Assembly (NCBI RefSeq): GCF_018977255.1
Contig: NW_024704742.1
Coordinates: forward strand, 8,558,001-8,622,000
Origin: Callorhinchus milii
Taxonomy: Eukaryota
Direction of reading: 5' to 3'
DNA length: 64,000 nt
Part shown: piece by piece, positions 1 to 64,000 of the stretch
How positions within the stretch are numbered: the stretch's first letter is position 1
How the letters are laid out: every line of letters begins with the position of its first letter
Notes under the pieces: generated by a model
What the model saw: the letters and a program-made list of their open reading frames with translations, nothing else
Database searches by the model: none
Told to the model about the DNA's origin: nothing
Program-made: the position numbers and the translations under genes

Positions 1-500
1 TGAGTGTATTTGACCCAGTTTTCACTGAGGAGAGGGGTACACACACATGAGAGCTGAAAGGGGAATGAGGAACAGCTGCTTGGCATAAAGATCAAAAACG
101 AGATGTACTAAAAAAATGATAGAGAATATTGAGAATTTTGAGAAATCACAGGATTTATCACAGCTTGTAGAGCAAAACCAGCGAGGAGATGGTGCAGGCT
201 GTTGGTGATTTAAAAATGTCTTCAGTTTGGCAGAGGATTGGAGGGTGGGAGAGGATTGGAGGGTGGGAGAGGATTGGAGAGGCCACTACAGGCCTGTGAT
301 CCTGATGCCAGTTGTGGGTAGCAGATAGTAATAAGGGACCAGGTTACCGAGTACTTAGAAGGACATGAGTCAATTAGGGAAAATTAGCATGGATTTGTGA
401 AAGGCAGATCGTGTTTGACCAATTTACTGCAATATACTTTTGAAGTAATAACTGCAAATGTAGAGAAAGGCAATGCTATGGATGTTGTATATTTGGGTTT
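1..500 (+). mobile_element. CR1 LINE RT fragment
   Basis: GFVKGRSCLTNLL..FE..T..VEKGNAMDVVYL. Confidence 0.8.
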
Positions 501-2420
501 CCATCTGCAGTCTCACAATCCTCTACACCTCCCAGCTTGGTATCACCCGCAAACTTTGATACCATCCCCTCTATGTCTAAATCAAGGTCATTAATATATA
601 GGGAACAAAGGAGAAGTCTAGTACAGATCCCTGTGGCATGCAATTAATTAACTGCTGCCAAACGGGAAATATCCTTTTATCCCCCCTCTCTGCTTCCTGT
701 CCTTTAACCACCTTTCCGTCTCAAACCACCACATTTCCCTCTATACGCTCTGAGTTTCTCCACCAGTCTCCCGTGTGGCACCTTATCCAATGCCCTCAAA
801 ATATACAGTCAATTCACTATAATTAAAACAGCTTTAACCAGATGGCTTTGCTCTCCTCTCTATGTCTGTTGCCCTTACAGCCAGAATGATTTCACTCCCG
901 CTGTCCTGGCCGATAATCCCCCGGATAAACCTGGTTGTTCAACTCATGGCTGTCTGTGGGACATTGCTGTGTAGCTATCATGTTTGTCTGCACATAGTCA
1001 TTACACTTTACAGAAAACCTCTGGGAAGTGCTTTGAGATATTTTTACATGATGAGGAGCTGTATCAAAACAGGAATCATTTTTATAAACTGCTGCAATCC
1101 AAATCAGAAAACTCAATAATCCGCCCTGTGCTGCAGGAACTAAACATGTTAATGTGTGGATAACCGCACAATGAAGACACAGCAGTGCAATAGTCAAGCC
1201 TCACATTCACTGGAGTATCAGCAATCCCATTTTCACTCATTCTCTGAGAGAGACAAAACCCTCACTCACTCTCTGTGATATAGAGATACGCTGACTCACT
1301 CTTTGTGATAGAGAGAAACAGCACTTAAACATTTTAACACTTTAATGTGTGGATAATCCCACAATGAAGACACAACAGTGCAAAAGTCCAGCCTTGAGCA
1401 CCCAAATAAGACAGACATGAAGACCCGGATAATGGCTGAGACAGCAAAGTAAACCAGAGTCACAAGCCAATGTCTGCAACTGAACACAAAGGTGTGTGAC
1501 AGGTTGTGGTTGGGAACAGTTAGGCTGAGTTCATACAGACAGGTTCAGACAAAAGTCCTTCAGGCAATCTGATCTATTCCCAGATTTCCTGCCACACATC
1601 CAGTCTGAAACTTTCAATCTCACCTCAAATCTTCTTCCTTCGGTCATTTTAACTTTGTCCTCACTTTGCTGGTATGAAGCAGCAACATTAAATGTTCCGT
1701 TTACGCACCAGGTATTATATATGGATTGATGGTCACTGGCTGGGTCACTGGATAACTGACTGGCAGGTTTACAATGAGACGATTCTAAGTGAAGTTTCAA
1801 TAAGTTCAAGAAGTCAATATTCAGCAAAAATATAACTCACCACTCCTTTCTTTGTCACTGTAACCAACAAGGGTTGGCTGCAGCAATGAACATGTGACTC
1901 CATAAAGATTTATAACTGAAGCAAAGTTGATAATGAAACATGAAAGGCATCACTTAGGTCACCAGCTCAAAGGTGAGAATTGAAATGGAAGTAGCTGACT
2001 AGCAACTTGTGCTTGATCCAGGAAATACTGAGAGTGAAAGATGATCACTGCACATATATAGCATGCTTTGGAGGCTCATGTTTGATCAGAAAGGAATATG
2101 CTGGCTTCTGTTCTTGTGAGGAATGTGTGGGACAGTTTGTATCTTTGTATTAGATGACAGAACTCCATAAGGATAAGGGAAATCCACCCTCATTGCGTTC
2201 ATTAACTTCCTTTCAACCTAGTGCCTCATGAACCCGTCATGATTAAACATGGAAATAATGGCCAAATCCTGGATAGGCTCACTGAATCCACTTTTGACCC
2301 ATACTTTTTACCCAGAATGTGCATTCCAGCTCAGAGATACAGGTATGGGTCAAAAGTGGATTCAGTGAGCCTATCCCTTTTGAAAGGGGTGGAAGGCAAG
2401 GCTACCCATTGTAGCCCACT
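1..2420 (+). repeat. Old direct duplication, copy A (copy B ~4168-7420)
   Basis: Collinear matches: 1-290 with 4168-4420, 860-2050 with 5724-6850, and 2070-2420 with 7105-7420. Confidence 0.85.
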
Positions 2421-2740
2421 CTCAGCCAGGAATGTTAAGCTTCCATTCATGCTCCTGTTTGAGCCAGATCTCCATTATTGCCACTACATCATAACCCCTT
2501 GGGACAACTTGCGCCTGCAGCTCACCGACCTTATTTGTCACACTCCGTGCATTTACAGACATGCAGTCCAAAAATCCCTTAGCCTGCTTTATTTTTCTCC
2601 CCTGTCTGATCCCTCCTATTTCTGAGATACTCTTTAGTCCCAATGCTGTTTGTCTGGTCCAGTCCTTTGTGAATCTTGTTTCTCCTTTCTGATGTTACAT
2701 CCTGGTTCCCCTCCCACTGCCAAATTAGTCTAAACCAGTT
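2420..2740 (-). mobile_element. CR1 LINE endonuclease N-terminal fragment
   Basis: NARSVTNKVGELQAQ..YDVVAIMEIWL..WKLNIPG; matches 45490-45660. Confidence 0.8.
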
Positions 2741-2819
2741 CAGCTACAAGGAGACACTGCTTACCTCCCCCTGAGTAGGATAGTACCAGGGGAGGGGTGT
2801 TATAAATGCAAGTTATTGA

Positions 2820-3700
2820 TAGTCACAAGTTGGTCATTCGACATCCGACAAGTGTGTGTTTGAGCTTCACTAGGTGGATAGTAGGTACCAGGTACTCCTT
2901 ATGAGCTTCGTGGAGGGCAACACAGCTCAGCATGAAATGTGTGAGAGCTTTGCCACCATCTTCCTGCCCACAGCTCGGGCCATGTCCCTTCCCACTGAGA
3001 GATGGTCCCACCAGTTGGAGGTGTGTAGTTTAAGCAGCAGCTGCCGGTCTCTCTGCAGCCAATTGGGGTGGGGTCCAGGCGCTGGAGATATGAACATGTG
3101 TCACGAACAGTAACACCTTCCAGCAGCTGTCGCCCTAAGCCTCAGAGTTTCCTCATCAGCTATTGGGTATCTGTCTTGAGTGTGGTGGGAGGACCTTTAC
3201 AGGACAGCTTGTGACGTACCTGCCTGATATTTTTAAGGTCCAAGTCTGATGCCACCTACCAGGCTTACTCAGCAACAGCTGCTTAATCCAGATCCTCGTG
3301 TGAGGGGTCTTGCAAATACACGTGCCTGCTGAGAAGCCTCCCGCATCCAGAGTAATTAGTCACAAGTCAGTGTAGGTTGGAGCCCCCCCTCCCTGTAGCT
3401 GCTTCCTATGTTTGCCACAAATGCACCTCATTGCTTGTTCCTGGACTTTGCAAATGAGTCGGAGGAAGCTCAGGTCCAGGAGGATTGTTTGCACACAAGT
3501 CTTGACCTGCATTGGGACCTTGGCTATCCTTGAAGAGGGATGAACATGTCCAGAGTGCCCTTCGCTACTTCTCAGTGCATTCCATCAGGACAATGTCCAG
3601 GCTCAAGTTGGTGTCCACCACGACCCTGAAGTACTGATAAGAATCAATGTATCTTGCAATCAATTTCCTCAATGTCTTCTCTTGTGCTGTGCAGAATTAT
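2820..3700 (-). mobile_element. Decayed Tx1/L1-like LINE ORF1 region
   Basis: Similar to 7420-8600, with Cys/His-rich knuckle-like remnants. Family assignment is inferred. Confidence 0.4.
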
Positions 3701-4469
3701 GATTCTGTACTTGGGGGCACCCACCACCATGTTCCACCAGTTGGCCCAGTGTTCATGATGGCAGGTGTAGTGCAGAAGGTCCCCAGGTAAATCCGCCAGC
3801 AGCACAATATCATCATTATCATCAAATCCCCTGAGCTGCAGCCAAGCCCAGTGCCCTGTGGACTCTCAGAGATTGAAGTCTCGGAATTATCTTTGTTTCT
3901 GCTCAGCCTCATATTTATTACCTTCATTTATTTCCCCACCTTTGTCCTGTCCCATCTTCTTTACATTTAAATTACAATCATATACCTTAGAACTAATGCT
4001 ACTGTGTACAATAATAATCCTCTATCATCAACATATATTATATATATTAAAGGAAGGATTTTTAAAGATATTTATAAACATGCTAGAAGTAAAAGGAAAT
4101 TTCAGGAGGGGGCTGAGCCATCGAGTGACAAATAGGTGGTGGATAAGGTGGCGATGTCAGAGCTGTCTGAGTGTTTTTGTCTCTGTTTTCACTTAGGAGT
4201 GGGGTACTCCCACAATAGAGAATAAACAGGGAAATGAGGAACAGCTACTTGGGATAAAGATCAAGAAAGAAACTACTAAAAAAAAGTATAGGAATTAAAT
4301 ATTGAGAAATCACAGGATTCATCATCACTTGTAGAGCAAAACCAGAGGGGAGATGGTGCAGACTGTTAGTGGTTTACAAATGTCTTCAGTCTGGTTGGGT
4401 GGCAGAGGATTACAGGGTAGCAATAACCTCAGTCACTCTCTGTAAGAGAGAGAAACCCTCACTCTTTGT

Positions 4470-4850
4470 GATGATAATAATAATCCTTGCATTTGATATA
4501 ATGCCTTATCACATCTCTGAGACGTCTCAAAGAGCTTCACAGAATACACTGCAAAGTGAATTGCCTGTATATTTTGTGGGTGAAACACGGCAGCCAATTG
4601 AGCACAGCAGTGTCCCACAAACAGTTGTAGAATGAGAAACCAAATTCTTATTATATGTATTTTTTTTGAGAGATTACTATCCCCGGAAAAGCAAACCACC
4701 AATCAACTAACAATTAGGTTCCTACTTACTGTTCGGTAAACAGAGGCGCGTGGAGTAAGGAAACTTGCCCAACATTTTGCCCTGTCCGGAATCAACCCCA
4801 GGTCTTCTCACTTGCAAGGGGTGTGGTCTAACCACTAAGCTATAGGATTC
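4470..4850 (-). mobile_element. tRNA-derived SINE with Deu-like core and L2-type tail
   Basis: Reverse complement has an A/B-box head, gtttgtgggacactgctgtg core and gcatt/gctatatcaaatgcaaggattatt tail. Confidence 0.85.
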
Positions 4851-4860
4851 CAAGCAACAA

Positions 4861-5292
4861 GAAACTCTCACTCACTGTCTGTGATAGAGAGAGAGACCCT
4901 CATTCACTGTCTGTGATAGAGAGAGAAAGAACCTCACTCACTGTCTGTGATAGAGAGAGAAAGACCCTCACTCACTGTCTGTAATAGAGTGAGAAAGACC
5001 CTCACTCACTGTCTGTGATAGAGAGAGAGACACTCACTCACTGTCTGTGATAGAGAGAGAGAAAGCCTCACTTATTGTCTACGATAGAGAGAGAAAGACC
5101 CTCACTCACTCTGTGATAGAGAAAGACCCTCACTCACTCTGTGATAGAGAGAGAAAGACCCTCGCTCACTGTCTGTGATAGAGTAAGAGAGACCCTCACT
5201 CACTGTCTGTGTTAGAGAGAGAGAGACCCTCACTCACTGTCTGTGATAGAGAGAGAGAAAGCCTCACTTACTGTCTGTGATGGAGAGAAACC
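4861..5292. repeat. ~30-bp minisatellite (ccctcactcactgtctgtgatagagagagaaaga)
   Basis: About 14 tandem units visible. Confidence 0.95.
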
Positions 5293-7419
5293 GTCACACA
5301 CATCATTTTGCAGTACGGATTTTCTATGATCTTGTTTATATAATTGAAACTTGGCTTTAACCAAATGGCCACATTGATCTGTTTGCTCCCACCGCTCAGT
5401 AGACTCTGGCCTGCTCCACATCCCCCACCCGGCCAGGCCCGCCTCATCCGCCTCAATCTCTCTGCCTCCACCCTTTGGAACTCTATCCCACAGTCCTTTC
5501 ACTTCGCTTCCTCCTTTGCCTCCTTCAAGGCCCTTCTCAAGACCCTCCTCTTTGACCATGATTTCAGTCACTCTCCTACCCTCCCTGCCCTCCACCCCAC
5601 CTAACTTGGATCCAAATCTCTGACTGTCCAGCTCCTGGGGATGTCCTCCCAAAGTGAAAACCGCTATACAATTGTAATTTGTTGTTTTGTAACAATTGTA
5701 ATTTGTTGTTGTTTGCACTCCACTCTATGCCGTTTGACCTTGCAGGCAGAATGATTTCACTGCTGGTGTCTTGGCCAGCAATACCCCAGATAAAACTGGT
5801 TGTTCACTTCATGGCTGTTTGTGGGACATTGCTGTGCAGCTTTCATGTTTGTGCACACATCCAGTCACTACATGTTACAGGAAACCTCTGGGAAGCGCTT
5901 TGAGATGTTTGTCGTGATGAGGTGCTGTTTCAAATCAAGAATTCGTTTTATAAACCACTGCAATCCATGTCAAAAGACTCAATTATTCACCCTTTGCTAC
6001 AGGACTTAAACATGTTAATGCTTTTATGTGTGCTTAACCGCACAATGAAGACACAACAGTGCAATAGTCAAGCATCACATTTACTGGAATATCAGCAATT
6101 CCACCTTCACTCAATCTATGAGAGTGAGAAATCCTCACTCACTTTATGTGATAGAGAGAGAAATCCTCACTCACTCTCTGAGAGAGAGAGGGAGAGAGAG
6201 AAACCTTCACTCACTATGATAGAGAGAAACAGACTTAAACATGTTAATGCTTTAATGTGCGGATGACCACACTATGAAGACACAGCAGTACAATAGTCCA
6301 GCCTTGAGCACACACAAAGACAAACACGAAGACCAAGATAGTGGCTCAGACAGCAAAGTAAACCAGAGCCAATGTCTGCAAATGAACCCAAAGGTATGGG
6401 ACAGGGTGTGGTTGGGAACAGTTAGGCTGAGTTCATAGAAACAGGTTCAGGCAAAAGCTCTTCAGACAATCTGATCTATTCCCAGATTCCCTGCCACACG
6501 GCTAGTATGAAACTTTCAATCTCACCTCAAATCTTCCTCCTTCGGTTATTGTAACTTTGCCGTCACTTTGTTGGTATGAAGCAGCAACAATAAATGTTCC
6601 ATATTCTGTATATACCAAGTATTATATGGATTGATCGTCACTGGTTGAGTCACTGGATGACTGACTGGCAGGTTTCTCGTTGGGTGGATTCTAAGTGAGT
6701 TACAATTAATTGAACAACTCAGTGTTCAGCAAATATGTAACTCACTGAAAGGCGTCACTTAGGTCACCAGCTCAAAGGTGAGAATTGAAATGAAAGGAAC
6801 TGACTAGTAACTTGTATTAGATCCAGGAAATGCTGAGAGTGAAAGATAATATGGACAGAACTACCAAGTAAAGGGTAGAGTGCTAATCTCTCTAAACTCT
6901 CCTCATAGCTAGACCTCGTATCTCTGGTATCAGCCTGGTCTACATGATTCTCTCTGAGGTACACACACACAGTGTACCAATTGTGGTGTCTATCCACAAG
7001 AACCGTGATCCTAGTGAGCCCGAGAACTACAGAGGGTTCTCACCGATTTCAGTGGCTCTTAAAGTGGTGCTTTTGGTAATCACTGCACGGTTATGGCAAG
7101 CTTTAGAGGCTCATGTTTGATCAGGAAGGAATAGGTTGGCTTCTGTTCTTGTAAGGTTTGTTTGGGACATTTTGTAGCTTTGTATAAGATGACAGTACTC
7201 TGTAAGGATAAAGGAAACCCAGCCCCGTTGTTCAACAACTTCTTTTCGACATAGTGCCACATGAAACCCTTGTAATTAAACATTGAAATAATGGCCAAAT
7301 TCTGAATTTTACCCAGAATGTGCATTCCAGCTCAGAGATACATGTATGGGTCAAAGTGGACTCAATGAGCCCATCCCTCTTGAAAGGGGTGAAAGGCAAT
7401 GCTGCCCATTGTAGCCCAT

Positions 7420-8600
7420 CCTATTGGATGGAACATCGAGGAAGAACTTTGTTTGTCTGCTCCAGACCTCTCGGACAGGATTTTGGCTTCTGTTTGTGAT
7501 GATATTGTGTTGCAGGCAAACTCACCTGGGGATATTTCGTGCTGCACCTGCATGGTCAATCTTGCAGCAAATAAGACCTGTGTGTAAACAATTCCCCTTT
7601 ATCAATCTGAGCTCCTGCATATGCAGTGGAGAGGCTTCCTCTGCCCAATTATGAATTCCAGGACAAACAGTGAGGTAGATTTGTGGCAAACATGGGAAGT
7701 GGCTGCAGGGATGGAGGGCTCTGTCCTACACTGCCCTGTGACTAAGCACCAGGAGGTGGAGTTGGCTTCACAGAGGACATGTCTATTTGCCAAAGCCCCT
7801 CATAAGAGGATTAAGCAGCTGGTGCTGAGTAACCTTGGTAACAGCATTGGATTTCATTGTGGTTTGCATGTCACAAGCTGTTCTGTAAAGGTGCTCCCAC
7901 CACACTGAAGGCAGGTGCCCGCCAGATAGCTGATCAGGAAACTGTGAGGCTTGGGGCGACAGCTGCTGGAAGGTGTTACCAAGTTTGTGAACAACTGTTC
8001 GTACATCCAGCACCAGGAATCCACCTTCATTGGTTTGCAAGAGGTAAGCAGCTGCTGCTCAAGCTCCTCACCTCCAACTGGTGGAACCATTGCTCAATGA
8101 GTCTCAGTGGCTAAACTGGCTCCAAGGTGACATGTTTGGCAAATACATGTCAGAATCGAGTCTCTGTGACAGTCTCTGGTGTGGTTCGTGAGAGGGGCGG
8201 GTCCTCAGTACTGGCTCATCTGCACTTGTAAGAGCAGACCAGTCAGGGACTTGTGAACGAAAACTCTAATGGCTACAGTGGTTGTAGTTGGACAAGCAGT
8301 GGGAAAGCTTGCCATGCATTGATCTCAATTGGCAAACTATGCGGTTTTAGCTGGTTAGACACAAGCAGTTACCTAAACCACACTCTGGTGTCCCAAGCTT
8401 TGGCCTTGCTAATCTGTGTATAATAAATTCCAGAAATAGGTAAACAGGATGCATTCCTCCAGGGAGAGAGTGTGTATTCCATTCCAATTAACAGGAACTT
8501 CCATGTATGGAACTCTCAGTTGGCTTGAGAGTATCTAAGCCAAGGGAATCCGTGAGTATTGGAAGTTCTTAATGCTCCCTTCGCTGGTCTTTCCTTGCTC
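7420..8600 (-). mobile_element. Decayed Tx1/L1-like LINE 5' region
   Basis: Shares blocks with 14250-14810, 19500-19780 (opposite strand) and 32960-33510. Confidence 0.5.
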
Positions 8601-9274
8601 CAAAACCAGTGAACTTCAACTCAGCCAAATCTGCATTGACTGGTCTGCATTGCCTGGCTCAGAAACTGCAGAGGCTGTCACAGAGACTTAATATTGACAT
8701 GCAGTTGCAAAACATATCACCTTGGAGCCAGTTTATCCACTGAGACTCATTAAGCGATGGTTCCCAAATACTCACCTACACTAAACTCCGTATCCCCATC
8801 GCACCAGTTCTAGCTAAGCTCCACTGCCTCCCTACCACCCAACGGATCGATTTCAATATCCTTACACTTCAAATACCGTCATGCCCTGGCACCTCCCTCC
8901 ATCTCTAACCTCCTTACTCTCCAACCCACTACCCGCTGTCTTCCTTTGACTGGCTCTGGACTCCTGCTTGAACCTCGTGCTCACCGATCCAAAATCAGTA
9001 GCCGTATTTCAGCCACTACTACGGACATCTCCGCCCGACTCCACTGTCAAGCGCTCTGGGTTGCTGTCATGTGAGAGGTGCTTTGTGAAAATGTGTTCTT
9101 TAAAGTAACAACTGGAGACCATACAAAGCGAGTTTATCACAAAACTTCTCAACCTTCATTGGTTACAGTCGGGAAGCAAGTCACGTCATCCAGCACTGTG
9201 AGAGCCACAGCAACAAGCGAAGGCAGCAGCCGAGTTATAAGAGGTTCACAGAATCACATCATGGGTTCAGATAT

Positions 9275-9566
9275 AATATAATAATAATAATCCTTGTATT
9301 TGATAAGCGCCTTATCAAGTCTTCGAGACGTGTTGAAATGCTTCACAGAATATACTGCGAATTGACTGTGTATTTTGTGGGCGAAACGTGGCGGCCAATT
9401 GTGAATAGCAGTGTCTCACACAGTCGTGGATTGAGTGAACAAATTATTATTGTTTTTTTTCTTGAGGGATTATTATCAGGCCTGTGGAGTAAGGAAACTT
9501 GCCCAAGATTTCACTCTGGTGGGAAATGAACCTACGTCTCTCTAACCACTAAGCTACAGGATTCCA
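9275..9566 (-). mobile_element. tRNA-derived SINE
   Basis: Same head, core and tail as the other copies. Confidence 0.85.
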
Positions 9567-11574
9567 CAGATGAAGAAGACCCTTCAAACCCATCTGATCT
9601 CATCCCTCCAGGAAAACAATCCACTGTCATCACAGCACAGAGGTGCTTTTAAATTGGTCCAGTGTCCTGGCCCCAATCAGCCACCCTGGCAATCTGTTCC
9701 AGTCGTTAATTACCCTCTGTATAAAGAAAAACTTCCTGGTGTTTGTACTGAAATTCTCCTTCACATAACTGAACCTGTGTCCTCTTGTTGTACTGTCAAA
9801 TACATCTTAAAATATCAATCTGAGTTTACATTTTCAATCCTCCATGAGATTCCCTCGGAGTTGTCTTATTTTAAGGTGAAAGAACCCCGGCTTGTTGAAT
9901 TGTTGCTCATAACCTGGGTGAAGATTGCTCTGCCCCTGGCCTCTGTGTGCACTGCTGCCAACTGTTTGCTTGGCCTTGCTCTTTGGTACCTCTGTGTGTA
10001 CACGGCTCCAGAGGGGACTTTGCTCGCTGGAGAGTGACCATGACCACCACCCACACTGCTGATATTGTCTGTTGTCGTGCTGTCTGTCAGTGTGCGTGTC
10101 TTCCCCACCGTCTGTAATGTGTGTGTGTGTGTATCACTCTCTCTGTCTGTGTGTCATTCTGGGTGTTATGTGCGGTGGCTTGCCCGAGAGGCAGGAGCTG
10201 GTGACTTTCTGAAATATCGCAGTCAGGTCACTGGCGAGCTTGGTGAGCAATGCTGGTGCTCGGCATATCTCCAGGTCTTTGAATGTAGTGCTATCATTCA
10301 AGGATATGCACTCCACCTTTCTAAGCCAGTCCGGAACTTCGGCATCTAGTTTGACACTCAAATATCCTTTCTATCCCACATTTGTGGCATGACCCACTCT
10401 GCCTTCCGCCTCCTTTACTCCTTCAAGACCCGTCTCAAGACCCTCCTCTTTGACCGTGCCTTTGTTTACCCATCTTTCCCCCCTTCCGTTCACCCTCCCC
10501 AGTTCGGGTCCGATACATTGATTGTTCAGTGCCTTGGGATGTCCTCCCAACATGAAAGGCATTGTACAAATTTCAAAAGTTCCAAATTGTCCAGTCTTTC
10601 CTGTTTGTATCCATTCATCCCTGAGAACATACTCATAAACTTATTACGTCCAAGTAAAATTATAGTGCAATAGGAAAGTGAATCAATTGGGCAGCCCAGG
10701 CCTCTCCACTGTGCAATGTGGGGAGGGGCAGAGGAACCCGAAGCAGGTTTCAATGATGGAAAATCAACATGCACAATGGGTTTGGCTGCTTTGTGTGGTT
10801 CTGGTTGGCTTTGGCACCAACTAATCAATTGTGACAAGAGCGGATGCGAAATACAGCAACTCCTATCAGAGCATCACCTGGTAGCAAAGTTGCAGAAGTG
10901 ACTTATCACCACATTAGAAAGAACGTTTGATTGTCCAACCATTTCCCAACACGTCGTCCTCATTACTCCTCCCTCCATCTGCTTCTCACATGTTCCCTTT
11001 CCTACTAACTGAATCTGCTGCACTGAAGGTCGTTCAATCTGTTGGATTTATGGGGTAATGTATGGTGATGGATTTCTGTGCGTCAGACGTCTGGCTGAAA
11101 AAAACAAAAAATTCACCAATCTACTTTGTACATTTATAATCCCAGAACTTGTCATTATTGGATCCCTGTGTGACCTTCTCTGTTACAGCTTATGAAGACA
11201 TTTATAATATTATTCATTTAGATATTGTGACATATCACACTAAAACATCTGAAAGTATCCACAAGAAGCTATTTTAACTGTAGTGAATATTATGTAAGGA
11301 AATACAGCATCAAATCTACAGAAGCACCATCCCACATAGTGATGTGACGAGTTGTCAATCAGAATTGTGATCTTGTTGGGATTACACTGGCACACCTCTG
11401 GGAGAGATCCAGGATGACAGGACACTATTTTATTCACCACCACCATCTTTACGTATCTATTACTACACATGCACACAGAAATTCGACTGTTGATGCAATC
11501 TTCATAAACACTGCATTCAGAATCTGGGTTACTCTGGCTGCCTGATGCTATGGTGGAGGCACGGGAGAGTAGGT

Positions 11575-12185
11575 GTTCTGTAGGGTGTTAATGGATTTTT
11601 TGTTCCCATGTGAAGTACTTTACATTTCTCCACATTGAATTTCATTCGCCACCAATTTGCCCAATTCACAAGTGTGTTCAAACCCTCCTGTAACCTATCT
11701 CGTTCAGCTTCGCAATCTATCACCTTCATTAGTTTGGTGTCATCTACAAACTTAGCCACTGTGTTTGTGACTCCTAGTTCCAGATCATTTATAAAAACAT
11801 TGAACAAAAGAGACGCTTGTGAAACTCCACTGGTAATATTTTCGCAGTCTGATGATATTCCCTGTACCGCCACCCTCTGGGTTATTCCAGCCAACCAATT
11901 GTGTATCCATTGTAATATACCTCCACTGATTCCTGTTTTCTTTACTTTCAGTGCCAGCCTCTCAAGGGGAACTGTGTCAAAGGCCTTATTGAAATCCAGA
12001 TATGCAACATGCACAGCCTTACCCTTACCAAGCTCCCTTGTCACACCATCAAAGAAAACCAGTACATTAGATTGGCAAGACCTTCCCTTCATGAACCCAT
12101 ATTGGCTATCATTTATGATTTTATCTCTGTCCAGATTCTCCATGATTTTATCGTTAATAAGAGTCTCCATAACTTTTAACCACAA
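11575..12185 (-). mobile_element. CR1 LINE RT fragment
   Basis: SQYGFMKGRSCQSN..AYLDFNKAFDTV..KFVDDTKL..MKFNVEKCKVLH. Confidence 0.9.
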
Positions 12186-13919
12186 TGGATGTCATTACCA
12201 TGCTCCTAATTACTATGCCCCATTTAATATGCCCCCAGATTGGTGTCCTATGCAATTTTGATCCCACACCTCTTGTACCTCCATCCACATCATTTACGTG
12301 TAAGGCAATTCATAGCGGCCCTTACACAGATCCCTGCTGAACACCAATCCCTAACTCTCACCAGCTTGAGAAGATATCTTTATCTCCTACCCTTTGCTTT
12401 CGCTTTCCGAACTGCTCTTCAATACATTCTGCTACCTCTTCCATGATTCCACATGACCCTATTTTAGCATGAGCTTCTCATGTGGCACTTTATCAAAGCT
12501 CTTCTGAAAATCCAGGTACGCTACATCAACTGCATTTCCTGCCAACTTTATTGGTTACATTTTCAAAGAATTTGATATGTTGGTCAAACGTAACCTTAAA
12601 TTCATGCTGGCTGCTTGCAAATGTATTCCCTTTTTCCAGATGACTAGTTATTATAATAGATTCCAATATTTTGCCCACAACGAACATTATGCTGACTGGC
12701 CTGTGGTTTCTTAGATTAGCTCTATCAACTTTTTTTCGAAATAGATATAACATTGGCCATTCTTGTCCTTCCTTAGTTCTTTGATGTATATATACTATCT
12801 CATCCGTAGTTTCTCTAAGAATCCTTAAGAATTTTTGTGGAGAGTCTTTAACAACAACAACTTGCATTTTTATAGTACCCTCCAAGCCGGGGGGCGTCTC
12901 AGAGCATTTAACAATGGCGGAGCATGAGGCTGAGGCAGGGGCAAGGGGAAGGTAATTGTAGGCATGATCGAAGAGGAAGGTCTTCAGGTTTATTAAAAAC
13001 CTGTAGCGTAATGCTCAGAGCATTCGCTTTGCAAACAAGAGGACGAAACATTGGACAACTTCCCTTAGTCCACATACATCTGTTCACCGAGCAGTAAGTA
13101 AGAACCCGGTCAGTTGATTGGCGGATTGCTTTTCCATGCTCCATGATCTTATCATAAAAATAATCCTTCCATTTGATATAGCGCTTTGAGGAGTCTCGAA
13201 GTTGTGATAAGAAAGATCTAAACCGGTGGATAATAAGTCATTTTCAGCCTTTAATAATAATATTCCTTATCACATCGTTGAGGCATCTCAAAGCTTTTCA
13301 TAAAATATACTGTAAAGTGAATTGAATTTTAAGAGAGAACTGGATAGGTATCTGGAGAAGACAGGTTTGCAGGGTTATGGGGAGAAAGCTGGTGAGTGGG
13401 GTTAATAAAAGTCAGTTGCTCTGTCAAAGAGCCGGCACAGACTCGATGGGCCGAATGGCCTCCTTCTGTGCCATAACATTCTATGAATCTATGAATCTAT
13501 GAATGTATATCTTGTAGGTGAAACGCAGCAGCGTTCAAGTACAAAGTTTATGTGAGTGAAAGGATTATTATTATTCACAGTAGCCTGAGGAATATGACTG
13601 TAATTTAAATATAAGGTATGTGGGACAGGACAAAGATGGGAAAATAAATAAGAGTGATAAATGTCAGGCTGAGCAGAAACTGAGATAATTCCTGGACTCC
13701 AATCTCTGAGAGTCCACAGGACACAGGACTAGGCTGGCACCTCAGACCATTTGAGGACAAGTCAAAGGAAGTTGTTGTAACCTTGTGTGGGACATTGGGA
13801 GGAGACATGCTGGATATTGGTCAACTTTGAGTGACACACGGCAGCCAATTGTGTACAAATAGTCATGGATGGAGTGATCACATTTTTTGATGTAAGTGAA
13901 ATGATTATTTACATAGTAG

Positions 13920-14810
13920 TATTGTGGTCCCTAATGTGGCTCCTAACAACATTCCATTCCTTGCTGATCAGCACTTGTGTTTCCACAGATACGAGGTAGT
14001 TGAAGGGCCTACGGTTCAGTGTAAATTCTTCAGAAGCTGCAGGGTGCTGGGTGCCAGGGGAGCCTTAAGGCCATGGGAATCTCGCGAGATGGCATCACGC
14101 AATGGTTCTCTGACTATCTGTTGTTCCTTATGGGAGACTGGAACATGTCAAAAACAGAACTTCAAAGGTGGAGCGAAACCCTTTGACAGTGGTGGTCTGC
14201 CATTCTGATGTTCACCAATTACATGGCCTCGGACTATCCCTCTTGTGGGGAGGTAAGTGGTGTCTTCTGAGAGCTGAACTGGCTCCAAGGTGACATGGCC
14301 TGGTACTAAAATGTTGGAATTGAACCGACCCTCTGTGATTGTCTCTTGTCTGGTTCCTGAGTCAGGTGGGTCCGCAGTATTCCAGGGCACTGCTGAGGAC
14401 AGCCCAGCCTGACTCATTAGCAGAACTTGGAAGGGCAGACTAGTCACTGAGAGCAGGGAGTCAGTCCTCTCAGCTCCTGTTAACCCTGCAAGGCAAAGCC
14501 CTAACAGGTATAGTGGTCCTTCTGGACAAGCAGCGGGAAAGCTTGCCGGACAGCAATATAAATTTGTTCATCTTGTTAGACTCCAGCAGTTACCCAACAC
14601 ACACTCTGAGTTCTCCAAGTCTTGCCTCTTGAAAACCTGCGCCTAACGCTCTCCAGAATTAGGTAAGCAGAATGCATCCCTCCAGCGCATTCCATTCCAA
14701 CAAACTATCTCTTGGATTTCTAAGTGTAGGTGGGATGCATGGAAATCTCAGCTTGGTTTGGGTAATTTTAAGCATAGTGATGGGTTTCTGCATGTGGCTG
14801 TCCCAAAACA
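13920..14810 (-). mobile_element. Decayed Tx1/L1-like LINE 5' region
   Basis: Homologous to 8100-8560 and 32960-33510. Confidence 0.45.
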
Positions 14811-14847
14811 AACTCCATTCCTTGTGTAAGAAATACATTCCTTATGT

Positions 14848-15163
14848 GGAGTCCTGTAGCCCAGTGGTTAGAGAACTCGCCTTGCAAGCGAGACACCTGG
14901 GTTCAATTCTAGGCAGAGGGCGAAACCTTGGGTAAGTTTCCTTACCCCACACGCCTAATAATAATCCCTCCAAAACAAAACGATAATAAATTGGTCATTT
15001 TCAATCCACGACTGTTTGTGGGACATTGCTGTGCACAATTGGCTGTCGTGTTTCGCCCACAAATACACAGTCAATTCACTTTACAGCATATTCTGTGAAG
15101 CGCTTTGAGACGTTGAGAAGACGTGAAAAGTGCTATATCAAATGCAAGGATTATAATTATTAT
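14848..15163 (+). mobile_element. tRNA-derived SINE
   Basis: gagtcctgtagcccagtggttag..cttgcaa..ggttcaattct head; (att)n tail. Confidence 0.9.
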
Positions 15164-15859
15164 AAGTGAAGTCCTCTGATGATCCAACTCTCCCCACTCA
15201 CCCGTGTAAGTCATGCCCCCAGTGTAAGACATGCCCCCCCAGTGTAAGACACCCCACCCCCAGTATAAGACTGCCCGGCCCCCCACCCACAGTATAAGAT
15301 TGGCCTCCTTGCCTCGGTGACTGTGTGCGGGTGTAATTGTTGGGGAGCTGTGTGTTTGGGGGCTGTTTGTGTGTGGGTGGGGGATCTATGTGTTCGGGGT
15401 CTGTGTATGTGTCTGCTGATGTATGTGGGGGGAACTGTGTGTGTGGGAGGAACTATGTGTGTGTGGGCGGAACTATGTGTGTGGGCGGAGCTGTATGTGT
15501 GTGGGGGGGACTGTGTATGTAGGGAGGCTGTGTGTGTGTGTGTGTGTGTGTGGTGGGGACTGGGTGATATTTCTGCAGCCTGTGTTGTCGATCAGGTGCT
15601 TCAAATAAAACAAACTTAATCAGCAAAAAAGCTGTTTAATGATAATAATATTCTTTGATATGATGATATTTGGAGTTTTTACATTTCTATATTAATTGCT
15701 ATTTCCCTGCCTCGTAGATCAGGAACTGGACTGCACAACAACAACTTGCATTTTCACAGCAACCTTCACACAGGGCAGTGTCTCGAAGCGCTTCACAGTG
15801 GCAGAGCCTGACCCTGAGCCGGGGGCAAACTCACTGGACCTGACAAGAGCATGGCTGGG

Positions 15860-16400
15860 GATCCAAGCTCTTACATGAATGTCTTCAGGCGTGATCTGAA
15901 AGAGGGGAGGGAGGGAAAGTGGTGGAGGGATTGCAGAGAGAGTTCAAGTTTCGGTGCGTAGTGCCTGAAAGTGTGTCCGCCAATGGTGGAGAGGAGGGGA
16001 TGAGGGACAATCGGGAAGGCCGGAGGCAGCTGAGCGGAGGCAGCAGGTAGTGAAGTGCGGAGAAAGCAGATTGGAGAGGTAAGGAGTTGCTGGGGGTGTT
16101 GGGATTTGTAAACGAGTGTGAGGATCTTAAAGTTGATCCACTCTGTGATAGGAAGCCAGTGGAGCCAAGCGAGTACTGGTGTGATGGGGGTACGGATTTT
16201 AGTGTGTGATAGGAAGCCAGTGGAGCCTGGGGAGGATCAATGTGATGGGGGTACAGAGTTTAGAGTGTACGAGTACACAGGAGGTGGAATTTGGGAGTAG
16301 TTGTAGTTTGTGGGTAGTGGAGCTGGGGAGACCAGCAAGGAGGATATTAAAGGTGTGGACGAGGATTTCAGCTGACGAGGATTTATCCCTGGTGTAAGCT
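15860..16400 (-). mobile_element. L2 LINE 3' fragment
   Basis: LLAGLPSSTTHKLQL..PITLILPRLHWLPI. Confidence 0.8.
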
Positions 16401-17769
16401 GTGCACAAGGACAGGGTGAGATGTCTGTATTGGGATTCCCAGACACAGCCCCATATCTGGAAAATGTGTCATTTATGACATGATCAAGTGTAGATGCAGT
16501 GCTGCTCGGTGGGGGGAACATGAGCTGATCCCCTCCATGGCTAACAGATCGCTTATCTGCAGTTTGTGGGATTCAGGGAAGTCTAATACAGCAGCAATCA
16601 GTGCTTTTGGAGGGGAGAGGGAGAAAACATCCTGCGTGACTTTGTTAATGTATCACAATGTCAGTTCCAGCGCAGCATTGCAATTTAATCTGTTTTCAGG
16701 CAGCATCCGAGCTCCTGCGCAAAATATCCAGTCAAATCGAGAAGTGTTTTGCTGTAGTTATTGAGATCAGATTTTAAGTGGGATTGAGAAAGTAAACCTT
16801 TGGAACCACAGAACAAGAGCTCCCAGGTTCAGAGTTGCAGAGGGCGATTTCAGGACAGAAAGCAGGAAATATTTATTTACCAGAGGGTTAATTAAACCAT
16901 TTGCCAGGCAGAGTATTTGAGGCCAGATTGCAGTGATGGGTAGGATGTGTATTCTGGATAGAGGAGGAAAAATACTCATAAAAATCATAAAAATCTTACT
17001 TTTAATATTGTCCAGTAGTCTTTTTTATGTCCTCTTTGCCTTCCTAATTTTTTGTTTTGCTATTTTTCTGTGCCCATATCACAGATATATATTGATTATT
17101 ATAAAAACATTCTGATTTCTAGGTTGATACGAGGCCCTGAAGTCACCAGCAAACACTCATATCCATTTACCTGCTGCTGGCTGGATTTATCTAAACTGGT
17201 GGTTAATATGTAATCTTCAGTGTTCAATAATAATAATAATTCTTGCAGTTGATTTGACATCTTATCATATCTTAGTCTCAAAGCACTTCACAGAATATAC
17301 TATAACGCGAATTGACGGTGTACTTTGTGGGCAAAATGCGGCAGCCAACAATGCACAAAGCAGGTTTCTTCTGCCTAGAGTGAGAGTGAGCATCCTGTTT
17401 AAATAAACATGTGTCAGATACCCAGCTGACCAAAAAGAAATGTGTATACCCAATCACCGTGCTTAAAACTCTTTAAACCAAACTGAGAATTCATGTATCC
17501 CACCTACACATGGAAATTCCAGAGATGTTTAACTGGAATGGAATGCAACATTTTTGAAAACAGAGAGGTTTATCTGTCTCTGGACACACACCCTTCCCAT
17601 TGATCACTGATGAATTGTTTTACACACTAAATTCAAATTTAAATATAAGATGTGATCAGAATGACTGTAGTTATTGTCACTGAGGATAGAGTGATTGGAT
17701 TGACATTGGTTTTCTTTATTTCCAAAGGTTGTTCAGAAATATCATCAACGACAGGAAAGAGTTCACATA

Positions 17770-17791
17770 ATGGCAGGGATTCTCAAACCAG
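17770..17791 (+). CDS. APOL: APOL-like copy 1, start exon (MAGILKP, phase 1); whole exon ~17728-17791
   Basis: ttccaaag acceptor, then ATG GCA GGG ATT CTC AAA CCA G|gtaatt. Paralogous exon at 32796-32859. Phase matches the downstream 25-nt micro-exon. Confidence 0.65.
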
Positions 17792-17824
17792 GTAATTAAT
17801 CTATTGGAATTGATGAAAATTGGA

Positions 17825-18115
17825 AAGTCCTGTAGCTCAGTGGTTAGAGCACTCGCCTTGCAAGTGAGAGGACCTGGGTTTGATTCCCGGGCAGGGCGGA
17901 TTGCTCTTCTGAGGGTAATAATCCCTTCAAAAAGAAATAATAATTTGGTCATGCAATCCATGACTGTTTGTGGGACACTGCTGTGAGTAGTTGGCTGCCA
18001 TGTCTCGCTAAAAGATATGCAGTCAAGTCATTTTACAGTATATTTTGTTAAGTGTTGAGACATTTCAAAGACGTGATAAGGTGCTAAATCAAATGTAAGG
18101 ATTATTATTTTTATT
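17825..18115 (+). mobile_element. tRNA-derived SINE in the intron after the copy 1 start exon (absent from copy 2)
   Basis: A box TAGCTCAGTGG, B box GGTTTGATTCC. The paralogous intron at 32860-32930 is uninterrupted. Confidence 0.9.
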
Positions 18116-18412
18116 AAAATATGAACCTATTAATATTAACCCAAAACAAGTAATTTAGTGATTGGAATTGATGGCAATATTAACTTTCTATTCCAATCCT
18201 GCGCCCACTGCACCGAATAAGATAACAACCACCTGCCATCCCTCAGAATCAGGAGCAGCCCTGAGCCATCAAACACAACCCCACTGTCTGAAACCCCATC
18301 ACATTGAACCTCTTACCCCCACCTTCACACTCACTTAAATTCCACCAACTATGGTGACTGCGTGTGCCTGTGTGTGTTGGGGAGGGGTGGTATCTATGTG
18401 CTTCTTTCAGTC

Positions 18413-18426
18413 AGTTTCTCTTTCTT
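18413..18426 (+). promoter_or_regulatory. ISRE-like element
   Basis: AGTTTCTCTTTCTT matches the ISRE consensus AGTTTCNNTTTCY. It lies just upstream of a conserved exon-like block ending GAGTG|gtgagg (18594). AP-1-like TGACTCA at 18481. Confidence 0.5.
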
Positions 18427-18448
18427 GCTGTGTCTCTGAGTCTCTGTT

Positions 18449-18680
18449 ATGTTGAGTTTTCCCCACTCGCGGCTCCTGTGTGACTCACTGTGTTTGCCAG
18501 GAAAGAAGCCAAACCTTAACAGCAGTAGAGCTGTCACATTGCTGCTCTGCTCCTGTCGCTGCCGAGGGGAGATCGCTTTGTTTACCCGCGAGTGGTGAGG
18601 ACATTCCCTCCTGTGTGGTCACTGTATCAGTCAGGATTGTGTCTGTTCACTCTGCTAGTTGCAGATAATAACCAGTTATA
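18449..18680 (+). repeat. Near-identical paralogous block (possible alternative first exon plus intron); copy at 37703-37930
   Basis: Direct match (ccccactcgcggctcctgtgtgac...gagtggtgaggacattccctcc). A partial third copy starts at 33526. Confidence 0.9.
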
Positions 18681-18704
18681 TTTTTTGCACTACTTATTTA
18701 CCAG

Positions 18705-18729
18705 ATGCAGATCTTGATGGGATGTACTG
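18705..18729 (+). CDS. APOL: APOL-like copy 1, 25-nt micro-exon ((D)ADLDGMY(W))
   Basis: ttaccag|ATGCAGATCTTGATGGGATGTACTG|gtacgtacag. Same length, phase and donor as three paralogous micro-exons. Confidence 0.65.
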
Positions 18730-19499
18730 GTACGTACAGTCATAAAATTGTGGGTCAATAACTATATGGGTGTGGGTTTGCACTACTCCAACAAAGCCAT
18801 CTACTCAACTCCTCTGCTCTTTCACCATATCCTTTAACACCTGCTCTTCATATGTTCCTATTAAATTGTCTTTCAAAATACCACAATCAATGCTGCTTCA
18901 ACAGACACTGCTGGAAATTCATTCCATGTTCTGAGAATCCTTTCCCTAACTTTCCTAACTTCACTTTATCTTTTGTCCAACTCTGTCTGATTGTTGTTTC
19001 TTGTTCTATTATCTCTCATCATTCAGTCAATACCACCACCACAGACCTGGTGTGGGATTCAGACCCCAGACATCACCCTCTGGTCAGGCCTTGAATACTG
19101 CAGACAGCTCTGATCACTGTGACATAAAGGGACTGCCCTGACACTAGAGACAGTGCAGAGGAGAGCAATGTGGCTGATCAATGTGTTAGAGGAATGAGCT
19201 GTGAGCAATAACTAGACAAGCTCAGGCTCAGTCTTGAGAGAAGACGACTCAGGGGGAGAACTCATAGAGGTGTGTAACATTTTAAATGGGATTGAAAAGG
19301 TAAACCCAGATCAATACTTTAGAATGCTTTAAGGCAGTAGAACAAGTGGAGACAGGGTTGGAGATGTAAAGTACAACTTCAGGACAGACATCAGGAATTT
19401 GTCTTTACCCAGAGGGTAATTAACAACTGGAACACATTGTCCAGGAAGAATGGTTGAGACCAGGACATTGGCCACATTTTTCTCCATCTCCTCAGTCAC

Positions 19500-20450
19500 T
19501 TTTGTTGGTCAGCTGTGTGTCTGACACATGCAGAAACCCAACACCATGCTTAAGAGTATCGAAACCAAACAGAGAATTCCATGCAGCCTACCTACACGTG
19601 GAAATTCCAAAGATAGATTGGTGCTTTCCCAACTCCAGAAAGTATTAGGAACAGGTTGGCAAAATCCAATGCTTGGGGCCCCCAGAGTGTGTGTTGGGGT
19701 ACTGATGGAGTCTAACCAGCTGATACCGCCGAGCTTTCCATTGATAGGACAGTATGACATGCTTTCCCCATCACTTGTCCAGCTAAGACCACCCTATCCG
19801 TTAAGGCTTTGGCTTGCATTTTCCCAGGTCATTAATTTCACGTTCAACTTCCATGCCCGCTTATCAATCCTACAGCTTTCCCAGACTTGCAGGTTAGCCT
19901 GCAGGAGGCGCTGGTCCATAAAGGACGTCAGCGGGACATCTGCACTCTCTACTTCGTGATCTCTCGAAGGGAACAGGAAATCGATACGCAAAAAAAAAGA
20001 CCCATCTGGCCTGGAAAACATAAACGGTTTTGGTGCACTGTGTGCAGGGACCTTAAAGCTGTCACATAACCACGTGTCCTTCGCCACTTTTAGGAGAAGC
20101 TTGTTGATGACATCCAGTTTCCCGTTAGTCCTGCTGGATCTAAGATGCAATTGAAATCCTTACTTGGAATGACTGGCCTAGATGTGATGAAGGACGGAGA
20201 AAGCATCTTGAGCAGCCCAGACCCTCTTTCCTCCCCGTCAGGGTACACACATTAATGAACCTGATTGGAGCAACTCTATTAACATGTCCACCACTAGACA
20301 TCTACCCCCCACCACCTCCTTATGGTCAATGATAATGAGTTTCTCTGCAGTAGGACCATCACTCCAGAGCTGCAGCTATCTTTACTCCCGGACCAAACAG
20401 AGGGTCCTTTAGGAGACCAGCACTTAGCCCAGGCTCTGTAGCTGTCGGAG
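19500..20450. mobile_element. Tx1/L1-like LINE remnant: 5' region on +, AP-endonuclease fragment on -
   Basis: Minus-strand ORF 19794-20150: KLD..LLKVAKDTWLCDSF..FMFSRPDGSFFLRIDFLF..FMDQRLL, an endonuclease RID/SDH-like region. Confidence 0.6.
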
Positions 20451-20489
20451 TGGAGGATACTGCCCTACTGCAGCAACAGGATATCAGCA

Positions 20490-20940
20490 CTTGCACTGCT
20501 TCGCTGCCTCTCTGCCTTCCTTCACCACTTCTGCCTTCCTTTGCGGTCTGTCTGCCCTCCTTCACGGCCCCTCAGCCCTCTTTCACTGCCTCTCCGCCCT
20601 CCATCATGGACACTCTGCCCTCCATCACTGCCACTCTGCACTCCCTGCCCTCCTTCACTGCCTCTCTGTCTGCCTTCCTTCACTGCCTCTCTGCCCTCCT
20701 TCACTGCCTCTCTGCCCTCCTTCACTGCCCCTCTGCCCTCCTTCATTGCCCCTCTGCCCTCCTTCACTGCCTCTCTGCCCTCCTTTACTGCCCCTCTGCT
20801 CTCCTTCACTGCCCCTCTGCCCTCCTTCACCTCCCCTCTGCCCTCCTACACTGCCTCTCTGCCCTCCTTCACTGCCTCTCTGCCCTCCTTCACTGCCCCT
20901 CTGCCCTCCTTCACTGCCTCTCTGCCCTGCTTCACTGCCA
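20490..20940. repeat. 21-bp minisatellite (ctgccctccttcactgcctct)
   Basis: About 20 tandem units. Confidence 0.95.
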
Positions 20941-21244
20941 CTCATCTACTCTATACACTTGCACATATCCTGGTTATCTGCCCCAGATATCAGCTCAGAT
21001 CACCCATCTGGTTATTAATCATATCAGCCTTGGCTGGTTAAACTACAATATACAATAAGTAACAGCAGACGACAGCTTCAAATACAAAATTCTTTTTCAG
21101 AGAATTAACTCTTCATAATCCATTACTCCACATATTGGCATCTTCTCATATCACACATGTTGCATTTCGGCTGCATTTGGGGTAAGGTAGGGTTGGATAT
21201 GAGCAAAGTATGAGGAGGTGGAGGAAGGAGGTCCTCTCTGCCTC

Positions 21245-22270
21245 TCTGGAAGTTTGCACTCATCCAGGCCCTGATGTCTGCCACACAAGCTGATAAAACA
21301 TCGGTGGACCTGGAGTTGATAGTGGAGGAGGCAAAGTAGATTTGTGTGTCATCTGCATACATGTGAAAGTTTACCCCACATCTGCAGAGGGAGCTTATGC
21401 ATGATGAGAATAAGAGGGCCAAGTATGGAGCCCTCGGGCCCACAGGTGACTGGACAGGGTGGGAGGAGAAACCATTTGCCGAGATGAAGTGGAGGCAGTT
21501 GGTTAAATAGGACTTGAAAAATGCGAGTGAGGTCCCTCTAAGGTGGATAAGGGAGGAGAGGCATTGGAGGAGGATGGCATGGTCAACTGTGTCAAATGCG
21601 GCAGAGAGATCCAGGAGGATGAGGAGGCAGAGGGAGCCCTGGTCACAGATAGAGAGAATGTCAATTGTGATTTTGACAAGTGCTGTCTCTATGCTGTGGG
21701 CAGTCAGGGTGACAACCAGGGGCTCGAGGAGGGAGTGGAGGGAGAGGTGTGACAGAAGTTGATCTGCAACAATGCATTCCAGGACTTTGGCAAGGAAGTG
21801 TAGCTTGGACATGGGATGGTAATGTAAGAGATTAGAGGGATAAAGGGAGGATTTTTTGAGGAGGGGTGTGACAACAACAGTTTTCAGGGGGAGTGGAACA
21901 AGCCTGAGGATAGAGACAGGTTCACCATGTCAGCCACCAGTGGGGAGAGGTGTGGGGAGTGACCAGCAGCTGGGTGGGGACGGGGTCGAGGCAGCAGGTG
22001 GTGAACTTCATGTGATTGATTGTTGTTGAGAGGGAGGAGGGAGAAATGGGGACAAAGGAGTATGAGGAGGAGAGCGGCAGGAGATGTGTTGTAGGGAGAA
22101 GATAGTGTGGATGGTCTGGGTGGAGTGGAAAAAGACAAGGGGTGGGAGGACGATGCAGGCAAGCACACAGATGTTTTCAATCTTTGAGGCAAAGAAGTCA
22201 AGGACCTTTTCACATTTGGCATTTGATCTGAGGATAGAGGGGGCTTGAGGGGATGCACAGAGGAGGTGAT
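21245..22270 (-). mobile_element. L2 LINE RT fragment
   Basis: [41 protein letters not shown]. Confidence 0.9.
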
Positions 22271-22275
22271 AGATG

Positions 22276-24052
22276 GTGACCCCTGAGTGGCCATTATCTG
22301 CTGCCAGAGTCGCTCAGCTGAGTGACAGAAAGAGAGAGGGAGGGGGGACAGAGGAGAGGGAGAGAGAGAGGAGAGTGGTGAGGGCGGGGAGAGAGGGAGT
22401 GGGGAGAGAGGGAGTGGGGATAGAGGGAGGGAGAGAGAGGAGAGGGGAGAGAGAGGGGGGAGAGAGAGAGGGGGCGGGATAGAGGGGAAGGAGAGAGAGA
22501 GAAGGGGTACAGAGGGAGGGAGAGAGAGAGGGATAGAGGGGAGAGAGGGGGATAGAGGGGAAGAGAGGGAAGGGGATAGAGGGAAGGGAGAGAGAAAGGA
22601 GAGGGGAGAAGAGAATGGGAGAGGGGGAGAAAGAGGGGAGAGGGGAGAGAGAGAGGAGGGTGGGGAGGGGGAGAGAGGGGACAGAGCGAGAGAGAAGAGG
22701 GGTGGAGAGAAAGAGTGGGGGTGCTAGTGAGGCGGAGAGGGGAAGGGGGATTAGGAGAGAGTGGATGTGGGGAGAGGTGGGGGGGGAGAGAGAGGAGGAG
22801 AAGGAGAGAGGGGAGGGGGTAGCGAGAAGAGGGGAAGAGAGAGTGGTGGGGGAGAGAAGGAGAGAGGAGGGGTTAGTGAGGGGAAGAGAGAGTGGAGGGG
22901 GAGAGAGGGGGAGCGGGGAGAGAGGGGGAGGGGGGAGAGAGAGAGAAGGAGGGGGACAGAGAAGGGAAGGTGGCGAGAGAAGGGAGGGGGGAGAGTGGGG
23001 AGGGGGCACGATTGAGAGAGGACAGAGAGAGTGATTGAGAGGAGGAGAAGAGAGTGATTGACAGAGAGATAGAGAGAGAAAGAGCATGAGGGAGGGAGGG
23101 AAAAAGAAATAGAGGAGAGGGGGAGAGAGAGAAACCTAAAGACTGAGAGAGCAGAGAGAGGACAATTGAGGAGAGACGATTGGAGCCTCCCTCAGCCACC
23201 GCGGGGTGTGCGTGGGGGAGAACGAGGTCAGATACCAAGTGAAGAGACGTGCAGTTCCCTCAGAGAAAACTCCCTCTTTCCCCAGTGAGAAACTTCTCTT
23301 TGTCCTTCATCCTGCCCCCACCTCCCCCCGCCCTGACCCCATCTCACCGCTCAGCCAATCCTTTGCCCAACAAACACCAACTTTCTTCATGTCCCCCCAC
23401 CCCATCTGCCCCATTATTGCCATTTTCGTGGAGTCCTGTAGCTCAGTGGTTAGAGCACTCGCTTTGCAAGTGAGAGACCTGAGTTCAATTCCAGGCAGAG
23501 GGCGAAACCTTGGACAAGTTTCCTTACTCCACACAGAGCCTAATAATAATCCCTCCAAAACCAAAAACAATAATAAATTGTTCATTTTCAATCTACGACT
23601 GTTTGTGGGACATTGCTGTGCGCAATTGGCTGCCGCGTTCGCCCACAAATGCACAGTCAATTCACTTTACAGTGTGTTCTATGAAGCGCTTTGGGACATC
23701 CTCCTGACGTGAAAAGCACTATATCAAATGCAAGGATTATTATTATTATTATTACTGGTCCTTAAACCCTATGCCTAATTTACACTAACCAGAATATGAC
23801 AAATGTCGCAATATTCAGAAATAGAAAATAGCCTGACACTAAACTGTGACACCAGCATCTCTATTCAAAGTTAATTTACAAAGGCAAAACAACCCTGACC
23901 TGGAGGCGAAGCTCTCGGGTCAGGTATGTACCTCCTTAATGACATACAAGGCGAAGAGTAACCCTGAGTTCAGCAAGCCCCCTTCTTTTATATGTCCTAA
24001 CGCCGACCCTTTGCAATGTATCTCATCCATTTTCCATCCATCTTTCATCTCC
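22276..24052 (+). repeat. Inverted duplication, left arm (GA-rich tract, SINE, unique sequence); runs into the gap
   Basis: Reverse complement of ~39620-41981. Near-identical ORF-track peptides on opposite strands (MTPASLFKVNLQ.., QFPQRKLPLSP.., TPEWP.SAARVAQ). Confidence 0.95.
23429..23753 (+). mobile_element. tRNA-derived SINE
   Basis: Full head, core and (att)n tail. Confidence 0.9.
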
Positions 24053-24082
24053 NNNNNNNNNNNNNNNNNNNNNNNNNNNNNN
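24053..24082. other. Assembly gap (30 N)
   Basis: Run of N. The ~60 bp after it aligns poorly to paralogs and is probably low quality. Confidence 1.
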
Positions 24083-24118
24083 CCTAATCGCGATTGACTC
24101 TTTAGTGGTTAGTACGCT

Positions 24119-24714
24119 TTGCGGGTGCCGCCCAACAAACTGGGGGATACATCAATAGGAGAGATCGCCGATGATATTGACAAGTGTCAAGATAGAAGCA
24201 ACACTGCCAAAGTCGTGGGGTCTGCTGTGAAAATAGTTGGAGGGATTCTTGCAGTCGGAGGAGCACTCGCTGCTCCTTTTACCCTGGGGGCATCGTTGGG
24301 ACTCACGGCTGCGGGGGCTGGGATGGTCATCGCTGGCAATGTCACTAACTTCACAGCTCGTGTCGGATCGTCCTTCAAAAGAAAAAATAAGAAAAGACAA
24401 CTTGATGAGATTGTGAAGGAGTGTAGCTCAGCCCTTACAGAAATAGATAATTGTTTCCAGGTGAGCCGCAGCATGGAGTCAAACATGAAACACGGGAAGA
24501 CAAGGAAGAGGATCAAGAAGCTGATCACAAAAGGTATTCAATTTGCTGCCAAGTCCACTTTGTCATGCTTGCCCCTGCTGGGAGAAGTCACCTCGCTGAT
24601 CAGAAATGTGGTTAAGTACAAAATAGAAAAAAGAAAGCTGCAAAAATGATCCGAGAGAAAGCTGATCTCATGAAGGTTACATTAGATAAGCTGGACGAGG
24701 AGTACAATACATGA
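24119..24714 (+). CDS. APOL: APOL-like copy 1, terminal exon (5' part lost in the assembly gap; frameshift at A-run ~24627-24636)
   Basis: EIADDIDK...AKVVGSAVKIVGGILAVGGALAAPFTLGASLGLTAAGAG is the typical APOL hydrophobic hairpin. The -1 frame continues KAAKMIREKADLMKVTLDKLDEEYNT* (TGA 24712-24714). ATTAAA at 24801. Confidence 0.85.
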
Positions 24715-25429
24715 TTGTGACCCAAACAGCAGGAGACAAAAGCCCATGCATCACTGAGGGGCAGCCCTGTGAGTGAGGGAGTGATTGTTCTCAGAGTCAT
24801 ATTAAATATTAAACATTATTCCATTCCCTTCTTGATCCCCTTTGGTCTGATTTCCGCCCTGCCCACAGTTCAGAGACAATGCTTGTCAAAGTCTTCCCTC
24901 CCCCTGCCTCCATGTCCTCCATTACAGTTTTCTCTGCTTTGAGGGCCAATCATCCCATCCTTTCCCTGCTTCACTAGTTCCACTTCCCCCAGAGGATAGA
25001 ATTCAAGATCCTGGTCCTCACCTTTAAAGCCATCTGTGGTATTGCTCCTCCCTACGTTTACAACCTATTAAATCTGCACCAACCTGTCCACTCCCTCCGC
25101 TTTGCAGGCCCTGCCTGCTCCACAAACAATTTATGTCCAGTGCCTTGGGACGTCCTCCCAACATTCAAAAGTACTATCTGAATGCAATTTGTTGTTGTTA
25201 TTTGGAATGTGCTAATGAGGACAAAAGCTGTTAGCACCAAATGCTTTCTATCATTCTGTGAGAGTAGGAGCCCAACAATCGATCCCAAGAAAATAAGATG
25301 CAATTTTGTGTTCTTAAGGAAAGGTTTTATGACCTTAGGGGTCACAGTAGAATTATTATCATTTGGCCTCAACTTCGCCCCCACTCATTATCAGAATATG
25401 AAAAAAAAACAAATTGCTTTAGGGCGATG

Positions 25430-25796
25430 TATGTGATGTATGTACATATCCTACGAATGGAAAGGTGATTGGATGATCCAGTTTGTGAATATAGTTGGAC
25501 AATCTAACTGAATTCTAATGGGGTCAGACAGCTTCTGGCTCCTGTAAACTATGGGGTATAAGAATGGAAGTTTAGAAAATTTCAGTGGAGAAGCCTGAAG
25601 AAGCTAGCAAAAGCAAGTCACCACTCTCCCAGAGGAGATAACCAATCAATACCATAATTTTTGAGTCAGTCACCACTATATTCATATAAAGTTACCACTG
25701 TATTTCACTGTACTTGATTGAGATTTTCCCATTATTATCGATTAATAAAGTAGATAAGTTGATTGAACCCATTACAGATGTGGTTTATTTATTTCA
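25430..25796 (+). mobile_element. Possible solo LTR
   Basis: TG start, TATA-like ggtataag, AATAAA ~45 bp before a CA end. No target-site duplication verified. Confidence 0.3.
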
Positions 25797-26610
25797 CCCA
25801 CAAAATATACAGTTAATTCACTTTACACATTATTCTGTGAAGCACTTTGAGATGTCTCGAAGATGTGATAAGGTGCTATATCAAATGCAAGTATTATTAT
25901 TTTATTGTTGCAGGTGACTCTACACATAGAATTCTTAGTTTGGTTTGGATACTCTTAAGCATGGTGATAGGTTTCCATACGTGTCAAACACCTGGCTGAC
26001 CTGCCCAAAATAGTACATCTACGTTGCACACTCAAAGGTTAATATATCTTTCCTAGGGTTTGGTGTCCAAAATATCACAAAATATTCCAAATGAGGTCTC
26101 ACCAGCATTTTATAGAATTGTAACATCACTTCCTGACTCTTATATTCCAGCCCCATTGTGATAAATGCCAACATTAGCCTTTTTGATTACCTTCTGCACC
26201 TTTGTGCTATTTTTGATAGATTTCTGAACGGAAACACCAAGATTCCTTTGTTCATTAATCTGCCAAGTCTTTATCTGTCAAGAATGTATCTACTCATTCT
26301 TAGATCTAACATGAACCTCCTTGCACTTTACTAAATTAAACTACCACATTTCTGCTGCCATCCTCACAACATACCACAGCCTCTTTTGTGGAACTATATC
26401 AGAAATGCCTTCTGAAAATCAATGTAAACATTGACCATCCCATATCCACCACTAATGTGACCTCTTCAAACATTCCATCAGGTATGTCAAGCAAGACCTG
26501 CACTTTTCCATAATTCCATGCTGATTTTCCTTAATCATCTTATACCTGTCCAAGTGTTCTTTACTTTATCCCTTACTTTATTCCAATAGCTTTCCTAGAA
26601 CTGATGTTTG

Positions 26611-26948
26611 TGGAGTCCTGTAATTTATTAGTTAGAGCATTCACCTCGTAAGTGAGAGGATCTGGTTCCATTTCTGGGCGGGGCAAGTTTCCTTACTCCA
26701 CACAGAGCCTAATAATAATCCCTCCAAAAAAAAACAAAAAAAACAACAATAATTAAATTAAATTGGTCATTTTCAATCTACGACTGTTTGTGGGACATTG
26801 CTGTGCGCCATTGGCTGCCGCCTTCGCCCACAAATATACAGTCAATTCACTTTACAGTGTGTTCTGTGAAGCGCTTTGGGACGTCCTCCCGACGTGAAAA
26901 GCGCTATATCAAATGCAAGGATTATTATTATTATTATTATTATTATTA
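26611..26948 (+). mobile_element. tRNA-derived SINE followed by an L2 fragment (to ~27320)
   Basis: Head, core and (att)n tail, then DYSNCLLTGLPNSSLHKLQ. Confidence 0.85.
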
Positions 26949-29149
26949 GGCTACTTTCCTTACTCTCTATGCCTCGGCCTGACTATTCCAATTGCCTGCT
27001 CACTGGACTTCCCAACTCTTCCCTCCACAAGCTGCAGGATATTAGGAACTCTGCAGCTCATGTCCTCTCCTTCACTAGGCTCCACGAACCAATCACCCCT
27101 GTTCTTGCCCAGCTTCACCGGCTTCCCAACCATCAGAGAATTGAGTACAAAACCCTCAAAATTAGCTTCAAAGCCCTTCATGGTCTTGCTCCTCCCCCTT
27201 ACCCTCACCGACCTCCTAACCGCTTATCAGCCTCTCTGCAGCGTCCGATCAGCGGACACCGGCCTGCCTCAGGTCCCCCACACTTCCCGCCCAATCATTG
27301 GCAGTCAGACATTTAGCATCTCCTATTTGACATAAATACAGTCAAATTGCTGGGATCCTATAAAGTGTTGAATGATTGTCCAAAATCAATCATATTTAGT
27401 GTAGCACTTTTACCAGCACGGAAACTCCCAACACATTCTTTCACTTTCACGTTTACTGTACAGAGTCAGCATTAGCTCTGAGGAATATGACTGTAATTTA
27501 ACAGTAATATGGTGGGACAGGACAAAGGTGAGGAAATAAATGAAGGTGTGATCACTGATATTCCAGTAAATGTGAGGCTGAGCAATAATTCCTGATACCA
27601 GTTTCAGAGATTCCACGGGGCATAGGACAAGGTTACAGGGCAGATCATTGGGAGACCAGTAATAGAGAGTAGTGCGATGGTTCTACACTGATAGTTCATG
27701 CACCAGAATGTTTGTCATAAAAGTTTGATGTAAAGGTCTATCTACAGCACCTTGGGACGTCCTCCTAATATGAAAGGTTCTATATAAATGTAATATTGTT
27801 GTTGTTGTTGTATCGTGTGCCAGCTGACTAGGTTAGCAGCTCTCAGGCCTCTGAGACTGGTTGTGGGTCCAAATCCCTCGCCAGGATTGGAGATGTCGTC
27901 TGACGTGAAGGGCTCTATAACACTCAATTCACTTTACAGTATAGTCTATAAAACGCTTTGAGATAGCTCGAAGACGTGATAAGGAACTATATCAAATGCA
28001 AGGATTATTATTATTGCTATAAATGTAAGTTGTTGTTATTGAACTAAGATACCACAGTATGGGGTGGAGGTATCTGCTGGAGTTAAACCAGCTGAAACAC
28101 CATAGCTTGCCATTGAGGGACAGAGTGCTTTATACTGAGGGGCATCTCCAGAGCAACCTACTACATTTTGGTCTGAGCTCCAATTCATTTTTGACCCAGT
28201 GAATGAGGGGCAGGAGAGCCCCTACCCCAGGGGGGGAGGGGAACAGCTCAATCCTTTCCCCCCCCCAAATTTCACACACACTCTCACAGCTTCCAGAGTA
28301 GCTGTCAGGATCACATGTCAACCTGGATTACGGTAGCAATCTTGACTACGGGTCAAAAGCTTGGTTCAATCCTAGGTGGGAGACATAGATCTCAAAGCTG
28401 TCATTCCACTTCAGTGCTGGAGGTGTGCTGTATTGTCAGAGGTAGTATCGTTTAAAAACAACAATGGGCATTAACTAGCCCGCTATTGATGATACCTCAC
28501 ACTTCACACAGAATAGTCTCTCAGAACGCTTCAGCTGTTAAATTGAGGTCCAATCTGCCTGGTCAGGTAGACATTAATGATCCTGCAGCAAAAATCAAAA
28601 AGAGGAGTTTCTCTCTTTCCGTTTCCTGTCCAACAACTACTATTGGTCATTCACTTCATGGTTGCGTGTGGGCTATTGCTGTGTGCAAATTGGATACTTA
28701 CAGTCACTCCATGGTGTGAAGCCCTTTGAGACATCCTGCTGACATAAAAGTTCCTGTTTGAAATATGGATTCTCGGAGGTGTCGTCCTTTGGATGAAATG
28801 TTAAACCAAGGTCCTGTCTGCTGTGTTCATATTGGCTATTGGGCTTTCCCCAAAACAACATGAACACCAACTTGCCTTTACAGTTTCCTTCATGTGAGAT
28901 AGCGTCTCGAAAGCTCAACAGTGCTGAGTCTGACACTGAGCCAGCGACAAAGGAAAGGTTGAAGAGGAAGGTCTTAAGGTGTGATCTGAAGCTGACAAGC
29001 CGGGGTGAGGCAGAGTGATTGAAGCAGACTCTCTAGAGTCTTGAGGAGATGAGGCTGAAAGCATGACCTTGATGGTGAAGTGGAAGGGACAAGCAGGAGA
29101 CTGGACCCAGCCGAGCAGATGCAGAGGCCAGCGGTGAGTGGGAGGGGAG

Positions 29150-30155
29150 GAGGCTGGTGTTGGGGGGGCTGGTGTTGGGGGGCTGTTATTGGGGGACTGG
29201 TGCTGGAGGCTAGTGTTGGAGGAGGATTCAGGGGGGCTGGTGTTGGGAGTGCTGGTGTTGTTGGGGTTGATTTTGGGGGGAGCTGGTGTTGGGCAGTTAG
29301 TGTTGGGGGTACTGGTGTTGGGGGGACTGATATTGGGGGGCCTGCTGTTGAGAGGTTTGGGAGTGAGACTGGTATTGGGGCTGGTGTTGGGGGTGCTGGT
29401 GTTTAGGGGGATGGGGCTAGGCTGGTGTTGGTGGGGGCTGGGTTGGGGGGCTGGTGTTAGGGGGCTGGTGTTAGGGGGCTGGTGTTAGGGGGAACTGATG
29501 TTTAGTGGAGCTGGTGTTTAGGGGGTTGGGGGTGGGACTGGTGTTAGGGGAGCTGGTGTTTTGGCTTGAGGGTGGGGCTGGTGTTGGGGGGGCTGGTGTT
29601 GGGGGGGTCTGGTGTTGGGGGGTCTGGTGTTGGGGGTGCTGGTGTTGGGGGTGTCTGGTGTTGGGGTAGGTCTGGTTTTGGTGGGGCTGGTGAGCAGTTG
29701 GTATTGGGGAGCTGGTGTTGGGGGACTGGTGTTGGGTGTCTGGTGTTAGGGGGTATGGTGTTGGGGGCTGATGTTGGGGGGGACTGGTTTTGGGGGGGGG
29801 GTCTGCTGTTGGGGGTGTCTGGTGTTGGGGGGGTAGTGAGCAGTTGGTATTGGGGGGTGATATTGGGGGGCTGGTGTTGGCGGATTGGTGGGCAGTTGGG
29901 GCTGGTGTTAGGGGGTTGGAGGTGCGGCTGTTATTGGGGGGCTGTTGTTTAGGGGGATGGGGGTGGGGCTGGTTTGGGGGGGCTGGTGTTGGGGTGGACT
30001 GGTGTTGTGGTGGTTGGGGGTGGGGCTGATGTTGAGGGGCCTAGTGTTGGGGGGCTGGAGTTGGGAGGGCTGGAGTTGGTGGCTGGTGTTGGCGGGGCTG
30101 GTGTTGGGTGGGGGATTGGTTTGTGTGAGGGCCTGTTGTTTGGGGGCCAGTGTTA
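29150..30155. repeat. G-rich ~15-bp degenerate minisatellite (ggggctggtgttggg)
   Basis: About 1 kb of tandem units with strong G bias on +. Confidence 0.95.
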
Positions 30156-31699
30156 AGGGATTAACACCAGCAACAAGCGAGAGTCAGAGAAACAGCGTCA
30201 CAGGTGGACAAACCCAAGTGTAAATCAGTCTACAACTGGCCAGCAAGTGGCACTGCAGGAGATGAGCTACAAGGCTTCAGAAAAGCGGCTGAGAAGGGTC
30301 AGCCTGGGGTATGTATCCCGGCCTCGACACACTGGGGATCACTTTCTGACTATGTACAAACAGGGAAACTGGGTCCTCACTCATTACACAACAGTGAGGA
30401 GGACAGTGAGTAACATGGTCTGGTGAAACTCCAATTCAGCTCTGTTTACACTGTTCAAATATACCTTAGGAACTATTCTACATTCTAGTTTTAAATGATA
30501 CAAACACAGTCCAAATTCCAAAGTCAAAAAAAATCGTTTCTGTTTGCTAACTGTCTGAAAGAGAATAATCCTCACTCACTATTTACTGTCCTTGGGAGTT
30601 TCCATGATCAGGTTTTATAAAGAAAAGCTTTGCTTTAACCATCTGCCTTCCCTATGCCGCCCTGACTCACAGAGACAAGGCTTGGACAGAGGGAACTGGG
30701 GCACTGCTGGAGTTTAACCGCTAAATCCTCATAGCTTGCCATTGAAAGCACTGTGTGTGGTGAGCCAGGCTGGCTGGGCTGCCATCAGCAGTGCCTTGGA
30801 GAACTGCACACCCGCCTCACTCAGCCACAGAGGATCGACTTGATTCTGAGGTTCTTGTGCCAGTTATTAGAGTTCAGCTCCAAGAAGGCCTTAACAGGGA
30901 GCAGCAGAATGCAAGTAAAAAGGGCGAACGTATATTTGTGGCATGAAGCTGGATGGATACATGAGCCAATGGTTCAGAATCTACAAGAGAGATGGTCCTA
31001 TCAGATCTAATAATGAGCAACAGTGTGAGGATGGAGAGCAGGTTACTTGGTCAGAGCACCTGGCACACAATGAGCATAATATGATTGAGATTGATGTCCT
31101 GAGAGGAGAGGGAGCAACGCAGACTCCATCTGGAGCAATAAAACCATAAAAATCCCTCATTTACTTCCTAGCCATTCCTGCAGAATGTAAATTTGCTGCT
31201 ACTTTTGTATATAAAATACACAGTCACTGCACTGTGAGTTTCTTCAAGATGTGAAAGTTGCTATAACAAATGCAAGGATTATGTTATTATTTTGCCACCC
31301 ACCTGACTCTCCAAATCATCCCTTTCCTACATCTAACTTATTGGCTATTAGTCACCCCCAGTAATCTGTCTAGGTCCTTTTAGAAGCTTCCTTCCGTTCT
31401 GCCTGTGCTGATAGCTTGTTCATGGCATTCCTGAGAACATTCTGAGAGAATGTAAAATGTAAGATTGTGTGGAATGTGGAAAACAAAATGAAATATAATC
31501 TTGATTTGGGAGCTGGGTTCTGTCTCTCTAATTTCTCTGATTATTTTTTATGAGTTGGTGAAATCTGTTTGAATGGTAGGTAGACATGTGGCGAGGCTCT
31601 TGTTTGAAACACTATGTGCCAATCTGGAATAGAATCCAACCACAGCAAACACTCACAAGTTACAGCAACTGAAAGAGTTCAAGGAACTTGTTCAGGTCA

Positions 31700-31769
31700 C
31701 ACAGTGATTCAGCTGCTGATCTCACCAGTCAACAGACACTCGCCAGACAACCAGTGCTCCAGCACACAG
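31700..31769 (+). other. Putative non-coding first exon of copy 2 (start approximate)
   Basis: CACACAG|gtaaat donor with intron sequence paralogous to 48330-48445. Confidence 0.35.
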
Positions 31770-31949
31770 GTAAATTATTTTATAGTTCAATTCTAGACTT
31801 TAACAGCTGTTTCTCAGTGCAGGGATCAGGATAATCATCACAAGTGACACTTTAAATGATGTTGAGGATCAGTGAGATCATAGGTGCAGATACACAGATC
31901 TGTAATGGTGGGAGTGAAGGTGGTAAAAAAACCAACAGGATAGCATTTC

Positions 31950-32615
31950 AAAGCCCTTAACTGTGGCGGAGCCTGACACTGAGCCGATGGGAGGAGGTGT
32001 CCTTAAGCACGGTCGAAGAGGAAAGTCTTCAGGCAGGAATTGAAAAAGAGAAGAGAGGGGGCAAGGCGGAGGGATTGAGGGAGAGTGTTTCAGAGTTTCA
32101 TGGTTCAGTGGCTAAAAGCACGACCTCCAATGGTGGGGCGGAGAGTGTGCTGGAAGAGCAGGAGGATGGTGTCAATCGAGCAGAGGCGCTGGGTGATGGA
32201 TTGGGAAGTGAGGAGGTCAGAGAGGGAGGGAGGTGCCAGAAGGGAAGGGATTTGAATACAATTGTGATGATCTTGAAGTCGATCCGTTTGGTGATGGGGA
32301 GCCAGTGGAGCCCGGGTCAGAACTGGTGAGATGTAGGTACGGAGTTTAATTCGGGTCGGCATGTGGGCGGCAGAGTTTTGAAAGAGCTTGTGAATGGTGG
32401 AGCTGGGGAGACCGGCGAGGAGCGCATTTGAGTAATCCAAGTGGGAGGTGACAAATGCATGCACAAGGGGTTTGGCTGTATTTTGGGTAAGATATGGTCG
32501 GAGGTGGGCAATGTGTCAGGGGTGGAAGAAGGCGATCCTGGTCAGGACGTGGGGGCGGAAAGCTGTGGGTCGACCTGGACGCCTAGATGGCGCACTGGTT
32601 TGGTGAATCTGAGGA
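31950..32615 (-). mobile_element. L2 LINE 3' fragment
   Basis: HAFVTSHLDYSNALLAGLPSSTIHKL..RPTIGGRAFS. Confidence 0.85.
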
Positions 32616-32837
32616 AGATTGAGGAGTTCCTATCCAAACATAGGAACCAATTTGCTCACAACAAGGTCCCACAAACAGCTGTGAAGAGACGAGTTTTGAG
32701 CCTTTGACAGAATGACTGTGGTTATTGTCAGGAAGAGATTGGAAAGGGATGATAAGGAGAGATTGCATTCATATTGTTTTTCTTCATTTCCAAAGGTTGT
32801 TCAGAAACATCATTGATGACAGGGAAGAGTTCACACA

Positions 32838-32859
32838 ATGGCACAGATTTCCAGACCAG
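32838..32859 (+). CDS. APOL: APOL-like copy 2, start exon (MAQISRP, phase 1); whole exon ~32796-32859
   Basis: ATG GCA CAG ATT TCC AGA CCA G|gtaatt. Exon and flanks are homologous to 17700-17820. Confidence 0.65.
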
Positions 32860-32949
32860 GTAATTAATCTATTGGAATCGATGAAAATATTGTATTAACT
32901 TCTATTCCAATCCTGTGCCCACTGCGAGTCAGGTAACAAGCTCCTGCTG

Positions 32950-33512
32950 TCTTCTCAGGGCTGAGCTGGCTCTAAGGTGAGGTTCCTGGCATCGGAATGT
33001 CAGAATCGAACCAGTCCTCCATGACCGTATCTCATCTAGTTCTTGAGCCAGGTGGGTCCACAGTACTCCAGGACCCTGCTGATGATGGCACAATCATCGG
33101 CAGGAGTTGGAAGGGCAGAACAGTCACTGGACAAAGACTCTTCCCACTCAGCTCCTGTTAACCCTGGAAGCCAAAGCTCTAATGGGAAATGTGGTCCAAG
33201 GCGGACAAGCAGCGGGAAAGCTTGTCAGATAGAGCTCTCAATGGCAAGCTATGCGGTTTTAGCTGGTTAGACTCCAGCAATTACCCCAACACACAATCTG
33301 GGGTCCCTAAACCTTGGCCCTTGCCAGCCTGTACTCTCTGGATTTAGATAAGCAGGGGTTGTCCTTCTAGGTAGAGGGAAAGAGCACATTCTAGACACAG
33401 GGTAAATTCCAGGTGAAGGTGACATGCAGACGTGGAACTCAGTCTGGTTTGGATACTCAGGAGCACGATGTTGGGTTTCCACAAGAATCAGACACCCACT
33501 CACCAAAAATAA
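32950..33512 (-). mobile_element. Tx1/L1-like 5' remnant in the intron after the copy 2 start exon
   Basis: Homologous to 14270-14810. It ends just before the paralogous ggtgaggatattccc block. Confidence 0.5.
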
Positions 33513-33641
33513 ATTTACTGTGAACGGTGAGGATATTCCCTCTTGTGTGGTCACTGTATCAGCCAGGATTGTGTCTGTTCACTCTGTTAATACCAGATAA
33601 TAACCAATAATAATGGCTCTTGTTTCTCCCTTGTTTAACAG

Positions 33642-33666
33642 ACATAGTCAATGTAACCGAGGACAG
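33642..33666 (+). CDS. APOL: APOL-like copy 2, 25-nt micro-exon ((D)IVNVTED(R))
   Basis: tttaacag|ACATAGTCAATGTAACCGAGGACAG|gtacgtacag. Open in phase 1 to phase 2. Confidence 0.7.
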
Positions 33667-34029
33667 GTACGTACAGATGTGAGGCAGCTGCTGAATAAAC
33701 TGTCTGATGTGTGTGTGTTTGTGTGTGTGTGCGCGTGTGTGTGTTAGTGTGTGTGTGTGAGCGTTTGTGTGTGACTCACATTACCGGAGACACGGGAAGG
33801 AATGTTGTCACATGTAATATGTGGGAATAAGTGAGAACTACATAAGACCACGAGAACATTAGAAACGCTAGATGAAAAAAAGACCAATGTCCATCTAGTT
33901 CGCCTTCAACCTTCCTAGCAGTCGCATGCAAATATGTACCAAACTATCTAATCTTGCTTTTCCAGCGTGAACATGCCCAATAGGCACTCCTCAAGTGGTT
34001 CAGATCCTACCCCTCACAACGTCTCCACT

Positions 34030-35130
34030 TCTTCTCCACAATTTCTCCTCTAGCCCCCGCACCATCTCATAAGGAGTTACTCAGGTCTCTGTCTTTGTCC
34101 GCCTCCTCTTCAATATCTATATGCTCCCTCTTAGTGACATCATCCCCAGACATGGGGTCAACTTCCACATGTATGTGGATGACACCCAACTCTACCTCTC
34201 TGCCTCCATCCTTGACTCCAGGACCACTGCTGTGCTGACAGAATGTCTGTCAGACATCAAGTTTGGATGAGAGCTAATTTTCTTCAGTTGAAAGTCAACA
34301 AGAATGAAGCTCTCCTGATTAGCTCCTGTCAATGCCTCAACACCTTAGGCGCTGACAGCATCACTATCCATCTTAATAAGCCAGTCTGGTGCCCTGGTGT
34401 CTTGTTTGACCCTCAAGTGTACTTTCTACCCCACATCCATGCCATGACCTGCTCTGCCTTCCCCCATCTCTGTAACATTGCCCGGCTCTGCCACTGTCTC
34501 ACACCACAGGCCGCCGAAACCCACATACTCGCATTCATAACATCCAAGCTTGACTATTCAAAGTCCCTCCTTGTCAGCTTCCCCAACTCCTGCCTCCATA
34601 ATCTGCAGATCATCCAGAACGCTGCAGCCCGTGTCCTCTCCTGCACCATCCTCTGTGACCCTTTCACCCCCAACCTCGCCCGACTCCAATGGCATCTCAT
34701 CACACAAAGGATACAGCTCAAGATCCTGTTTTTCACCTTCAAAGCCCTTCATGGCCTTGCGCCCCCCTACCTCTGAGACCTCCTTACCATATACCAACCT
34801 GCTCGCTCCCTCTGCTCAGTGGGCTCTGGCCTGCTTCACTTCCCTCGCCTCGCCCACCCAACCATTGACAGGTGAGCCTTCAGTCACTCTGACCCTGCCC
34901 TCTGAAATTCCATTTTGCAGTCCCTCTACCTCGCCCCCTTCCTTGCCTCCTTCAAGATCCATCTCAAGACCGTCTTCTTCAACCATGCTTTCGATCACCA
35001 TGCTTCCCCTCTGCCCTCCAGCCTCCCCAATCCCGACCCCCAGCTCAGGTCCGAAAAACTGATTGTCCAGCGCCTTGGGATGTCCTCGCCATGTGAAAGG
35101 CGCTATACAAATGTAATTTTGTTATTGTTG
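34030..35130 (+). mobile_element. L2 LINE 3' fragment
   Basis: VNFHMYVDDTQLY..WMRANFLQL..SKLDYSKSLL; (ttg)n-like tail. Confidence 0.9.
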
Positions 35131-35335
35131 TCTTGTTGTCCTCTTAATCCATTGAGCCCATCCATTCCCCCAACCATTCTAGTTGCCCTCCACTGTATCC
35201 TCTCAATTTCTCCCATATATTTTTGTACTTCGGTGACCAGAATTGTACACAGTATACTCCAAGTATAGTCTCACCAATGATGTATACAGTGACAGGATTA
35301 TCCCGCTATTTCAGCTTGCTATTCTTGGAGTTCTT

Positions 35336-35696
35336 GGAGTCCTGTAGCTCAGTGGTTACAGCACTCACTTCGCGAGCTAGAGGACCTGGGTTTGATTCCC
35401 GGCAGGTCAAAATGTTGGGCAAGTTTCCTTACTCACACTCCTCTGTTTATCTAGCATTAAGTAGGAACCCGGTTGTTAGTTGATTGGTGGATCACTTTTC
35501 CGGGAATAATAATTCCTTAACAAAAAATCCACTATTGTTTGTGGGACACTGCTGTGCGCAATTGGCTGCTGCAATTCATCCACAAAATACACACTAAATT
35601 CAATTTACAGTATATTCTGTAAAGTGCTTTGAAATGTGTTGAAGAATTGAGAAAGAGCTATAGCAAATGTAAGGATTATTATTTTCATTATTATTA
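35336..35696 (+). mobile_element. tRNA-derived SINE
   Basis: A/B boxes, core and tail. Confidence 0.85.
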
Positions 35697-35872
35697 CCTT
35701 TTGATACATTCTAACATCTGGTTTGATCTACTCATAACCACAGAGCATTGTTGCGAGAGCTTCGATTTATTATCAGTATCCCAATTAATTTCTAAAATCA
35801 CCAATTACGATCGTTGGTCCCTTACTGGTCACCTTCCTTATCTCTTCCTTATACACTTGTTTGTCCTAACAG

Positions 35873-36583
35873 GAAAGCGTTTGAAGCTGAAGTTAAACAG
35901 AGGAAGCAGGATGTGAAGGATTTTGTCACCTTGTTCCCTGTGTGGAGAGTGTGGATGATCAGCTACATCAGAGACCTACGAGAGATCGCATACGATATAT
36001 ACTCGATTCACAAACCAGGCACGAGAGTGGGAGTCGGCCAGAGTGTGGCTGGTGGGGCTGACAACACTGCAGCTTGTGACACGGACATTGTTACCCAAAC
36101 ACAGAGACGCAAAAGGGTTAATGATATCATTGAGCAATATACAAATGACAGCAGAGAAATGGCAGAGTGTTACATGAACTCTCACGAGCAGTTCGGATCT
36201 TGAAACGTTATGGTGAGAAATCAGAAACCGCATTTCCTGGTGGAGCTGAGAGTCTCACTGAACACTTGGCTGTATTTGCTGCTGTGGCTGAAACAATAAG
36301 CAAACAGGTGTCGGTGACATCCAGGGCCGGGCCAGCAGCTCAGACAAGGCTGCCTTTCATGTTGTCTCTCATCTCCAGAGCAAACATTCGTCATAATCTC
36401 AACCATGGAGCCAGGGCAGATATTGCTAAACACATTGACGGTGTGGCTAAAGTGCTGGAGGATGAAGTGATGGCGTATGAAGACGTTTATAAACATCTGG
36501 AAGGTACAGCAACTATTTCAATGTACAGCACAGCTGAGGCAGGGTTCAGTGATGTAATATTCATGGTGGGTGCAGGAAGATAG
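35873..36583 (+). CDS. APOL: APOL-like copy 2, terminal exon (frameshift ~36177; internal deletion of a hydrophobic helix)
   Basis: ctaacag|G AAA GCG TTT GAA. FPVWRVWM..LREIAYDI, IIEQYTNDSREMAEC and ADIAKHIDGVAKVLEDEVMAYEDVYKHL align with copies 3 and 4. AATAAA at 36602. Confidence 0.75.
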
Positions 36584-37702
36584 CAGAGTACATCTGACCA
36601 AAATAAATCTTCTTATGTGTGTGCAGAAGAGAAGGGATTGCACTTTACATGTGAGGGGAGAGAAACCGTTCGTTTGAAAGTATTCTCAACTCTAACTCAG
36701 AACTTTGTGGATTGTAGCTCACATCAGGACTTTGAGTTCATCATCCGGGTTTGAAACTCGAGAGCAGCGCAGGGTTGGGGAGAGCACTGCAATGTCGGAT
36801 GTGCTACCTTTTAGTTGAGACATTAAACCGAGGTCTATCTGTGCCATGTTCAGGTGGATGTTTAAATTCCACTGGCACTGTTTGAAAAGGCAAAGAATTT
36901 CTCAGGGTCAGGAAAACAATGCCCCAGAAAAAATTAGTTATTCACTTGTGGGATATTGCTGTGAACAAATTGGTAGCCACTTTTGCCTACAAAATGCACA
37001 GTCAATACACTTTACAGTAAATCCTGTGTGTTCGTGTGTGTGTGTGTGGGGAGAGATGTGTAACACTGTAACATTAGGAGGAGAGAAGTGACTGGGTAGA
37101 AATTCCTGCCTTGGGGCTAAATATTTTCTCTTAACACAGAAATTCTGAGTGCTCACAATTTGTCAAATTCTTAATCCCGGGCTTTAATTTTGAAGCTGGG
37201 TTTCCAGCGGTTTGGGACATCCTCCTGATGTGAAAGGCACAATACAAATATCATTTATTGTTCTTGTTGCTATAAGTTATTTTAAGAACTGAAAAAATGG
37301 GCTTCAAAGTTAGAACCAACTTCAACAATTTGCCAAATTCTGTACACTCTGAAAGAATAATAATAATCCTTGCTTTTGATATAGTGCCTTATCAAGTCAT
37401 TCAAACAACAACAATTTGCATTTATATAGAGCTCTTCACCCCGCACGGCATCTCGGAGTGTTTAACAGTGGCGGAGCCCGATTGGTGGATCGCTTCACAG
37501 GATATATTATAAAGTGGATTGACTGTGTTTTTATGGGCAAAACGTGCACACAAAATGCACACAGCAGTGAGCCACAAATAGTCGTGGATTGAGCGACCAA
37601 TCAAATTACAACCGGGTTCCTACTTACTGCGAGGTAAACACGTGTGTGGAATAAGGAAACTTGTAAAGTAAATTCGGGTGAAACTCCTGCACAATATCAT
37701 CA

Positions 37703-37930
37703 ATGCTGAGTGTTCCCCACTCGCGGCTCCTGTGTGACCCACTGTGTTTGTCAGGAAAGAAGCCAAACCTTGACAGCAGTAGAGCTGCCACATTGCTGCT
37801 CTGCTCCTGTCGCTGCCGAGGGGAGAACGCTTTGTTTACCCGCGAGTGGTGAGGACATTCCCTCCTGTGTGGTCACTGTATCAGTCAGGATTGTGTCTGT
37901 TCTCTCTGTTGGTACCAGATAATAACCAGT
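37703..37930 (+). repeat. Paralogous block matching 18449-18680; donor GAGTG|gtgagg after 37848
   Basis: Direct match; ORF-track peptides at 18480 and 37710 are almost identical. Confidence 0.9.
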
Positions 37931-37963
37931 GATAATGGCTCCTGTTTCTCCCTTGTTCAACAG

Positions 37964-37988
37964 ATACAGTCAGTGACAACGAGTACAG
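37964..37988 (+). CDS. APOL: APOL-like copy 3, 25-nt micro-exon ((D)TVSDNEY(R))
   Basis: ttcaacag|ATACAGTCAGTGACAACGAGTACAG|gtacgtacag, followed by a 105-nt intron to the terminal exon. Confidence 0.7.
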
Positions 37989-38093
37989 GTACGTACAGAT
38001 GTGAGGCAGCTGCTGAATACACTGCCGGATATTGTGAATGAATCACTTGTTGTCACATGGCTCTGTCTGATTGGCTTTTTATCTCATTAACAG

Positions 38094-38792
38094 GAAAGAG
38101 AACAAAGTTGTTCTGGAAAAGATAATTGAAACTTTTGAAAACTATTTCCCGGTCTGGAGAGAATGGATGAGAGGACACGTGAGAGGATTGCGAGAGATTG
38201 CAGACGACATCGTCAATTATCCCAAACAAGACCCCACAGTGAATATTACTGTGTGTAGTAGAGTGCAACTCTCCATTACAGCAATAATTATTGCCCCTTT
38301 CTCACTGAGCACGAGGTTGGTGCTTGTGGCCCTGGGAGGCAGGAAGGGTGTAGCTGAGGATGATGTGACTAGACACGTGGGTGTTACACAGACAGACAAA
38401 CTGAAAAGAGTTCATAGAATCATAGAACGTTATAAAAAGGACAGCAGAGAAATGTCAGGTCTATTGATGAAGCTCTACAGTGCGAAACTGTTCTTTAATG
38501 ATGAAATATTAAGAGAAGGTGCATTGAGTCTTGTCTTTGAGATATTCCCCAAGCACTGGCGTGCTTTTCCCACAGTTATCTCAGCAGCGACCAAACTGAT
38601 GATAGTAATGTTCAGGGCTGCGACAGGAGGGCTGTCAGGACTCTGTAATGTCTACTCTGGAGCAAACAATTTCTCTCCCTTAACCTTAACAAGACAGGAG
38701 TTGCTAAGCAGATACGAGAAGCGGCTGATATGATGGAGGATGAGATACGAGCATGTGAAGAGGTTTATAAACGTTTTCAAAAGAAAAATTAA
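38094..38792 (+). CDS. APOL: APOL-like copy 3, terminal exon (frameshift ~38640-38690)
   Basis: ttaacag|G AAA GAG. Contains FPVWREWMRGHVRGLREIADDI, IIAPFSLS and IIERYKKDSREMS. The -1 frame ends NKTGVAKQIREAADMMEDEIRACEEVYKRFQKKN* (TAA 38790-38792). AATAAA at 38832. Confidence 0.8.
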
Positions 38793-39619
38793 ATCAGTAT
38801 AATAATCCTTGCATTTAATATGAATTATTTCAATAAATCAATCAATGTGCAGCAGTTTGGCTACTAATTGACATGAGTGTCTGTGGGACAAGGAGGTTAA
38901 ACCAGCCAGGCTTCTGCTCCTGACCGCTGCAGGAAGCTGACATTGGCTGATAATAATATAATTATAATAATAATAATCCTTGCATTTGATATAGTGCCTT
39001 ATCATGTCTTTGAGAAGTCTCAAAGCGCTTCACAGAATATATTAAAAATGAATAGGTTAGGCTGACACTTACTGTCACAAGTGCAATACAATATAAATTT
39101 ACATTTATATAACGCCTTTCATGTTGGAAGGATATTTCAGGCTCTTAACTTTCCTAGCTGGGCAAAGAGCTGAGGGAAGTGGGGAAGGGAGGGATGACCA
39201 AAGGTATGGTCAAAGAGGAGGGTCTTTAGATGGACCTTGAAAGAGGAGAAGGAGGGAGGCAGTCAGAAGGACTATGAGATGGTGTTCCAGAGAGTGGAGG
39301 CAGACAGACAGATATGTTGAAATTACACTCATTGATGGTGAGCCAAGGAGGTTAGGGACAAGCCAGTACCCTCTCATGGTCACCTTGTTTACCTCTTTTA
39401 TTGGGTTATTAATGTAGATATTCTGTACATATTGAGATTTTGTGCAAAGCAAGACGCTTTTGCTTTAAGCGCCTTTAATGTCTAGGGACCAAAATCTAAT
39501 TTTCAATCAGTAAGGACAGCCTTGGTGACCCAAAGTCTGTGACCTGGGTGAGTCACTGAAAAAAAGACAGGAAAGGATCACGTGGGTCCTAGAGGGGACC
39601 TACTGATACACTGAAAGGG

Positions 39620-41981
39620 AAGGAGATGGAAGATGGATAGAAAATGGATGAGATACATTGGAAGGGTCAGCGTTAGGACATATAAAAGAAGGGGGCTTGC
39701 TGAACTCAGGGTTACTCTTCGCCTTGTATGTCATTAAGGAAGTACATACCTGACCCAAGAGCTTCGCCTCCAGGTCAGGGTTGTTTTGTCTTTGTAAATT
39801 AACTTTGAATAGAGATGCTGGTGTCACAGTTTAGTGTCAGGCTATTTTCTATTTCTGAATATTGCGACATTTGTCATATTCTGGTTCGTGTAAATTAGGC
39901 ATAGGGTTTAAGGACCAGTAAAACACTGTTGAGTTTTCTATACGGTGCTTCTCGAGTCTCTGTAAAGATCAAGGATGGAGGGAGAGATACAAACAGATTA
40001 TTGTCTGGTAGTGCAAAGGATGTTGATGAAAGCATCCCTTTGTTACACAATAAGGCATTGAGATTACCTGTCATCATGTGCATATTCTCATTAGTGCAGT
40101 TTCACTCAGTGAGGGGAACATAACATTTACACAGCACACTTTTCACGTTGAAAGAACGTCTAAAACGCTCAACACTATTGGTTGGGCACCTGAGCTGGGG
40201 GTGGGAGCCAAGGGAGGTGGGCAGGGAGGGGAAAAGATGATCGAAAGCGTGGTCAAAGAGTTGGGTCTTGACATGGCTTGAAAGAAGGGAGGGAGGGATC
40301 GAGTTGGAGAGAATCTGGGAATGGAACTCCAGAGAGAGGGGGCAAAATAATAATAATAATAAAAATCCTTGCATTTGATATAGCACTTTTCACATTGTCC
40401 AGACATCTTAAAGCGCTTCACAGAGTATACTGCAAAGTGAATTGACTATATATTTGTGCAAAATGCGGCAGCCAATTACACACAGCAGTGTCCCACAAAC
40501 CACATGGATTGAAGTGACCAATTTATTATTTTTTGGCTTGAGGGATTATTATCAGGCGTGTGGAGTAAGGAAACTTGCCCAAAGTTTCGACCTGCCGGCA
40601 ATCGAACCCAAGCCTCTCGCTTGTGAGGCGAGTGTTCCAACCACTGAGGTACAGGCCTCCATGAAAATGGCAATGATGGGGCAGATGGGGTGGGGGGACA
40701 TGAAGAAAGTTGGTGTTTGTTGGGCAAAGGATTGGCTGAGCGGTGAGATGGGGTCAGGGCGGGGGGAGGTGGGGGAAGGATGAAGGACAAAGAGAAGTTT
40801 CTCACTGGGGAAAGAGGGAGTTTTCTCTGAGGGAACTGCACGTCTCTTCACTTGATATCTGACCTCGTTCTCCCCCACACACCCCCCACTCCAATCGTCT
40901 CTCCTCAATTCTCCTCTCTCTGCTCTCTCAGTCTTTAGGTTTCTCTCTCTCCCCCTCTCTATTTCTTTTTCCCTCTCTCCCTCATGATCTCTCTCTCTCT
41001 CTCTATCTCTCTGTCAATCACTCTCTTCTCCTCTCAATCACTTTCTCTGTCCTCTCTCATTTGTGCCCCCTCCCCACTCTCCCCCTCCCTTCTCTCTCCA
41101 CCCTCCCTTCTCTGTCCCCCTCCTCTCTCTCTCCCCCCTCCCCTCTCGCTCGGTTCCCCTCTCTCCTCCCTTCCCCCTCTCTCCCCCTCCCTTTCTCTCT
41201 TCCCCTCCCTCTCTCTCCCCCTCCCCTCGCTACCCTCCCCTCTCTCCTCTCCCCTCCACTCTCTCTCCCCCTCCCCTCGCTAACCCCTCCCCTCTCTCCT
41301 CTCCCCCTTCACTCTCTCCCCTTCCCTCACTATCCCCTCCCCTCTCTCCTTCTCTCCCCACCACTCTCTCTCCCTATTCTCGCTACCCCCTCCACTCTCT
41401 CCTTCTCCCCCACTCTCTCCCCCCACCCCTCCCCTCCCCACATCCACTCTCTCCTAATCTCCCTTCCCCTCTCCACCTCACTAGCACCCCCACTCTTTCT
41501 CTCCGCCCCTCTTCTCTCTCGCTCTGTCCCCTCGCTCCCCCTCCCCAACGTCCTCTCTCTCTCCCCCTCTCCCTCTTTCTCCCCCCTTCTCCCCATCTCT
41601 TCTCTCCTCTCTCTCTCCCCTCTATCCCCTTCCCTCTGTTCCCCTCTATCCCTCTCTCCCCTCTATCCCTCTCTCTCTCTCTCCCTCCCATCTGTATCCC
41701 TTCTCTCTCTCTCCTTCCCCTCTATCCCCCCCCACCCTCTCTCTCCCCTCTCCTCTCTCTAACCCCCTCTCCTCTCTGTCTTCCCTCTATCCTGCCTCCC
41801 CCACTCTCTCCCCTTCTCTCTCTCTCCCCTCCTCTCTCTCCCTCCCTTCTATCCCCACTCCCTCTCTCCCCGCCCCCACCACTCTCCTCTCTCTCTCCCT
41901 CCCCTCTGTCCCCCCTCCCTCTCTCTCTCTGTCACTCAGCTGAGCGACTCTGGCAGCAGAAAATGGCCACTCAGGGGTCAC
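39620..41981 (-). repeat. Inverted duplication, right arm
   Basis: See left arm. Carries ~430 bp extra at ~39922-40345. Confidence 0.95.
40346..40660 (-). mobile_element. tRNA-derived SINE
   Basis: Reverse complement of the full SINE. Confidence 0.9.
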
Positions 41982-42614
41982 ATGACAAATTGCAGAAATG
42001 GGGTATTATTTCCACTCCCTGCGCAAGTTCCTCCCAACCACCAGCTCCTGCCGCTGCCCTGAGAGGACGGTTTGTGGGGAGGGAAGCAGCGAGTGGTCCA
42101 AAGTTGGAAATGGTCTCAGGCCAGATGCCGGCCATGGGCCGCCTATTGGACCACACTGACCTAAAGGAACAAATAATACATAAAAGAACACACAAACACT
42201 CAGGACAAGTGATGTTTGTGAGACAAACGGTGCAGGTAACACAGGGGCTGGAGTGCTGGGAAAAGAATCAGCAGCCATTCTTTAGTAGCTTTCACATGAA
42301 GAGGATGTCTCAAAGTGCTTACCATAACCGACCGGCACACGTGGGTTGGGGGCTGAGCAAAGTGAGACTCCGTACACTAAATCCTCGGCTTCGCCAGACC
42401 AATGTGGGGAGAGATCCAATCCGATGAACTGGAATTTTTTCCTGATAAGCGCAATTACAATGCCTTTATTGGCATTTTTCAATGCCGGTAAATGTCAGTA
42501 ACAACATTTGTTGTATTTGTTTGAGATCTGCAACCAGAAGATAGCGAATAAACTATCTTCTGCTCATGGGATTGAAACTGAATCAAAAGTGGATTTACTT
42601 AAGGCCAGTGAGCA

Positions 42615-43370
42615 CGGGGAGGCGGGAAATGGTAAGCAGGGCTGGGAGAGGTGGGCTGGGGAGGCGGATCTAGGAGAGATGGGATGACGGGAAATAGGGC
42701 TGGGATAGGTGGGCTGGGGGAGATGGGGCGAGTAGAGGTGGGCTAGTGGGAGGCGGGGCTAGGAGAGGTGGGCAAGAAGGCAGGGCTAGGAGAGGTGGGC
42801 TGGCAAGAGGTGGGGCACTAGGAGAGGGTGGCTAGCAGGGGTGGGGCACTAGGAGAAGTGGGCTTGGGAGTTGGGGATTGAAGAAGTGGGTGGGGTTTGA
42901 TAGGGCTAGGAGGGGTACGGTTGGGGGAGGCAAGGCTAGGAGAGGTAGGCTCATGGGAGGTGGAGCTAGGAGAGGGAGGCTGGGGCTCCAGGAGAAGTGA
43001 GCTGGTGGGAGGCTGGGTCTAGTACAGGTGGGCTGGGGAGGCGGGGCTAGGAGAGGTGGGCTGGGGAGGCGGGGCTAGGAGAGGTGGGCTGGGGAGGTGG
43101 GGCTAGGAGAGGTGGGCTGGGGAGGCGGGGCTAGGAGAGGTGGGCTGGGGAGGCGGGGCTAGGAGAGGTGGGCTGGGGAGGCAGGGCTCGGAGAGGTGGG
43201 CTGGGGAGGCGGGGCTAGGAGAGGTGGGCTGGGGAGGCGGGGCTAGGAGAGGTGGGCTGGGGAGGCGGAGCTCGGAGAGGTGGGCTGGGGAGGTGGGGCT
43301 AGGAGAGGTGGGCTGGGGAGGTGGGGCTAGGAGAGGTGAGCTGCAGGGACAGGGCTCGGAGAGGTGGGCT
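42615..43370. repeat. G-rich 30-bp minisatellite (gagaggtgggctggggaggcggggctag)
   Basis: Homogeneous units at 43030-43370, degenerate units upstream. Confidence 0.95.
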
Positions 43371-44249
43371 TTCACTGGAGCTGAGAGGGTTGAGAGGAGC
43401 TGATATAGGTGAACGCAATGGTGAGGGTTTGACAGGGTCAAGAGGGAGAAACTATTCCCATGAGCAGAGGGTCAATGACTGGAGGCTGTAGATATAAGAT
43501 ACTGTAGTTATAAAAACAGTGATGATGAGAGCAGTGGGATTGATTGAACACTTTTCTCTGAGAGTCAGTGTAGACTCCTGTGCTAAGTTTGCTTTCTATG
43601 TTTTGTGCCATGTGATCGTTAACATCACCTGAACAGGCAGACAGGGCATTGGTTTAAAGGATGGAACCTCAAACAGAGTGTCAGCCTAAACTCTTAAAGT
43701 CCTGAGCTCAAGGCTTGACCTCACACCTTTCTGATTCAGAAGCAAGAGAGCTGCCAAGCAAATTAGGTTGGCATCTGTACTGTTGGCAGGAGAGGTGGGG
43801 AGTCTGTCCAGCAGGGCAATGGAATAATCAGCCTGGGCATGATGGAGGACATGACAGTGTCAAAGCTGCAGAGAGGACAAAGAAAACAAGGGGGCGAAGA
43901 CATGTCTGATTGGAAATGGAGAGAATGTAGTTGGCAACGTTTACCAGCGCAGACTCGGTTGACAGGGCAGAATCTGGATTCGAGGGACTAAAGGAAGGAG
44001 GGATGGGAAAGGAAGGAGTGAAGCTGTGCGGGAACAACTGAATCCAACACCTTGGAGTTCAGGGGCAGTTTGGAGATGGGTCAGTAGCTGGAGAGCAAGG
44101 AGGGATATTGAGATGTGGGGTGGGGGTGGGTGATTAGGGTGATGACTATTGCTTTGAAAGCGGAGGGGGCACTGTACCAGTGTAGAAGGAAAGGTTGATA
44201 ACAAAATAATTAGCTACTTTAAAGCTGCTGACCAGTCGAAATTGTATGC

Positions 44250-47200
44250 TTTTGTTGGAGTCCTATATAAAGGAGAAGACTTGCAAGAGCGTCACTTGAG
44301 CAGAGATCCCAGCAGCATGAGGAGGGAACTGAGTGAGATGGAACAGAATGAGAATTCTGTTAAGAAACTTGGTGAGAATGGGAATTCGATGTAGATGGGC
44401 AAAGAGGTGCATAATTACAAAATATGTAAGTTAAATTAAAATAATATAAAAAAATGTCAGGGCCGCTGAGACAGGTTGCATGCACAATGTATGCCGTGTG
44501 GGGACTCCAGGATGCTTTGTGTGGCCTGGACAAGCACATGTATAGGAAGTGTCTTCGGCTGGAGTTTCTGAGCTCAAGGAAAGGCTGGTGTCATTACAAA
44601 GCATACGGGAGGTGATGAGTTCATGGATTGAACATTTCAAGAGGTGGTCACCCCACAGCCACAGAGGGTTCAGATGGAGAGTGGGTGGTTGACCACCTGG
44701 CATGATAGGATGAGGGAACGGACCATGCAGAAATCCCCTGACAGTGTGGCATTCACAAACTGATTCTCTGTACTGAATACCGGTCAGGGTGATGATAGCT
44801 CTAGGGAGGGGAGTCAAAAGCAATTGGATGCACAGGGGGACACAGGGAAAAGTGTCAATGCAATTGTCATTGGGATGAAAGGAGTAAACAGGCATTTCTG
44901 CAACCAAGACGTGACTCTCGCATGGTGTGTTGCCTTCCTGGTGTTAGGGTTGAAGACATCATGGAATGGGTGGAAAATGTCTACAGGGGGAAGGGGAACA
45001 TCCAGAGGTTGTGGTCGATGTTGGGATCCATGACGTAGGGAAAAAAAGGGATGAGATCCTACAAGGAGAGTGTCAGAAGCTAGAGAAAAAGCTAAAGAAT
45101 AGGACCTCAAAGGTGGTGATCTCTGGATTACTCCCAGTGCCTCGTGCAAGTGAGTATCAAAACAGCAGGATGAAACACATGAATGCATTGGTGGAGAAAT
45201 GGTGCAGAAAGGAGAGCTTCAGGGTTCCTGAATCATTGGTACCAGCTCTGAGACAGTTTGGACCAGTACAAGGTGTATGGGTTACACCTGAACAGGGACC
45301 AACGTCTTCGCAGGGAGGTTAACTATGCTGTGGAGAAGGTTTTAAAATAATTTTGAGGGGGGAAGGGAATCAGGATGTAGCATTAGAGACAACAAACAAA
45401 TTACATAGAGGGCTGGGAGAGAAGAATAACAATGTAATAAGGAATAATGTAGAAAAAGGAGGGATTAGATGAGAGAGAAATGCAGAACAAACTAAAACGA
45501 TCTTGGAGTGCATGTGCATAAATGCACAGAGTGTGTTGAATAAGGTTGGTGAGCTGCAGGCTCAAGTTTCCACGTGGGGTTATGATGTATGGCAATAAAG
45601 GAGACCTGGCTCAAACAAGGGCAGGAATGGGAGCTGAATATTCCTGGTTACAATGTATTCAGGAGGGATAGTGAAGGACAAAAAACGAGGGGGGGGGGGC
45701 GTGGCAATATTGATTAAAGACACGGTTACTGACCTGGAAAAGACGATGTGCTAGAGTGTCCAAAAACAGAATCTATTTGGTTAGAGTTAAGGAGCAGAAA
45801 AGGATCTGTTACTCTGTTAGGTGTATAGTATAGACCACCAAATAATGGGAAGGAGATAAATGAGCAAATCTGCAAGCAGGCTTCAGAAAGATGCAAAACC
45901 AATAGAATGTTAATAATGGGGGACTTCAATTATCCTAATATACACTGGTAAAATAACAGTGCAAGGAGGGGAAAGGATGTGCAGGATAACTTTCTGGATC
46001 AATGTGTTTCCAGCCCAACGAGGAAGGAAGCAGTGCTGGATTTAGTTCTGGGGAGTGAAGTGGGGCAAGTGGAGCAGGTTTTAGTAGGAGAGCATTGAGT
46101 TCAAGATACTTGTCTTCACCTTGGCCTTGCCATCTCCTACCTCTCTGACCTGCTGATTCCCTACCAACCTGCCCGCTCCCTCCGTTCATCAGGCTCCGGC
46201 CTGCTCCATGTCTCCCACCCAACCCGCCCTACCATCGGAGGCTGGGGTTTCAACCTCTCTGCCCCACACTCTGGAACTCCATCCCACGGTCCCCTCACCT
46301 CGCTTCTTCTCTTGTCTCCTTCAAGGCCGGTCTCAAGACCCTTATCTTCGACCGTGCCTTTGGTCTGCCTCTCACCTCTATGCCTTCCCTCACGCCTACA
46401 CCACCCCACCCCATGCTCGGGCCCCGACACCTGACTGTTCAGCACTTTGGGACATCCTTCCGACGTGAAAGGAGCTCTATAAGTGTGATTTTGTTGTTGT
46501 TGACAACAGCAATCACAACATCATTAGGTTTAGTGTACTTATGAAAATGGACAAGGAGCATCAAAGGTGAAGATACTCAACTGGAAGAGGGATAATTTCA
46601 GTGAGTTAAAAAGGGACGTAGCCAAGGTGGACTGAAAGAAAGATTGGCAGGTAAAACAGCTAACGAGCAATGGGAAGTCTTCAAGGAGGAGATAGTTTGG
46701 GGACAGAAATAATAATTTCCACAAAGGGGAAAGATAGAGCATCCAAACCTCCCTGGATAAATAAGGAAATTGGGATTAAAAATTGGGAATAAACAGAAAA
46801 AGGTCCAAAATACAGAAGATCATCAAATAGAATATAGAAAGTATGGAAGAGAACTGAAAAAGGAAATAAGAGGGGCAAAGAGATTGTCGGTGCTCAAGGT
46901 AGATAAGTAAACCGGTCTGGACTGGATGCACCCTAGATTACTGAGGGTGTAAGGGTGGAAATAATGAAGGCTCTGGCCACATTTTTTTAATCCTCCTCGG
47001 ACATCGGGGTGGTGCCAGTGTACTGGAGCATTGCAAATGTTACTCCCCTGTACACAAAGTGCCAGAAGGATAAACCTGGGAACTGCAGGCCAGTCAGCCT
47101 AACTACGGTAGTGGGGAAACTTCTAGAGACTGTAATCCTGGACAAAATAAATTCTCACTTAGAAAAATATGGGTTAATAAAGGACAGCCAACTCGGATTT

Positions 47201-48135
47201 GTTAAAGACAAATCATGTCTAACAAACCTGATGATACTAAGCTAGGAAAAGTAGTAAACAGTGAGGACGATAGTAGCAAACTGCAAATGGACATTGATAG
47301 ACTGGTAACATGGGCAGACATGTGGCAGATGAAGTTTAATGTGGGGAAATACAAAGTGATGCATTTTGGGTCAAAGAATGAGGAGAGGCGATATAAACTG
47401 ATGGTACAATCTGAAAGGAATTGAAGGAACAGAGAGACTTATGTGGGTTGCCATCTAAGTAAAGCTTTAAAGGTAACAGGACAGGTTGATGAAGCTGTTA
47501 AAGTAGCGTATGGGATACTAGGCTTCATGAATAGGGGCATAGAATACAAAAGTCAGGAATTTATGATGAACCTTTATAAAACACTAGTTAAGTCTCAGCT
47601 AGAGTACGGTTTTCAGTTCTGGGCACCACACTTCAGGAAGGATGTCAAGGCATTGGAGATTGACCAGGATGGTACCAGGAAGTGGGACTTCAGTTATCAG
47701 GAGAGGATAGAGAAGCCGGGATTATTCTCCTTGGAGCAGAGAAGGTTAAGAGGAGACTTAATAGAAGTTTTCAAAATTATGAGGGGATTCGATAGGGTGA
47801 ACAAGGAGAAACTATTTCCACTGGCGGGTGGGTCGATAACCCCAGGACACCGATTTAAAATAGTTTTAAAAGAAACAGAGGGGAGTGGAGGTGAGGAGAA
47901 AGTTTTTCACGCAGCAAGTTGTTCGGATCTGGAATATTTTGCCTGAAAGGGTGGTGAAAGCTGTTTTCGATAACAACTTTTAAGAGAGAAATAGACAATT
48001 ATTTTGGGAGGACAGTTTGCAAGGCTATAGGGAGAGCGCGGGGAGTGGGATTGATTTGCATAGTTCTTTTTAAAGAGCCGACACAGACACGATGGGCCGA
48101 AAGACCTCTTTCTGTGCTGTATAATTGTGTGATTC
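44250..48135 (+). mobile_element. Near full-length decayed CR1 LINE (ORF1 esterase-like, EN, RT, 3' UTR) interrupted by an L2 piece at ~46085-46500
   Basis: KLKNRTSKVVISGLLPVPRAS; NAQSV.NKVGELQ; NVTPLY.K..KDKPGNCRPVSLT; LEYGFQFWAPHFRKD; RRLRGDLIEVFKI. Confidence 0.9.
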
Positions 48136-48232
48136 TAGGTCCTGAATTAGTCTGTTCCTTAATGAACAACTAGGCCGCAATGTTAGAATAAAATTAGATA
48201 ATTTCATATGTGAATTAGTTACAGAAATACTC

Positions 48233-48253
48233 AAAGTGAAAGTGAAAGAAAGT
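48233..48253 (+). promoter_or_regulatory. IRF-E/ISRE element upstream of APOL-like copy 4
   Basis: AAAGTGAAAGTGAAAGAAAGT (tandem GAAAGT repeats) ~75 bp upstream of a CAG|gtaaat donor at 48330. The intron after that donor resembles the one following the donor at 31770 in copy 2. Confidence 0.65.
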
Positions 48254-48284
48254 TGTGTTGTAAATTTGCGCACACCTTTATGCA

Positions 48285-48329
48285 TGTCATGTTCAGCCGG
48301 TCAGTCACACAGGTCACCCAGGCTACCAG
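48285..48329 (+). other. Putative non-coding first exon of copy 4 (start approximate)
   Basis: CAG|gtaaat donor. Downstream motif tgatgttgagga.cag.gagatc.ta is shared with 31857-31883. Confidence 0.4.
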
Positions 48330-49289
48330 GTAAATGGGTTGTTTGTTGCTGAACTATCAATGTTAACAATTTGTATTGTCTCAGCACCTAGTGCTGTAAC
48401 CAGGAGTAACTTTTACTGATGTTGAGGAACAGAGAGATCGTAAGGATATGTAGGTTAAAGGTTTAAAAGAGAATAAAAAGACAAATTAAGTTGTGCTTTG
48501 TAGTTATTGACTGTAAAGCAGAAAGTGCTTACTTCATTAGTTAGAATAGTGTATGTATTATCACAGCCACAGAGAGGCTATGGACGGCATTGATTCTCAA
48601 GGGGAATGAATATCAGAGTGGAGGTTTATATGGAGTATAAACACCAGGCTATGGACTGAATGGGCAGTGTCTGTGCTGTAATGCTCTATGTAATTCTATG
48701 AGCAGCCGTGGTTTCAGGAGAGGCTCAACAAATTGGGGTTGTTTTTGGTGAGACAGAGAAAAGATGCGATAGAGGACTTAACAGAGGATAGAGGAATTTC
48801 CTCTCCCCATGGATGCTGCCTGACCAGCTGTGTGTTTTCAGCCACTTCTGTGTTTATACCAGATTTCCAGCATCGACAGTACTTTGCCTTTTGTTTGGAG
48901 GATTTAACATTCTGAAACAGATTGTGAGGTTAAACAGTAACAGATTATTGCTGATCAGTGCACAGTGATACGTGTGATGTGTGGTTGAGGCCTGTGTTCT
49001 GTTACTATTATGGATATAGGGTTTGGTTACAGATTATCAAACCCCCTCAGAAACCATTTTACACTTCATTTGACTTTGTCTGACTGTGTCTAAAAATGGC
49101 TGCTCTTCAGCCCTTCAGGGTGTGTTGACTTCCTGTAGTGAATAATCATCAACATCAACCTGACTCGTCCAACCAGACAATAGAAAACCTGTTCATATAA
49201 CAGAAAAACTGGAATGGACAATAGAAAATTGAAGTTGCATCCATCAATGTCATCAGGCTCCATTGTCTCTCTGTCGCCCAATGTACAAA

Positions 49290-49960
49290 TCCCGGTGTGG
49301 CCGCACTCCGCCTTAACTATCTGGATCTCTATTCAGCCACTACATCCCAAAACTCTGGACTACACTCCCTCAATCCCTCCGCCTTGCCTCCTCTCTCCCC
49401 TTTTTCAAGTCTTGCCTGAAAACGTTCCTTTTCAACCATGCATAAGGTTACCTCCCCCACTGCCCCCCAACCTGCATTGAACTGTTGGAAATTTCCCCTC
49501 ATCCACGACTTCATGTCCGACAGACAGTCTGTCAGGACAGCGGTGGTCCTGGAGTTGAGGGTGGAGAAAGATAGAGTTGGGTGTCATCTGCATACATATG
49601 GAAGTTGACCCCATGTCTGCGGATGATGTCACCAAGGGGGAGCATGTAGATGTTAAAGAGGAGAGGGCCAAGGACAGAGCCCTGGGGGACGCCAGATGTG
49701 ACGGTGCGGGGGCTGGAGGAGAAACCGTTAGAGGCAAAAAAGTGGAGACGGTGAGAGAGATTGGAATCAAACCAGGCAAGGGCAGGTTCGCGAAGATTAA
49801 GTAAAGAGGAGAGGCGGTGTATGAGGATAGAGTGGTCAACAGTGTCGAAGGCAGCAGAGAGGTCGAGGAGGACAAGGAGGCAGAGGGAGCCCTGATCACA
49901 GATGTTCAGAATGTCACTAGTGACTTTGACCAGGGCTGTTTCTGTGGTATGGGCAGTGTG
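49290..49960 (-). mobile_element. L2 LINE RT fragment
   Basis: [41 protein letters not shown]. Confidence 0.9.
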
Positions 49961-50256
49961 GAAGTGTGGATTGAAAGGGGGGAAAGGTATGTGAAAACCT
50001 TCAGAATTACTGGAAATCTCCTGTAAGCAGGGTGGCTCCCTCCAGGGAGTGTGCACTTTCCATTCCAATTTACAAGAATTTTCATATATAGCTAGAATTT
50101 GGTAGATCGGGTTTTAAGGTTTATGGGGCAAGGGTGGATAATTGGACTGGAGGAACAGATCAGCCATGATCTTATAGAATGGCAGAATGGGCTTGAGGGA
50201 CTGAATGAATAGAGATGCACTCCTGTAATATTGATTTCCTTTACCTCTTCAGAAAC

Positions 50257-50341
50257 ATGATCGTTGAGGTTACAGGATCCTGGTCTAATCTCATCGTTCT
50301 CTTCCTCTTAGTCCTTCTGGCAGCATGGTTTCTCATGTCAG
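50257..50341 (+). CDS. APOL: APOL-like copy 4, start exon encoding a hydrophobic leader (MIVEVTGSWSNLIVLFLLVLLAAWFLMS, phase 1)
   Basis: Polypyrimidine tract, ttcag|AAACATGATC...ATGTCAG|gtaagg. Both ends resemble the start exons of copies 1 and 2 (ttcagaaacat; CTGGCAG..TTCTCA..CAG|gta). Phase is compatible with the micro-exon at 53391. Confidence 0.6.
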
Positions 50342-51119
50342 GTAAGGTTTCACGATGATTTCCAGTTTATGAAAACTGCTGAGGGATGTTCAAATACAGA
50401 CAAACTGCAGCAATGACTGGATTGTGCAGAAGCCACGAACACCTATCGTAATCCCATTCATACACTGCCCGGAGTAGGATCCCTATCCCTTTCCATCAGC
50501 TTTGAACACCCAATGAACAGGGTCAGCAGCTCAGTGAAGACCTGAGTCATGGCTTCCTCCTCTATTGAAGGTGTCAGATCTCATTTCTTCATCCGGTGTC
50601 TTGAAGATATGGACTGGCAAAGCTGACACTGTAAGAATTCTCAGCCCTTTTATCCAATCACACATGTTTTTTTCCCCCATATTGGGGTCCATTCCTCATT
50701 CAGTCACTGACCTGTGGTGCCTGTCTTAGCCCAGTGTTCATGGATAGTAAAATTCCACGGAACTATTTGAAAAGAAAAGTGAGTTTCTCCTGGTGTCCTC
50801 ACTAACAATCCCCCAAATAAAATGAGTCATTCACTTCACGGCTGTTCGTGGCATTGCTGTGCACAAATTGACTGCTGCATTCACCCACAAAATACACAGC
50901 AACTCTGATTTACCTTATATCCTTTAAAGCACTTTGAGACATTCTCCAAATGTGAAAGGTGTTAAATCAAATGCAAGGATTTTTGTTAGTATGCTCTATG
51001 TTGGACAACTTGTCGCTCAGCCTTACTGTTTGATAGAGCATCTGTGAATGTTGTGTTGTGGACAGTATTTCTGTACCACAAACTGAGGAATTCTGATTGT
51101 TTCTTTCCATACTTGAACA

Positions 51120-52460
51120 GTTAGGAATATTGGAACACCTCCACAACTCCCTCTCCACCTCTCTTGATGCCCTTGTCCCCCTCATTTCCTGAACTATCTC
51201 CTACTCACGCAAGTCCCCCGGTACACCAGCCACCTCCACTCCCTCAAGGCACAGGTGCGTGCTGACAAGGTGACTTGGACCAAACACAATGCAATGGTCC
51301 ATTGGCAGATCTGGCTGGACCACATCAAAGCCTACCATTCTGCCCTTGCCTCAGCTAAATCGTTCTCATATTCCAAGATAATCTTTGAGGCCAACAGTCT
51401 CAGGCTCCTCTTCTTCACCACCCTTTCATGATTCACCCATCCTATCCTCCAATGCCAACTGCAAGGAGATGCTGGACTTCCTCAAAACCAAATTTAAGGG
51501 GATCCGCTCAGCTGCTTCTGCCCTTACAATTACTACTCCCTCCATATCCCCCTCACACCCTGGGGCCCTACCCATCCTTCCCTCCACACCTTCGAACCTG
51601 TCTCCCCCTCCTCTCCCACATTATGACCAAAATGAAACACACCACCTGCTTCCTTTGGCTACCTATGACCAAGACTCCCTCTGTCTTCTCTTTCTCCTTG
51701 ACTTCTCTGCTGCCTTTGACATGCAAAGTGCTCTGTGAAGCACTTTGAGATGTCTCGAAGACGTGATAAGGTGCTATATCAAATTCAACGATTATTATTA
51801 TTGTTGACCATTCTATCCTCCTCCCCCGCCTCTCCTTTGGTAAATTTTCATGATCCTGTCCTTGCCTGATTCAAATCTTATCTTTCCCACAATTTCTACT
51901 TTGTGTCCATGAACGGCTTCTCCTCCAGCCCCCACATCCATGTCCCTCTGGGCTCTGCCTTTGGTCCTCTCCCCTTCAATATCTACACGCTCCCTCTTGG
52001 TGTCGTTATCCGCAGACATGGGGTCAACTTCCACATATCTCTGCCTCCACCCTCGACTCCAGGACCACTGCTGTCCTGATGGATGGTCTGTCAGACATCG
52101 AGTTCTGGATGAGAGCTAAATTTTCTCCAATTGACTGTCAACAAGACCAAGGCCCTCCTGATTGGCTCCTATCAGTGCCTTTTCACCTCAGGCACTGACA
52201 GCATCACTTTCCAAGGATGCCACACCACCTCACTGAGTCAGTCCAGGACCTTGGCATCTTGTTTGACCCTCAACTATTCTTTATTCCTCACATCCGTGCC
52301 ATGACCCATTCTGCCTTTCCGTAACATTGCCCTGGTGTCTCTCCCCTCAGGCTGCTAAGACCCTTGTCTATACATTCATCACATCCAAGTTCGATTATAA
52401 TGCTTCTTGTTGCTTGTCAGCTCCCCAGCTCTTCCCTCTACAAGCTGTATATTATTCAGA
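51120..52460 (+). mobile_element. Decayed L2 LINE fragment
   Basis: DQDSLCLLFLLDFSAAFD; homologous to 54600-55660. Confidence 0.75.
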
Positions 52461-53390
52461 GCTCTGTATAATTAGATTACACTGCTGGAGAGGATAGAGT
52501 TCTAAATTCTCGTTCTTGTTGTCAAAGGCCTCCACGACCTTCCGCTTTCCTACCTCTGTGACTTATTCAGCCAATACCAACCTGTCCGCTCCCTCCAATC
52601 AGTGGACTCTGGCCTACAACCCTTTGTGTGAAAAAGTGCTTCCTGATTTCGTTTCTAAATGGCCCAGCTCTAATTTTAGGATTATGTCCCCTTGTTCCAG
52701 TTTCCCCCACCAGAGGAAATAGTTTCTCTGTAGCAATCCTATCAAATTCCGTACTCATTTTAAACACCTCAATTGGATCACCACTCAACCTTCTAAGCTC
52801 AAGGGAATGCAGACCAACATGTCCTTATAATTTAGCCCTTTAAGCCCTAATATAATTCTGGTGAACCTGCGCTGCACCCCCTCCAGAACCAAAATATTTT
52901 TCCTGAGGAGTGGTACCCAAAACGGAACGCTGAACTCCAGATGGGGTCTGAATAAGACTAGATAACTGACAGTGCTCTAACCACTGAGCTACATGACTCC
53001 ACAAATATACCGTCAATTCACTTTACAGTCTATTCTGTGAAGTGTTTGAGACATTGAGAAGACCTGAAAAGCACTATACCAAATGCAAGGATTATTATTA
53101 TTATTATTAGATAGTTGAAGCATCATTTCCTCTCCTTTATATTCCAGCCCCCCTTGTGATAAAGGATAACATCCCATTAGTCTTTTTGATAACTTTTTGT
53201 ACCCGAGGGGTGAAGTTTGTTCACTCACGGTCAGTTATTGTTGAAGGACATTGCCAAGAGTAGAATATTTGACAGAGTGATAATGAATGCAATAATATAA
53301 CACCCCAATATTATGGCGGTCAATGAGTATTCTGTCATGTTCACTCTATAATAACCAGCAATAATGGTTTGTTTCTCAATTGTTTAACAG

Positions 53391-53415
53391 ACAGTAAAAG
53401 ATGCAATGAAGACAG
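53391..53415 (+). CDS. APOL: APOL-like copy 4, 25-nt micro-exon ((D)SKRCNED(R))
   Basis: tttaacag|ACAGTAAAAGATGCAATGAAGACAG|gtacgtac. Flanks are homologous to the other micro-exons. Confidence 0.7.
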
Positions 53416-54339
53416 GTACGTACAAATATGAGGCAGTTCCTGAATAAACTGCCTGATTTTGTGAATGAATCTCTTCTTCTCATCTCTCTGCATTGCTCTC
53501 TGTTTGATCGTGTTTTTTCTATATTTCACCAAAGTCTGGGTTGGGTTGTAGGCATCATGGTCAGATATTGTTGTGGGACCCTGCAGGGAGTAGAACATAG
53601 GACCCAGGTTCGATTCCTGGGCAGGGCAAATATTTAGGCAAGTTTCCTTACTCCACACACCTTTGTTTAGTTATCAGTAAATAGGGACCTGGTTGTTAGA
53701 CAATTGGTGGATTGCTTTCTGGGGGTAATAATCTCTCAATTTAAAAAAAATTGGTCACTCAATCCACAACTGTTTGTGGGATACTGCTATGTGCAACTTA
53801 CTGCCACATTTCTCCCACAAAATATACAGTTAATCCACTTTTTAATATAATCTGTGAAGCATTTTGAGATGTCTTACTGATTGATAAGCACTATATCAAA
53901 TGCAAGGATTATTATTAGTAATACATATAAGGAAGTGCTCCTGTTATCATGCTGCCGTGTTTTGCCCACAAAATATACAGTCAATTCACTTTACAGTATA
54001 TTCTGTGAAGCGCTTTAAGACTTCTAGAAGATGTGAAAAGGCACTATATCAAATGCAAGGATTAATATATTTTATTATTATCATTGAAGTGGTTTTACGG
54101 TAGAAGAGTAAATTAAATTGCATGAATTTAATGCTAACATCAACAACTTGGATTTATATAGCGTCCTTCACATGGAATAGTGTGTCGGAACGCTTAACAA
54201 TGGCAGAGCCTGACGTATGTTCGGGGGGGAGAGAGGAGGTGACCCTAAGCACGGTCGAAGAGGAAGGTCTTTAGTCATGTTTGAAAAGAGGAGAGGGGAC
54301 AAGCAGTGGGGTTGAGGAAGTTGGCTTTGTTGACCTTGG

Positions 54340-57300
54340 TCTTGAAGGTTCATTGACAATGCCGGAGCATGGCATTCTATCTTTGATTTATACTGAGGAC
54401 TGATATGTCTCGATTTTCCACATCGGAATCAAACTACTTGTTTCTTTACACTTACGGTTTCTCCCTTTTTTCCTTCTTGCCATGAAAATTTGGCTTTCCA
54501 TTTCCAACCTGTGAGAGTCCCGCATTTTTCCACATCATTCTGAGTTTATTTTCCACCAATATGTTTCCTTTATGGCTCCTTAAATTTTCTTTCTCACCCT
54601 GTCTTGCTCCCACTTCATTACCATTCCCTTAAAAACTGCCACCATCACGCCCACCCTGAAAAAACCCTCCCTTGATGCGTCGCAGCTATCAAGCTACCGG
54701 CCCATCTCCAACCTCCCCTTTCTCTCCAAGGTCCTGGAAAGAGTTGTTGCCTCCCAACTGCGCTCTTTCCTTTCCACCCATTCACTTTTCAAACCCCTTC
54801 AGTCAGGTTTCCGTGCTGCCCATAGCACAGAAACTGCCCTGTTCAAGGTCACCAATGATATCCTGACCATCTGTGACCAGGGCTCCCTCTGCCTCCTCGT
54901 CCTCCTCGTCCTCCTCGACCTGTCGGCAGCATTCGACACGGTCGACCACGCTATCCTACTCCACCGCTTGTCCTCCCACCTCAACCTTCAAGGCACTGTC
55001 CTTGAATGGTTTAGCTCTTACCTTTCCCACCGTCTTCACTTTGTCTCGACGAATGGCTTCTCCTCCACCCCCCGTACTGTCTCATGTGGTGTCACTCAGG
55101 GCTCTGTCCTCGGTCCCCTCCTCTTCACCCTCTACATGCTTCCCCTTGGTGACATCATCCGCAGACATGGAGTTAACTTCCACATGTATGCGGATGACAC
55201 CCAACTCTACCTTTCCTCCTCTGCTCTCAACTCCACGACCCCCGATGTCCTGACAGCTGCCTGTCCGACATCGAGTCCTGGACGAGCGACAACTTTCTTC
55301 AGCTCAACGTGCGAAAAACCGAGGCCCTCCTGATTGGCTCACGTCAGCGCCTCCGCACCTCAGGCGCTGACAGCATCAGCATCCAAGGCTGCACTCTCCA
55401 CCTCTCAAAGCCAATCAGGAACCTCAGCGTTTTGTTCGACCCTGAGCTGTCCTTTCTCCCTCACATCCGCACCACAACTGGCACCGCCTTCCATCACCTC
55501 CGGAACATCGCCAGACTACGGCACTACCTCACCCCTCACGCTGCTGAAACCCTGGTCCACGCCTTTGTCACCTCAAGGCTGGACTATGGGAACTCTCTCC
55601 TCGCCGGCCTTCCCGCCACCTCCCTCCACAAGCTGCAGGTCATTCAGAACTCTGCAGCTCGTGTACTGTCCCGCACCAGGCTTCGGGACCACATCATTCC
55701 CACCCTCGCTCGCCTCCACTGGCTCCCCATCCCCCAGAGGATTGATTTCAAGATCCTCATCCTCACCTATAAGGCCATTCACGGCCTCGCTCCCTCCTAC
55801 CTCTCTGACCTACTATCCCCCTACCTACCTGCCCGTACCCTCCGTTCCTCTGGCTCCGGTCTGCTCCACGTCCCCCGCCCCAATCGCCCTACCATTGGTG
55901 GTCGGGCCTTCAGCCTCTCAGCCCCCAGGCTCTGGAACTCTATCCCCCAGTGCCTTCGCCGCTTCCTCCCTCTCCTCCTTCAAGGCCGGTCTCAAAACCT
56001 TTCTCTTTGACCGAGCCTTCAGCTCCCCTCTCGACTCTCTTCCCCTCCTCGCTCCCTCCCTTCCCTCCCCTCACCCTGACCATTTCCCCCCTCCTCGCTC
56101 CCTCCCTTCCCTCCCCTCACCCTGACCATTTCCCCCCTGCTCGGGTCATGACCCAACTGTGCAGCGCCTTGGGACGTCCTCCTGACGTGAAAGGCGCTTT
56201 ATAAATAGAATCTTGTTGTTGTTGTTGTTGTTGTGATCTACGCCTCATCATAGTACTGATTGTTCCTATCCCAGCTTTCTTCAAATCTAGACTTGTACGG
56301 TGGTAAGGAATGGGTAATGATCATTCTGTGCTATTCTGCAAAGTGATCCAGATTATTATGGACCAAATATTCGATATTCAAATACTTCCCATTGTCTGTC
56401 TTTATAACATTTTGGATGTTCTCCTGGTATTTGTCTGCAATGCTCCAATACTGTATTGGGATCTCCTTTATCATATCTTATGGCATTTAAGGTGTTTCCT
56501 TGGAAGTTGGCAGAATGCCTTTCCCATATTTCATGTCCACTGATAAGGTTTTAAACATTGTTGTGGACAATATCGCTACTAGTAACCTGAAATGTCCTTT
56601 ATCATCACATCACGTGTATTTTGTATAGCTCCGCGCTCTGCCTCATTAAATGATTAAAGGCATCCAGTTTTCCAACAAATTTGAGAATGATATTTGCCAT
56701 TACTTGTAGTTGCATTGTAGTTGCATTGTGTCATATGGTATTTTTACTCGAGCTACCTCTTCATCCTCGCCATCTGGGTTAGGTTTCAATTTGTATTGAG
56801 GGGTTGGATACAATGACAAGGCTTTCACTTTTCAGTATTTGACAGTAAATTCCCATCTCAACATTGTCGCTTCCATCATGATACTGATAGGCTTCATCGT
56901 CTAGACTTCTCCAATCAATTGATTCAGCAGCCACTGTGTCCAGTCATGGTATAGATTATACCCCTCTTAACTGTGTGCTGTTCTTGTATTTTTTTCTATT
57001 TATTTTTGGTATGCAACATGTGATCCCCTTTTCTGGCTTTTTGCGACAGAGCTGCTTGCACTCTAATTACAGTGTGTAAATCACTATTCTGTTCAAGTTG
57101 TTTAATATTTTGCTGAACATTTCTCTTACATTCATTTATCTTGTCACCCCATTCCTGCACTTGCCTCAAAATATCAGTTGCCTGTACCTGATAATATTTG
57201 GTGTAAACTTCTAAACTGTATACTCTCCACATCTAAAAGATTCAATTTCTTCCCTTCCATTTGAACTGTTCTATTTGCAGATTATCCTTAAAATCAATCA

Positions 57301-57720
57301 ATTGGTATTCAGCCTCTTGGGGTCTTTTTTCCTGTTTATCCAGTTTCTTTTGAGCTCCTTTTGAGTTTCTTTCAACTCTTTTACATCAGTTTCTTTCAAC
57401 TCTCTTATCTCTGTTTCCAGGGTTTCTTTGAACCCTTTTAAATCTCTTAATTCTCTGATTTCAGAGATCTGTATTTAGACATCTGCAAGGTTTTAATCCA
57501 TGCAGCTTCAGTTTGGTTATTCTTTTACCTTTTTTATTTTTTATTCTTTTTTATTCTTTTATCTCTTCATTCTGCAAAACTTCATCCACATGTCTCAATT
57601 GGCGTGTCACTCATTAGTGGCTCCTTAAAGCTCCTCATGTTCAGGTAACCTTTTCTCCACATATGCTCTCTTTGAATTTGCCACGTTTTTTAGAATACTT
57701 TTTCTAATTCTCCAACTGTA
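54340..57720 (-). mobile_element. Decayed gag-like remnant split by the L2 insertion
   Basis: Degenerate CCHC knuckle (*FRCGKSRHISPQY) at 54390-54431 and A-rich, coiled-coil-like broken frames at 56240-57700. Confidence 0.35.
54600..56234 (+). mobile_element. Relatively young, 5'-truncated L2 LINE
   Basis: Long RT ORFs ([34 protein letters not shown]), CpG retained, tail gcgctttataaat..(ttg)n. Confidence 0.95.
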
Positions 57721-58967
57721 TTAAAGAGGCAGGGAGAGAGTAAGTAATTGGGGATGGAGTTCCAGAGGGTGGGGCGGGCCGGGTGGGAGATGTGGAGCCT
57801 GCAGAGTGACCCTATCCCTAAGTCTTAGGATTAGGTTGATAAGGGGTTAGTAGGTCGGAGACGTAGGAGGAGGCCATGGAGGGTCTTGAAAGCAAGGACG
57901 AGGATTTTGAACTCGATCCTCTGAGGGATGGGGAGCCAGATGAGGATAATAATAATAAGAAGAAGAAGAATAATCCTTACGTTTGATATAGCACTTTTGA
58001 CATCTTCTAGACGTCTCAAAGCACTTCACAGAATATACTGTAAAGTGAATTTAATATAATGTAAAGGATGGGGATGGAGTCACAGAGCCTGGTACGGGAG
58101 AGGACATTAGCTGCAGAGTTCTGGATGATATATTACAACGGGTTAGTAATCAAATTAATGCTTATGACAGGTTAGTAAAGTTCATTGCAATGGTTGGTTG
58201 GATCAATATAACGGCTTTGATAGAGGAATCAACTTATTAACTGGTTGGGTTGATCCAAAACTCAGCTCTTCTCTTTAAGCTCAGCTCTCCTCCCTTCATT
58301 GAGAATTATCCTTACATTTATACCTCGTAAAGACGTACATATCAACCTTGTCAAGATATCTGGAATTTAGCTTTACTGAAAACATCTTTGGAGTCGGACA
58401 GTTTCATCCCTTCACTGATATCCACAGTTGTCAACATCTTTTCGACTTTATAAAAATTCAAACAATTCTTTGCCTTCCCACAATGATGTTGAAGAAGAAA
58501 ACTTTGTTCCATAAACATCCTGTCACTTGTTTTCCGTTGTCCTTGGCCTTCGTACATGTGTGTAAATAGTCAGCTTTTACAAAGAAAACAAACCCATGAA
58601 CCTTTGCAATCTTCTTTGGTCAACCAAAGACGACCCAGAATTCTTGGGTTGCTTACACTAGCCTAAGGAAGATAGATAGAAAGTGCACTAAAGTGTCAAA
58701 GGCAAAAGTTGAAGGGAGCTCGAGTAGTAATGCCTGTGTCTCCTGAGAAGAAATATTTATTTTTGGAAATCTGTAAATCATTTCTTGGCTTCTGCTGCTC
58801 TCATTGCTGGATCTCTCACTGCTTTGCTCACTTTAGCAAATATATTGGGCCTTTTTTATTAAGCTTTAAAGTTTCAGCTCAAAAATATGTATTGTTCTAA
58901 ACTGTTATTTCTCTGACAATGTGTGCTTATGTGAGAACAGATATCATTGTATTTATAATATTAACAG

Positions 58968-59947
58968 GGAAGCCCTCGAAGCTGAGATGCAAAAGAGAAT
59001 TGAAGAAGTGCAACGCTTTAAAGATCTGTTTCCTGAATGGCAAAAAAGGATGAGAGAACACGAAAGAGGACTGTGCAATATTGCGCACGATATTGACACA
59101 GTTCACCAAAATGCCACAGTAGCCAACATTACAGGGACCTCAATCGGCCTTGTCGGAGGAATTCTATCCATTGGTGGATTAATCTCTGCTCCTTTTACAA
59201 TGGGTTTATCATTGGGGCTCATGGGTGTGGGAGCTGGCATAGGTGTAGTTGGTGGTGTCACTAACGTTGCAGCTAGTGGTGTGGATGCTTTTAAACAAGG
59301 GAAATTATCAACAGCTATTGATGAAATCATGGAACAATATAAAGGACAGTACAAAAATGGCAAATTGCCACAATCAGTGTATCAACGCAATTCAATTCTT
59401 ACATCTCTGCATTGATGTTTCACAATGTAGAGCTGAAACCTCAACAATAAGAAAGGACATTCTTTCTAAAATGTGCAATTCAAAAAGAGATTCAGCAAAC
59501 AAAATGGTAGGAGATGTAGTGAGGGAAGCAGTAGATAAAGCACCAAGGATGGTAGCAACAATAACAGCGAGAATGTCAAGAAAAGCAGCAAAACAAGCAG
59601 TGAACAAAGCAGTAGAAGAAGCAGCAGGAAAAGCAGCAGGTAAAGTAACAGGTAAATCAGTAGGTAAAGCAGCGGGTAAAGCAGCGGGTAAAGCAGCAAG
59701 TAAATCAGTAGGTAAAGTAACAGGTAAAGCAGTGTTCAAAAACATGAGCAAATCAGGGTTATGCAAATTGGGGGCTGCTACAGCTTTGTCAGGACTCATT
59801 ATTGCATGGGATATCTATTCTATAGTAAAGGATTTCATGAAACTTGCAGAGGGATCAGGGACAGAACTTTCTAATCAGATACGAAAATTGGCCCAACAGA
59901 TAGAGGATGAAGTAAAGATTTATGAAATTATTCATAAGTCTCTATAA
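58968..59947 (+). CDS. APOL: APOL-like copy 4, terminal exon (frameshift at 59341-59343)
   Basis: ttaacag|G GAA GCC. Contains FPEWQKRM..LCNIAHDIDTVHQNATVANITGTSIGLVGGILSIGGLISAPFTMGLSLGLMGVGAG. The second frame gives KDSTKMAN...LSGLIIAWDIYSIVKD...GSGTELSNQIRKLAQQIEDE, a classic APOL C-terminus. Confidence 0.9.
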
Positions 59948-60049
59948 GGTATTACAGTGAATGATGCAGCATGGAAACAGGTCACATAGCCCAACTAGTC
60001 CTGAGGATGAGATTATGTGTGTCAAAGGGTCTTCTTCATCTTAAGCTCG

Positions 60050-60240
60050 CGAGTAAGTGAGCGAGTGAGTGAGGCAGTGAGTGAGAAAGGGAGTGAGTGA
60101 ATGAGGCAGTGAGTGAGGGTGGGAGGGAGGGAGCGTGGGAGGGTGGGAGGGAGGGAGTGAATGTGTGAGGCAGTGGGCAAGTGAGTAAGGGAACGAATGA
60201 GGAATGGAGGGAGTAAGGCAATGAGTGAGTGAGCGAACGT
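60050..60240. repeat. (gagt/gagg)n simple repeat
   Basis: Visible tetranucleotide array. Confidence 0.85.
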
Positions 60241-61404
60241 TTGAGCAAATGAGTAAAGTACATGAGGCCGCCTGTCCCTTTCCCCTCTCCTGTATCCCTA
60301 TCCCCTTCTCTACTATGTATGAATCAATTTTTCTCTTGAATAGATTGAAGCTTTCTACTTCAACCATAGCTTCCGCAGTGAGTTTGACATTCTCACCATC
60401 CTTTGTGTGAAGAAACCCCCTAAACTCTGTTTAACATCTCCTGATGACTATTTTAGATTTATATCCTGTAGTTTTGGTCTCACCAAACTGTAAAACAACC
60501 CATCAACATCTAATTCATCAAATGCTTTCATAACCTAAACACCTCCATTAGCTTCACTCATAATCATCTCAACTCTGGAGAGAAAAGTTCCAAACTACCT
60601 GGTCTTTCCTGATAATCATATCCACTGGGAACATCCTTAGAAGCTTATGACATCCTAGTAAAATTACACTGCAACAGGAAAGTAAATCAATCAGATGGCC
60701 CAGGGGGAGAGACAGAGGAGCCATGTCCTTCTGTACAAGCCTGGGTTGTAATTTTACTAGGATGTCATAAGCATATATGGTAGCACATTGCCTCTGTAAA
60801 GGGAGATGTTTCCTCTGTCCCACCCATCTACAGACCCAGGGTCCTAGCGTTAAAAAGTTTCTACACTTTCAAGCACAAGTCAGATGAATAATATGGGGTG
60901 AAACCTATGGAGATTAACAAGGTCTGGGACACACAATCGAAGGTGAAGCAAGATATGAAGACATAACCTTCAACGTGACCTTGAAATCTCTGTAGGATCT
61001 CGCAAATTACACGATTTGGGTGGAATTGTAACATTTAAAAATGACGTTGATGCAAAATATTTCAAATCTTTATAAAATATAAAAATATGTGGCTCAACAT
61101 CAGCATCTTTACATCAGCCTGAGTCGTCCTCCTCATCCCTCCCTCCATCTTACTGACTCTCAATCTGCTGCACTGAGGACATCACATACAGCAGAAACTC
61201 AAGAGCATAGAACGAGGGTCATGTTGCCTGAAGTAATGTTTAAGCATTGAGGTCAGTTTGCTTTTCAATTAATTTAATTGGGTTCAGTTACTTTGTGGGA
61301 ATAATCTTCATTTTAGGAGTCAATCTCATTTTAATATTTTCTCACATAAAATACAGTCATACACTTTACAATCCTGTACACACTACAATCCTGTAAATCA
61401 CTAC

Positions 61405-63745
61405 TTACGCAGTATATAAGCGGCCCAACAAGGATGAAATCCCTGCTGGATTTAGTAATGGGAAATGGACCAGAGCAGATAGGAAAAGTACGAGTAGGGG
61501 AACATCTCGGCAATAGCGATCATAACTTAATAAGGTTTAAAATAATGATTGAGAAGAACATCAGTATGACAAAGACCAGGCTCATAGATTGGAAAAATGC
61601 TGATTTTTAGGGGATGAGAATGGAACTTGGGAAAATAAACTGGAAAACAATATCAGCAAACAAAGAGATAAAGCAGCAGTAGGAAACATTTAAAACAGTG
61701 ATCAATAGAGTCCAGGAGAAATATATTCCGCTAAAAAACAAGACAAAGCTAAATAAATAATAAGACACCAGGGATGAATAAAGACATAAGGGCAAATTTG
61801 AGACTCAGAAAACAAGTACTCACTAAGTACATAAACAACAAGGGAGAGCATGACAAAAAAGGACGAAGAGGTCAGGAAAATAGTCAAAAAAAATTAGGAA
61901 GACAAAGAGAAATTATGAAGTTAAGTTATCCAGAAATATAAAAAGAAATAGTGAAATATTCTACAGACACATAAATAACAAAAGAAACATTACAATAGGA
62001 ATAGGGCTATTAAGGGATGGACAAGATAAGCTCACAGTCCGCGATAGCGAAATGGCAGAAATATTAAATAATTACTTTGCCTCAGTATTCACCAGAGAGA
62101 TGGATCAGGTGGACATGACAGAAGAAGAGATCAAAAATAATATAAATACATTTAAGATACAAAGTGGAGATATAGTTGAAAATCTAACGAAACCCAGAGA
62201 GGATAAAACCCTGGTCCAAATGGATTGCATCCGCATATATTAAAAAGAATCGAGGGAAGAGATAGCAGAGGCATAATTACACATATATAATTACTCATTA
62301 GAAAAGGGAGTAGTCCCAGAGGACTGGAGGTTAGCTAATGTTATACCTATATTTAAAAATGGGGATAGGACAAGCCCAGGGAACTATAGACCTGTCAGCT
62401 TAACATCGGTGGTAGGAAAGATAATGAAATCCTTACTGAAGGAGGTAATAGAAAAACATCTAGAAACGTAAAACATAATAAAGAATAGTCAGCACAGATT
62501 TCAAAAAGGAAGGCCATGCTTGACCAACCTCATTGAATTCTTCGAAAGGGTAATGCGGTAATGTAATCCATTTAGATTTCCGAAAGGCGTTCAGTAAGGT
62601 ACCACATAATAGACTAATGAATAAGCAGAGCAAGTGGAGTCCGGGGAAAAATAGCAGAATAGATAGCAAGCTGGCTACAAAACAGAAAACAGAGAGTAGG
62701 GGTGAAGGGTAGTTACTCAGACCGGCAGGGCATGGGCAATGGTGTTCACAGGGATTGATATTGGGACCACTGTTGTTCACAATATACATTAATGATTTGG
62801 ACTCGGGAATCAGCAGTACAATTTCAAAATTTGCAGACGACACATGGGGGAATAGTTAATATAGAGGAGGACTGTAACACATTACAGCAAGACGGTAATA
62901 AACTTGCTGAATGGGCATTTAAATGGCAAATGCATTTCAATGTAGAAAAGTGTGAGGTGGTACATTTTGGGTAGAAGGAATAAGGAAGTCACATACATCC
63001 TGGAAAATAAAACCCTAAATGGGGTAGAGGAGCAAAGCGATCTAGGGGCACACACACAATTCACTAAAAGTAGCAATGCAGGTACAAGGCCATAAAAAAG
63101 CAACATGGAGGTTCATTTCTAGAGGAATAGAAATGAAAAGCACGGGAGTTATGGTAAACTGCTATGGAACCTGGGTTAGACCACACTTAGAATACTGTAT
63201 GCAGTTCTGGTCCCCACATTATGGAAGGGATGTAGAGGCACTGGAGAGGGTGCAAAGGAGATTCACAAGGATGATCCCAGAACTGAGAGGTTATACCTAT
63301 CAGGAAAGGCTGAACGTGATTGGACTCTTCTCTTGAAAAGAGGAGGGTAAAGGGTGACCTTTTAGAGGTCTTTAAAATTATGAAAGGTTTTGATAGGGTA
63401 GACATAGGGAAGATGTTTCCACTTGTGGGGGAGATCAAAACCAGGGGCCATCAATATATAGCAGTCACAAATAGATCAAATAGGGAAGTTCGAAGAAATT
63501 TCTTCACACAGAGAGTAGTGGGAATGTGGAACCTGATACCACAAGGAATTGTTGAGACAAAAAGCATAGATGTATTTAAGGGAAAGCTGGATAGGTACAT
63601 GAGGGAGAAAGGAATAGAAGGTTATGCTTGAAGGCTTAGTTGAGGGAGAGCGGGAGGAGGCTCATGTGGAGCATAAACAATGGCATAGACCAGTTGGGCC
63701 GAATGGCCTGTTTCTGTGCTGTATATTCTAACGTATTCTAATGTA
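61405..63745 (+). mobile_element. 5'-truncated decayed CR1 LINE (EN C-terminus, RT, 3' UTR)
   Basis: LDLVMGN..HLGNSDHN; MAEILNNYFASVFT; HLEYCMQFWSPHY; GDLLEVFKIMKG; 3' tail gggccgaatggcctgtttctgtgctgta..ttcta. Confidence 0.92.
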
Positions 63746-64000
63746 GTTTTCTATTGGCTCTGCCCATAGTTCATTCCTCTAACACTGGGCATAAGCCTCG
63801 ATGTTCTCCTCTGCACTGTCTCTATGTCCTGGACAGTCCCTTATGCCCTTGGGTGGGTAAAACCTTATTCAAGTACGTTACTGCACACACTTCTGTTTAC
63901 TATCTGTAAGTATGAACCGAGTTGTTAGTCGATTGACGGATCGCTTTTCAGGTGTAATAATCCCTTTTTTAAAAAAATGGGCACTCAATCCATGACTGTT

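Follow-up and report, generated by a model that had tools for sequence, protein, structure and literature searches.

The window, a 64,000-nucleotide stretch of DNA from the chimaera Callorhinchus milii, lies within a cluster of APOL-like genes that spans ~375 kb and contains about 29 large exons. In a genome search, 41 of the 49 stretches matched by P0001, an NCBI C. milii protein, fall inside C1:8.354-8.728 Mb, and P0001 itself is found with 100% identity at C1:8444908-8446008, ~172 kb upstream. A preliminary description had placed four + strand units with APOL-type terminal exons here and suspected a cartilaginous fish as the host, and both points hold. Four APOL-type large exons (units 1 to 4) are present on the + strand, each behind one 25-nt micro-exon, together with the following features.

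17728..17793, + strand: leader exon A of unit 1; ATG at 17771, leaves in phase 1
18413..18424, - strand: exact match to the ISRE consensus, GAAAGAGAAACT, within the intron that separates exon A from the unit 1 micro-exon
18501..18594, + strand: conserved piece resembling an "exon B", AG...GT, lacking an ATG
18705-18729, + strand: micro-exon of unit 1, 25 nt; AG acceptor, GTACGTACAG donor context as in the other three
24154..53925, no strand: putative young segmental duplicate, a copy of C1:8410573-8440624, 171.5 kb upstream
24154..24720, + strand: large exon of unit 1, APOL6-like, 5'-truncated; ApoL 51.4 bits, 1-base deletion at 24631
32795..32859, + strand: exon A of the predicted unit 2+3 gene; ATG at 32838, MAQISRP, leaves in phase 1
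33642-33666, + strand: first micro-exon of the unit 2+3 gene, 25 nt; AG acceptor
35873..36503, + strand: module 1 (unit 2), hairpin-less APOL-like exon; GAAG|GT donor at 36503/36504, 1-base deletion at 36177
37964-37988, + strand: second micro-exon of the unit 2+3 gene, between the modules, 25 nt; AG acceptor
38094..38792, + strand: module 2 (unit 3), terminal APOL-like exon whose hairpin is half degenerate; one base deleted at 38680
48233..48252, + strand: triple GAAA repeat, ISRE/IRF-E-like, AAAGTGAAAGTGAAAGAAAG, 28-47 nt before the unit 4 ATG
48280..48329, + strand: coding part of unit 4 exon 1, MHVMFSRSVTQVTQAT, leaves in phase 2; 18 of 19 residues as in P0001
50253..50341, + strand: unit 4 exon 2, hydrophobic leader (signal or anchor), 89 nt; 30 of 30 residues as in P0001
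53391-53415, + strand: micro-exon of unit 4, 25 nt; encodes DSKRCNED
58968..59947, + strand: terminal exon of unit 4, full APOL domain with an Ala/Gly/Lys repeat insert; 2-base deletion near 59335-59340

Membership of the cluster in the ApoL family appears ordinary, and the family identity proposed earlier is supported by both the Pfam ApoL profile and Atlas. At the curated PF05461 cut-off of 25.9 bits, three of six ORF pieces from the window pass: 24113-24649 from unit 1 (51.4 bits) and, in the two frames of unit 4, 58870-59415 (89.4 bits) and 59249-59947 (28.3 bits). The pieces from units 2 and 3, 35796-36203 (15.3 bits) and 38071-38733 (15.7 bits), lie below it, and 36149-36583 has no ApoL match. 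Intact copies of module 1 score 26.2 (the upstream copy), 29.5 and, in one case, 25.0 bits, as against 15.3 for unit 2 in the window; intact copies of modules 1 and 2 are also given as exceeding the cut-off, whereas scores of the unit 3 type (15.7-18.0 bits) stay under it. Unit 3 is placed in the family by tblastn, by a tree and by Atlas features, for which the matches listed, with scores up to 0.93, are ApoL clusters. The units are as highly diverged as was first claimed, with tblastn identities of 29-42% between them and + frames in all cross-matches.

The C-terminal amphipathic helix that marks ApoL proteins (profile positions about 244-295) is present. The second frame of unit 4 aligns to positions 164-293, the module 2 copies L039 and L041 align as far as position 295, the tail of unit 3 resembles those of units 4 and 2 by tblastn, and the tail of unit 1 can be read only past its frameshift. 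Differences among members in leader, hairpin and insert are likewise borne out. Units 1 and 4 contain the hydrophobic Gly/Ala-rich helix-loop-helix hairpin, and unit 4 adds a TM leader and the Ala/Gly/Lys repeat. Module 1 (unit 2) has a 35-residue alignment gap across the hairpin and zero hydrophobic segments by hydropathy. Unit 3 retains half of a hairpin, with one segment peaking at 1.94 in hydropathy and a charged second arm.

All four micro-exons are 25 nt long, as previously described, and share an AG acceptor and the GTACGTACA donor context. In units 2, 3 and 4 the reading frame enters the micro-exon in phase 1 and passes from it to the large exon in phase 2, so the matching phases described for all four units apply to these three; unit 1 departs from them, its large exon having no acceptor in a fitting phase. 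Because the micro-exon and large exon form a phase-symmetric unit, modules of this kind can be chained. A further conserved piece, "exon B" (18501-18594 and 37755-37848), was considered as a coding exon and dropped: splicing exon A to it produces a stop where it meets the micro-exon, and the contigs that cover the unit 3 copy are unspliced (records 16 and 31). The surrounding sequence at 18449-18680 is 94% identical to 37703-37934 on the unit 3 side.

Much of the window, from 24154 to 53925, reads as a young tandem segmental duplicate within the APOL cluster. Its megablast blocks match the upstream copy at 95.8%, 98.4% and 99.0% identity, and ~29,755 aligned bases contain 255 substitutions (0.86%) and 94 indel events. 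The left breakpoint, 24154, lies inside the large exon of unit 1, and the right breakpoint, 53925, in the last intron of unit 4. The left flank contains, in inverted orientation and at 97% identity, a copy of a repeat that lies within the duplicated block, and a run of 30 Ns lies 71 bases to the left of the left breakpoint, which makes that junction less certain.

Both breakpoints appear to have remodeled the genes that they cut. The large exon of unit 1 has 98% amino acid identity to C1:8410571-8411062, the locus of P0002, but its paralog match begins within the exon, at 24154, and it lacks a usable acceptor because it is cut there. The exon A region of unit 1 (17689-17820) is 86% identical to that of unit 2 (32757-32888), and nothing matching exon A is seen in front of the intact unit 1 paralog. 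By its sequence, unit 1 is best described as a 5'-truncated exon behind unrelated leader exons. Unit 4, in turn, is predicted to be chimeric because the right breakpoint falls in its last intron. Exons 1-3 lie within a block 99% identical to the P0001 gene; exon 1 has its sole mismatch to P0001 at the exon end, and the hydropathy of exon 2 peaks at 2.35. Beyond the breakpoint, 58065-61402 resembles a gene at C1:8503840-8507638 at 89-95% and the P0001 gene at only 79%, and the terminal exon matches P0001 at 77% in protein and 79% in DNA.

No ORF in the window gives a complete protein, as was observed at the outset, and every unit is interrupted mainly by one frame-breaking deletion in its large exon relative to intact upstream paralogs. 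None of the four large exons keeps the open frame of an intact gene. The deletions are of one base at 24631 (a G lost between A runs), 36177 and 38680 and of two bases near 59335, and two of the four are homopolymer contractions (A3 at 36177, T3 at 38680). Within ~1.9 kb of coding exons there are three single-base indels, about the rate estimated for the non-repeat block (72 single-base events per 29.8 kb overall), and this parity fits copies that are not under selection. The window copies are most likely decaying or non-functional duplicates, with the upstream originals most likely the working genes.

The frameshifts could instead be assembly consensus errors, or alleles private to the reference animal, in a real duplication, in which case the window would contain a working two-module APOL and a working chimeric APOL with a TM leader, and only unit 1 would be dead. 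We regard this as the strongest of the alternatives and still as rather unlikely. At 38680, all covering contigs in the three runs with cover (X1, X2 and X5) carry the extra T of the intact frame and none carries the window deletion, so at this site the frameshift may indeed reflect an assembly error or an allele private to the animal sequenced. The two homopolymer contractions would suit such errors, and all three single-base coding differences in the block break the window copy and spare the upstream one. However, contigs at 38411-38771 fit either copy, since the copies differ there by this indel alone, and contigs drop rare variants. The break in unit 4 is a 2-base gap outside a homopolymer, present relative to both L004 and L005, unit 1 has lost a G rather than shortened a run, and the coding exons have an indel density close to that of the surrounding non-coding duplicate. 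Decay of the window copies is the reading retained here.

The preliminary description had counted four genes, a number that does not stand: unit 1 appears as a truncated exon, unit 4 as a chimera, and units 2 and 3 as a single two-module gene, an assignment drawn from frames, splice sites and one contig. The gene is predicted to run from exon A through a micro-exon to the hairpin-less module 1, and through a second micro-exon to module 2. Module 2 has 97% amino acid identity to C1:8424592. The upstream copy of units 2+3 is a 466-aa frame without a stop, and two-module frames of 471-478 aa are kept at five of six other loci, with AG/GT at every joint; there are six open two-module frames in all and seven open full-length copies of module 1 genome-wide. 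Among copies, dN/dS ranges from 0.4-1.4 for module 1 and from 0.8-2.5 for module 2.

The junctions were checked in part, against contigs from four public runs, none of the listed runs being on record as RNA; in run X13, module 1 is uncovered. In one RNA-like contig (X5 record 32, depth 390), sequence ending at 36503 runs into a 25-nt micro-exon and then into 38094. This contig departs from the window at 13 of 664 letters and carries a different micro-exon, and so it documents the architecture, not expression of the window copy. On this one contig, at least one two-module gene is transcribed and spliced. The joint might alternatively be a read-through or assembly chimera between separate genes: it is seen in a single contig with ~20 letters on its upstream side, and X5 record 30 covers 36564-37100, beyond the donor, as would fit unit 2 ending alone at the stop at 36581-36583. 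Such an origin is improbable, as the joint coincides exactly with a GT donor whose phase, 1, is the one that the micro-exon requires; exon A has homologues only at 17689-17820 and 32757-32888 and none between the modules; and the donor, micro-exon and open joint frame recur at five of the six other loci. On balance, we incline to a two-module APOL class in the elephant shark, in which a hairpin-less N-terminal module and a hairpin-keeping C-terminal module would be joined through a phase-symmetric 25-nt micro-exon. This architecture may be new.

It is very unlikely that the assembly created the 30-kb "duplicate" by setting in tandem what is really a divergent haplotype of the upstream block, which would make the window units alleles rather than extra genes: the N run beside the left breakpoint and the upstream-only letters of contig run X1 at several diagnostic sites (e.g. 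30354, 30391, 30462) favor it, but the substitutions and 94 indel events are many for two haplotypes, the right end runs on into a different, L005-like terminal exon, run X2 has both forms at 30939/30940 and 36484, and the inverted repeat copy in the left flank points to rearrangement. The account that we consider probable is a young ~30-kb duplication in the APOL cluster whose products in the window are decaying or non-functional while the upstream originals work. That one event would have set a truncated APOL6-like exon behind leader exons of another subfamily (unit 1), delivered a complete copy of a two-module gene (units 2+3) and built a chimeric unit 4 from the duplicate's promoter, TM-leader exons and micro-exon and the terminal exon of a resident sister subfamily.

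The cluster shares much with the known APOLs. Human and mouse APOL1-6 have the same Pfam domain, the Gly/Ala-rich hydrophobic hairpin of units 1 and 4 and the C-terminal amphipathic helix, mostly occupy one large last exon behind small leader exons, and likewise form fast-evolving tandem clusters. The C. milii genes differ from them in the 25-nt micro-exon before every large exon, the two-module genes, the hairpin-less module and the Ala/Gly/Lys insert. Predicted "apolipoprotein L3-like / L6-like" proteins of Heptranchias, Mustelus, Carcharodon, Cetorhinus, Pristiophorus, Chiloscyllium and Hemitrygon belong to the same family by phmmer with P0002, and non-chimaera proteins are 25-45% identical to the C. 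milii sequences among the matches listed. In a quick tree, each window unit falls in a starred clade of only C. milii sequences, in keeping with the lineage-specific expansion first proposed, and a C. milii gene at 72.3 Mb clusters with Mustelus and Heptranchias proteins (support 94). Nothing resembling module 1 turned up among the 163 gathered proteins.

Existing C. milii NCBI models comprise P0002 (243 aa), "apolipoprotein L6-like isoform X1", and P0001 (420 aa), "uncharacterized protein LOC121849701"; compared with them, the window copies are truncated, chimeric or frameshifted. Protein-database searches returned no protein of 229 aa or more for the unit 3-type domain and only P0001 for unit 4, a weak hint that unit 3-type and unit 4 genes may lack protein models. 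To our knowledge, APOLs have been studied almost only in mammals, and by title, none of the papers listed in literature searches outside subscription journals treats chimaera or shark APOLs.

GAAA-repeat motifs are present at both places where ISRE/IRF elements had been noted. The one at 18413-18424 is the sole exact ISRE (GAAANNGAAACT) match in the window and lies outside the block 18449-18680 common to unit 3, and the unit 4 element is an IRF-E-like GAAAGTGAAAG triple repeat. Its GAAAGAAAGTTG core is retained in all four aligned paralogous promoters. As in the ISRE / IRF-E of interferon-stimulated genes (ISGs), GAAANNGAAA(C/G)(T) repeats adjoin the first exon, but the canonical GAAANNGAAA spacing occurs in only two of the four. 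Motif counts are barely more than chance: a loose pattern has 6 matches against 1.9 expected, a number reached in 3 of 100 shuffles, and the strict consensus (≤1 mismatch) is not enriched in the window (5 against 6.65 expected). These motifs are what suggests interferon control of the cluster.

By analogy with mammalian APOLs, transcription would probably be raised by IRF/ISGF3 at the GAAA repeats adjoining exon 1, and the proteins would be helical and membrane-active, inserting through the Gly/Ala-rich helix-loop-helix hairpin, with an extra N-terminal hydrophobic leader in the unit 4 type. Open frames would persist in paralogs while dN/dS is about 1 or more, the pattern expected of arms-race effectors. 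Published work presents APOL1-6 as effectors of innate immunity and APOL1 as a channel for cations (PMC8358165), APOL1 is among the membrane-protein ISGs of a zebrafish/human comparison (10.1101/693333), and APOL1 has a signal peptide, which parallels the hydrophobic leader of one C. milii member type (PMC8557400). As pure speculation, the module without a hairpin could regulate its membrane-active partner from within the protein or face pathogens as a decoy in its stead.

Annotation should not list the window copies as four new genes but flag them as probable pseudogenes or problems of the assembly; RefSeq/NCBI models already exist for two upstream paralogs, one of them named "apolipoprotein L6-like". 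The locus suggests how such clusters may grow, with a single 30-kb duplication yielding truncated, complete and leader-swapped chimeric genes. Two-module APOLs with a hairpin-less first module, if true, would be a natural experiment on the non-membrane parts of APOLs. A chimaera cluster of about 29 large exons would mean that large APOL arsenals with fast turnover date from the base of the jawed vertebrates.

The four APOL-like large-exon units (window C1:8558001-8622000) are a slice of a far larger cluster, since 41 of the 49 stretches matched by P0001 (E <= 0.01) and 12 of the 14 stretches matched by the Pfam ApoL profile in the 991.5-Mb genome lie in one interval, C1:8,353,880-8,727,640, the former on both strands. 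P0001 (420 aa), which NCBI lists as "uncharacterized protein LOC121849701 [Callorhinchus milii]", is the one database protein matched by the unit 4 translation (127 aa, 77% identity), and its own locus in this genome is C1:8444908-8446008 (100% identity), which identifies the genome as that of the elephant shark, a chimaera. Grouped by position, a grouping of our own, the P0001 matches amount to ~29 APOL-like large exons in the interval, with one further APOL-like gene at 72.3 Mb. The sequence features of the units are real and were well read in the preliminary description; the family is an ordinary one, and the species has been annotated before. This is a known family, with members from C. 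milii and sharks already named by NCBI. APOL3 has a detergent-like action on bacteria. APOLs are described as having arisen early in vertebrate evolution (PMC8557400), APOL1 is listed among membrane-protein ISGs (10.1101/693333), and APOL1-6 are presented as innate effectors, with APOL1 as a channel (PMC8358165). By title, none of the papers listed in our literature searches deals with APOLs of chimaeras or sharks.

Pfam ApoL scores of ORF pieces in the window (cut-off 25.9 bits)
24113-24649, + strand: unit 1, 51.4 bits
35796-36203, + strand: unit 2, 15.3 bits, under cut-off
38071-38733, + strand: unit 3, 15.7 bits, under cut-off
58870-59415, + strand: unit 4, 89.4 bits
59249-59947, + strand: unit 4, second piece, 28.3 bits

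The profile thus recovers the proposed family membership for units 1 and 4, whereas the pieces of units 2 and 3 stay under the cut-off and 36149-36583 gives no match. Cross-matches among the units occur in + frames only and at 29-42% identity, in agreement with the high divergence first reported.

Units 2 and 3 together make up a single gene, with unit 2 as module 1 and unit 3 as module 2. Unit 3 has no ATG leader of its own: homologues of exon A, the leader exon of the joint gene, occur at 17689-17820 and 32757-32888 only. The APOL domain of unit 2 ends at CTGGAAG/GTACAG, a phase-1 donor at 36503/36504. Record 32 of X5, a public sequencing run taken as contigs, is 706 nt long at depth 390 and carries ~20 letters up to 36503, the letters of a micro-exon and then 38090-38753. 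X5 behaves as RNA, with depth zero in three unique non-exon bins (DNA-like runs: 14-35) and 136-390 over both modules. The spliced junction between the modules is seen, but not from the window copy: record 32 has 13 other letters, and its micro-exon is found elsewhere, among the fetched loci, only in one cluster gene (L041, C1:8517-8527 kb), so that it comes from another copy or allele. Its micro-exon is identical to that of L041 but its module 2 is 98% like unit 3, a combination found in none of the fetched reference loci; this suggests that the cluster varies in copy number or between haplotypes.

The same order of module 1, micro-exon and module 2 recurs at six further loci, and in five of these the joint frame is open (471-478 aa, AG/GT at every joint). 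Spliced by coordinates, the upstream copy of the gene (in C1:8410573-8440624) encodes 466 aa in a stop-free frame; the frame of the window copy is lost at its two deletions, in line with the earlier remark that no window ORF gives a complete protein. Across the genome, module 1 is present as seven open full-length exons; besides these there are a decayed copy, interrupted by 9 stops, and the window copy, split over two frames. The hydrophobic hairpin is missing from all copies. ApoL scores are 26.2, 29.5 and 25.0 bits for module 1 copies, 32.9 and 34.8 bits for the common type of module 2, and 18.0 for the unit 3 type, which by its Atlas features belongs with ApoL clusters (top score 0.93). 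In pairwise comparisons, module 1 has dN/dS values of 0.4-1.4 and module 2 values of 0.8-2.5; open frames at dS ~0.05-0.18 argue for selection on an intact, fast-changing protein. None of 163 stored proteins contains a module 1-like part, and no database protein of at least 229 aa was found for the unit 3-type domain; both results hint weakly that the two-module genes are unannotated.

Some 30 kb of the window is a duplicate: 24154-53925 matches C1:8410573-8440624, ~171.5 kb upstream, in three colinear blocks (95.8%, 98.4% and 99.0% identity), with 255 substitutions and 94 indel events (72 single-base) over ~29,755 bases. Long minisatellites lie between the gene units (20492-20943, 22332-23002, 29152-30113, 41066-41929 and 42639-43370); they are strongly strand-skewed (GC skew up to +/-0.44), and most indels between the duplicate copies fall there. 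Module 1 shows no difference between the copies over its first 273 bases (35873-36145) and ~20 differences plus a 3-base insertion over its last 340 (36146-36484), nearly all protein-changing by eye; this stretch looks like a gene-conversion tract or hot spot.

At the left end, the match begins at 24154, so that the unit 1 large exon is cut. Its intact upstream paralog, NCBI model P0002 ("apolipoprotein L6-like isoform X1"), has ~32 more codons 5' and an acceptor, a part whose place is taken in the window by unrelated sequence, a 30-N run and, in inverted orientation, a 97% identical copy of a dispersed repeat that also occurs within the block. By our own reading, the open frame that remains offers no AG in a phase compatible with the micro-exon. 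Resembling the unit 2 and unit 3 leaders (86-94%), the leader exons at 17.7-18.7 kb are without a counterpart 5' of the P0002 gene. "Unit 1" is thus a set of foreign leaders juxtaposed with a truncated exon.

Exons of unit 4
48280-48329, + strand: exon 1, coding part, from alignment of P0001 to the window
50253-50341, + strand: exon 2, 89 nt, 30/30 residues identical to P0001; hydrophobic leader, hydropathy peak 2.35
53391-53415, + strand: micro-exon, 25 nt, from the P0001 alignment
58968-59947, + strand: terminal exon, from the P0001 alignment

At the right end, the 99% block extends to 53925, a position within the intron that follows the micro-exon of unit 4. The region of the terminal exon (58065-61402) shares 89-95% identity with the gene at C1:8503840-8507638 but only 79% with the P0001 gene, which makes unit 4 a chimera. 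Four RVT_1 (reverse-transcriptase) fragments from LINE-like elements (E 1e-28 to 9e-13) occur at 11529-12191 (-), 21123-21929 (-), 49532-50113 (-) and 54584-55333 (+), one of them in the last intron of unit 4, adjoining the right end of the duplication. A weak OSK-domain match at 44954-45322 (+; E 7e-4, 19.3 bits, under the cut-off of 27) may belong to the ORF of a transposable element. Of the four genes first proposed, the four APOL large exons stand, but unit 1 is truncated, units 2 and 3 are one gene and unit 4 is chimeric.

The four 25-nt micro-exons and their phases (in phase 1, out phase 2) are real, as claimed. The surroundings of the unit 4 micro-exon are 80-81% identical to 37919-38055 and 33597-33708, where 25-nt exons keep the same AACAG/A...CAG/GTACGTACAG frame; the fourth, at 18705-18729, was added by pattern search. 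The GAAG/GT donor of module 1 is conserved also at the end of single-module genes (59940-59950, and the paralogous loci L004 and L005). The codon at the equivalent site is TAA in unit 4 and the C1:8504744 gene, and GAA in P0001, which continues for 16 residues. The APOL large exon looks made for chaining. L005 (C1:8504744-8506183), to which the unit 4 terminal exon is most closely related, is open over 501-515 aa; its counterpart was absent from the protein-database search with unit 4 (sole match P0001, 77%), and it may be without a protein model.

The window copy is one base short of the upstream copy at 24631 (a G between A runs), 36177 (A3 to A2) and 38680 (T3 to T2), and unit 4 lacks two bases near 59335 relative to both related genes. 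The upstream copies of the broken exons are open. After its frameshift, unit 1 reaches TGA at 24712-24714, two codons short of the intact paralog stop (...EEYNT against ...EEYNTRL in P0002). The three single-base indels in ~1.9 kb of coding exons come close to the estimated density of the non-repeat part of the block, so the exons look unconstrained, and we lean towards real decay of the window copies. Alternatively, the frameshifts would be polymorphic or errors of the assembly. Public contigs were compared over 30200-39100; the single contig that covers 38679/38680 in each of the runs X1, X2 and X5 has an extra T there, and none has the deletion; since the reference copies differ within 38411-38771 by that indel only, these contigs are unassignable to either copy. 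X1 has letters of the upstream copy only at the diagnostic sites 30354, 30391 and 30462; X2 has both forms at 30939/30940 and 36484. Taken together, the window copies are probably either dead or mis-assembled, with decay somewhat favored.

Interferon-type motifs
18413-18424, - strand: GAAAGAGAAACT, ISRE motif of unit 1
28-47 nt before the unit 4 ATG, + strand: AAAGTGAAAGTGAAAGAAAG, GAAA repeat

Both reported motifs are present, but the strict 12-mer is not enriched in the window (5 occurrences with <=1 mismatch, 6.65 expected); the loose pattern GAAANNGAAAS occurs 6 times (1.9 expected; at least 6 in 3 of 100 shuffles). Besides the identical upstream copy, the cluster contains three diverged paralogs of unit 4 exon 1 with its flank. 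The core GAAAGAAAGTTG is kept in all four distinct aligned promoters and the canonical GAAANNGAAA spacing in two, a pattern that is suggestive, no more, of IRF/ISGF3 control. A second GAAAGTGAAAG lies at 27438-27448 (- strand), in the 8 kb separating unit 1 from exon A of the two-module gene. Exon A has an acceptor, which implies an unseen first exon further upstream, and the motif might mark its promoter. A dispersed repeat of ~300 bases has >10 copies in the window (70-97% identity); in unit 1, one copy (17826-18116) separates exon A from the ISRE motif.

A phmmer search with P0002 returned 1058 representatives (E <= 0.001); 20 of these were looked up, and the named ones include "apolipoprotein L3-like / L6-like" proteins from sharks and rays (seven species), sturgeon, bichir, teleosts and amphibians. 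A quick tree of 42 rows comprised the window units (X at breaks), 22 C. milii, 7 elasmobranch and 9 bony-vertebrate rows, with SH-aLRT support only, long branches flagged and nothing dropped after selection. Unit 1 falls together with P0002, P0003 and P0004 (support 100), and unit 4 with the C1:8504744 gene, P0001 and P0015 (support 100). A further clade, of 14 rows and confined to C. milii, unites every row of module 1, module 2 and the unit 3 type (support 96). The 72.3 Mb gene groups with Mustelus and Heptranchias proteins (support 94). These groupings, drawn against a small shark sample picked by P0002 similarity, would fit the proposed expansion, placed within the chimaera lineage. For the APOL family, interest lies in the two-module architecture and in a clear case of duplication making truncated and chimeric genes.

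Follow-up and report, generated by a model that had tools for sequence, protein, structure and literature searches.

Among APOLs, a working signal peptide is ascribed to human APOL1 alone in the sections of PMC8557400, PMC10937811 and PMC13177371 drawn on here. The gene is restricted to primates, with the split between APOL1 and APOL2 placed about 30 Ma ago, and its secreted isoforms vA, vB1 and vC carry the ApoL body behind a hydrophobic leader (aa 1–27), as given in the corresponding part of PMC8557400. Signal-peptide prediction also picks out human APOL4 isoform 2; in the portion of PMC8358165 that covers it, the prediction is weak and the peptide has no effect on cytotoxicity, a caution against assuming that a leader alters function. 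According to the same portion, the acid-dependent insertion of APOL1 rests on acidic residues in its hairpin, and human APOL3–5 insert at neutral pH (PMC8358165). APOL1 channels also need a C-terminal zipper, as set out in the relevant part of PMC8446801.

Callorhinchus milii (elephant shark) has an APOL whose start exon has been turned into a hydrophobic leader, a real and undescribed variant of the family. As in APOL1, an ApoL body stands behind a leader of similar length that is absent from close paralogues. Literature searches by title and term, mostly of open-access papers, returned no report of a Callorhinchus or shark APOL leader among the titles listed, and the main text of the nurse shark plasma proteome, in the part available, does not mention APOL among its six matches to the string "apol". 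A leader-bearing sister gene is already modelled in RefSeq as an uncharacterized protein. The reading preferred here, which the sequences make moderately probable, is that an ER-targeting exon was rebuilt in this gene (copy 4) and its sister, the sister being a working gene and copy 4 a broken one.

The window (the whole 64,000-nt stretch of C. milii DNA that was analyzed, numbered from its first letter) holds a cluster of APOL exons amid retroelement fragments, which an earlier sequence-only reading had divided into four copies. Short-start C. milii APOLs such as "apolipoprotein L3-like" (P0168, LOC103187865) follow the same plan as copy 4, consisting of a phase-1 start exon, a 25-nt microexon and one large exon, but their start is seven codons long and polar, without a hydrophobic segment, and the products are presumably cytosolic. 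What had been called copy 1 comprises two genes (17737–18729 and 24113–24714), with an N gap at 24053–24082. P0168 has an N-terminus matching the copy-1 start exon and microexon, whereas the main exon past the N gap corresponds to XP_007883241.2 (156/156 residues); this main exon shifts frame by one base within a run of A near 24628 and has its stop two codons early. Copies 2 and 3 (32805–38790) splice in frame from the donor at 36503 to the microexon at 37964, giving one two-module APOL like that of C. milii LOC103191485, with frame changes near 36175 and 38650–38690 relative to intact homologues. Since these two copies form one two-module frame, copy 3 was no longer considered an alternative cassette that uses a common start exon, an arrangement that would have provided a precedent for a shared leader. 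Two stretches, ~22300–24050 and ~39700–42000, appear by eye to be inverted near-copies, the look of a segmental duplication or a misjoin, and one of them abuts the N gap.

All features of copy 4 described here lie on the plus strand. The 89-nt leader exon (50253..50341) is preceded by a pyrimidine tract with AG and followed by GTAAGG. Translation from the ATG at 50257, which has A at −3, gives MIVEVTGSWSNLIVLFLLVLLAAWFLMS, that is, 28 codons plus one nucleotide ending at a phase-1 donor. The leader begins with an 11-residue start containing one Glu and no basic residue, continues into a 16-residue apolar core (L12–M27, 50290..50337) set inside a 24-residue uncharged run (V5–S28), and is followed by S-D-S-K; a further in-frame ATG at codon 27 has a weak context. 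The exon joins in frame to the microexon at 53391..53415 (25 nt, phase 1 to 2, encoding the polar linker DSKRCNEDR) and from there to the main exon at 58968. Paralogous microexons lie at 18705–18729, 33642–33666 and 37964–37988, and the GTACGTAC donor is common to them and to the copy-4 microexon. The initial claim that the exon encodes a hydrophobic leader and splices in phase is supported by the AG/GT ends and the in-frame joins, and by a RefSeq model, XP_042194187.1, predicted with the same joins.

XP_042194187.1 (LOC121849701) is a C. milii RefSeq model of 420 aa, named "uncharacterized protein", with a predicted intact frame. It was the one protein returned, from 2500 candidates, by a query with the main exon's first half; the three homologue searches gave 1, 6 and 6 proteins, so shark sampling is thin. 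The sister resembles copy 4 in the upstream exon (17/17 residues), the leader (28/28), the exon joins and a 100/100 pairing in the tree, with a single residue differing in the microexon. It differs in the body, where only 95/124 residues are identical in one part and 110/197 in the second half, and in having an intact frame, a longer Lys/Ala repeat and 13 more C-terminal residues. Its body does not lie in the window, and it is either a paralogue or a divergent allele of copy 4. The contrast between the two 5′ exons (45/45 residues together) and the 95/124 of the body may reflect shared DNA, recent conversion or an effector that diversifies while its signal is conserved. We propose the intact sister as the putative working full-length carrier of the leader. 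Counting against the leader, two older C. milii models of the same two bodies, A0A4W3ICC9 and A0A4W3GKD0, lack it and have their start within the main exon. An AlphaFold model of the sister (94 sequences; pLDDT 65.6, pTM 0.50) has a helical leader and a hairpin of low confidence. Foldseek against the PDB gave no match at E ≤ 0.001, and the ESM Atlas gave, for residues 19–70, no usable feature match and, by structure, generic helices only.

The sister model starts 18 residues before the leader, and the source of these residues is the 3′ part of an upstream exon in the window (48280..48329), which contains two in-frame ATGs, ends at a phase-2 donor (GTAAAT) and matches the N-terminus of XP_042194187.1 at 17/17 residues. 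This exon is in frame with the leader exon and would likewise put 18 residues before the leader of copy 4; counted from 48280, the hydrophobic core falls at residues 30–45, a position that could favor an uncleaved anchor. Located 33 nt before the upstream ATG is a tandem GAAA motif (48233..48247, an exact match), a candidate interferon-responsive promoter element that we take to be an IRF/ISRE-like site. With up to two mismatches, the IRF-like pattern, which was picked after this site had been seen, has 2 matches in the window against 0.29 expected, and 3/100 shuffles reach 2. The second tandem GAAA lies on the minus strand at 27439–27453; no APOL exon was seen on that strand, and the similarity of its context to that of 48233 (score 45) is within the null. 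Transcription probably starts close to the upstream ATGs, so both a long and a short N-terminus are possible. Comparison of the upstream exon with that of copy 2 gave scores of 40–42 against a null maximum of 46 (20 shuffles), an insignificant homology.

The short start exons of copies 1 and 2 (17737–17791 and 32805–32859) are 55 nt long with seven codons each, and the proposal that the leader exon is homologous to them was upheld. Global alignment scored 21.0 against the copy-1 exon (p = 0.0004) and 10.2 against the copy-2 exon (p = 0.018), each with 5000 dinucleotide shuffles. Among 258 genomic AG..AG/GT pseudo-exons, the copy-1 score was reached by 3, presumably, to judge by the scores, the two start exons and the leader exon, and the copy-2 score by 13. 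The evidence from a simple local scan was marginal, its score of 41 barely exceeding the highest value of 40 seen in 10 shuffles. Homology is further supported because the leader and short start exons agree in phase and in position before the same microexon. The alignment of the paralogues' ATG with CTG, noted in the earlier reading, is seen at codon 21 of the leader (50317–50319), in frame, in the copy-1 alignment. As likewise noted there, the new ATG at 50257 aligns with an ATC of copy 2, although that alignment places the 3′ ATG less cleanly.

The earlier reading had the leader gained or lost by moving the start codon within one exon. The exon is indeed the same, but the move alone is insufficient: from 55 to 89 nt there is a net gain of 34 nt, mostly in a T/C-rich stretch coding the apolar core, and the ATC to which the new ATG corresponds lies in another frame. 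Without the 34-nt length change the new ATG would be out of frame, so the change went beyond relocating a start codon. As a candidate source of the inserted tract, nearby retroelement sequence at 54896–54932 was rejected (score 34, inside the null range of 32–40). In the sequence of events that we envisage, the old seven-codon start would have been lost by ATG to CTG, the second exon would have lengthened by a net 34 nt, in T/C-rich sequence with codons for Leu, Ile, Val and Phe, and a new ATG would have arisen near its 5′ end. A small Callorhinchus APOL sub-lineage, copy 4 and the sister LOC121849701, would thereby have remade its second exon as an ER-targeting segment. Gain is weakly favored over loss as the simpler reading, loss of an older leader keeping some probability because the trees leave the sister group of the leader lineage unsettled.

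In a tree of 26 rows, the pair formed by copy 4 and the sister falls inside the unstarred Callorhinchus group (83/85), whose other members with a known start have the short form; a Heptranchias protein, with a deduced exon boundary, is also short-start. Hydrophobicity at the N-terminus (KD15) is highest in the sister (3.19) among the 179 ApoL homologues ranked, followed by a Narcine protein at 2.70; 182 homologues had been collected, 3 without a core match were left out, and the ranking holds among homologues only. The hydrophobic exon could instead be an old cartilaginous-fish feature, kept in few paralogues and lost elsewhere. Such a history would fit two further proteins with a hydrophobic N-terminus, XP_007909632.1 of C. 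milii and XP_069779609.1 of Narcine bancroftii, in each of which a W-x-N-L motif is seen by eye, yet neither N-terminus resembles the leader significantly (p = 0.54 and 0.12, respectively; 5000 shuffles). Placing the three hydrophobic-start genes in one clade is rejected (AU p = 7.9e-13, 18 rows, in a test run after the 26-row tree had been seen), short starts surround all three, and the model start of XP_007909632.1 resembles retroelement sequence. We regard an ancient exon, since lost from other paralogues, as unlikely.

Residues 1–64 of XP_007909632.1 (P0025) contain a hydrophobic segment ending LQKP-D, like short start exons; residues 9–30 resemble retroelement sequence at 47296–47361 of the window, so the model start may be wrong. 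The electric ray protein XP_069779609.1 (P0167) has approximately seven repeated units of ~32 residues in residues 1–225, before the ApoL domain, and at least four of them carry a hydrophobic peak.

A hydrophobic N-terminal core brings a nascent chain to the ER by established targeting rules. On the basis of its hydrophobicity, the rebuilt leader would bind SRP and so reach the ER translocon, and it probably sends the APOL protein into the secretory pathway. Sites fitting the (−3,−1) rule lie after residues 22, 23, 28 and 30. The 24-residue uncharged run and an n-region with one Glu and no basic residue appear to fit an anchor at least as well as a cleavable signal. The net charge of the N-terminal flank is 0 including the amine, and that of the C-terminal flank (15 residues past the core) is −3 in the sister; these charges would slightly favor a lumenal ApoL body, as in APOL1, either cleaved after Ser28 or Ser30 or held by an uncleaved anchor. 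Should targeting occur, we would give cleavage and a cytosol-facing anchor equal weight and a lumen-facing anchor slightly less, with none of the three reaching even chances.

The cytosol-facing outcome amounts to a distinct explanation, namely a reverse signal anchor (N-terminus in the lumen, C-terminus in the cytosol) of the cytochrome P450 type, which would leave an unsecreted APOL facing the cytosol on the ER or other membranes. Judged by P450-type anchor rules, the short, acidic N-terminus, the long apolar stretch bounded by Trp and the Lys(-Arg) 4–5 residues past it are as expected, and the hairpin without acidic residues is like that of human APOL3–6. Against this, the 15 residues past the core carry a net negative charge, which is −3 in the sister, where a single Lys is present. 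Such an anchor is a less likely alternative, which we rate below the preferred reading of an ER-targeting exon rebuilt in copy 4 and its sister.

The main exon of copy 4 (58968..59947) encodes a long helix and an uncharged hydrophobic hairpin, and it is interrupted by a frameshift. It matches Pfam PF05461 with E = 2.9e-25 (model 43–148) and 4.5e-07 (model 164–293), and the ApoL profile scores of its two frames, 89.7 and 30.0 bits, exceed the curated cut-off of 25.9, a family match. A profile of 94 homologues matches the N-terminal domain structures of APOL1 and APOL2 (E ~ 1e-10 to 1e-12). The hairpin, Gly-rich and apolar with invariant G-G-x-L..PFT-G-S-L residues, precedes the frame change near 59338–59341, which leads to an early stop at 59413–59415. 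The second half (59342–59944) has 201 open codons with Lys/Ala/Gly repeats, a WDIY pore-lining motif and a C-terminal helix. The pore-lining region and zipper of copy 4 thus lie beyond the frameshift and outside the leader's frame, whereas they are in frame in XP_042194187.1. The spliced ~363-aa protein first supposed for copy 4 would arise only on reading through the frameshift; the product from ATG 50257 is instead 185 aa. The repeats at 59580–59740, a fast-changing cationic helix, are longer and different in the sister and absent from other aligned shark APOLs.

If the frameshift were an assembly error, copy 4 would make the ~363-aa protein after all. At least one homopolymer-type indel is present in the window relative to a C. 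milii record (24628), and the second half of the main exon is fully open. The same out-of-frame tail, however, occurs in UniRef A0A4W3ICC9 from C. milii (141/142 identical), which represents a different haplotype or assembly because it differs at one other residue. An error is accordingly very improbable: the shared tail indicates that the break is real and that copy 4 is unable to make a full-length APOL. Single-base changes that create a stop make up ~4.8% in the second half, so the probability of finding no stop, assuming 40–90 neutral substitutions, is 0.15–0.014; with 201 codons still open, the break looks recent. Copy 4 would then be a recently broken duplicate or divergent allele, yielding at most a 185-aa fragment of leader, helix and hairpin. 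This fragment may escape decay if the main exon is the last exon, an outcome that a donor-like site at 59948, matching the donor used by copy 2, could alter.

Decay of this kind raises the prospect that the leader itself is a neutral by-product, the drifting start exon of a dying gene picked up by gene prediction and giving no stable protein. All four main exons of the window carry a frame change relative to intact C. milii homologues, and the RefSeq name is "uncharacterized". Hydrophobic pseudo-exons also occur by chance, KD12 reaching at least 2.5 in 3 of the 38 Met-initiated frames that end at phase-1 GT[AG]AG donors, the leader frame being the highest of the 38 (3.51). These points are countered by the intact 420-aa frame of the sister, by an exon that has retained its splice sites, its phase and an ATG in good context, and by an IRF-like site at the expected promoter position, and we find a purely neutral origin rather improbable.

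The description of copy 4 as convergent with primate APOL1 stands in part. The presence of a leader is confirmed, and its independent origin is well supported because APOL1 is primate-restricted and the only APOL described with a working signal peptide; in the tree, copy 4 falls among its Callorhinchus paralogues and separately from the rows for bony vertebrates, which do not include human APOL1, with no sign of APOL1 orthology. The likeness does not extend to the hairpin. APOL1 has E201, E209 and E213, the glutamates of its acid gating, whereas the hairpins of copy 4 and the sister have no acidic residue: the span of roughly T106 to V160 in the sister is free of Asp and Glu, as is the corresponding stretch of copy 4. 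Unlike in APOL1, the leader is separated from the FPxW motif by only ~40 residues, which suggests that the four-helix N-terminal domain is mostly missing. The pore-lining Asp is conserved, as nearly invariant D362 in the sister, the presumed equivalent of APOL1 D348. The leader gene is thus an APOL family member and not an APOL1.

The boldest reading, that elephant sharks independently evolved a classically secreted, interferon-driven APOL pore-former via a new start codon and an expanded pyrimidine tract within an ordinary start exon, is doubtful. If true, it would mean that a signal peptide works in an APOL outside the primates, that the leader has been conserved while the Lys-repeat-bearing body behind it diverged fast, and that hydrophobic segments were gained at the N-terminus of cartilaginous-fish APOLs up to three separate times, this being one. 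Similar selection is conceivable, given that skates carry blood trypanosomes (PMC12219518, in the part drawn on here), although literature searches found nothing on blood trypanosomes of chimaeras. The significance is tempered because the model is already in RefSeq and copy 4 is broken. APOL1 owes its roles as a serum weapon and as a kidney risk to its entry into the ER; if a holocephalan does have an ER-targeted APOL of separate origin, it would mean that this relocation recurs. The exon would then offer a nucleotide-level record of a signal sequence arising from a start exon and 5′ UTR, and the sister a ready-made setting for asking how a lumenal APOL that lacks acid gating spares its own cell.
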